A stretch of DNA of 42,208 bases from an uncultured Thermodesulfobacteriota bacterium (GCA_964632275.1 CAZWCD010000002.1:1-42208); one strand, 5' to 3'; shown: positions 1 through 42,208, counted from the stretch's first letter. The notes: generated from the letters alone by a model not told the origin. Program-made: numbers and translations.

Positions 1-2
1 AC

Positions 3-209
3 TGGAAGTCCGGGCAGGACCTGTTCTTTACCATGCAGGACATGCCGCGGGAACGAAGGCCGGTTGCAGATGATGGTGCAATCAAAAAGGAGCTTATCGG
101 CTACTACCAGGAATGGCGGAAGCAGTACAAGTCAGGAAACCTTGCTCGGCAGCTGCAGCTCGACAGCAAAACACAGGACGCATTGAAGAGTCTCGGGTAT
201 TTGCAGTAG
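3..209 (+). CDS. 3' end (68 codons) of a CDS that starts left of the window; hypothetical protein
   Basis: The frame is open from the window edge to TAG 207-209. The tail reads ...KKELIGYYQEWRKQYKSGNLARQLQLDSKTQDALKSLGYLQ*. It is too short for a family call. Confidence 0.5.
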   Translation, partial: WKSGQDLFFTMQDMPRERRPVADDGAIKKELIGYYQEWRKQYKSGNLARQLQLDSKTQDALKSLGYLQ

Positions 210-248
210 CGGGATGCCGGCTGGACTTGTCCATGGGGTCAATACATC

Positions 249-278
249 TGTAGGGGCGACCGGCCGGTCGCCCCTACA
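249..278. repeat. REP-like perfect 30-bp palindrome (family A, copy 1), likely a bidirectional hairpin/terminator
   Basis: TGTAGGGGCGACCGG|CCGGTCGCCCCTACA is a perfect 15+15 inverted repeat 40 nt after the stop of the partial CDS. A near-identical copy lies at 6533..6562. Confidence 0.8.
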
Positions 279-330
279 CGTTCTATCATTTCATGTCGCT
301 TTCACTTTTTTCGTAAACAGTCAAACCTTC

Positions 331-420
331 CTACAGATACCCCAGCGCCTTCAATTTTTCCACCGTTTCCTCCCGCCGCGCTTTTTCCGGGAACGATTCG
401 AGCGGATCCGCTGACGCGGC
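331..420 (-). pseudogene. Possible relic of a C-terminal gene fragment (no usable start codon)
   Basis: The minus-strand frame reads ...AASADPLESFPEKARREETVEKLKALGYL* (stop = cta 331-333). This has the same L-[KS/KA]-LGYL ending as the convergent partial CDS at 3..209. The frame has no ATG before an upstream stop near position 500. Confidence 0.2.
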
Positions 421-441
421 AATCTCACAGCAAAATTATCT

Positions 442-469
442 TTGACTTTTAGGGGATATTCGGTATGAT
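442..469 (+). promoter_or_regulatory. Sigma-70-like promoter candidate for the pyr operon
   Basis: TTGACT (442-447), a 16-nt spacer, then TATGAT (464-469), about 125 nt upstream of the pyrR ATG. Confidence 0.4.
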
Positions 470-478
470 AGGTGCAAA

Positions 479-509
479 CCTTTAATTTAATCCGGCGAGA
501 TTAGAAAGG
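479..509 (+). promoter_or_regulatory. PyrR-binding (anti-antiterminator) hairpin candidate
   Basis: CCTTTAAtttAATCcggcgaGATTagAAAGG: the outer stem CCTTT/AAAGG and inner stem AATC/GATT hold a loop resembling the conserved ARUCCAGAGAGGYU PyrR box. It is preceded by UUUAA. Confidence 0.5.
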
Positions 510-546
510 TCCACATGTTGTTTATAAACCATCAGTATCAGGAGCT

Positions 547-579
547 GCCTCTTTGCCTTCCGGGTGAAGAGGTTTTTTT
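547..579 (+). terminator. Attenuator (intrinsic terminator) in the pyrR leader
   Basis: CCTCTT (548-553) pairs with AAGAGG (567-572) and is followed by seven T (573-579), 12 nt before the pyrR ATG. Confidence 0.6.
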
Positions 580-591
580 GCGAGGTGTCGC

Positions 592-1140
592 ATGCCCAAG
601 GTCCGCAGAAAAAAACAGGTTTTGAACGGGGAAGAGATCGAAAAGAGTTTGAAGAGAATTGCCCATGAGATCGTCGAGAAAAATCGGGAAGGAGGTAATC
701 TGGTTTTCATCGGCATCATGCGGCGGGGGGTCACCCTGGCACGTCGTTTGTCCCGGCTGGTCCGGGATATGGCGCAGGTGGAGGCGCCCATCGGCGCGCT
801 TGACATTACCCTCTACCGGGACGACCTTTCCGAGATCGCCTCGCAGCCGCTGCTGCGAAAAACCGATGTGCCCTTCACGGTGAAGGGCGCCAAGGTGGTG
901 CTGGTGGATGACGTGCTTTTTACCGGGCGGACGGTCAGGGCGGCGCTTGATGCGATTATTGACCTGGGGAGACCCTGCTCCATCCAGCTGGCGGTGCTGC
1001 TGGACCGCGGCCACCGCGAGCTGCCGATCCGGGCGGACTTTGTCGGCAAGAACATACCGACCTCGGCAAGCGAGGTGGTGGAGGTGAAATTGACCGAAGA
1101 TGACGGAGTCGATGAGGTCATGATAGAGGAGGAAGCATAG
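592..1140 (+). CDS. pyrR: Bifunctional pyr operon regulator / uracil phosphoribosyltransferase PyrR
   Basis: 182 aa with PRPP-binding motif [13 protein letters not shown] and N-terminal [16 protein letters not shown] typical of PyrR. RBS GAGGTG. It sits directly upstream of pyrB. Confidence 0.95.
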
Positions 1141-1141
1141 C

Positions 1142-2059
1142 ATGCCTTTACGCAGCAAGGATCTTCTTACTATTGAGCAGTTAAGCATGGACGAGATTAC
1201 CCTCATCCTGGACACAGCGGATTCAATGAAAGAGATTTCCAGCCGGGATATCAAGAAGGTGCCCACACTGCGGGGAAAGACCGTCATCAACCTTTTTTAT
1301 GAGCCGAGCACCAGAACCCGCACCTCGTTTGAAATCGCCGGCAAGAGGCTGAGCGCGGACGTGGTGAATATCACGACATCGAGCAGCAGCGTGACCAAGG
1401 GAGAAACCTTAAAGGACACGGGAAGGAACCTGCAGGCGATGAGCCCTGATCTGGTGGTCATCAGGCATTCGGCCGCCGGAGCGCCCAAGATTCTCGCCGA
1501 GGCCCTCCCGGCCTCAATTATCAATGCGGGAGACGGCGCCCACCAGCATCCCACCCAGGCCCTCCTGGATGCCTTTACCATCCGCGAGAAAAAGAGGCGG
1601 CTTGAAGGATTGACCGTGTCCATCATCGGGGACATTTCGCACAGCCGGGTGGCCCGGTCCAATATTGCATGCCTGAAAAAAGTCGGAGCGAGAGTGATAG
1701 TGTACGGCCCTTTCACCATGATACCGTATTTTATCGAGCAACTGGGGGTGGAAGTTGCCCCCACCATGGAAACGGCGGTTGCCGAAGCCGACGTGATTAT
1801 GATGCTCCGCATTCAAATGGAGCGGCAGAGCGCCTTCCTGTTCCCATCGATCCGGGAATATTCAACCTGTTTCGGATTAAATCGTGAGCGGCTCAAAAAG
1901 GCCAAAAGGGACGTGCTGATCATGCATCCGGGCCCGGTCAACCGGGGCGTGGAAATAGCGCCGGAGGTTGCCGACGGTCCCCATGCGCTTATTCTCGAGC
2001 AAGTGGCCAACGGCGTGGCAGTGAGGATGGCCCTGTTATATCTCTTAATAGGACGATAG
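1142..2059 (+). CDS. pyrB: Aspartate carbamoyltransferase catalytic subunit
   Basis: 305 aa with carbamoyl-phosphate motif [17 protein letters not shown] and the HPGP region. RBS GAGGAGGA. It starts 1 nt after the pyrR stop. Confidence 0.95.
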
Positions 2060-2068
2060 GAGGCAGCG

Positions 2069-3367
2069 ATGTTACTGATACGCGGCGGGCGGGTTATCGA
2101 TCCGCTCAACGGAGTGGATGACTACCTTTCGATCGTGGTCACCGATGGAACCATCACCGACCTGTTCCGCACCGATGAACAGCCTCAACATCAGACGCTT
2201 GCCGGGGCGCGTATCATTAATGCGGAGGGGTGCCTGGTGGTCCCCGGCCTGATTGACATGCACGTGCACCTCCGCGAACCCGGCCATGAGTACAAGGAAA
2301 CCATCGAGAGCGGCTGCCGGGCGGCCGCCGCGGGAGGGTTCACCTCGGTGGCATGCATGCCCAACACCAACCCGGTTAACGACAATCAGGCGGTGACGGA
2401 TTATATTCTCGAGCGGGCGGCAAAAAGCGGCTGCGTCAATGTGTATCCGGTGGGCGCCATAACCGTTGGACTGAAGGGCGAATGCCTCGCGCCCATGGGG
2501 GAACTCAGGGGGGCGGGTGCGGTGGCGGTGTCCGATGACGGCAAGACCGTCAAAAACAGCGAATTAATGCGGCGGGCCATGGAATACGCAAAGAATTTTA
2601 ACCTGCCGGTCATCTGTCACTGCGAGGATGTTGATTTGGTGGGAAGCGGCGTCATCAACGAGGGATCCACCTCCATGCGAATTGGGCTCAAGGGAATCCC
2701 TAATGCTGCCGAAGATATAATAGTCGCACGCGAAGTCAGCCTTGCAGAACTGACCGGCTGCCGAATCCATATCGCTCACGTAAGCACGAAAGGTGCGGTT
2801 GCAATTATCCGGGAGGCAAAATCCCGGGGGGTCAACGTGACCGCCGAAACCGCCCCGCACTATTTTACCCTGAGTGATGACTGCCTGAAATCATTTGACA
2901 CCAATTGCAAAGTGAACCCGCCGCTCCGCAGCGAAAAGGACGTTCAGGCAATCCGCCAGGCGTTGACGCAGGGCGTCATTGATGTGATCGCAACCGATCA
3001 TGCCCCGCACTCATCGCTGGAGAAGGATGTGGAATTTGACTATGCCTCGTCCGGCATCGTCGGGCTGGAGACGGCGCTGCCCCTGGTGTTACGGCTGGTC
3101 AAGGAAGGGGTGCTGACGCAGAAGGACCTGGTTGAGAAATGTTCGGTTAATCCGGCAAAAATTCTCGGGATAGCCAAAGGCAGCCTTGGCCGGGGAGGTG
3201 ACGCGGACATTACCGTCATCGATCCTGCTTCGACAGGGCGGGTTGATGTCAATCGCTTTCAATCAAAAAGCCGCAACACTCCCTTTCACGGCTGGGAACT
3301 GGAAGGCAAGGCGCTGTATACGATCGTCAAAGGGAAGGTCGTGGCGGAAGCAACGCACCCGGAATAG
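2069..3367 (+). CDS. pyrC: Dihydroorotase (class I, about 430 aa)
   Basis: 432 aa with metal-binding [10 protein letters not shown], a later DHAPH, and RBS AGGAGG. Confidence 0.92.
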
Positions 3368-3394
3368 CGCACAGGACCAATTGTGAGGTAATCC

Positions 3395-4783
3395 ATGCAT
3401 ACTATTTTGGTGGTTGATGATGAGCCGAGCATCAGGGAATGCCTTCAGATAATGCTGAAGCGCGAGGGCTACGCCGTTACCTGCGCGGAGGACGGCCGGG
3501 ATGCGATCACCCTGTTTGAAAAAAAACATTTCGATGTGGTGCTGGCCGATATCAGGATGCCCCGCGCCACCGGTTTTGAGGTGCTCAACCGCATCAAAGA
3601 GCTGTCTCCCCAGACCAAGGTGATCATGATAACCGCGCATGCGTCATTTGAATCGGCGGTGGAGTCGATGAAGGATGGCGCCTACGATTACATTGCCAAG
3701 CCCTTTAATGTCGACGAAGTAAAGCGGACGGTCAGCAACGCCCTGCAATCAGTGCCGCTCAACGAGCGACACGCGCCCGCCGCCAGGAGCGCGAAAGATG
3801 CCCCCGCGCACTTCGAGGGCATCGTCAGCATGAGCCCGGAAATGCATAAAATATTTGATCTGATTCCCAAGGCGGCTGCTTCAAAGGCCAATGTGCTGAT
3901 CACCGGCGAGAGCGGCACCGGCAAGGAACTGGTGGCTCGCGCCATTCATAACCACAGCCCGCGTATGACCGGTCCTTTTGTGACGATGAATTGCGGCGGC
4001 GTGCCGGAACAGCTGCTGGAAAGCGAGCTGTTCGGCTATACAAAGGGATCATTTACCGGCGCGGTGACTGATAAAATAGGCCTCTTTCAGGCGGCCGACG
4101 GGGGAACCATCTTCATGGATGAAATCGGAGACCTTCCCCTCCAGCTGCAGGTGAAGCTGCTCAGGATCGTTCAGGAAAAATCGTTCAAGCCGGTGGGCGG
4201 CATCCAGGAAATCAAGGTTGATGTGCGGATCATATCCGCGACCAACATCGATCTTGAAGAGCGGGTGATGAATGGGGCATTCCGCGAAGACCTGTTTTAC
4301 CGCCTGAATGTGATACAGGTTCGCATTCCGCCGCTGCGGGAGCGCACGATGGACATACCGCTCCTGGCCCGGCATTTTCTCAAAAAGTATTCACAGGAAC
4401 AGGGCAAGGAAATCCGCACCATTTCGGCTTATGCCCTGCAAGTCCTCATGGAGTACACCTTTCCCGGGAATGTGCGTGAGCTTGAAAACATTGTTGAAAG
4501 GAGCGTGGCGCTGGAAAGCTCAAATATCATTCTTCCCGAGAGCCTCACCCTTTCCCGCTATAAGCAGGAGGCCAAGAAAAGTGAGTTGATTGATGCCGAC
4601 ATTCCGCCCGAGGGAATTGACCTGGCCGAAGCGGTGGGGACCCTGGAAAAGCACCTGCTGCGCAAGGCCCTGCAGAAAACCAACGGCGAAATGAAAAAGG
4701 CCGCGCAATTGCTGCACATACCCTATCGTGCCATTCGTTACCGCATGGAAAAGTACGGCATGAAGGACGCGGGGGTCATGTAA
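3395..4783 (+). CDS. Sigma-54-dependent response regulator, NtrC/PilR family (REC + AAA+ + Fis-type HTH)
   Basis: 462 aa. Receiver domain (DDEPSIRE...D at ADIRMP). AAA+ Walker A GESGTGKE, ESELFGY, GSFTGA (GAFTGA-like sigma-54 contact loop). C-terminal HTH AAQLLHIPYRAIRYRMEKYG. Confidence 0.9.
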   Translation: MHTILVVDDEPSIRECLQIMLKREGYAVTCAEDGRDAITLFEKKHFDVVLADIRMPRATGFEVLNRIKELSPQTKVIMITAHASFESAVESMKDGAYDYIAKPFNVDEVKRTVSNALQSVPLNERHAPAARSAKDAPAHFEGIVSMSPEMHKIFDLIPKAAASKANVLITGESGTGKELVARAIHNHSPRMTGPFVTMNCGGVPEQLLESELFGYTKGSFTGAVTDKIGLFQAADGGTIFMDEIGDLPLQLQVKLLRIVQEKSFKPVGGIQEIKVDVRIISATNIDLEERVMNGAFREDLFYRLNVIQVRIPPLRERTMDIPLLARHFLKKYSQEQGKEIRTISAYALQVLMEYTFPGNVRELENIVERSVALESSNIILPESLTLSRYKQEAKKSELIDADIPPEGIDLAEAVGTLEKHLLRKALQKTNGEMKKAAQLLHIPYRAIRYRMEKYGMKDAGVM

Positions 4784-4786
4784 AAC

Positions 4787-6496
4787 GTGATATTTCGTTC
4801 CGAGATAACAGAATCGCGAGATGTACTGCTGGCGAGAATCAAGTGGCTGATGAGCCTGCGGCTGGTCTTGGCCACTTTTTCATTGGGAACGGCAGCGCTG
4901 ATCCAGATTACCGCAGGCAAGCCGTATCTCGATTCCTACCTGCTCAGCCTGTACCTGCTCATCGGTATAATCTACTGCCTCAGCCTGAGCTATGCCTTTG
5001 TCATCCGGAAGGCTAAGGATCTCCAGACCTTTGCCTTTATCCAGCTTTTTCTTGATATCCTGCTGATCAGCGGCCTGGTTAGGGTGACCGGCGGGGTTGC
5101 CAGCGATTTTACCCTCTTCTATTACTTGTCCATTATTGCCGCCGGCATCATTCTCTATCGTAAGGGCAGCATGGTTCTTGCCTCGGCGGCAAGTCTCTTC
5201 TATGCCCTGGTATGTGCCTTGGAATATTTCGGCATGGTAGATGGCGTGCCGGCGGGAAAGGTGCGGGAGGCGGTGCCGCTGCTCTTTTCCGTGGTCATGC
5301 GGGTAACCGCCTTTTACCTGGTCGCCTTGTTAAGCGGTTTTCTCTCGGAGCAGGTGCGGCAATCGCGGGCGGCGCTGCGGTTGAAGGAGAGCGATTATCA
5401 CCGGCTGGAAGCGCTGCACAAAAATATCATCCAGAGCATCAACAGCGGCCTGCTCACCATAGACCGGGACATGAACATTACCTTCTTTAACCGGGCCGCG
5501 GAGGCGCTCACCGGCTATTCCTTTTCCGCAGTACAGGGCCGCTTGATCGGGGAGGTCTTTCCCGGCTTGCTGCAGGCGGCCGCGGGCGCAGATGCCACCA
5601 ATGGCAGCGGTGACGACGTGCCCCGTGCCCGTTTTGAAATATCGTTCCGGCGGAATGACGGCAGGCAGGTCTATCTGGGTTTTTCAAAATCGGCGCTGAA
5701 AGACGGCGACCGGGAACAGCAGGGTGAGGTGTATACCTTTCAGGACGTTACGCGGTTCAAGGAGATGGAGGAACAGGTAAAGATCATGGACCGGCTGGCG
5801 GCGGTGGGCAGGCTGGCCTCGGGCATGGCGCACGAGATTCGCAACCCCCTGGCATCCATGAGCGGCTCCATTCAAATTCTCGGACAGAGCCTGCAGCTTG
5901 ATGATGACAACAAGCGGCTCATGGATATCGTGCTCAAGGAAACCAACCGTCTGGACCAGCTGCTGACGGATTTTGTGCTCTTCACCCACCCGGATCAGAG
6001 AAAAAAGAAGCAGATCGAGCTGAATACGGTTATCATGGATACGGTAGAGCTCTTCCTGAGCAATCCCGACCATCATTTGATCACGGTAATGCCCGATCTC
6101 AACGGATCGATTGTGCTGGAGGCCGATCCTCACCAGATCGAGCAAGTGCTGTGGAACCTTTTTGTTAATGCGCACCAGGCAATGGGCCAGGGAGGAAATC
6201 TGACCGTAACAACTAAACAATTGGCGCCATCTGATCTCAAGGATCTGCGTCAGAAGATTCCCGGCAGCGCTGAAGTGCCCTCCTGGGTTCAGCTTACCGT
6301 GGCCGACACCGGCTGCGGCATTGATGAAGCTGATATGGATAAGGTCTTTGACCCGTTTTTCACCACCAAACCCAGGGGAAGCGGACTGGGGCTCGCCATC
6401 GTCTACAGCATCATTGAAAGTTACAAGGGACAGGTGTCATTGAAAAGTCAGAAGGACCAGGGCACCACCTTTACCATCCTGCTGCCTGCAGCCTGA
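4787..6496 (+). CDS. Sensor histidine kinase, PilS-like (multi-TM N-terminus, PAS, HisKA, HATPase_c); GTG start
   Basis: 569 aa with about 6 predicted TM helices. These include DILLISGLVRVTGGVASDFTLFYYLSIIAAG, a pattern I associate with PilS-type sensors. PAS region (INSGLLTIDRDMNITFFNRAAEALTGY), H-box MAHEIRNPLAS, G-boxes DTGCGI and GSGLGLA. It starts 4 nt after the regulator stop. Confidence 0.85.
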   Translation: MIFRSEITESRDVLLARIKWLMSLRLVLATFSLGTAALIQITAGKPYLDSYLLSLYLLIGIIYCLSLSYAFVIRKAKDLQTFAFIQLFLDILLISGLVRVTGGVASDFTLFYYLSIIAAGIILYRKGSMVLASAASLFYALVCALEYFGMVDGVPAGKVREAVPLLFSVVMRVTAFYLVALLSGFLSEQVRQSRAALRLKESDYHRLEALHKNIIQSINSGLLTIDRDMNITFFNRAAEALTGYSFSAVQGRLIGEVFPGLLQAAAGADATNGSGDDVPRARFEISFRRNDGRQVYLGFSKSALKDGDREQQGEVYTFQDVTRFKEMEEQVKIMDRLAAVGRLASGMAHEIRNPLASMSGSIQILGQSLQLDDDNKRLMDIVLKETNRLDQLLTDFVLFTHPDQRKKKQIELNTVIMDTVELFLSNPDHHLITVMPDLNGSIVLEADPHQIEQVLWNLFVNAHQAMGQGGNLTVTTKQLAPSDLKDLRQKIPGSAEVPSWVQLTVADTGCGIDEADMDKVFDPFFTTKPRGSGLGLAIVYSIIESYKGQVSLKSQKDQGTTFTILLPAA

Positions 6497-6532
6497 TCGT
6501 GTTGAAACACCGGGATGTTATGTTTATAGGAA

Positions 6533-6562
6533 TAAAGGGGCGACCGGCCGGTCGCCCTTACA
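6533..6562. repeat. REP-like palindrome (family A, copy 2) between convergent genes
   Basis: The core GGGCGACCGG|CCGGTCGCCC (6538-6557) matches the core of copy 1, and the flanks ...AAAG / CTTACA are slightly degenerate. It lies between the kinase stop (6496) and the minus-strand gene end (6575). Confidence 0.75.
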
Positions 6563-6574
6563 AGCATGTAGAGG

Positions 6575-8005
6575 TTAGGAACCTGAGGTGTATACAGGCG
6601 AGGCGCGGAATACCGTGCGGAAGGGATCGATGCGGTATCCCCGTTCTTGCAATTCAGAGAACAGGGAGGCATCATACTTCAGGAGCCATAGTTCCTTTCC
6701 ACTCAGCGTTGCCCGGTTGATTGCCTCGAGGCTCTGTGCGCGCCTGGCATCGCCCCATGTCCCCGATAGCCATTCCTTATTAATCCACTTACCGGTATAG
6801 GAAGCTCCGCAAAGATAATGTTCAAAAAGAATGCCCTCCGTCCACGGACCAACGACAATAAAATCGGGCTGTGCGGCATGCTTAAGAGCGTAAACCGTCT
6901 TGCGGTATTCTTCAAATCGTGCACTGATGTTCAAGATCTGATTGCGGGTGATGAATCCTGAGCAGGTTACAGAAATAATAAAAAAAAGATACACGGCTGC
7001 GGTAAAAAGGCGGCTTTTATGGCGCACAACATTGATAACCGATTGAAAGCCCAATCCGCCCACAATGCACATGAGTGCATAAAAGGGAAGTTGCACCGGT
7101 ACATCGCCAAAACGCTCTCCGGCGACAAAGGTAAAAAGCCAGATGCAGAAAATGGTCGGCCCCCAGTCACGATACCTTCTGCATCTGATCAATTCGATTG
7201 TTCCGGCGATCAGGAAGGGTACATACCAGAGCATGGTTGAAAAAAATTCGCGGTATTCCTTCAAGAGCGCAGCGCTGATTGCAAGTGACGCACGTGATGC
7301 TTTCAGGAGGCCTCGTCCTCCCACAAAGTAGTCAGGAGCAACGGCGGAGACTGCGACAATAATAATAATGAGAGCACTAAAGGCAAATCTGGTGAGCAGC
7401 GGTCTCTCTTTCCGGAACGGAACGAGCATGGCGAGGCCGAAGACGGCACTCGGGGTGATGAGAAAGGAAAGGGCGTAGGATATGCCCGCAATGGCCGGCT
7501 TGTTGTAGAGAAGCAGGACAATCGAGAGGAGAAAGAAAAACAACTGTGCACCGTAAACTTCAGCAAAAACAGCGTTAGCGGTGAAGAGCGGATTGCTGAA
7601 CAAGATAAAGCATGCTGCAAACGATGCCAACCTGTTTTCGGTGAGAGAGGATGTGATCAGAAAAAGTACCGATATGCTGAGGGCAGCGCAGAAGCAGCTC
7701 ATGAGATTCAAGGCATAATCCGGAGGCAGTGGCAGGAGATGGATGAAGGGTAATCCAAGAAGGTAATATCCAAGGTGCACGGTTCGGTGCGTTACATCGA
7801 GGTCATGTATCTGCTGGAGGTAAAGGGCGGCATCGCCGCCCGTCAGGACCCGGGGAGCAAGCAGAGCGAAATAAAAAAATAAACAAAGAAAGAAGAGTGC
7901 AGAACAAATGCGCGAATTTTGAAGAAGCGCCTCAATGGAAAGACGATTCAAGAAGCTGCACGCAGGCTTTGTATCAGAACGTAATGTTGCGTTGTATAAT
8001 TTCAT
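6575..8005 (-). CDS. Polytopic membrane protein with a C-terminal soluble domain; GT-C-like (DUF2723/PMT-like?), function unknown
   Basis: 476 aa with about 11 hydrophobic helices. The first loop is APRVLTGGDAALYLQQIHDLD, and a C-terminal domain of about 110 aa is hydrophilic. Its ATG overlaps the upstream gene stop (ATGA at 8002-8005). Confidence 0.55.
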   Translation of the reverse strand: MKLYNATLRSDTKPACSFLNRLSIEALLQNSRICSALFFLCLFFYFALLAPRVLTGGDAALYLQQIHDLDVTHRTVHLGYYLLGLPFIHLLPLPPDYALNLMSCFCAALSISVLFLITSSLTENRLASFAACFILFSNPLFTANAVFAEVYGAQLFFFLLSIVLLLYNKPAIAGISYALSFLITPSAVFGLAMLVPFRKERPLLTRFAFSALIIIIVAVSAVAPDYFVGGRGLLKASRASLAISAALLKEYREFFSTMLWYVPFLIAGTIELIRCRRYRDWGPTIFCIWLFTFVAGERFGDVPVQLPFYALMCIVGGLGFQSVINVVRHKSRLFTAAVYLFFIISVTCSGFITRNQILNISARFEEYRKTVYALKHAAQPDFIVVGPWTEGILFEHYLCGASYTGKWINKEWLSGTWGDARRAQSLEAINRATLSGKELWLLKYDASLFSELQERGYRIDPFRTVFRASPVYTSGS

Positions 8006-9678
8006 CGATCCTGCCAGCCGCCATTCATGGTTGCCTGTTTCACGTATACATCCGCTTCAGGGTTGTGGCCCAATTGCCTTAAAATAATTCCCAATCGATT
8101 ATCCACCGTTGCCGGATTTGCAACAAAAGGGCGGGCCTCTTGTAACAGCAAGGATGCCTCTTCCAGCCTGCCGGTCTGAACCAGACTGGTTGCAAGTAAT
8201 ACTTTAACTGATGCAGCATATTGTTTAGAAAAATAAACGGGAGTATATCCCAGGGCTGATGTGAATGCATGTAGTGCCTGCTCCGGTTGGTTGCGTTCCT
8301 GATAGATGATGCCGAGGTTCTTATAGGCGGTATAAAAATTTTTAACCGGCTCGAAGTACCGCGGGTCTTCTCGCCGGTTTACCGGTACAGGAGCCATAAC
8401 TTTAACCGTGCTTTGGAGGAAGGAGAGGGGGGTTTTATAGTCATGATTTCTGTTGATGGTGCCGGCAGCGTACAATAATGCAATCAGCATGGTTCCGCAC
8501 AACGCAATGCGCCTATACCCGGCGCTGCTGATGGAGCGCGCTTGCATGCCCCGATCAACAATAAGAGAAAGGCTGAGGCAAAACCCAATAGAGGGGAGGT
8601 ACAGGTAGTTCTCTTTCGCCAACGCCGGAAGCGTCACGATGTTGAGAACGGGAAGTAGGGTGATCAAAAGCCAGCCCAGTGCAAAACCGAGCATGCGGAA
8701 GCGAGGTAATGAAGCTGCTGTTGCCGCCAGGAACAAGATGCTTGTCCAGGTAAGCGGTGAAGTGAGCGCCTCGCTCAAGGAGCCGGGAACGACTATATTG
8801 CTGTAATAGCAAAGCTGAACTGGGAACAAGAGTTTCACAAGATAAAATCCCAACGTTTTCAAAACCAGCCATACCTGTTGGCTGAATGAATACCAGGGCA
8901 GGGCGGCGTGCGGGCTTCCGCTGCCGACTGCAACATTTCGTAAGACAAGGTAGCACAGAGCAGTTGCCATCACACCCAATAAGGGCGCGATAAAGGATCG
9001 ATCCTTCCAGGAGAATCGATGCGCATCGCAGAAGAAACAGTAGAGAATATATGCCAGCGGCAGGGTTATTGCAATCTCCTTGCACAGCAGCGCACAGAAG
9101 AAACAGAGACAGGCACCCGCAAGCGGCAGTTTTGCAACGGCAGCAGATTGCGACTGCCTGCTATTTATAAGCAGGATGAATGACCAGAGGTAGAACAGGG
9201 TGGCAAGAATGTCCGTACGGCCCATAACATACGAAACCGAATGGGTATGGATGGGATGAACCGCAAATAAAGCTGCGCCGGCAAATGCCGGCCAGCGCCT
9301 GCCGGAAAGGAACGAGAGAAACAGTAGGTACACGGTGATTGTAACAAGGCAATGAAACAATATGTTGCTGAGATGATGGCCGGCGGGATTGAGCCCGTAC
9401 AATGTAAAGTCGACGAAATGGGTGAGTATTACAAGGGGACGATAATAGATGAATGATTCACCGCCAAGCTTTCCCCAGTAGTCTGAAGTGAATGAATTCA
9501 GAACAGTGCTGAATTCGCCGATATGTTTATTTCGCAGGATAAATTGGCGATCACCCGCAACGAAATCGTTGCCAAGGGTGTTCCAGTAAACCACTGCCGC
9601 GAGCAGGATCAATAGGGGAAGAATGTACCTCTGGAGCCATTTTCCCAAGGCTGTGTCTTCCATGATTATTGGTTGCAT
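8002..9678 (-). CDS. TMTC-like GT-C membrane protein (DUF1736-type core) with C-terminal TPR repeats; putative protein O-mannosyltransferase-like
   Basis: 558 aa. Motifs: NTLGNDFVAGDRQFILRNKHI ... YYRPLVILTHFVDFTLYGLNPAGHHLSNILFHC ... AVHPIHTHSVSYVMGRTDILATLF, then TPR-like repeats (YKNLGIIYQERNQPEQALHAFTSAL...). It is a paralog of 11640..13703. Confidence 0.65.
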   Translation of the reverse strand: MQPIIMEDTALGKWLQRYILPLLILLAAVVYWNTLGNDFVAGDRQFILRNKHIGEFSTVLNSFTSDYWGKLGGESFIYYRPLVILTHFVDFTLYGLNPAGHHLSNILFHCLVTITVYLLFLSFLSGRRWPAFAGAALFAVHPIHTHSVSYVMGRTDILATLFYLWSFILLINSRQSQSAAVAKLPLAGACLCFFCALLCKEIAITLPLAYILYCFFCDAHRFSWKDRSFIAPLLGVMATALCYLVLRNVAVGSGSPHAALPWYSFSQQVWLVLKTLGFYLVKLLFPVQLCYYSNIVVPGSLSEALTSPLTWTSILFLAATAASLPRFRMLGFALGWLLITLLPVLNIVTLPALAKENYLYLPSIGFCLSLSLIVDRGMQARSISSAGYRRIALCGTMLIALLYAAGTINRNHDYKTPLSFLQSTVKVMAPVPVNRREDPRYFEPVKNFYTAYKNLGIIYQERNQPEQALHAFTSALGYTPVYFSKQYAASVKVLLATSLVQTGRLEEASLLLQEARPFVANPATVDNRLGIILRQLGHNPEADVYVKQATMNGGWQDR

Positions 9679-9745
9679 GGCTGAGATAAAGCTGAATTCT
9701 TTGAATTAAGGATACCTCTAAAAATTCACGCGATCCACTAGCGTT

Positions 9746-16206: not shown

Positions 16207-17366
16207 AGGTTCTTTTTGTCATTCGCTATTTCCATCCGTTTGTGGGCGGAACAGAAAAGCAGGCATTAACCCTGGCATCTCGTCTGGCTACAGACGGGAT
16301 TGATGTAACCATCCTGACCAGCCGTTTCAGTTATAGCTGGCAGCGTGCGGAGCGTATCCAGAACGTCCGGGTGATCCGGCTGCCTTCGCCAAGCATAAAA
16401 GTAATCGGCGCAATGGTGTTTCTCACCTGCTTGGCTCGCTACCTCATCAGATACAAAAATCACTATTCAATCATTCATACGTTTCAGATCGGCTACACAT
16501 CATTTGTGAGCATTGTCCTCGCCATGATTTTAAGGATACCATCACTGATTAAAGTGGCGAGCAGCGGCATCGGCGGGGATATACAGAGAGCAAAAAAAAC
16601 TGCCTGGGGAAAACTGTGCCTGCTGATGGCAAAAAGGGCAACGCGCATAATTGCGGTCAGTGATAGTGTGAAGAGAGAGCTGATGGATGAGCACGTGCCT
16701 TCCTCCGCTATCGAGTCCATCGCAAATGGTGTCGATCTCGAGCTGTATGAACCATACAAGGATAAACCTGCAATGCGCCGGCGCCTACAACTGCCTGATA
16801 AAATAACCATAGTTTATACCGGACGGCTTTCGCCGGAAAAGGGCGTCGATTTCCTCATTCGCGGCTTTGCACAACTGGTGAAAACGCAGCCATGTCAACT
16901 CTTAATCATTGCGGATGGGCCGGAGCAGGAATCTGTTGTCAAACTGATTGCCGACCACAATCTGAACGGTTTGGTGCTGCTGGTTTCAAAGGTGGAGGAG
17001 GTGGCGCCGTATCTGAAGGCGTCTGATTTGTTTGTGCTTCCATCGAGGTTTGAAGGATTGTCAAATGCATTGCTTGAGTCGATGGCCTGTGGATTGCCGG
17101 TCATATCGACCAGTGTTGGAGGCAGCAGGGATATTATAGATGATGGGGTGAATGGACTCCTCGTTGATGTAGAGGCAACGGATCAGTTGAGGAATGCCAT
17201 GACGCGGGTTTTATGTGACCGGCAACTGGCCGCAACGCTCGGGGTGAATGCCCGGGCAGCAGTAGAAGCAAAGCATGATATGAAGAATATTGCGAATGCA
17301 TATTGTGTCCTCTACCGTCATCTGAGCTCCGAAGTGCATGCGAAGGCCGCAGATGAGTATGCTTAA
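16203..17366 (+). CDS. Glycosyltransferase family 4 (GT-B)
   Basis: 387 aa: MKVLFVIRYFHPFVGGTEKQ, then EGLSNALLESMACGLPVISTSVGGSRDIIDDGVNGLLV (EX7E region). ATGA overlap with the ligase gene. Confidence 0.88.
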   Translation: MKVLFVIRYFHPFVGGTEKQALTLASRLATDGIDVTILTSRFSYSWQRAERIQNVRVIRLPSPSIKVIGAMVFLTCLARYLIRYKNHYSIIHTFQIGYTSFVSIVLAMILRIPSLIKVASSGIGGDIQRAKKTAWGKLCLLMAKRATRIIAVSDSVKRELMDEHVPSSAIESIANGVDLELYEPYKDKPAMRRRLQLPDKITIVYTGRLSPEKGVDFLIRGFAQLVKTQPCQLLIIADGPEQESVVKLIADHNLNGLVLLVSKVEEVAPYLKASDLFVLPSRFEGLSNALLESMACGLPVISTSVGGSRDIIDDGVNGLLVDVEATDQLRNAMTRVLCDRQLAATLGVNARAAVEAKHDMKNIANAYCVLYRHLSSEVHAKAADEYA

Positions 17367-18588
17367 ATCAGTTCAGACGGTACTAATGAACCCCGCGTAT
17401 CTGACAACGCTCCGGAGAAGGGCAAGCCGGGAATTCAGGTTCTTTGATTTCGATTATCGATTCCTCGATGGCTACAGTTTTGCGCCAAAATCGATCTGCC
17501 TTATCCTGACCGAGGCATGTAATTTACAGTGTCGCATGTGCGATATCGGACAAAGGAATGCGCGGCAGCAGGGAGCAGCATTCTCACCCCTGACCACTGC
17601 CATAGCCGGCGGTGATGAAGACATGACCCTGGGCGATTGGAAAAGACTGCTCGATGATATAGCGCACATGAATGGCCATCCGCTGGTTTTGCTTACCGGA
17701 ACCGAACCGTTTCTCTATCATGGGATCATGGAACTCCTGGAGTACGGTCTTTCTTGCGGCATCAATTATCACATTACGACCAACGGTACACTCTTACAAA
17801 GGTATGCCGATCAACTGGTAGCGCTGTGCACTAAACCTGATGCGCTGCGCATTACCATTTCACTTGATGGCATCGGTGATGTCCACGATGGCATACGGGG
17901 AGTAAAGGGTACATTTGACAGGGCAATCGAAGGATTACAAGCACTCAATGCAAGGAAAGAGCAGGAGAATCAAGCCGGGCCCGACGTGACGATCAATTAT
18001 ACCATATCCAATTATAACCAAACGCACATTCGAGAATTCATTGATTGGTTTCACCATCATGACCATCATGTTCGCGGGATAAACTTTTCTCACCTGTGGT
18101 TTAAAGACGCGTCCATTGCAGAAACGCATAATAAGCGGTTTGCTGATCACTTCCCGGTTCAGGAGGAAAACACCGGCGCCGTGGATCTGGATACAATTGA
18201 TATAAAGCAAGTCCGTGAACAGCTTGCGGCAAGCCGAAACGGAGGACTGCGTTTGCCGTTTTACATTGCTGAAAGCCCGCCATTGACCGAGATGGAAGCA
18301 GGGATTTATTACCAAAGGCCAACTGAGGTTGTGTTCTATGATAAATGTCTGGCCCCCTGGAGAAATATTGCCATTAACCCGCACGGCGAAGTCATCATAA
18401 GCCCTCTTTGTTTTGCCGGTACGATGGGAAACGTTAAAAAGAGCTCCTTTTCCCGCATCTGGAATGGGAACTCATTCAGACGGTTTCGCCGCAAGCTCCA
18501 GAACGTAGGTATGTATCCAGCCTGCAGCAGATGTTGCATGCTGTTTGATTCAAAGCCCAAGTACTATAAGATACGGCAGATGTGGTAA
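17338..18588 (+). CDS. Radical SAM enzyme with a Cys-rich SPASM/twitch-like C-terminus
   Basis: CNLQCRMC (CX3CX2C) near residue 60. C-terminal CLAPWRNIAINPHGEVIISPLC...CSRCC. Alternative starts are ATG 17353 and 17359. It overlaps the GT4 stop. Confidence 0.8.
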   Translation: MRRPQMSMLKSVQTVLMNPAYLTTLRRRASREFRFFDFDYRFLDGYSFAPKSICLILTEACNLQCRMCDIGQRNARQQGAAFSPLTTAIAGGDEDMTLGDWKRLLDDIAHMNGHPLVLLTGTEPFLYHGIMELLEYGLSCGINYHITTNGTLLQRYADQLVALCTKPDALRITISLDGIGDVHDGIRGVKGTFDRAIEGLQALNARKEQENQAGPDVTINYTISNYNQTHIREFIDWFHHHDHHVRGINFSHLWFKDASIAETHNKRFADHFPVQEENTGAVDLDTIDIKQVREQLAASRNGGLRLPFYIAESPPLTEMEAGIYYQRPTEVVFYDKCLAPWRNIAINPHGEVIISPLCFAGTMGNVKKSSFSRIWNGNSFRRFRRKLQNVGMYPACSRCCMLFDSKPKYYKIRQMW

Positions 18589-18674
18589 AGGGATGCATGA
18601 TACAGGATGCAGGATACACGACGAGAGGAAGACAGAGGAGTCAGGATTTGGAAGATAGACATTAAATCTGACTG

Positions 18675-18730
18675 CCGGTAGGAGCGGCTTTATGCCGCGA
18701 ATAAATCGCGCCTGAAGGTGCTCCTACCAG
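18675..18730 (+). repeat. REP-like element family B, full copy (multi-hairpin)
   Basis: GGTAGGAGC (18677-85) pairs with GCTCCTACC (18720-28). Inner hairpins are GCGGC-tttat-GCCGC and GCGA-ataaa-TCGC. Confidence 0.75.
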
Positions 18731-18800
18731 AAACATCAAATATGTTTGCTTAGGATAAAAAGGAAGATCTTAGCCTCACATCGCTTTGTCGGTCCAAACT

Positions 18801-20024
18801 ATGAAATACAGGCTGCTTGATTATCTTGTTTGTCCGGAGTGTGGCGGTGAGCTGAGCATTTCAATATTCAGGGAAAGCCGGGTTGAGACTGCCGTCCCTC
18901 ATGCGATCAAACGATGCGGCCTGCGCTGTGCCTTCAGGGATCATCGTAACAACCCATCCGATAGCAACGCTGACTGCGCTCGCTGTATGACCTATGAGAT
19001 CGAGGCGGGGATTCTTTCCTGTTCCTGCCGCACTGTGTACCCGGTGGCTGACGGGATTCCACGTATGCTTCATGATGCATTGGATGAATTGGACAGTTTT
19101 TCAGAAACATATAGGAATAATATTCTCAGTACCGGAGCTCTTGCTGCGTTGTATAAATCTGAAACTTCTTTGAGGGAGCAGAAGAAGACGAAGGCAAGCT
19201 TTGGGTATCAATGGCTTCGATATAACGCAAACGATGCCCTGGAAGATCAGACGGTTTTTCTCTCAGACTCGCAGCTGTCAGCTGAGGACATTAAAAATAA
19301 ACTGCTGCTTGACGCGGGATGCGGCATGGGCAGGTATACGGCGGTTGCTGCCGGCAAGGGTGCTGAAATAATCGGGCTGGACTTGAGCAAAAGCGTCCTT
19401 AAGGCTTATGAGAAAATCAGACCGCTTCCTTTCGCGCACATTATACAGGCTGACATAATGCGACTACCCTTCAGGGAGAAACAATTTGATGTAATTTACA
19501 GCCTGGGAGTTCTGCATCATACTCCCGATGCCCGACAGGCCTTTTTACAGTTAGCGAAGCGACTTAAAGAGAACGGGATCATTTCTGTCTGGCTCTATGG
19601 TACGGCAGGACCATTTGCGGATTTCAAGACCAACCCGTTGAAGACGGATTGGGCGCAACGATTCACGAGCACTTTTGCTCAACGGCTGCACTGGCTTCTT
19701 GTCTTGCTGCGAGAATCTCTATACAATTGCCTGCGAACAATTACCACCAGGATGAATGTTCCACTGCTGTATATGCTCTGTTACCCGCTGGCCGCGCTGG
19801 GGAAGATACCGCTGCTTAAGTATCTGACTGCGTCAGTTCACCCGAAGTGGAGAGTAAGGCTACAGGAAAATTTTGACTGGCTTTCTCCGGAGTATCAGAG
19901 CCATCATACCAAGGAGGAAATCCTCGGTTGGTGTGCCGAGGCGCAGGTTGGTGTGATCTCCCAGCTCATGCACGGTTTTATACCCAAGGTGGGTATCAAA
20001 GGCGTGCAGCGCTGCCGTTTGTAA
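18801..20024 (+). CDS. Class I SAM-dependent methyltransferase with an N-terminal Trm112-like zinc-ribbon and a hydrophobic C-terminal extension
   Basis: The track starts at TTG 18786, but ATG 18801 (MKYRLLDYLVCPECGG...VYPVADGIPRML) is preferred. SAM motif I LLDAGCGMGRY, then DVIYSLGVLHHTPD. Confidence 0.8.
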   Translation: MKYRLLDYLVCPECGGELSISIFRESRVETAVPHAIKRCGLRCAFRDHRNNPSDSNADCARCMTYEIEAGILSCSCRTVYPVADGIPRMLHDALDELDSFSETYRNNILSTGALAALYKSETSLREQKKTKASFGYQWLRYNANDALEDQTVFLSDSQLSAEDIKNKLLLDAGCGMGRYTAVAAGKGAEIIGLDLSKSVLKAYEKIRPLPFAHIIQADIMRLPFREKQFDVIYSLGVLHHTPDARQAFLQLAKRLKENGIISVWLYGTAGPFADFKTNPLKTDWAQRFTSTFAQRLHWLLVLLRESLYNCLRTITTRMNVPLLYMLCYPLAALGKIPLLKYLTASVHPKWRVRLQENFDWLSPEYQSHHTKEEILGWCAEAQVGVISQLMHGFIPKVGIKGVQRCRL

Positions 20025-20050
20025 TGACGAGCCAAAGATAGTGGCAATTT

Positions 20051-20105
20051 CGGTTGGAGCGCCTTCAGGCGCGATGCATCTGGGGATTAAAGCCGCTCCA
20101 GCCGG
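20051..20105 (-). repeat. REP-like element family B, full copy in inverted orientation
   Basis: CGGTTGGAGCGCCTTCAGGCGCGAT...TAAAGCCGCTCCAGCCGG aligns, by eye at roughly 80 percent, to the reverse complement of 18675..18730. Confidence 0.7.
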
Positions 20106-20124
20106 TTCATAAAAGCAGTCAACC

Positions 20125-22590
20125 ATGACCGATGCCATAAAGATAAATAAGGTTTCCGTGGTATGCGCGTTGCTGCTTCTCTGCATCACCGCACTTTACT
20201 TTTCGCCGGTGGTGTTTAGCAGCAAGACCTTTGCATCGCGGGATATGTATGCATTTTATTACCCGAGGCAGTTCTTTGCTGCGGAATGCATAAAAGGCGG
20301 TATTCTACCCCTCTGGAATCCTCATCTGGCTTCAGGGGTTCCTTTTTTGGCAAATCTCCAGAGTTCCGTATTCTATCCATTAAGCCTTATGTATTATCTC
20401 CTGCCGTTTGCGACCGGGTTTAAGTATTTCATTGTACTGCATTATTTTCTGGCTGGCTTGTGGATGTTTCTGCTGATGCGTAACTGGAAGTATGAAGCCT
20501 ATTCGTGCATGTTCGCTGCGATTGTGTTCATGCTGGGCGGTTATATGGTGTCAATTTTGGATAATGTTTCTTTTCTCACCGCTGCCGTATGGCTGCCGCT
20601 CATTGTGCTGCTGTACGATCTTTTTTTAAAAGGAAAGAAGAGAATCTATCTGGCGCTTACCGGTGTTGTCATCGGACTGCAGATCCTGGGCGGCGATGCG
20701 TCCTGCTATGTGCTGTCGACCTTTCTGTTTACGTTTGCGTATCACCTCTACTGCGTGCGCACGGCCCGGTATCAGGGATTTGGAGCAACGGCCGGTTCAA
20801 TGCTCTCTTTTCCCCTTGTCTGGCTCATCGGCATTCTGCTCTCGGCCATCGTGCTCATTCCCTTTGCCGAGTATGTCTATTATTCGACCCGCATAGGGGG
20901 GTTCAGCTTTGATGAATTGACCAAATGGTCCTACCACCCGCTGGAGTTATTGCAGCTGTTTGTCCCCTACGTATTCGGATCAACCGTTCCCATGAGCAGA
21001 TGGTTCGGCCAGTATTGGCTGGATACATTTTACGTGGGTGTGTTGCCGCTGCTGCTGGTGGTCTACGCGCTCCGCTGGTCAGGAAAAGGCATGGCCTATT
21101 TTCTTATCGGGGTGGTTGCATGTTCATTGCTCATGGCCTTCGGCAAATATACGCCGCTATTTTCTGTAGTCCGATATGTGCCGGGTGTTAATATGATCCA
21201 CTACCCGGTGAAGTACCTGTTCCTGGCAGGATTTGCCCTTGCAATCCTTGCGGGAATGGGGTTCAGTGTCCTGTTCGAAAAGGTGGAAAAGAAGGAAACA
21301 GGAGGCATGCAAGTGGTATTGATTGCGGTTACCGTCATTGCGCTGGGCATGCTGATTAGTGGAGCACTTGCCGATGAATCACTTTTTAATGCATTCGAGC
21401 AGGTATACCCGCAGACATTGTTTCACAAAATTGTCGGTACGCAAGCAGCGTACCTGGCAATTTTTAAGGAATATTCAATTTATGTGCTTATCCTGACCGC
21501 TGTCTGCGTGCTGCTTCTGTTGACCGCCAGAGGACGCATGCCTGTCACCGCGGCGAAACTAGCCGCCATCCTTCTGCTGCTGGCCGATCTTACCTTCGTA
21601 GCACGGCCGGAAGATGCGCTGATAGAATCATCAGCATTTACAAGATCAAATGAAACCGTACAGTTGCTTAAGTCTGATCCTTCTTGCTACAGAATGTTTT
21701 CACTCTCCTACGCGACGTTTGAGGGATTCATGCATATTCCCAATGTGCCTTTTGCCGGAACCTTCGAGACATTGAAGGCCTTTATGATGCCCAACCTCTC
21801 GCTCCTATTCGGGTTGGATACGATTGATGAATATGCAGAAATACTGGTGACCCGGTATTATGCCCTTTTTCAACCGGTCAAGGAATTTTACAGGCCGGAG
21901 AAGGTTGTTATTGCGCCGCCACATTTCTCCCGGCAGATGCTTAATCTGCTCAATGTAAAATATGTGATAAGTTCGTATCGCCTGGACGATGGTGCATTCA
22001 AGACGGTACAAGGAGGACCGGTCAAGATATACGAGAATACGGAAGTGATGCCACGGGCGTTCTTTGTTTCGAGCTCCTCGGTATATACTGAGGACAATGA
22101 TGTTCTGGCAGCCATGCAGGCCCCCGGCTTTGATCCGAAGCGCTCCGTGATCCTTACCCGCCAGGAATATCACAAGATAGGGGAGGGTGCCGCCGGAGAG
22201 AGAGCCCAACATGGAGATCATGCTGTCGAGGTAAAAATTCTAAAGTATTCACCAAACCGGGTCGAAATAGAAACTATTGGAAATGACAAGGGTTTTCTGG
22301 TCCTGGCCGACAATTATTATCCGGGCTGGAAGGTCCACGTCAACGGCACAGAGAAAAATATTTTGCGGGTTTATTATAATCTGCGAGCTGTCTTTCTTCC
22401 CCCGGGACACAGCACAATTACCTTCACTTTTGAGCCCACCAGCTTCAAAATAGGAGCTTCTATCAGCATCTTCACTTTATTTATCATCATTGTGTGCTTA
22501 GTAGCACAACGAGCCAAGAAATACAGTTTCATCTTAGTTGGTTGTTGCAAGGCAACACAGGTTATAAAAGGATATGAGCGAAACCGATAA
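20125..22590 (+). CDS. YfhO-family GT-C membrane glycosyltransferase
   Basis: 821 aa. N-terminus FASRDMYAFYYPRQFFAAECIKGGILPLWNPHLASGVPFLANLQSSVFYPL, many TM helices, and a C-terminal NYYPGWKVHVNGTEKNILRVYYNLRAVFLPPGHSTITFTFEP. All are typical of YfhO. Confidence 0.8.
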   Translation: MTDAIKINKVSVVCALLLLCITALYFSPVVFSSKTFASRDMYAFYYPRQFFAAECIKGGILPLWNPHLASGVPFLANLQSSVFYPLSLMYYLLPFATGFKYFIVLHYFLAGLWMFLLMRNWKYEAYSCMFAAIVFMLGGYMVSILDNVSFLTAAVWLPLIVLLYDLFLKGKKRIYLALTGVVIGLQILGGDASCYVLSTFLFTFAYHLYCVRTARYQGFGATAGSMLSFPLVWLIGILLSAIVLIPFAEYVYYSTRIGGFSFDELTKWSYHPLELLQLFVPYVFGSTVPMSRWFGQYWLDTFYVGVLPLLLVVYALRWSGKGMAYFLIGVVACSLLMAFGKYTPLFSVVRYVPGVNMIHYPVKYLFLAGFALAILAGMGFSVLFEKVEKKETGGMQVVLIAVTVIALGMLISGALADESLFNAFEQVYPQTLFHKIVGTQAAYLAIFKEYSIYVLILTAVCVLLLLTARGRMPVTAAKLAAILLLLADLTFVARPEDALIESSAFTRSNETVQLLKSDPSCYRMFSLSYATFEGFMHIPNVPFAGTFETLKAFMMPNLSLLFGLDTIDEYAEILVTRYYALFQPVKEFYRPEKVVIAPPHFSRQMLNLLNVKYVISSYRLDDGAFKTVQGGPVKIYENTEVMPRAFFVSSSSVYTEDNDVLAAMQAPGFDPKRSVILTRQEYHKIGEGAAGERAQHGDHAVEVKILKYSPNRVEIETIGNDKGFLVLADNYYPGWKVHVNGTEKNILRVYYNLRAVFLPPGHSTITFTFEPTSFKIGASISIFTLFIIIVCLVAQRAKKYSFILVGCCKATQVIKGYERNR

Positions 22591-23341
22591 ATTATTATCC
22601 CTTTTATGGGAATTGGTATACCGGGACATTATTACTCGCTATCGGCGATCTATTCTAGGCCCACTTTGGGCCTTACTACAACCTTTATTAATGATGGCCG
22701 TGTTCACTTTTTTGAAAGGAGTTATAGATATTCCCAGCGAGGGGGTTCCGTATGTGATTTTTAGTTATGCCGCCCTTGTTCCCTGGACTTTTTTTTCAAA
22801 TGCCATTAACAGGTGTGGACCAGCTATAGTGAATAATGGAAATTTGATGAAAAAAATTAATATTCAGCGGGAGGTCTTTCTTCTTACAGCCATTGCAACA
22901 TCTCTCTTTGATTTTGTTATGTCCGGTCTGGTTCTAGCAGGCATGATGATCTTTTATGGAGTTCCTGTTGCACTGTGCTTGTTATGGCTACCCGCACTTC
23001 TACTACTAACAAGTGTTTTGGCATTCGCAATCGGCATGTGTTTTGCCTCTATAGGATGTTTTAAGCATGATATTATTATTGCGTGCCCGTTTTTATTGCA
23101 ATTATGGTTTTTTGTTACACCGGTAATTTATCCCTCAAGCACCATTCCTGAAAAATGGATCACGCTCTATAAACTAAACCCGATGGTGGGGATTATTGAA
23201 GGATTTCGCAATGTATTAACCAAAGGAGAGGGCCCCAATGTTGACTATTTGTTCTATTCATTGTCTGTCACGCTCTTGCTGCTGCTGATATTCTGGCCCT
23301 TATTTAAATGGTTATCTCAGTACTTTGCTGATGTGTTGTGA
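22574..23341 (+). CDS. wzm: ABC-2 type polysaccharide exporter permease (Wzm/TagG/KpsM-like)
   Basis: 255 aa with N-terminal LLWELVYRDIITRYRRSILGPLWALLQPLLMM and 6 TM helices. It sits directly upstream of the ATPase. Confidence 0.85.
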   Translation: MSETDKLLSLLWELVYRDIITRYRRSILGPLWALLQPLLMMAVFTFLKGVIDIPSEGVPYVIFSYAALVPWTFFSNAINRCGPAIVNNGNLMKKINIQREVFLLTAIATSLFDFVMSGLVLAGMMIFYGVPVALCLLWLPALLLLTSVLAFAIGMCFASIGCFKHDIIIACPFLLQLWFFVTPVIYPSSTIPEKWITLYKLNPMVGIIEGFRNVLTKGEGPNVDYLFYSLSVTLLLLLIFWPLFKWLSQYFADVL

Positions 23342-23342
23342 T

Positions 23343-24551
23343 ATGAAAGAAGAAATCGTAGTGAAGGTCGAACATCTTTGGAAAGAGTATGGCGTGCCAT
23401 TACCCAAGATGATATCCGCGTTTACACATGTTCTATCGGGTAACTATGCAGTAAGAGCAAACCGTTGGGCCCTTAAAGATATTACTATTGAAGTTAAACA
23501 AGGAGAGACGCTTGGTGTAATCGGTCCGAACGGCGCGGGCAAAAGCACATTATTAAAAGTTTTGGCTGGTGTTACACCGCCGACGCGCGGTCACGTTAAA
23601 GTGCATCGTAAACTATTCCCCATGATTGAATTAAACGCAGGCATTCATCCAGAATTGACCGGGAGAGAAAATGTGCGCATGCTCGGAGCTATTATGGGGT
23701 TTAGCCGGGGTGAGATTCAATCCAAGATGGATGACATAGAAGCATTTACGGAATTGGGCGAATGGTTTGCTCGGCCGGTTCGCATGTATTCGAGTGGCAT
23801 GCTGGCACGATTAGGGTTCGGAACGGCTGTTCATATGGATGCAGACATTTTGTTGATCGATGAAGTGCTGGCCGTGGGAGACCTGACCTTTCAATTTAAA
23901 TGTCACCAAACAATGGCGAGATTGAGGGACGAAGGGAAAACCATTCTCTTTGTTTCGCACAATTTGAATGCGGTTCGCAACTTATGTAATCGTGTTGTTC
24001 TTTTGCATCAAGGCGCAGTATCTTCGCTGGGTGACGCCGAATCGGTCGTTGCCTCATATAGGGAAAATGCTTCGGAAGTCACAAAGCACCTTGTTGAATC
24101 TTTGGATTTGGCAACTGACGTGTGCAGGATTGTACATGTTCAATTTATCAAATTGGATGGAACGGCCGGCAACAGCTTTGAAGTGGGTGAAGGCATGATC
24201 CTGCGGGTGCATTATTGTGCAAACCAGGCAATACAGGAACCGGCGGTTGTTGTTGCATTCCATAATATGATGGATGTTAGCACGGTCGCTGTTGGATTTA
24301 ATACTTGGGAGGACGGGATACGAAATCACGAATTTTCCGGGAATGGCAGTTTCGATCTGCGAATCAGTGCATTGAACTTAATGCCGTCAACCTATTTTGT
24401 CAATGTCGTCTTCCACACAGCGGAGCGCTATCCGATGATTGCCCGCAGCAGGGGTAAATACATGTTTCAGTTGCACTCACAAAACAAAACACTTGGCATT
24501 GCGCGACTTGAACACAGCTGGGATCTTACACGCAATGCAGAAGTGCCATAA
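23343..24551 (+). CDS. wzt: ABC polysaccharide exporter ATPase (Wzt/TagH-like) with a C-terminal extension of about 150 aa (Wzt_C-like putative glycan-binding domain)
   Basis: Walker A GPNGAGKST, signature YSSGMLARLGF, Walker B ILLIDEVLAVGD. The C-terminal beta-rich region is CRIVHVQFIKLDG...FDLRISALNLMPSTYFVNVVFH. Upstream alternative starts are 23325 and 23331. Confidence 0.85.
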   Translation: MKEEIVVKVEHLWKEYGVPLPKMISAFTHVLSGNYAVRANRWALKDITIEVKQGETLGVIGPNGAGKSTLLKVLAGVTPPTRGHVKVHRKLFPMIELNAGIHPELTGRENVRMLGAIMGFSRGEIQSKMDDIEAFTELGEWFARPVRMYSSGMLARLGFGTAVHMDADILLIDEVLAVGDLTFQFKCHQTMARLRDEGKTILFVSHNLNAVRNLCNRVVLLHQGAVSSLGDAESVVASYRENASEVTKHLVESLDLATDVCRIVHVQFIKLDGTAGNSFEVGEGMILRVHYCANQAIQEPAVVVAFHNMMDVSTVAVGFNTWEDGIRNHEFSGNGSFDLRISALNLMPSTYFVNVVFHTAERYPMIARSRGKYMFQLHSQNKTLGIARLEHSWDLTRNAEVP

Positions 24552-24630
24552 GGCCGCATTGGTGTGCACAGACCAATAGATGCATAAACCATAGACCAGT
24601 GCTCGGTCTGCCTAGGCCAAGAGGGAGATT

Positions 24631-25737
24631 ATGAACATATGTCAAGTGCTGCTTTCGCGGGGCATGGGAGGCGCAGAAAATGTGGTTAAGAATCTGTCCG
24701 CGAATTTAGCCGCGAGTGGTCATAAGGTAACAGTTGTCATTAGCGAAGAACTGCAGCGTCATTTCACGAGAATCCCAGGATTAAACGTGCTTTGTATTGG
24801 TAAAATCGATTCGGGTGATCGCACGCGCCTACAGGGATACAGATGGGTTACTTTATTAAAAACACTTTGTCTTTATTATAAAAATGATTTTGACCTGCTA
24901 CACGTACATTTACCGCAGGCTTTGCTCTTGATTGCGGCAGTCCGCAAGTTTTTACAGGTACCCATTATCTTTACTATACATGGAGATATGGGCTTATCAA
25001 TTAAGGAAGATTCTCCGTGGCAAAAAGATCAGCTCATACAAAGCCTAAAACAAGTGGATTTCTTCACGTCTGCCTGCATGTATTTTTTTAAATTGCTTGC
25101 TGAATGTGGCATTGATATTAAAGAGCGGGGAAAGGTGATTCCCAATGGTATAGATGTATCGTTACCTCGATCTGTTGAGCCAATGTCACTCAAGGGTGAT
25201 TTTAAAATAGGATTTTGGGGTGGGGATAGATACCTTAAGGGCGGAGATATCTTGATTCAGGCGCTGCCGAACCTTGTAGAAAGCATTCCGGGGGTAATGT
25301 TATATGTGTTGCGAGAAACATCAAACAAAGGGTTCATCGCGCGGTTTGCGAGAGAGAATCATTTGGAAAAATATGTGAGTTTTGTTGGCGAGGTTGATTT
25401 TAAAACGTATTGCACCTATGTAAAATCTGTGGACATGGTTGTGCTGCCTTCTCGAACAGAGGGTATCGCAATGTCATTGCTTGAAGATATGGCAATGGGG
25501 CGATCAATTGTGGCAACCGATGTTGGGGGAACTGCTGAACTGTTGCATCATGGAAGGAATGCCTTGCTCGTCCAACCACATCCTGATGACGTGGCGTTGG
25601 CTATTATTCGTCTCTTTGAAGATAAAAAACTCAGAGATGAGATGGAAAGGAATAATCTGCACGATGTGCATCGTTTTCAATGGAATGCAATCGCTGATGA
25701 GTATGTCCACTTTTATGAGAACATTCTACAGAACTAA
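24631..25737 (+). CDS. Glycosyltransferase family 4
   Basis: 368 aa with GMGGAENVVKNL, then EGIAMSLLEDMAMGRSIVATDVGGTAELLHHGRNALLV. RBS AGAGGGAG. Confidence 0.85.
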   Translation: MNICQVLLSRGMGGAENVVKNLSANLAASGHKVTVVISEELQRHFTRIPGLNVLCIGKIDSGDRTRLQGYRWVTLLKTLCLYYKNDFDLLHVHLPQALLLIAAVRKFLQVPIIFTIHGDMGLSIKEDSPWQKDQLIQSLKQVDFFTSACMYFFKLLAECGIDIKERGKVIPNGIDVSLPRSVEPMSLKGDFKIGFWGGDRYLKGGDILIQALPNLVESIPGVMLYVLRETSNKGFIARFARENHLEKYVSFVGEVDFKTYCTYVKSVDMVVLPSRTEGIAMSLLEDMAMGRSIVATDVGGTAELLHHGRNALLVQPHPDDVALAIIRLFEDKKLRDEMERNNLHDVHRFQWNAIADEYVHFYENILQN

Positions 25738-25873
25738 GTACAGGTGTGCGATCCATTACCGGTAGACGTAAGCGATCATCCTAACAGAATTCTCTAAATT
25801 ATTTGGCAGCAAGATTAGTGGGTGTGGTGACGTCTATACGGAAACAACTAATGATGAGAATTGTACTAAGACA

Positions 25874-27682
25874 ATGTGTGGTATTATTGGTCACTTAAGC
25901 ACAAGACCGGTTGCGGGTGATATATTCAAAAGGATGCGTGACCAGCTGATTCACCGGGGGCCCGACGGCGAGGGTGTCTCTTTTTTTGCGGACGGCTGCA
26001 TCGCCCTGGGACATCGCAGGCTTGCCATTATCGACCTCTCGGAGAACGGCAAACAGCCCATGTGCAATGAAGACGCCAGCATCTGGGTTACCTGCAACGG
26101 GGAAATATACAATTACAAAGAACTGCGATCACAATTACAGGCAAAGGGCCATCGTTTCATCTCGCAATCGGATACCGAGGTGCTCGTGCACGGTTATGAG
26201 GAGTGGGGTGAACAGTGCGTTGAACGGCTCAGAGGCATGTTTGCATTCGGCATCTGGGATGATGCCCAAAAAAAACTGATCCTGGCAAGGGACCACTTCG
26301 GCATAAAACCGCTGTATTACTACCAGGACACGTTGCAGTTTATCTTTGCCTCAGAGCTCAAGGCTATTATAGCCTGCCCACAGGTCCAGCGAACGCTCAA
26401 TACCCAGGCCATGTGTGACTTCTTTTTTTATCGGTACATTCCCTCTCCACGAACCATCTGGGAGGGGATGTTTAAACTGCCGCCTGCGTCACTCCTCACA
26501 TACCGGGAGGGGAACTGCACGATCAGGAGGTATTGGACGCCTTCCTTTGAGTCAGTGCCGGCGCGTGCAGATACTGTCTTAGACGATCTCGCCGCTGCAC
26601 TTGCCGATTCGGTAAAGATGCATATGGTAAGCGATGTCCCGGTGGGCCTTCTTTTAAGTGGCGGACTGGATTCAAGCGCCATCGCATACCTCATGCGCCA
26701 TGAAGACAGCAGGGGAGCAGCCTTTAGTGCCGGGTTTGCAGTAGAAGACGAGTGGTACAACGAATTACCCGACGCACGACTGGTGGCAGATCACTGCTCG
26801 ATGGAGTTGCATGAGGAAATGGTCAAACCGGACATCTGGGAGCTTTTACCGCGCCTCAGCTGGTTCTATGACGAACCCTTTGGCGACGGCTCCCTGTTTC
26901 CAAGCTACCTGGTGTCAAAGCTTGCCAGAAAGCACATGAAAGTGGCCCTGGGAGGGGAGGGGGGCGATGAACTTTTCGCGGGCTATAACCGCTATTTTGA
27001 ATCTTCGACGGGCGAGAAGACCGGGGCATGCATTGGCCGATTGGGAGCAGCACTGGGAGTGATCGCAAAGCAAAAGGAGACTAGGGCATACCAGAAGCGC
27101 ATGCATCCGTTAATGGAGGTAAAGGATCTGAAGCAGCTGCTTCATGCCGACCTGCATGCCGGGATCGATCATCATCAGGAATGGTTTCTGGATCAGCATT
27201 ACCGGCGTGATTTGACCGGTCCCCGGAAATGGCAGGCGCTCGATTTCTTCACCATTCTTCCCGAGCAGTATCTGACCAAGGTGGACAGGGCGAGCATGGC
27301 AAACTCCTTGGAACTGCGAGTGCCCTTCCTTGACAGACCGCTGGTTGATGCCGTCTTTGCCCTTCCGGCTGAAACGGTTGCGCCGGAGAGCGAAAGAAAA
27401 TATATGCTCAAGAATCTGATGAAGGGAAAGCTGCCTGAAAGAACGCTCGCCAAGAAAAAGCGCGGATTCAGCATCCCGCTCGACCGATTCTTCAATGAGA
27501 ACATGCTTGCCAATGCATTGCGGGACGGAGAGGGTGTGAAAAGCGGATTGATCAGCAAGGACTACATCGGCGAACTTGCAGGCCAGGCGAACGGTGTTGC
27601 GCTGAATCGTTTATGGCAGATGGCCCTTTTTGATGCCTGGTACACACGATGGGCCCATCCCTCATTTGGTGACGCTGCATGA
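25874..27682 (+). CDS. Asparagine synthase (glutamine-hydrolysing) family amidotransferase (AsnB/WbpS-like)
   Basis: 602 aa. N-terminal nucleophile MCGIIG, GHRRLAIIDLS, and PP-loop LLSGGLDSS. Confidence 0.88.
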   Translation: MCGIIGHLSTRPVAGDIFKRMRDQLIHRGPDGEGVSFFADGCIALGHRRLAIIDLSENGKQPMCNEDASIWVTCNGEIYNYKELRSQLQAKGHRFISQSDTEVLVHGYEEWGEQCVERLRGMFAFGIWDDAQKKLILARDHFGIKPLYYYQDTLQFIFASELKAIIACPQVQRTLNTQAMCDFFFYRYIPSPRTIWEGMFKLPPASLLTYREGNCTIRRYWTPSFESVPARADTVLDDLAAALADSVKMHMVSDVPVGLLLSGGLDSSAIAYLMRHEDSRGAAFSAGFAVEDEWYNELPDARLVADHCSMELHEEMVKPDIWELLPRLSWFYDEPFGDGSLFPSYLVSKLARKHMKVALGGEGGDELFAGYNRYFESSTGEKTGACIGRLGAALGVIAKQKETRAYQKRMHPLMEVKDLKQLLHADLHAGIDHHQEWFLDQHYRRDLTGPRKWQALDFFTILPEQYLTKVDRASMANSLELRVPFLDRPLVDAVFALPAETVAPESERKYMLKNLMKGKLPERTLAKKKRGFSIPLDRFFNENMLANALRDGEGVKSGLISKDYIGELAGQANGVALNRLWQMALFDAWYTRWAHPSFGDAA

Positions 27683-28527
27683 ACCGAACGGCTACCATCG
27701 CTGTCATAGCTTCACCGGGGCATTCAGGTCAGACCTGGCTCTCGCTTTTAATCGGATCCCATCCGGCGGCCCTGTCACTCGGTGAGATCGATGCGCTGTA
27801 CGGAATGCAGGACGTCAGCCAATCGTGCATGCTCTGTGGTGAAGGCTGTGAGTTCTGGGGCTCATTTAATAAGGTCTGGAAGCAGGAAGAGAATATATTC
27901 CTGCAGCTGGCTGATTTTAGCGGAGCGCGCATCCTTTCTCTCAGCAAGGTGGAGAAGTTCCGCGGTCAGTTGCTGGATGCACGCATCAACCTTAAGCTCA
28001 TACGCCTGTTGCGTGATGGACGGGCGGTTACCGCGAGCTACGCTCGAAAATACCCATCACGGCAGTATGATGATATCGTTACGGCGTGGGCGAACAGCGC
28101 ACGTGAAAACGACCGCTGGTTTCTGCAAATCCCGCCCGAAGATCGAATTGTGATTAGTTATGAGAATCTGGTTGAGCATACTTCTGCAACAATTCGTTAT
28201 ATATGTTCATTTTTAGATATTGATTATCGTGATTCCATGATTGAATACTGGAAGATACAGCACCATATAGTAGATGGAAATCGGGGAACCCTTTCATTTG
28301 TTCAGCGCTATTTTGGGAAAGAAAGCAGCCCGAAGGATAAGGCATTTTATAACAGCCAGGATCCTGCAGCCTTTCGTGATGAGCGCTGGAAACGTGAACT
28401 GACCTTAGACCAGCTCAATCAATTCTGGAAAATCGCGGGCGATCTTAACCGCTTGTATGGTTATGATGGTCGCGACGGTGCTAGCGGCGGCGAGGAGATG
28501 GCGCAGGCATACCGGCGAATGACATAG
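27679..28527 (+). CDS. Sulfotransferase family protein
   Basis: 282 aa. 5'-PSB-like loop ASPGHSGQTWL, 3'-PB-like LLRDGRAVTASY, and YENLVEHTSATIRYICSFLDIDY. ATGA overlap with the asnB-like gene. Confidence 0.7.
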   Translation: MNRTATIAVIASPGHSGQTWLSLLIGSHPAALSLGEIDALYGMQDVSQSCMLCGEGCEFWGSFNKVWKQEENIFLQLADFSGARILSLSKVEKFRGQLLDARINLKLIRLLRDGRAVTASYARKYPSRQYDDIVTAWANSARENDRWFLQIPPEDRIVISYENLVEHTSATIRYICSFLDIDYRDSMIEYWKIQHHIVDGNRGTLSFVQRYFGKESSPKDKAFYNSQDPAAFRDERWKRELTLDQLNQFWKIAGDLNRLYGYDGRDGASGGEEMAQAYRRMT

Positions 28528-28550
28528 AAGAACAATAAAAAGAAAACAGG

Positions 28551-29711
28551 ATGAAGCTCCTCTACATTTCTCAGGGAAACATACCATCCAAATGGGCGCA
28601 CACCTTCCAGGCCATGAAAATGGCTGATGCCCTTGCCGGCGAAGTTGATGCGCTGACACTCCTTACGTCGAGAGGGCTTCTGCCGGGAGGCTACGAAAGA
28701 CCGGATTGCGCTGAATGGTATGGCACCGGAAATCGCTTTCCCATGGTGCGTCTGCCAGTTTTCTGGAAATTAGATGATCCTTTCATCACCTGGTGGAAAT
28801 CTCCCCGCTTTGACCGCGCCGCCGCTCTCTATGCCAGGGCAACATCACCGGATATGGTGTACACCAGGTCAGCGTATGCCGGGCGGCTGTGCGTGAACTT
28901 TGGTCTGAAAACAGTCATTGAGCTGCACATGGGCGGAGAACAGTCAGAGCTGCATCACATTCTTGCAGTTGCGCATAACCCGAAGCTGCTCGGTGTGGTT
29001 ACCATCACTCCGGCACTGGAGCGCCTGTATGTAAACTCGGGAATTCCGGCGGAAAAAATTTTTCTGTGGCCTGATGCGGTTGATGCCGCTGCCTTTGACC
29101 TGCAGCCCGACGGGGAGCTATTGAGGAGGCGGCTCAATCTGCCGCAGGATCGGCCAATTGCAACCTACTGCGGTCATTTGTATCGCAACCGGGGGATTGA
29201 AGAAATCCTGGAGTGCGCACGGGAACTACCGTCGGTTTTGTTCCTTATGATCGGCGGCTGGGATGAGGACATCACCAGGATCAGGGCAGATGCCACCTCA
29301 CTCAGCAATGTTGTCTTTACCGGCTTTCTGCCGAACCGTCAGGTGCCCGCTTACCTTAAGGCAAGCGATCTCCTGCTCATGCCCTATCCGTCAACCTGTG
29401 AAACTGCGGCATGGATGTCTCCCCTGAAGCTTTTTGAATATATGGCGGCAGGCCGCGTCATTGTGGCAACCGATCTTCCGGCGATCCGGATGCATTTGGA
29501 GCACGGACGCAATGCGCACCTGGTCTCGTCCGGCGACGCCGCGGGCATGGCGGATGCAATCAGATGCATCATACGTGACGGCGACTACGCGCACCGTCTT
29601 GGACAGACTGCCCGCAGTGACGTTGCACCCTATACCTGGCATAATCGAGCCCGTGCTGTCATGGCACGCTTTGGCAGCGCGGCCGAGGCAGGCGTGAGGG
29701 CACTCGCATGA
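28551..29711 (+). CDS. Glycosyltransferase family 4-like (GT-B)
   Basis: 386 aa: MKLLYISQGNIPSKWAHTFQ..., then SPLKLFEYMAAGRVIVATDLPAIRMHLEHGRNAHLV. Confidence 0.75.
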   Translation: MKLLYISQGNIPSKWAHTFQAMKMADALAGEVDALTLLTSRGLLPGGYERPDCAEWYGTGNRFPMVRLPVFWKLDDPFITWWKSPRFDRAAALYARATSPDMVYTRSAYAGRLCVNFGLKTVIELHMGGEQSELHHILAVAHNPKLLGVVTITPALERLYVNSGIPAEKIFLWPDAVDAAAFDLQPDGELLRRRLNLPQDRPIATYCGHLYRNRGIEEILECARELPSVLFLMIGGWDEDITRIRADATSLSNVVFTGFLPNRQVPAYLKASDLLLMPYPSTCETAAWMSPLKLFEYMAAGRVIVATDLPAIRMHLEHGRNAHLVSSGDAAGMADAIRCIIRDGDYAHRLGQTARSDVAPYTWHNRARAVMARFGSAAEAGVRALA

Positions 29712-30967
29712 GGATAGGCTTCCTGACGCCGGAATTTGTTACCGAGCGCTATTTCAGCGGCGGCCTCGCGAATTATGTGTACCGCATCGCGCGGGCGCTG
29801 GTCAGCAGGGGGCATGAAGTACATGTCATAACCTTCTCCGAGGAGAAGCCGGCGGAGTTCGATTACAAGGGCATAGGGGTATGCCGGATCAAGCTCAACC
29901 AGAACATGATCGCATGGCTCAACCGGCTCAGTTTTTCGAAGCTGCGCTCAAGCATGAAGCTGCTCGCGCTGAGCTGGGAGTTTTATAAAAAACTCAGGGA
30001 ATTGCATCGCCGGCATCCCTTCGATCTGGTGCAATATCCCAATTATAACTCCGGCGGTCTGGTTGCAAGCATATTGCTTGATGTGCCGTTCGTTCTTCGC
30101 ATTTCAACCTACACGCCGGCGTGGCACGAATGCCTGGGAGTGAAGCGAACCCCTGACATGAGAACCGTGGAGCGGCTGGAGCGGCTGCAGCTGCAGATGA
30201 GCAAAAACATTTATGCCCCGAGCAAGACCCTTAAACGCATGCTGGAGGAGCGTGCCTCAGCCCGAAACGTTGGGGTGGTAAGGACGCCTTTTTTTATCGA
30301 GACCGAATCGTGGGACAGCTCGCTTTATGCCAAAGAGCTGCAGGGCAAACCGTATCTTCTGTTCTTCGGCAGGTTCCAGCTTCACAAGGGCATTCACATC
30401 CTGGCGCAGGCGCTGCCCCAATTTTTTAAAAATAATGAAGGATGTTCGGCGGTATGTGCCGGCCTGGACCTGGCCACGCCCCTGGCCCCTTCAATGCGAA
30501 ACTATGTCTCTGCAATCTGCGGTGAGTATGCGGACAGGCTGATCTTCCTGGGCCAGATTCCGCATGAACAGCTCTATCCGGTTATCAGCGGGGCACGCCT
30601 GGTAGTCCTCCCCTCGCTTATTGATAATCTGCCCAACGCATGCCTTGAAGCGATGGCGCTGGGAAAAGCGGTGGTGGGGACGCGGGGCGCCAGCTTTGAG
30701 GAAATGATCCGGGATGGAGAGACCGGGTTTCTGGTCCCTGCCGGCGATGCCGGAGCGCTTGCTGATACGCTTTGTGCCGCCTGGCGGGAGCCTCGGCTTG
30801 ACGAGATTGGCCGCGCCGCCGCCGCTGCGGTTCAGGCGTATGCGCCGGAAGAGACGGTTCAGGCGTTTCTCGACTATGCGCAGGGGGTTATAAGTCGGCG
30901 CCGAACCGGCAGTGAATCTCGAAGGAGCCGGGCAGAGGAATTGTGTGCCCGGAAACACAGCGTATGA
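29708..30967 (+). CDS. Glycosyltransferase family 4
   Basis: 419 aa: MRIGFLTPEFVTERYFSGGLANYVYRIARAL, then DNLPNACLEAMALGKAVVGTRGASFEEMIRDGETGFLV. ATGA overlap upstream. Confidence 0.85.
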   Translation: MRIGFLTPEFVTERYFSGGLANYVYRIARALVSRGHEVHVITFSEEKPAEFDYKGIGVCRIKLNQNMIAWLNRLSFSKLRSSMKLLALSWEFYKKLRELHRRHPFDLVQYPNYNSGGLVASILLDVPFVLRISTYTPAWHECLGVKRTPDMRTVERLERLQLQMSKNIYAPSKTLKRMLEERASARNVGVVRTPFFIETESWDSSLYAKELQGKPYLLFFGRFQLHKGIHILAQALPQFFKNNEGCSAVCAGLDLATPLAPSMRNYVSAICGEYADRLIFLGQIPHEQLYPVISGARLVVLPSLIDNLPNACLEAMALGKAVVGTRGASFEEMIRDGETGFLVPAGDAGALADTLCAAWREPRLDEIGRAAAAAVQAYAPEETVQAFLDYAQGVISRRRTGSESRRSRAEELCARKHSV

Positions 30968-31752
30968 CTGTAACCACCATGACTTCGATACAGCGCGTTA
31001 TCTTTGCTGCGCGGGTGCTGAAGAGTATGCTCGGCCTGCCGGTCAGCTACCGTGACCACGAGTTTTCATATGTAAAGGGGCGTGCGGACTGGTCCCGGAT
31101 GCCCGCGCAGCGGATCAGCCTTTTGAGCAACCTTTTTTGCACGGATGCCGATGCAATCAAGGCCTACGTCAATGAAGCAGAGGCCATAGAACTAGAAGAA
31201 AGGGATTGTGCATGTCTGGACAATGCGACCGCAATCGGCAACCCCATGGGTACAACCGACCGGATTACCCTGTATGCGGTAATCCGTATCTGTAAGCCAC
31301 ATGTAGCAGTTGAGACGGGCAGTGCCGCCGGGGCCTCGGCGACCTATATGCTTTCCGCCATGGAGAAAAACGACCGCGGCATCCTGTATTCAATTGACGC
31401 TGCCGCCGATCCTTCCCATCTGGGCTGCCTGGTGCCGGTAGCGCTGCGCGCAAGGCTCAAGCTCCGGCACGGCAACAGCCTTGCGCTTATACCGGAGATT
31501 GCAGGTGAAGCGGGCGCTATTGATTTTTTCTTGCATGACAGCCTGCACACCTATGCGCACATGACGGCGGAATATGAACTTTTCTACCGGCATATGGCAA
31601 CGTCCGGCGGCGTCATCTGCTCCCATGATATTCTCATGTCAAACGCCTGGGATCATTTTATGCAGCGACATCGGTTAAAAAGCTGGGGAGCTTTGAAAAA
31701 CCTGGGTGTTTGCAGGGTCGGGAACCCTGCAGGAAGCGGCAGCCATCAATAA
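30964..31752 (+). CDS. Class I methyltransferase-fold protein (Methyltransf_24 / CmcI-like)
   Basis: ATG 30964 overlaps the upstream stop (ATGA). Motifs VAVETGSAAGASATYML and IDFFLHDSLHTYAHMTAEYELF. Confidence 0.55.
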   Translation: MTVTTMTSIQRVIFAARVLKSMLGLPVSYRDHEFSYVKGRADWSRMPAQRISLLSNLFCTDADAIKAYVNEAEAIELEERDCACLDNATAIGNPMGTTDRITLYAVIRICKPHVAVETGSAAGASATYMLSAMEKNDRGILYSIDAAADPSHLGCLVPVALRARLKLRHGNSLALIPEIAGEAGAIDFFLHDSLHTYAHMTAEYELFYRHMATSGGVICSHDILMSNAWDHFMQRHRLKSWGALKNLGVCRVGNPAGSGSHQ

Positions 31753-31791
31753 TCGCCACCAGCCTTGAATTGCCGGGCTACAGGATATTCC

Positions 31792-32973
31792 ATGCAAGGC
31801 ATAGGCGGTCAAAAACCGCTGGTGAGTGTGATTATTCCAACCTATAACCGCGTCCATATGATCGCGCGGTGTTTGGATAGCGTGCAGGCACAGACATTCA
31901 AGGATTATGAAATTATCGTGGTTGATGACGGAAGCACTGATGCCACCCGTGATTTTTTGCGAAGGACGTATGGAGATCGCATAAGGTACATTGCGCACTC
32001 AACAAACAAAGGATTGTCGGCAGCCCGCAATACCGGGATCGAGCATGCAACGGGAAGGTATATTGCCGTGCTCGATGATGACGACTCGTGGCTTCCGGAA
32101 AAGCTGGCGCTTCAGGTAGATCTGATGCAAGCGAATCCGGACGTTGTATTGGCCTATTGTGGAACCTTGAAGGTCGATTGCCAGGGAGAACTGCTCGAGG
32201 AAGTAAAGCCCGAAATGAGGGGCCATATATTCGCAGAAATGCTCAATCGAAATTGTCTCAAGGGGCCGGCCTCGGTTGCGATCTTCGCCCGAGAGGTTCT
32301 CGGGGCAAGCGGCGTTTTTGATACCAGCCTTTCTTCATGTGCTGATTGGGATCTGTGGCTTCGGATCGCCCGGTGCGGAAGGGTCGATTATGTAGACCGG
32401 CCGCTGGTCAAATACGTGATGCATCAGAGCAATATGAGTAGTAATATTCACTACATGGCGCGGGATACCTTTGCCATTCTCGACAAATACCTGCCGCTCC
32501 TGGAACAGGATAACGGTTCTGCGTATCCGGGTGATAGGATATACAGTAATCACCTGATTCACTTTGCCTGGGAATATTATGAGCAGCATAATCTAAAACA
32601 ATTCAGCGATCTGCTGCGTCAGGCCCTTGATCGGGATCCGGCCAACCGCATACCCATTCGAGGCGATTGCTTGCCGGAGAAGGAAACGGCGGTCATGGGT
32701 CTGTTGCGGGACTACTGGCGCAAAGCCGGTTCTGCACGGGGACGTCGACCGCGTTCGAGCGCATTCAGCGACCAGTATATCCAGCTTGCCTGGGAATATT
32801 ATCATCAGGGGAATATGGCGAAGTTCCGCCGGTGCATCGTCCTTGCGTGCGGATATGCTTTTCCTAACCTGCTGCTGCGGCTGGCAATTCCCTTTTTCAA
32901 ATCCTACATGGGAAAAGGGGTTGCCGAGTCCATACACGGGGCGCGCAGGCGTGTGCGCCATGCCGGTAATTAA
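31792..32973 (+). CDS. Glycosyltransferase family 2 with a C-terminal repeat-containing extension of about 150 aa
   Basis: VSVIIPTYNR...IIVVDDGSTD...LSAARNTG...AVLDDDD (GT-A DXD). The C-terminal half carries two copies of [FL]AWEYY[EH]Q. The track start (31765) is a TTG. Confidence 0.85.
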   Translation: MQGIGGQKPLVSVIIPTYNRVHMIARCLDSVQAQTFKDYEIIVVDDGSTDATRDFLRRTYGDRIRYIAHSTNKGLSAARNTGIEHATGRYIAVLDDDDSWLPEKLALQVDLMQANPDVVLAYCGTLKVDCQGELLEEVKPEMRGHIFAEMLNRNCLKGPASVAIFAREVLGASGVFDTSLSSCADWDLWLRIARCGRVDYVDRPLVKYVMHQSNMSSNIHYMARDTFAILDKYLPLLEQDNGSAYPGDRIYSNHLIHFAWEYYEQHNLKQFSDLLRQALDRDPANRIPIRGDCLPEKETAVMGLLRDYWRKAGSARGRRPRSSAFSDQYIQLAWEYYHQGNMAKFRRCIVLACGYAFPNLLLRLAIPFFKSYMGKGVAESIHGARRRVRHAGN

Positions 32974-33009
32974 TATACGCGGCCGGTCCGCTGCAGCATA
33001 ATTAGAGGT

Positions 33010-33969
33010 ATGGCCGCCACACAAACAGGACATTCGCGCATGTTATTCAGACGAAAAAATAGCGGAAAAAAAATTGCCGTGTGCCTGGGTGATGGCTGCG
33101 GGCTGGGCAATCTGCTGCAGGCGCTCCCGGCGGTTCAGGCACTGCATGAAGGCGGAAATATCTGTGATCTCTTTCTCTCCGGATTTGTGTATGACGGCAT
33201 TGCAGACGTGGTGCGGGGTCAGCCGTATGTGCGCGACATTTACGAAAACACCTATGAGAACCGGGAAGATATGTATGATGTTTGCATCGTATCCTTCCTC
33301 TCGGATCACCGGGTGGGAAATGCAAAACAATATGTAAAACTAAGGAGGGATTGGAAGAAGATATCGGAATATGGGCAGTACTGCCGTGCGGCGGAACAAT
33401 GCGGCGCAAAGGATTTCAAGCAACCCCGACTGAATGTTGCGGAACTGCGCTTTAACCTGGTGTTCCCAAGTGTGATGATTCACGCAGGATGCACCAACCG
33501 AACGTATTGGGAGCGACGAAAATGGAGCCATTATGCGGAGCTGGCGGACCTGCTGCTGAATGACGGATTCCATGTTTATTGCTGCGGGACGGCGGATGAA
33601 CAGGTCAATCACCCGGGAGTTGCGGCCTACACCAATCTTCCTATTCAGGAAACCGCGGCACTGATACAGCAATGTGATCTCTTTGTGTCAAACGACAGCG
33701 GGCTCATGCATTTGGCGGCCTCCCTGGGGAAAAAGCAGGTTGCCATATTCACTGCGACCAGCGATAAGAAAAGCGGACCCTACTACAATACTCACGCCCG
33801 GGTGGTACGGCCTGCCCTTGCCTGCTATCCCTGCTATGGCAACGATAAGGCATGGAATGAGTGTGCTCATTGGCAGTGCAGGGATGCAATAACCATATCG
33901 CAAATCCACGATCTGATCAGGAAGTTGGCGTCTGAAAAATCGCAGGGACCTGCAGCCGCACTGGTATGA
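33010..33969 (+). CDS. Glycosyltransferase family 9 (heptosyltransferase-like)
   Basis: 319 aa with LFVSNDSGLMHLAASLGKKQVAIF and C-terminal CYPCYGNDKAWNECAHWQC, as in WaaC/WaaF-type enzymes. RBS GAGGT. Confidence 0.75.
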   Translation: MAATQTGHSRMLFRRKNSGKKIAVCLGDGCGLGNLLQALPAVQALHEGGNICDLFLSGFVYDGIADVVRGQPYVRDIYENTYENREDMYDVCIVSFLSDHRVGNAKQYVKLRRDWKKISEYGQYCRAAEQCGAKDFKQPRLNVAELRFNLVFPSVMIHAGCTNRTYWERRKWSHYAELADLLLNDGFHVYCCGTADEQVNHPGVAAYTNLPIQETAALIQQCDLFVSNDSGLMHLAASLGKKQVAIFTATSDKKSGPYYNTHARVVRPALACYPCYGNDKAWNECAHWQCRDAITISQIHDLIRKLASEKSQGPAAALV

Positions 33970-34748
33970 TGGCACCACATATGAGAAAGCGCGTATCCAT
34001 CGTTATTGTTTCACATGATTTACATGACTATCTGGAGCGGTGTATTTCCAGCATTGAAAGGCATACGAAGGAAGATCTCGTCGAGAATCTGGTTATTGTA
34101 GATAATGCATCAACTCCGCCGCTCGTCCAGGCCGGGTTGACCGGGCTGACCGCTTTGACGGTTTCGCTTGTCCGTTTGGAGGGGAATGCGTCCTATGCCC
34201 ATGCAAACAACCGGGGGGTCGAGGCTGCCCGCGGTGATTATATATGCTTCATGAACAATGATGTAGAGGTGCTGCCGGGCTGGCTGGAGCCTCTTTATGC
34301 CGTCATCGATGCGGATGTACACGTGGGGGCGGTCGGGCCGAAAATGATATTTCCCGATGGCAGCATCCAGTTTGCCGGATACGAAGTAAACCCCGCCACC
34401 GGGTTCCAAAGGCACCGGTTCAGGGAAGCCCGGGTGCATCATTCGATACAGGACGCAAACATTGCCGGTCCGGTGACCAACCTGACCGGCGCGTGCCTTC
34501 TTTTGAGAAGGGAAGACGCCCGTTTTGACGAGCGCTATTGGTACGGGTGTGAAGACACTGATCTGTGCGTCCAATTGAAGCAGAAATACAAAAAAGTATA
34601 TTATCAGCCGGCAGCGATGGTGATTCATCACGAAGAAATGAGTCGATCAAGCGGTGTGACCGAGATTGATTATGAGCATAACCGGGAATTGTTCAGAAAA
34701 AAGTGGGGAAGGGACTGGAAGCACTATTTATGGCAGGTGGTCACCTAG
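33966..34748 (+). CDS. Glycosyltransferase family 2
   Basis: 260 aa: VSIVIVSHD...VIVDNASTPP...HANNRGVEAARGDYICFMNNDVEV. ATGA overlap upstream. Confidence 0.85.
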   Translation: MMAPHMRKRVSIVIVSHDLHDYLERCISSIERHTKEDLVENLVIVDNASTPPLVQAGLTGLTALTVSLVRLEGNASYAHANNRGVEAARGDYICFMNNDVEVLPGWLEPLYAVIDADVHVGAVGPKMIFPDGSIQFAGYEVNPATGFQRHRFREARVHHSIQDANIAGPVTNLTGACLLLRREDARFDERYWYGCEDTDLCVQLKQKYKKVYYQPAAMVIHHEEMSRSSGVTEIDYEHNRELFRKKWGRDWKHYLWQVVT

Positions 34749-34778
34749 GCACAACTGTCTTCCACAGGATAGCCAGGT

Positions 34779-35891
34779 ATGAAGATTGGTTTTTTTTACG
34801 TACCATATTACCCGCTGACCATGGGCAGATCCGTCCATGGCTACAACCTGGTCAGGGCGCTCAAAAAGCGGGGTCACATCATCCTCTCCTGCCTGGGTGA
34901 TGGGGATCCGGAATGCACTCATTATGAACGGAGCAAATCGGGCGCGCTCAACGTAGCCCGTCAAGCTGATGTGCTCTACATCAGGATCGCAGGCAGGCCG
35001 GTCCATTCCTATCTGGAGCGGGCGACCCTGCTCAAGCTCCTGCGCCCCTTTTCCCTTCCGGTCGTGTGGGAGGTGAACGCGCCGGTTGAGGAACTGCAGG
35101 GAAGCTATCCGCCGGGCAGGGAGCGGGATGCAATGATTAAGCGGGAACACAGCAAGCGCAAAGCGCTGGCGCATCTGGTCGATGCCGGTATCGGCGTTTC
35201 GGAGGTGCTGAAGCGCTATATCAGCAATGACTTGAACATTAAGAAGTCCTATTCAATACCCAATGGGTCGGATCCCGTCCTGTTTGATCCGGCGCGGGCA
35301 GCTGAAACGGTGCTTGAACGGTTTCCCGAAACATTCAAGGTGTTCTGGATGGGCAATGCCGCGACCTCATGGCAGGGGATTGAAGTAATGCTTGAAGTCG
35401 CTGAGAAGATGGAAAAGCGTGACCGGAATGTCTTATTTATTCTGGTGACGGGAGAAAGCCTGGTGACGCTTCCGGTGCGAAGCAATGTGCTGCTCCTTCG
35501 GCAGTTGAGCTACACTGATCTTCCGCATTACCTTGCGGCTGCCGATGCCTGCTTGTGCCTGTATAAGCCGTATGATTGGATCAGCTACGGATTCTATGGC
35601 TCGTCGCTCAAACTGTTCGACTACATGGCTGCTGGAAAACCGGTACTCGCCTCACGGATGGGACAGATAGCAGATATTATCAGGGATGGTGATAACGGGC
35701 TGCTGGTTGATAATGATGGTGAACGTATCGCTGAAAAGATCATCGAGTTGAAGGATAATCCTGCCCAGAGAACGCTGCTGGGAAGCAATGCACGAAATGA
35801 TGTTATTTCCTATTATAACTGGGACCGTGTAGCAGAAGAAACAGAAAGGGTTTTACAAGATGCGTGCCAGCGACATACAAGCGGTCGGTAA
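34779..35891 (+). CDS. Glycosyltransferase family 4-like (GT-B)
   Basis: 370 aa with SSLKLFDYMAAGKPVLASRMGQIADIIRDGDNGLLV. It resembles 28551..29711. Confidence 0.75.
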   Translation: MKIGFFYVPYYPLTMGRSVHGYNLVRALKKRGHIILSCLGDGDPECTHYERSKSGALNVARQADVLYIRIAGRPVHSYLERATLLKLLRPFSLPVVWEVNAPVEELQGSYPPGRERDAMIKREHSKRKALAHLVDAGIGVSEVLKRYISNDLNIKKSYSIPNGSDPVLFDPARAAETVLERFPETFKVFWMGNAATSWQGIEVMLEVAEKMEKRDRNVLFILVTGESLVTLPVRSNVLLLRQLSYTDLPHYLAAADACLCLYKPYDWISYGFYGSSLKLFDYMAAGKPVLASRMGQIADIIRDGDNGLLVDNDGERIAEKIIELKDNPAQRTLLGSNARNDVISYYNWDRVAEETERVLQDACQRHTSGR

Positions 35892-37050
35892 AAAGCAACC
35901 TCTGGTACTGATGATAATAGGCTTATTTTATCCCTGGGTGGGAGGTGCCGAGCGGGAGTGCCATAAACTTGCCGGCAAGTTAAGAGAGGAAGGCGCCACG
36001 GTTTCTGTCTTAACCCAATACTGTGCCGGGTTACCAGAATGTGAGCAGATCGATGGCATCATGGTCTATCGCAAGATGAGAGGGTGGCACTGGTTTGAAA
36101 TCACCTACATGCTCTCTGTTTTAAGATTTCTGATAACACATCGGGAACGATATGACATCATTCAGTGTTTTGGCTTGTATTTGTTTATTCCGCCCGCTCT
36201 GGTGATGAGGTATCTCTTCGGGAAAAAGATTGTTGCACGGCTTGAATGCTCCGGCCGTTTTGGTGATTTCTGGCGAATTAAGCAGCTCAGGTATGGAAAG
36301 CTGGTGATGGCATGCGCAAAACTGCTCAATGCTGTTATTTTCATCTCAAAAGAGATTGCAGAGGAATTGCTTGCTAACGGCTTCCCGGCAGGAATGCTGA
36401 TGCATGTAACCAATTGTGTTGATATCGGACAGTTTGTCCCTGCTGATAATCGTCAAGCCACAGCGGCAAAAGAGATCTGCTTTGTGGGGAGACTTGAGCA
36501 GCAAAAAGGTTTGGAATATTTGATCAGGGCTATAAATCTGCTGAGAAAAGAGCTTGACGATATTAAAATAACCATTGTTGGTGATGGTAGTATGAGGTCC
36601 GCTCTTGAAGCGCTTTGTGAGCAGATGAGCGTGGGGCAGTATATTGTTTTTGCCGGTGCCAGAGACGAAGTTCTCAGCTACTATCAGCGAGCACGGGTTT
36701 TTGTGCTCCCTTCTCTTTCAGAGGGATTGCCATTGACTTTGCTTGAAGCGATGGCTTGTGGACTGGCGGTGATTGCAAGCGATGTGGGAGGAAACAGAGA
36801 GGTTTTGGATCCTCATAATCCGGAACGTGGCATACCGGAAGCGCACTATTATATTGGCGAATGCGGCATCCTGGTCAATCCCGGCGACGCTGCGGGGCTC
36901 GCAGGAGCCATCCAGAGATTGCTAACCGACGATGATCTGGCCAGCCGCCTGAACTCGCGGGCACGGTCGCGCGTGGTAGAAACGTATGCCCTGGACAAAA
37001 TAATTAATGACTATCGTTCGCTCTACCAGTCGCTCATGTGCGGCCATTGA
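35860..37050 (+). CDS. Glycosyltransferase family 4 (tandem paralog A)
   Basis: LVLMIIGLFYPWVGGAERE...GRLEQQKG...PSLSEGLPLTLLEAMACGLAVIASDVGGNREVL. Start uncertain: 35860, or ATG 35911. Confidence 0.85.
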   Translation: MRASDIQAVGKKQPLVLMIIGLFYPWVGGAERECHKLAGKLREEGATVSVLTQYCAGLPECEQIDGIMVYRKMRGWHWFEITYMLSVLRFLITHRERYDIIQCFGLYLFIPPALVMRYLFGKKIVARLECSGRFGDFWRIKQLRYGKLVMACAKLLNAVIFISKEIAEELLANGFPAGMLMHVTNCVDIGQFVPADNRQATAAKEICFVGRLEQQKGLEYLIRAINLLRKELDDIKITIVGDGSMRSALEALCEQMSVGQYIVFAGARDEVLSYYQRARVFVLPSLSEGLPLTLLEAMACGLAVIASDVGGNREVLDPHNPERGIPEAHYYIGECGILVNPGDAAGLAGAIQRLLTDDDLASRLNSRARSRVVETYALDKIINDYRSLYQSLMCGH

Positions 37051-37085
37051 ACCACACGCACACGGAAAGCATCCTTTGTAAAGGC

Positions 37086-38234
37086 ATGGCTACACAAACG
37101 AGTCCCCGGGTATTGATGATAATCGGCTTGTACCATCCCATCGTGGGCGGCGCCGAAAAAATCTGTCAGGCTTTGTCAAAAAGCCTTTATCAGCGCGGCG
37201 TGCCGGTTGCCGTTCTAACCCAGCGCCAGCGGGGTTTGCCCGAGTGCGAGGTTATTGATGCCATACCGGTCCACCGGAAAATGAAATGGTGGCATCCCTT
37301 TGGAATTGCGTACATGCTTTCAGTGCTGCTGTTCCTCGTGCGCTACCGGCGGGAATACGAAATTATCCAGTGCTTCGGGCTCTTTCTCTTTATTCCGCCC
37401 GCCATGCTTATACGCTATTGCTTCAAAAAGAAGGTTGTGCTGCGACTTATGTGTTCAGGCCCCTACGGCGATTTTGCAAATATCGAGGGGCTCACCTTCA
37501 AAAAACTGATCATTGCCAGCGCCATGCATGCGGATCGCATTGTTTATATGTCGGCCGACATGAAGGAAGAGCTCTTACAGAACCGGTTTGCGGAAGAGAA
37601 ATTGACCTGTATTCCGAATGGGGTTGACACTGAGCGTTATAGTCCCTCTGGTGCGCCGGGACACCATGTCTGTTTTGTCGGCAGATTGGAGGCGCAAAAA
37701 GGTCCCGGCTATCTGATCAGTGCCTTTTCCACGATGGCGCAGGAGAGCGGTACGGCCAAGCTTTTTTTGGTGGGGGACGGGAAGCAAAAGCCTCTCCTGG
37801 AAGAATTGACAAGGCATTTGGCGATGGACGAAAAGGTGGTCTTCGCCGGCTTTTCAAACGATGTCCTCAGTTATTACCGGCAGGCGCGCATCTTCGTCCT
37901 GCCATCGCTCTCAGAGGGGATGTCATCGGCATTGCTCGAGGCAATGGCATGCGGGCTCGCGGTCATTGTTACATGGGTTGGAGCGAGTGAAGAATTGGTC
38001 GGAGCGGAACGGACGGGGAAGGAAATGCCCCGGGGACACTACCACATTGGCAAAAGGGGTATAGTGGTACATCACCACGATGAAAGAGCTCTGGCTGAAG
38101 CATTGCGGGTTCTGCTGCATGACGCGCAGCTCGCCCAAAAGCTGGGGCACCGCGCCCGGGAATTTGTACTCACATCATATTCCCACGCAACCATGGTCAG
38201 CTCATATCAGGCTCTTTACAGCAGCCTGGGGTGA
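37086..38234 (+). CDS. Glycosyltransferase family 4 (tandem paralog B, with divergent donor-site motifs)
   Basis: VLMIIGLYHPIVGGAEK...GRLEAQKG...PSLSEGMSSALLEAMACGLAVIVTWVGASEELV. The track start (37038) is a GTG. ATG 37086 is preferred. Confidence 0.8.
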   Translation: MATQTSPRVLMIIGLYHPIVGGAEKICQALSKSLYQRGVPVAVLTQRQRGLPECEVIDAIPVHRKMKWWHPFGIAYMLSVLLFLVRYRREYEIIQCFGLFLFIPPAMLIRYCFKKKVVLRLMCSGPYGDFANIEGLTFKKLIIASAMHADRIVYMSADMKEELLQNRFAEEKLTCIPNGVDTERYSPSGAPGHHVCFVGRLEAQKGPGYLISAFSTMAQESGTAKLFLVGDGKQKPLLEELTRHLAMDEKVVFAGFSNDVLSYYRQARIFVLPSLSEGMSSALLEAMACGLAVIVTWVGASEELVGAERTGKEMPRGHYHIGKRGIVVHHHDERALAEALRVLLHDAQLAQKLGHRAREFVLTSYSHATMVSSYQALYSSLG

Positions 38235-38257
38235 AATGACCGCTGACGATAGAAGCC

Positions 38258-39388
38258 ATGGATTCCGATAAAGTAGTCATGATCATATCCCAGTTCTATC
38301 CGCTGCTGGGCGGCGCCGAAATTCAGGCGCAGCGCCTGGCTTCCACTCTGAGGGCCAGGGGCGTGGATATATTTGTACTGACACAGCGAATTAAAAACCT
38401 TCCAGCCTATGAAGAAATCGATGGTATTCCGGTATACCGCTCTATCAGGACGGTTAATGTTCCGCTCCTTTTCGGATTGCTCTATGCGTCATCAGTCGCA
38501 TTCTTCCTTTACCGAAGACGGAATGATTATACAATCATCAACTGCAATATATTGCAGGAATTACAAACAATAGTGTCAATAATATTCAAGTTGCTGTTTA
38601 AAAAAAGGGTGGTGGCAAAAATGTCATCATCAGGACTGACAAGTGACCTTAAACTCATGAGACGGACACTCGCGGGAAGACTTACCCTGCAATTGCTGAA
38701 AAAGGCCGACCGGATTATCTCGCTTTGCAGTGTGGCCACGTCTGAGCTGTTGCGTGCAGGGATACCTGCTGACAACATTGAGCAGATAAGCAACGGTGTG
38801 GATACCGGCCGTTTCCCCATCAGCACCGGCCGGGGTAACAGGAAAACAAAGCTGATTACCTTTATCGGACGAATGGATGCATTCAAGGGTGTGGAATATC
38901 TTCTTGACGCATTCAGGCAGGTCATTGCCGGAGGCGCAGATGCGCGGCTTCAGCTCATTGGCACCGGACCTGATGAAGAAAAATTGAAGCGGATTGCCGA
39001 AGATGATGCTCTTACGGATAATGTCATATTTAAGGGACGGCGGGAGAATGTGCTGCATGAGCTTTCCGAAACGGATATTTTTGTACTGCCTTCGCTCTCA
39101 GAAGGAATGTCGAATGTTCTCCTTGAAGCCATGTCCTGTGCATTACCGGTTGTGGCTACCGGAGTAGGCGGGGCGCTGGATATGATTCGCCACGGCATTA
39201 ATGGCATGTTAGTGCCTCCCGGTGATGCGGAGGCTTTGAGAGATGCACTGGTTTACCTGCTCAGCAATCCGTCAGTGGCGATTAGTCTAGGTAAAGAGGC
39301 ACGAAAGACAATTGAAGAGAGATTCACGCTATCGGGCGCTGTTGATTGCTATCGGCGCTTATATGGGGAATTAAACGCCGCACCCTAA
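38258..39388 (+). CDS. Glycosyltransferase family 4 (tandem paralog C)
   Basis: VVMIISQFYPLLGGAEIQ...GRMDAFKG...PSLSEGMSNVLLEAMSCALPVVATGVGGALDMIRHGINGMLVPPGD. Confidence 0.85.
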   Translation: MDSDKVVMIISQFYPLLGGAEIQAQRLASTLRARGVDIFVLTQRIKNLPAYEEIDGIPVYRSIRTVNVPLLFGLLYASSVAFFLYRRRNDYTIINCNILQELQTIVSIIFKLLFKKRVVAKMSSSGLTSDLKLMRRTLAGRLTLQLLKKADRIISLCSVATSELLRAGIPADNIEQISNGVDTGRFPISTGRGNRKTKLITFIGRMDAFKGVEYLLDAFRQVIAGGADARLQLIGTGPDEEKLKRIAEDDALTDNVIFKGRRENVLHELSETDIFVLPSLSEGMSNVLLEAMSCALPVVATGVGGALDMIRHGINGMLVPPGDAEALRDALVYLLSNPSVAISLGKEARKTIEERFTLSGAVDCYRRLYGELNAAP

Positions 39389-39436
39389 CCGCGGCGCAAG
39401 CAAGAATAGGGTGCTACTTTTGCGGGACATGCTTCG

Positions 39437-40366
39437 ATGAAGCTCACATATACCGGATTGAGCATAGGCGCACTTGTCGTCATAATCATTATTCAGGCGT
39501 TGTATTTAAAATCCTTGCCCGGGTCGCTGGTACGCGTCTATCACACCCGGGATGCCGGTGAGTTTAATAAGTCCCCGGATGATGACATGACCGTTGCCTA
39601 TGACGGGTATCGCTTTGACTACCGGACATCACTCAGATTACGCGATGAGGAGGAGAGAGAGATAAAGGCACGTTTGCAAGGCCGGGGTCAGACCGATATG
39701 CAGGTGCTGGTCGATATCGCGACCTGGGTCCGTGAAACGATGAGCTCCGGAAAGAGCGGCGGATCAAATGAGAGGATCAGTGCAGATGCGGTGAAGCCTG
39801 CAGCACGCGACGGAGAAAGCAGAGGACTTTGTGACCGCTATGCGAACTATTTTGCCGCTGCGTGCCAGGCAAACGGAATTCCGGCTCGCGTCATCGAGCT
39901 CAACGGGCATGTTGTCCCCGAGGCGTTTCTCCGGAATGCCGGACGCTGGGTAATGATCGACCCGACCCTGGGTTACTATCTGACGCGGGAGGGAATTGTT
40001 CTCTCGGTTGCCGACATTATCAATTCCTATAAAAACGGCAATGAGATTGATGCCGTTGTTTTTGCTGCTGAACGGGGAGATGATAGCTTATACCGGGCAG
40101 CCGATGACAGCACCCTGCGGGGGATCTACCTGAACGGGTGTACCGTCGTGTCCAATCAGCAGATGGAACGCGGGCAGATTCTGCACTTTATCGCGACAAG
40201 CTTTTCACTGCCGGTAGCGAAGCTGCAGTACGTGGAAAGCAATACCATCAAAATCGGAATGAAGGAATTAATTCTGCGCTCCATCCTGGGGATTAACCTG
40301 GTTGTCTTTCTCCTGCTTGCACTGGTTGCGGCGGTAAAGATGTTCCGCAGGGGAAGAGCACGGTGA
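39437..40366 (+). CDS. Membrane-anchored transglutaminase-like (Cys-His-Asp papain-like fold) protein
   Basis: 309 aa with an N-terminal TM (GLSIGALVVIIIIQALYL) and a C-terminal TM (ILGINLVVFLLLALVAAV). Candidate triad: C in RGLCDRYANYF, H in LNGHVVPEAF, D in RWVMIDPT. Confidence 0.7.
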   Translation: MKLTYTGLSIGALVVIIIIQALYLKSLPGSLVRVYHTRDAGEFNKSPDDDMTVAYDGYRFDYRTSLRLRDEEEREIKARLQGRGQTDMQVLVDIATWVRETMSSGKSGGSNERISADAVKPAARDGESRGLCDRYANYFAAACQANGIPARVIELNGHVVPEAFLRNAGRWVMIDPTLGYYLTREGIVLSVADIINSYKNGNEIDAVVFAAERGDDSLYRAADDSTLRGIYLNGCTVVSNQQMERGQILHFIATSFSLPVAKLQYVESNTIKIGMKELILRSILGINLVVFLLLALVAAVKMFRRGRAR

Positions 40367-40400
40367 ACGCGAGGTGCCTGCGTTTCAGTACGGTGGTGGC

Positions 40401-42208
40401 ATGAAGCGATTGAATGTACGGAAAAATGATGCGCTCAGGAAATGTCTTTTGTTGCTGTTCGTGGTTATTGTCCTGGCGTCCTGCAGGAATGAAATCAAGC
40501 TGCTGTGGGCTACCGACCCGCCGGTGGCATGGACCTACAACTGCTCATTTGATGCTGACCGGCTTCTCAATGACGCCAGAATCATCGGACGGGAGGGCTT
40601 TACGCCCGACCGCCAGGGATTGCAACTGCCGCCAGCTTCATCGGGTAGGCTTGTGCTGGCGTTTGAGAAGGAACCACAACAGGGATCCCTGCTCCGGGTG
40701 TGGTTTTATGGAGAGAAGGACGGCAATCGTCCAAATGCCATAACAGTTCTACCTGATGGGGGAAGCCCCTTCAGGGTGGCGGAAAACGAAAATCTTGTTG
40801 GCGCCGTATTTGACCTAAGCGATCGCCTGCGCGGGGTGAGTAGATTTCAGATTTCCTTTGCGGCGGAAAACCACGCTCCTTTTCCGGCCCGGGTGCTTGA
40901 TGCGGTTGAGGTGGCGGCCGGACTCGGGACTCAGGTAAAGCCCTCATTGCCGAATCTGCCCAAACTGCTCGGGCTGCTCATTTCGGCATATCTGATTATT
41001 GCGCTGCTGTTCCCACAAAACATGTTTAACAGCCAGAAACTGTGTCGTGTGCTGATCCTGCTCATCCTGCTGCTTGCGGTGTACCTGAGATGGAACGAAT
41101 TGCTCAGAGTATCAGGAACCATCCTTGATGAAGACGCGAGCGGATATTATAGTTATGCCCAGAAAATACAGCTGGCCGGTGATCAGGGTTTTTACTCGGC
41201 GCAATTCGAGAAACGGGAGCCGCTCTTCATTTTCCTGGTAAAGCTCTTTTTTATCGTATTCGGCGTATCTGCAACGCATCTGCGATTTGTCTCGTTCACA
41301 TTTTCTCTGGTGGCACTTTATCTTACCTACCGGATCGGCCGTGAATGGTTCCATGAGGCGGCAGGGTTGATTGCGGCGTTTATCCTTGCCGTTCACCCTT
41401 ATCTCATACAGCTGGGCGCCCGGGGGCTGCGGGAGGAATGGTTTACCGCGCTGCTGCTGCTCTTTGTCTACCTTGGATATGTTAGAACATCAATAAGCCG
41501 TTGGGCGAGGGCTATTGTGAGCGGCATTATCGTTGGCTGCATATTCCTGACTCGCTCGGAATGTGTTCCCATGATCGCGATCATACTGCTGTTGTATCCT
41601 CTCCTGACAGGAAAGAAGTGGAACTATGCAATGGCGGCTATTGCTCTGGTGCTCGCACTCTCTCTGTGGATTCCTCATCAGTACAGCATCTATAATAAAT
41701 ATGGCGATTTCTTCTATACGGCAAATCAATATGCCCGATTTTATGCCAACCGGGAATTCGCCGGCACGCCCGGATTTCCCACGAGGGAAGAGATAGCAAC
41801 CAAGGGGATGTATTACGGTCGGAAGATGACGCCGGTGGAGTATTATTGGGCTCACCATACCCCCGGGCAATTGCTATCCGGTAGCATGATCGGTTTTATG
41901 AAGATTCATCTGAGGATGCCGTTCTCCTTTATCTCCGGCAGGGGAAATGCTGAACAAGTGACATATGTGCTCGGCAGCAGCTTGCAGCATCCCGGCGTGA
42001 AGGAACTATCGTGTGTGGCAAAGCTGGCAGGAAAGCTGGTCAGGGAAAACCTGGCGGCGAGCTGCATGGGATTGGCGGTTCTGCTCGGCTTTCTCGGCGG
42101 CCTGCTGCTCATGGGAATGCATCGCAACTGGATCATCTTCGTGTATCTGATTCTCTTTCAGATGCATACTGCATTTTTAGCCTCTCTCGGGCTTGATCAG
42201 CGGCTGAC
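40401..42208 (+). CDS. 5' part (602 codons, runs off the window) of an ArnT/PMT_2-like GT-C glycosyltransferase with an extra N-terminal domain of about 160 aa
   Basis: I translated this codon by codon from ATG 40401 to 42206 and found no stop. It is absent from the ORF track because it has no in-window stop. N-terminus MKRLNVRKNDALRKCLLLLFVVIVLASC (signal/lipobox-like LASC). A soluble segment follows to about residue 190. The GT-C core has the loop LDEDASGYYSYAQKI, then REPLFIFLVKLFF and AVHPYLIQLGARGLREEW. Confidence 0.75.
   Translation, partial: MKRLNVRKNDALRKCLLLLFVVIVLASCRNEIKLLWATDPPVAWTYNCSFDADRLLNDARIIGREGFTPDRQGLQLPPASSGRLVLAFEKEPQQGSLLRVWFYGEKDGNRPNAITVLPDGGSPFRVAENENLVGAVFDLSDRLRGVSRFQISFAAENHAPFPARVLDAVEVAAGLGTQVKPSLPNLPKLLGLLISAYLIIALLFPQNMFNSQKLCRVLILLILLLAVYLRWNELLRVSGTILDEDASGYYSYAQKIQLAGDQGFYSAQFEKREPLFIFLVKLFFIVFGVSATHLRFVSFTFSLVALYLTYRIGREWFHEAAGLIAAFILAVHPYLIQLGARGLREEWFTALLLLFVYLGYVRTSISRWARAIVSGIIVGCIFLTRSECVPMIAIILLLYPLLTGKKWNYAMAAIALVLALSLWIPHQYSIYNKYGDFFYTANQYARFYANREFAGTPGFPTREEIATKGMYYGRKMTPVEYYWAHHTPGQLLSGSMIGFMKIHLRMPFSFISGRGNAEQVTYVLGSSLQHPGVKELSCVAKLAGKLVRENLAASCMGLAVLLGFLGGLLLMGMHRNWIIFVYLILFQMHTAFLASLGLDQRL

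Follow-up and report, generated by a model that had tools for sequence, protein, structure and literature searches.

We report that the window, the whole 42,208-nucleotide stretch of DNA analysed, carries the locus of a major type IVa pilin under PilS/PilR and sigma-54 control, from an uncultured Thermodesulfobacteriota lineage of sulfate-reducer type, and we give somewhat better than even chances to the reading that a periplasmic glycosylation island has formed with this locus at its core. On this best reading, the PilSR-controlled pilin stands amid putative machinery for periplasmic glycosylation of the pilin or the envelope, with a function that we infer from gene content, protein folds and families, promoter, terminator and conserved synteny. 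The locus looks like an unusually elaborate, putative version of known pilus-glycosylation loci, the closest known systems being TfpW and TfpO/PglL of Pseudomonas aeruginosa and the Geobacter pilA-xap locus. Table 1 gives the features.

Table 1. Features of the pilin locus and surrounding glycan genes, in window coordinates.
Feature	Position	Strand	Evidence or remarks
PilR-like sigma-54-dependent response regulator	3395..4783	+	Response_reg + Sigma54_activat + HTH_8
PilS-like histidine kinase	4787..6496	+	6TM_PilS + PAS + HisKA + HATPase_c
M1, GT-C-fold membrane protein (predicted), small uncharacterised family	6575..8005	-	TMEM260-like match E 5e-4, sub-threshold
M2, TPR-tailed PMT/TMTC-like GT-C (family level), diverged catalytic motifs	8002..9678	-	TPR at 450-520
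M3, GT-C-fold protein (predicted), large highly conserved uncharacterised family, DUF6311-related	9995..11650	+	AF2 + Foldseek
M4, TfpW/TMTC-like GT-C (family level) + C-terminal TPR	11640..13703	+	TPRs at 520-650; weak ArnT match
Sigma-54 promoter of pilin, TGGCATAGGATTTGCT	13890..13905	+	TGGCAY-N5-TTGCW, exact
Type IVa major pilin, 153-aa prepilin	14017..14478	+	N_methyl motif, E 1.9e-11
Intrinsic terminator 3' of pilin	14511..14549	+	16-bp GC-rich hairpin + U tract
M5, Wzy_C-family ligase / O-oligosaccharyltransferase candidate	14791..16206	+	Wzy_C 3e-24
GT4a glycosyltransferase	16203..17366	+	Glycos_transf_1 / Glyco_transf_4; kept in L085, L087
Radical SAM/SPASM enzyme	17338..18588	+	Radical_SAM + SPASM; kept in L085, L087
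Trm112-like zinc ribbon + SAM methyltransferase fusion	18786..20024	+	Pfam; kept in L085, L087
M6, YfhO-family GT-C	20125..22590	+	YfhO 1.3e-28
Wzm permease	22574-23341	+	ABC2_membrane 8e-22
Wzt ATPase with Wzt_C	23325-24551	+	ABC_tran 1e-20, Wzt_C 5e-11
Glycan assembly and tailoring block	24631..39388	+	Pfam and NCBIfam; starts: GT4b 24631, AsnB-type amidotransferase 25874, sulfotransferase 27679, GT4c 28551, GT4d 29708, methyltransferase 30943, GT2a 31765, GT9 33010, GT2b 33966, GT4e-h 34779/35860/37038/38258
Membrane-anchored transglutaminase-like protein	39437..40366	+	Transglut_core 3e-10
M7, PMT_2-family GT-C, cut by window end	40401..42208	+	PMT_2 1.6e-14

The pilin is a PilSR/sigma-54-controlled major pilin and not a stray orphan. 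The regulator genes lie immediately 5', in a pyrB-pyrC-pilR order that is syntenic across dozens of Desulfobacterota loci. The exact sigma-54 consensus occurs a single time across the window, 5' of the pilin, and this promoter is invariant among the relatives L085, L006 and L087. The prepilin has the cleavage-region sequence KG↓FTLIELMIVVAIIGILAAIAVPNF, is 69-94% identical to the pilins of relatives, and ends in ...RQTY, that is, with Tyr and without a C-terminal Ser. The region 14500-14560 folds at -32.6 kcal/mol (z = -9.9), and the pilin forms its own transcription unit closed by this strong terminator. The earlier note had described an orphan pilin; since the PilR/PilS genes are its direct neighbours, the term applies to the assembly genes alone and not to regulation. 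As that note also stated, the window ORFs include no pilB/C/D/M-Q, Wzx, PCP/OPX, priming transferase or nucleotide-sugar gene. The gaps between genes in the window are all at most about 320 bp.

All seven polytopic proteins that had been listed around the pilin (M1 to M7) are present at the coordinates given for them, and none of them is a transporter, as indicated by Pfam matches (Wzy_C, YfhO and PMT_2 in M5, M6 and M7, respectively), Foldseek searches of M1 and M3, and the motifs of M2 and M4. The designation of the seven as GT-C- or ligase-type is borne out, with one correction to their being counted together as GT-C enzymes: Wzy_C, the family of M5, is a ligase/polymerase family outside the CAZy GT-C families. 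For M1 and M3, the AlphaFold models have PDB matches exclusively among GT-C enzymes, and both proteins are thus predicted to adopt the GT-C fold. The M1 model (pLDDT 92.1) matches PglB, ArnT (TM 0.63), ALG12 and STT3 with E values of 2.5e-6 to 1e-4 and has AftA among its top matches as well, while that of M3 (pLDDT 87.8) matches STT3, ArnT, AftA and DPY19 with E values of 7e-8 to 1e-5, and also AglB and PglB. The M1 family has 71 members with an invariant D58. M3, for which the Pfam search gave no match, has more than 1200 homologues across phyla at 50-60% identity, some annotated as PF19830, and D49 is invariant; its start agrees with the gene call of L001. M3 is missing from the relative L006, and its homologues are also found in GT-C arrays without a pilin.

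M2 and M4 are paralogues with 28% identity, and the 3' end of M4 lies 314 bp before the pilin on the same strand. Both are assigned to GT-C at the family level, where the assignment is probable from PMT_2/PMT matches to the N-domain in 5/14 family members and from motifs; M4 homologues match PMT_2/PMT and carry the JGI name protein O-mannosyltransferase. The conserved motifs of M4 are DD49-50, YRP82-84, R156xD, K201E202, E350..Y354 and Y273x6P280, and its family keeps DD, YRP, RxD, KE and E.R.Y with little or no variation. Its hydropathy profile has about 10 peaks, and its proline motif reads Y273-x6-P280-x6-P287. In M2 and its orthologues, GD replaces DD and KENYLY replaces EHRLY, so that two catalytic-motif residues are lost, the first Asp of DD and the Arg of ExRxY. 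A Pfam scan of the window proteins and the homologue family gave no DUF1736 match for M2 or M4, and the DW motif is absent.

M5 is the next gene after pilA and runs in the same direction. Wzy_C is its sole domain at E<=0.01 and the PglL_A (PF15864) motif was not found; matches to PEP O-ligase and RfaL models are sub-threshold. The RfaL score of 22.7 bits, where the cut-off is 277, is weak negative evidence on a WaaL identity as these models are enterobacterial. The C-terminus of M6 resembles PgfM1/PgfM2, and its counterpart in L090 is 70-80% identical.

Downstream of M6, the Wzm permease and the Wzt ATPase with its C-terminal glycan-binding Wzt_C domain have the composition of an ABC-transporter-dependent glycan exporter. 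They are merely 24-32% identical to their L090 counterparts, which is consistent with a cassette swapped between relatives. The earlier count of 8 GT4, 2 GT2 and 1 GT9 enzymes next to Wzm/Wzt and tailoring enzymes was confirmed with Pfam and NCBIfam. The tailoring set comprises the radical SAM/SPASM enzyme, two methyltransferases, the AsnB-type amidotransferase, the sulfotransferase and the transglutaminase-like protein. Both GT2a, which has one C-terminal hydrophobic segment, and GT2b match TuaG/MftF-type GT2 best, rather than GtrB/ArnC. None of the window ORFs is clearly a polyprenyl-phosphate sugar synthase, flippase or priming enzyme, and profile searches of the window found no UbiA-family or epimerase gene.

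Except for the Wzm/Wzt cassette, at least four genomes of related uncultured Thermodesulfobacteriota share the gene order of a pilin-containing block of ~38 kb. The clustering is therefore not due to chance, and the neighbourhood conservation that the earlier note proposed to look for is present. The order M1-M2 | (M3)-M4-pilin-Wzy_C-GT4-rSAM-MT-YfhO is kept in L085, L006/L090 and L171, and the AsnB-to-GT4g block follows the same pilin in L090 with 50-80% identity. In L087/L088 the order is kept in part, with the pilin retained and the Wzy_C and YfhO genes missing. Outside these relatives, M2/M4-type genes lie 1.5-3 kb downstream of pilA in 9/9 more distant Desulfobacterota pilR-pilA loci with enough sequence, and TPR-tailed GT-C genes follow pilA in the xap-type loci of Geobacteraceae. 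In a gammaproteobacterial MAG, pilA is flanked by a TMEM260-like GT-C and an M4-like GT-C; the latter, downstream of pilA as TfpW is, has 25% identity to M4 (E 6e-17), and a scan with it as query returned only the self-match. In Gemmatimonadota, pilA is followed by a YfhO and two PMT_2 genes.

The closest counterpart of M4 by described features is TfpW of Pseudomonas aeruginosa/paraeruginosa (Pa5196, PA7), a proven D-arabinofuranosyl transferase that acts on group IV pilin. TfpW is a polytopic ArnT-like GT-C with about 11 TM helices, a Yx6PFx7P motif, a C-terminal periplasmic TPR and, in the first periplasmic loop, a DDx that is required for pilin glycosylation. M4 shares the DD, Yx6P, TPR tail and pilA adjacency, and M2 has the same features less completely, with GD for DD. 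However, the TfpW gene adjoins pilA on the downstream side while M4 is upstream, the island has two TPR-tailed paralogues and two further GT-C genes, and the window contains no D-Araf donor genes of the UbiA/DPPR-synthase type.

M5 resembles TfpO (PilO)/PglL, whose signature is a Wzy_C gene straight after pilA in the same orientation; 21/31 pglL homologues adjoin pilins. These enzymes use Und-PP-linked glycans from an O-antigen-type pathway, and in P. aeruginosa TfpO takes O-antigen units and transfers them to the C-terminal Ser of the pilin. The PglL type is defined by Wzy_C together with PglL_A, whereas M5 lacks the latter and the pilin lacks the Ser; furthermore, the glycan supply here would be Wzm/Wzt ABC-dependent instead of Wzx-dependent, and L087/L088 have no such ligase gene. 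As two components have described pilin-glycosylating counterparts, the earlier suggestion that this is not a described system holds for the combination and size alone.

The analogy to Geobacter pilA-xap drawn in the earlier note is apt for the shared parts. In the Desulfuromonadales/Geobacteraceae MAG loci compared over 10 kb, a GT-C with a TPR tail comes after pilS-pilR-pilA; it is 27% identical to M4 (E 5e-24), and Wzm and a Wzt that has Wzt_C lie there as well. The analogy fails for the split pilA-N/pilA-C, the PilGHI-like ABC set and the UbiA-family gene, all absent from the window. Those loci also have a B12-radical SAM gene, and within 10 kb only one GT-C and far fewer GTs. A UbiA gene follows the M4-like gene in the Desulfuromonadales locus L174.

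With the pilin as acceptor, the following donors and sequence of reactions may be proposed. The prepilin would enter the inner membrane, and on the periplasmic side M4, and possibly M2, would engage it through their TPR domains and move sugars from polyprenyl-phosphate donors onto Ser/Thr, with M1 and M3 as additional GT-C transferases. In parallel, the cytoplasmic GT4, GT2 and GT9 enzymes would assemble an amidated, sulfated and methylated glycan on undecaprenyl diphosphate for export by Wzm/Wzt. M5 might then join this glycan to the pilin, in the manner of TfpO/PglL, and/or to lipid A-core, and M6 and M7 may supply periplasmic side-branch sugars. That all seven enzymes act after export in a single pathway, or on the pilin, is an interpretation that the separate pilin transcription unit and the lack of Wzy_C and YfhO in L087/L088 speak against.

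Pilin glycosylation is supported by PilR/PilS upstream together with the sole, invariant promoter, by the GT-C/ligase character of all polytopic proteins including the TfpW architecture of M4 and the Wzy_C gene after pilA, and by synteny in relatives with GT-C genes beside pilA in Desulfobacterota, Geobacteraceae, the gammaproteobacterial MAG and Gemmatimonadota. Besides the two points just given, the missing PglL_A in M5, the terminal Tyr of the pilin, the pilin-free arrays with M3 homologues, the two residues lost in M2 and the want of a clear sugar synthase, flippase or priming enzyme count against it. So does the fit of GT9, Wzm/Wzt(Wzt_C) and Wzy_C, with GT9 17 kb 3' of M5, to an ABC-dependent O-antigen/LPS locus. 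That this is simply an LPS O-antigen/core or exopolysaccharide locus of the usual ABC-transporter-dependent kind, beside pilA by happenstance and with a pilin that is no substrate, is possible though doubtful. M5 would then be WaaL, the GT9 (heptosyltransferase family) and GT4s would make core and O-chain, and the ArnT/PMT/YfhO-like GT-Cs would modify lipid A, core or polymer. This would suit Wzm/Wzt with Wzt_C, the GT9, the many GT4/GT2 genes, the lack of PglL_A in M5 and the promoter and terminator that the pilin has to itself; the exchange of Wzm/Wzt and low GC recall serotype-variable O-antigen loci, and the xap cluster, whose xapD (GSU1501) is an ABC ATPase near pilA (GSU1496), has been described as an extracellular polysaccharide system. 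However, distant lineages and phyla repeatedly have GT-C genes next to pilA, M4 fits TfpW, Wzy_C straight after pilA is a known O-oligosaccharyltransferase arrangement, and the island-pilin linkage is kept at 55-80% protein identity. Since P. aeruginosa TfpO uses O-antigen units and both functions coexist there, this alternative is also compatible with pilin glycosylation.

General periplasmic protein O-glycosylation, with the pilin as one target among many or a linked marker and GT-Cs serving differing clients like eukaryotic PMT, TMTC and TMEM260, is improbable. It would account for three protein O-mannosyltransferase-related families (PMT_2, TMTC-like, TMEM260-like) and for M3 homologues away from pilins, and there are parallels in the adhesins glycosylated by the YfhO relatives PgfM1/PgfM2 and in PglL systems, which are general; yet the pilA linkage is tight and conserved, and the island encodes no second candidate acceptor. 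It is about as improbable that the TPR-tailed proteins are pilus-biogenesis or stability factors, PilF/PilW/Tgl-like TPR chaperones on a degenerate GT-C, with an unrelated glycan cluster. The sub-threshold PilW and Tgl matches of the M4 TPR domain are generic and far under the cut-offs, although some M4 homologues bear the JGI label PilF or TadD and M2 has lost its two residues. Against such chaperones, DD, YRP, RxD, KE and E..Y are invariant in M4 and most family members, the PMT_2/PMT matches sit in the N-domain, and TfpW, of the same architecture, needs its DDx.

Two further known systems resemble parts of the island. The TMTC motif set consists of DD, (S)YRP, RxD, KE, DW (DUF1736) and ERxxY with a TPR tail (PMC7801869). 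M2/M4 resemble TMTC1-4 (GT105) in the GT-C N-domain, the TPR tail and the motifs DD, YRP, RxD, KE and E.R.Y, and M1 resembles TMEM260 in its weak match and predicted fold, but the island is bacterial, has neither DUF1736 nor DW, and presumably uses undecaprenyl instead of dolichyl donors. M6 is like the YfhO/CsbB/GtrA system (teichoic acids; Pgf adhesin glycosylation) in family and C-terminus, but here the context is Gram-negative, and the window has no GtrA flippase and no clear CsbB/GtrB synthase. M7 is 641 aa in its complete form in L003, where a second transglutaminase-like copy follows it.

The GT-C-rich island around the pilin that the earlier note had described was confirmed by gene content, protein families and coordinates. 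The main features of the window are listed in the table, where M1 to M7 denote the seven polytopic membrane proteins in gene order.

Coordinates of the main features of the window
Feature	Position	Strand	Remark
pyrR-pyrB-pyrC	first genes of window		
PilR-like sigma-54 response regulator	3395-4783		
PilS-like kinase	4787-6496		6TM_PilS domain
M1, polytopic	6575-8005	minus	
M2, polytopic	8002-9678	minus	TPR-tailed
M3, polytopic	9995-11650	plus	
M4, polytopic	11640-13703	plus	TPR-tailed
Purine-rich element	13945-13962		
Type IV prepilin	14017-14478		153 aa
M5, Wzy_C	14791-16206	plus	
M6, YfhO	20125-22590	plus	
Wzm-Wzt-GT4b segment	22574-25737		
Transglutaminase-like protein	39437-40366		
M7, PMT_2	40401 to window end	plus	

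The M1 and M2 gene pair is divergent from the M3 and M4 pair, and the plus-strand array is unbroken from M5 to the window end. Between M5 and M6 the order is GT4, radical SAM/SPASM and Trm112-methyltransferase. M6 is followed by Wzm, Wzt with Wzt_C, GT4, AsnB-type amidotransferase, sulfotransferase, two GT4 and a methyltransferase, and then by GT2, GT9, GT2, four GT4, a transglutaminase-like protein and M7. The coordinates and counts noted before (8 GT4, 2 GT2, 1 GT9) are right. Genes for pilus assembly, Wzx, PCP/OPX, priming transferase and nucleotide-sugar synthesis were, as had been noted, not found in the window, and none of its intergenic gaps is big enough to conceal one. The window has no evident genes for donor synthesis, flipping or priming, which must be encoded elsewhere. 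Since neither tRNA genes nor Rfam matches occur in the window, landmarks of a mobile island are not obvious. In a Logan contig of the same organism, M7 has a full length of 641 aa, and beyond it lie another transglutaminase-like gene and a methyltransferase. Two transglutaminase-core proteins lie on either side of M7 at the distal island end (the one in the table and L003:12960-13940, in the Logan contig), and the one in the window has hydrophobic segments at its N- and C-terminal ends.

Pfam directly identifies three of the seven polytopic proteins, namely M5 (Wzy_C), M6 (YfhO) and M7 (PMT_2), while M1 has only a sub-threshold TMEM260-like match and M3 has none. The homologues of M3 number more than 1200, with 50-60% identity across phyla and some annotated as DUF6311, and those of M1 only 71. 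Structures were predicted from the alignments with pLDDT of 87.8 (M3) and 92.1 (M1). When compared with the PDB by Foldseek, all matches with E <= 0.001 were GT-C enzymes (21/21 for M3 and 18/18 for M1); weaker GT-C matches came next, and transporter noise appeared only from rank 23 and rank 27, respectively. The matches include STT3, AglB, ArnT, AftA, DPY19 and PglB for M3, and PglB, AftA, ArnT (TM 0.63), ALG12, ALG9 and STT3 for M1.

M2 and M4 are paralogues, each with C-terminal TPRs. Full-length M4 homologues were swamped by TPR families in the Pfam scan, and the N-domains alone were used instead. A PMT_2 or PMT match was found in 5 of the 14 members of this N-domain family, and also in a Desulfobacteraceae homologue adjacent to pilA. 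Several homologues carry the JGI label "protein O-mannosyltransferase", and the TMTC catalytic motifs DD, YRP, RxD, KE and E.R.Y are invariant or nearly so in the family alignment. In M2 and its orthologues (L085:1564-3240 and L087:8029-9867, from related uncultured Thermodesulfobacteriota), GD replaces DD, and the last motif of this subfamily is KEN(Y/F)LY instead of EHRLY, with the Arg absent. Relative to M4, this subfamily may have altered catalysis or a regulatory role.

That the polytopic proteins are transporters did not hold up, since the Pfam matches, the Foldseek matches of the predicted structures, and the PMT family matches with the TMTC motifs all point to GT-C/ligase families; the assignment made before from the sequence therefore stands. 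Other searches were less informative. In phmmer against the PDB, M1 and M3 had no useful match and M4 matched TPR proteins only, and hmmsearch with the M2/M4 N-domain profile returned only TPR designs through the first repeat. Comparison of the M2/M4 family by hhalign was not significant with the M3 family or with M7, and borderline with M1 (52% probability, E 1.4e-4, first-loop Asp aligned). A scan of genome contigs for close relatives of M5 found none.

The pilin was called an orphan in the earlier note; for regulation this did not hold, since its regulatory partners are present. The sequence TGGCATAGGATTTGCT, 112 nt upstream of the pilin start, is the sole exact match to the sigma-54 consensus in the window, and the site is invariant in three relatives despite diverged flanks. 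A 16-bp hairpin with a U tract lies 3' of the gene (fold energy -32.6 kcal/mol, z = -9.9). This terminator was established by folding; a consensus scan for sigma-70 promoters and terminators missed it and gave sites no commoner than in shuffled sequence. With PilS/PilR encoded upstream, the pilin fits the canonical PilSR-controlled major pilin and forms a transcription unit of its own. Between the promoter and the true ribosome-binding site lies the purine-rich element (G)GAAGGAGGTGAA, which is invariant across all four aligned relatives and has no Rfam match.

The pilin itself has a conserved acidic segment, FDxDGxxxDDDYY, which may bind calcium, and a nearly invariant C-terminus, GAQIE(I/V)RPSxIxRQTY. 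A conserved cysteine pair is lacking, since in CVSTC the second Cys is confined to the closest relatives. For this reason, a radical SAM thioether on a pilin CxxxC was dropped. The radical SAM/SPASM gene was also considered as an anaerobic sulfatase-maturating enzyme, and this was dropped as well: no such model is among the 25 listed of its 62 NCBIfam matches, and the absence of a sulfatase gene from the window counts against it.

The arrangement is conserved in genomes related to this uncultured Thermodesulfobacteriota lineage, the nearest MAGs having PilR identities of 95%, 85% and 71%. In MAG MFD03899.bin.1.233, the whole island stands behind the same pilin (two fetched pieces of one 1.27-Mb contig), with the proximal order pyrRBC-pilR-pilS-M1-M2-M4-pilin-Wzy_C ... 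YfhO and the distal order AsnB-sulfotransferase-GT4-GT4-MT-GT2-GT9-GT2-GT4-GT4-GT4. Its island proteins are 50-80% identical to those of the window; M3 is absent, Wzm/Wzt share just 24-32% identity, and the neighbouring genes differ over about 4 kb. The Wzm-Wzt-GT4b segment coincides with the GC minimum of the window (about 44%). Compared with this segment, L090:2898-9900 of that MAG has divergent Wzm/Wzt and other genes between flanking genes of 60-80% identity, which looks like a serotype-like cassette swap. In GCA_016294905.1, M1-M2 are divergent from M3-M4-pilin-Wzy_C-GT4-rSAM-MT-YfhO, and the order pyr-pilR-pilS-M1-M2...pilin-Wzy_C recurs in a third long-read MAG. In two JGI contigs, Wzy_C and YfhO are missing, but M1, M2, M3, M4, pilin, GT4, rSAM and MT are kept. 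On gene content, then, the four GT-C genes, the pilin and the GT4-rSAM-MT trio form the most stable core. Where Wzy_C and YfhO are missing, their places are taken by two large sulfatase/phosphodiesterase-family proteins (L087:4559-6451 and 18989-21388), which we suspect to be membrane-anchored and LtaS/EptA/PptA-like and which could add phospho-form modifications, not glycans, to the pilin. In long-read MAG relatives, the M2, M4 and Wzy_C homologues are broken into several frames (L006:14500-21383 and L171:1-7000); we suspect homopolymer sequencing errors rather than pseudogenes.

GT-C genes are linked to pilA in other lineages too. More distant Desulfobacterota have one or two pilins immediately after pyrB-pyrC-pilR, and one or two M2/M4-type genes come next within 1.5-3 kb in all nine loci where the sequence extends 5 kb or more downstream. 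A gammaproteobacterial MAG (L074:14542-19884) has a TMEM260-like GT-C (Pfam 5.5e-26), pilA, a 624-aa M4-like protein (25% identity to M4, E 6e-17) and a GT2 that is GtrB-like and has TM segments at its C-terminus. The locus is a compact form of the arrangement in the window, plus the donor synthase missing from it; a scan with the 624-aa protein matched only itself. In a Gemmatimonadota MAG (L194:9968-16253), pilS-pilR-pilA is directly followed by an 836-aa YfhO-family protein and two PMT_2-type GT-C, so that an unrelated phylum also has a GT-C array linked to a pilin, and two further loci (L191 and L199) resemble it by tblastn. Homologues of M3, a strikingly conserved yet uncharacterised DUF6311-related family, occur in a pilin-free GT-C array of a 6.5-Mb genome with YfhO, PMT_2, TMEM260+TPR and small GT2 genes (L169:3390-15683), and therefore M3 is not pilin-specific.

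Pilin glycosylation has been described in a few pathogens, where one pilA-adjacent enzyme, TfpO/PglL or TfpW, modifies pili and guards against pilus-specific phages. TfpW of group IV P. aeruginosa, a GT-C of 646 aa, has 11 TM helices, a C-terminal TPR domain, a Yx6PFx7P motif and, in the periplasm, a DDx motif that is needed to glycosylate the pilin; its best structural template is ArnT and its gene is immediately downstream of pilA. When compared with this published description, M4 has the same architecture, including Y273-x6-P280. The genes of Wzy_C-family O-oligosaccharyltransferases (TfpO, PglL) typically neighbour pilin genes, and M5 shares their position and orientation. However, M5 lacks the PglL_A motif and the pilin lacks the C-terminal Ser of a TfpO acceptor, and M5 cannot be assigned by sequence to PglL, TfpO or WaaL.

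The best-supported reading is a PilSR-controlled pilin ringed by periplasmic glycosylation enzymes, a function that we infer. At least the TfpW-like enzymes would plausibly act on the pilin, while the distal ABC-dependent cluster would make a tailored glycan and the Wzy_C enzyme would join it to the pilin, lipid A-core, or both. The main rival, an LPS/EPS locus merely adjacent to pilA, is credible because the pilin is transcribed separately, some relatives do without the ligase and YfhO, and GT9, Wzm/Wzt and Wzy_C belong to the classic LPS set. The two readings are not exclusive, since both roles overlap in P. aeruginosa.

Pilin glycosylation may be taken further, to a proposal that we consider rather unlikely: the pilin is a hyper-glycosylated fibre subunit, which receives distinct sugars from each of at least 4-6 different GT-C enzymes in the periplasm and to which the Wzy_C ligase also attaches an ABC-exported sulfated/amidated/methylated polymer, giving a glycan-sheathed pilus, and the GT-C arrays beside pilA in Desulfobacterota, Gammaproteobacteria and Gemmatimonadota are a widespread, unrecognised class of pilin O-glycosylation with polyprenyl-phosphate monosaccharide donors. 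If pilin glycosylation as in the best-supported reading holds, GT-C pilin glycosylation would be far commoner and more elaborate than the lone TfpW example suggests, the uncharacterised GT-C families M1 and M3/DUF6311 would gain a testable acceptor, and there would be a bearing on how pili of the Geobacter type are functionally linked to the xap polysaccharide genes beside them. Both enzyme types, a TfpW-like GT-C and a Wzy_C protein, stand beside one sigma-54-controlled pilin, with four further GT-C and a complete ABC-dependent glycan factory, in an arrangement conserved in an uncultured anaerobic lineage and with related GT-C-pilA pairings in three phyla. The locus expands on pilin-glycosylation and pilA-xap arrangements that are already known and is not a system of a categorically new kind.

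The likeness to the Geobacter pilA-xap region proposed in the earlier note is backed at the level of shared parts, and the interpretation in that note is partly supported overall. The G. sulfurreducens PilA sequence served as the query and matched Geobacteraceae MAGs at 79-84% identity. In four loci (L173, L174, L177 and L179), pilA is followed by matches to Wzt-like, M2/M4-like, Wzm and Wzt proteins. In L174, a locus of a Desulfuromonadales MAG that was analysed in detail, pilS-pilR-pilA-N-pilA-C is followed by a PilGHI-like ABC set, a GT-C of 609 aa with a TPR tail (27% identical to M4, E 5e-24), a UbiA-family gene, Wzm, Wzt with Wzt_C and a B12-radical SAM gene. The backing comes from such loci and from the literature, which places xapD (GSU1501, ABC ATPase) near pilA (GSU1496).

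In L174:13198-15880, the UbiA-family prenyltransferase gene (Pfam 5e-30) lies directly 3' of the pilA-linked TPR-tailed GT-C, at a locus with a split Geobacter-type pilin. The polyprenyl-phosphate arabinose donor of the TfpW system comes from a UbiA-type phosphoribosyltransferase. By analogy, this is a hint that Geobacter-type pilins could receive pentofuranose-type sugars.
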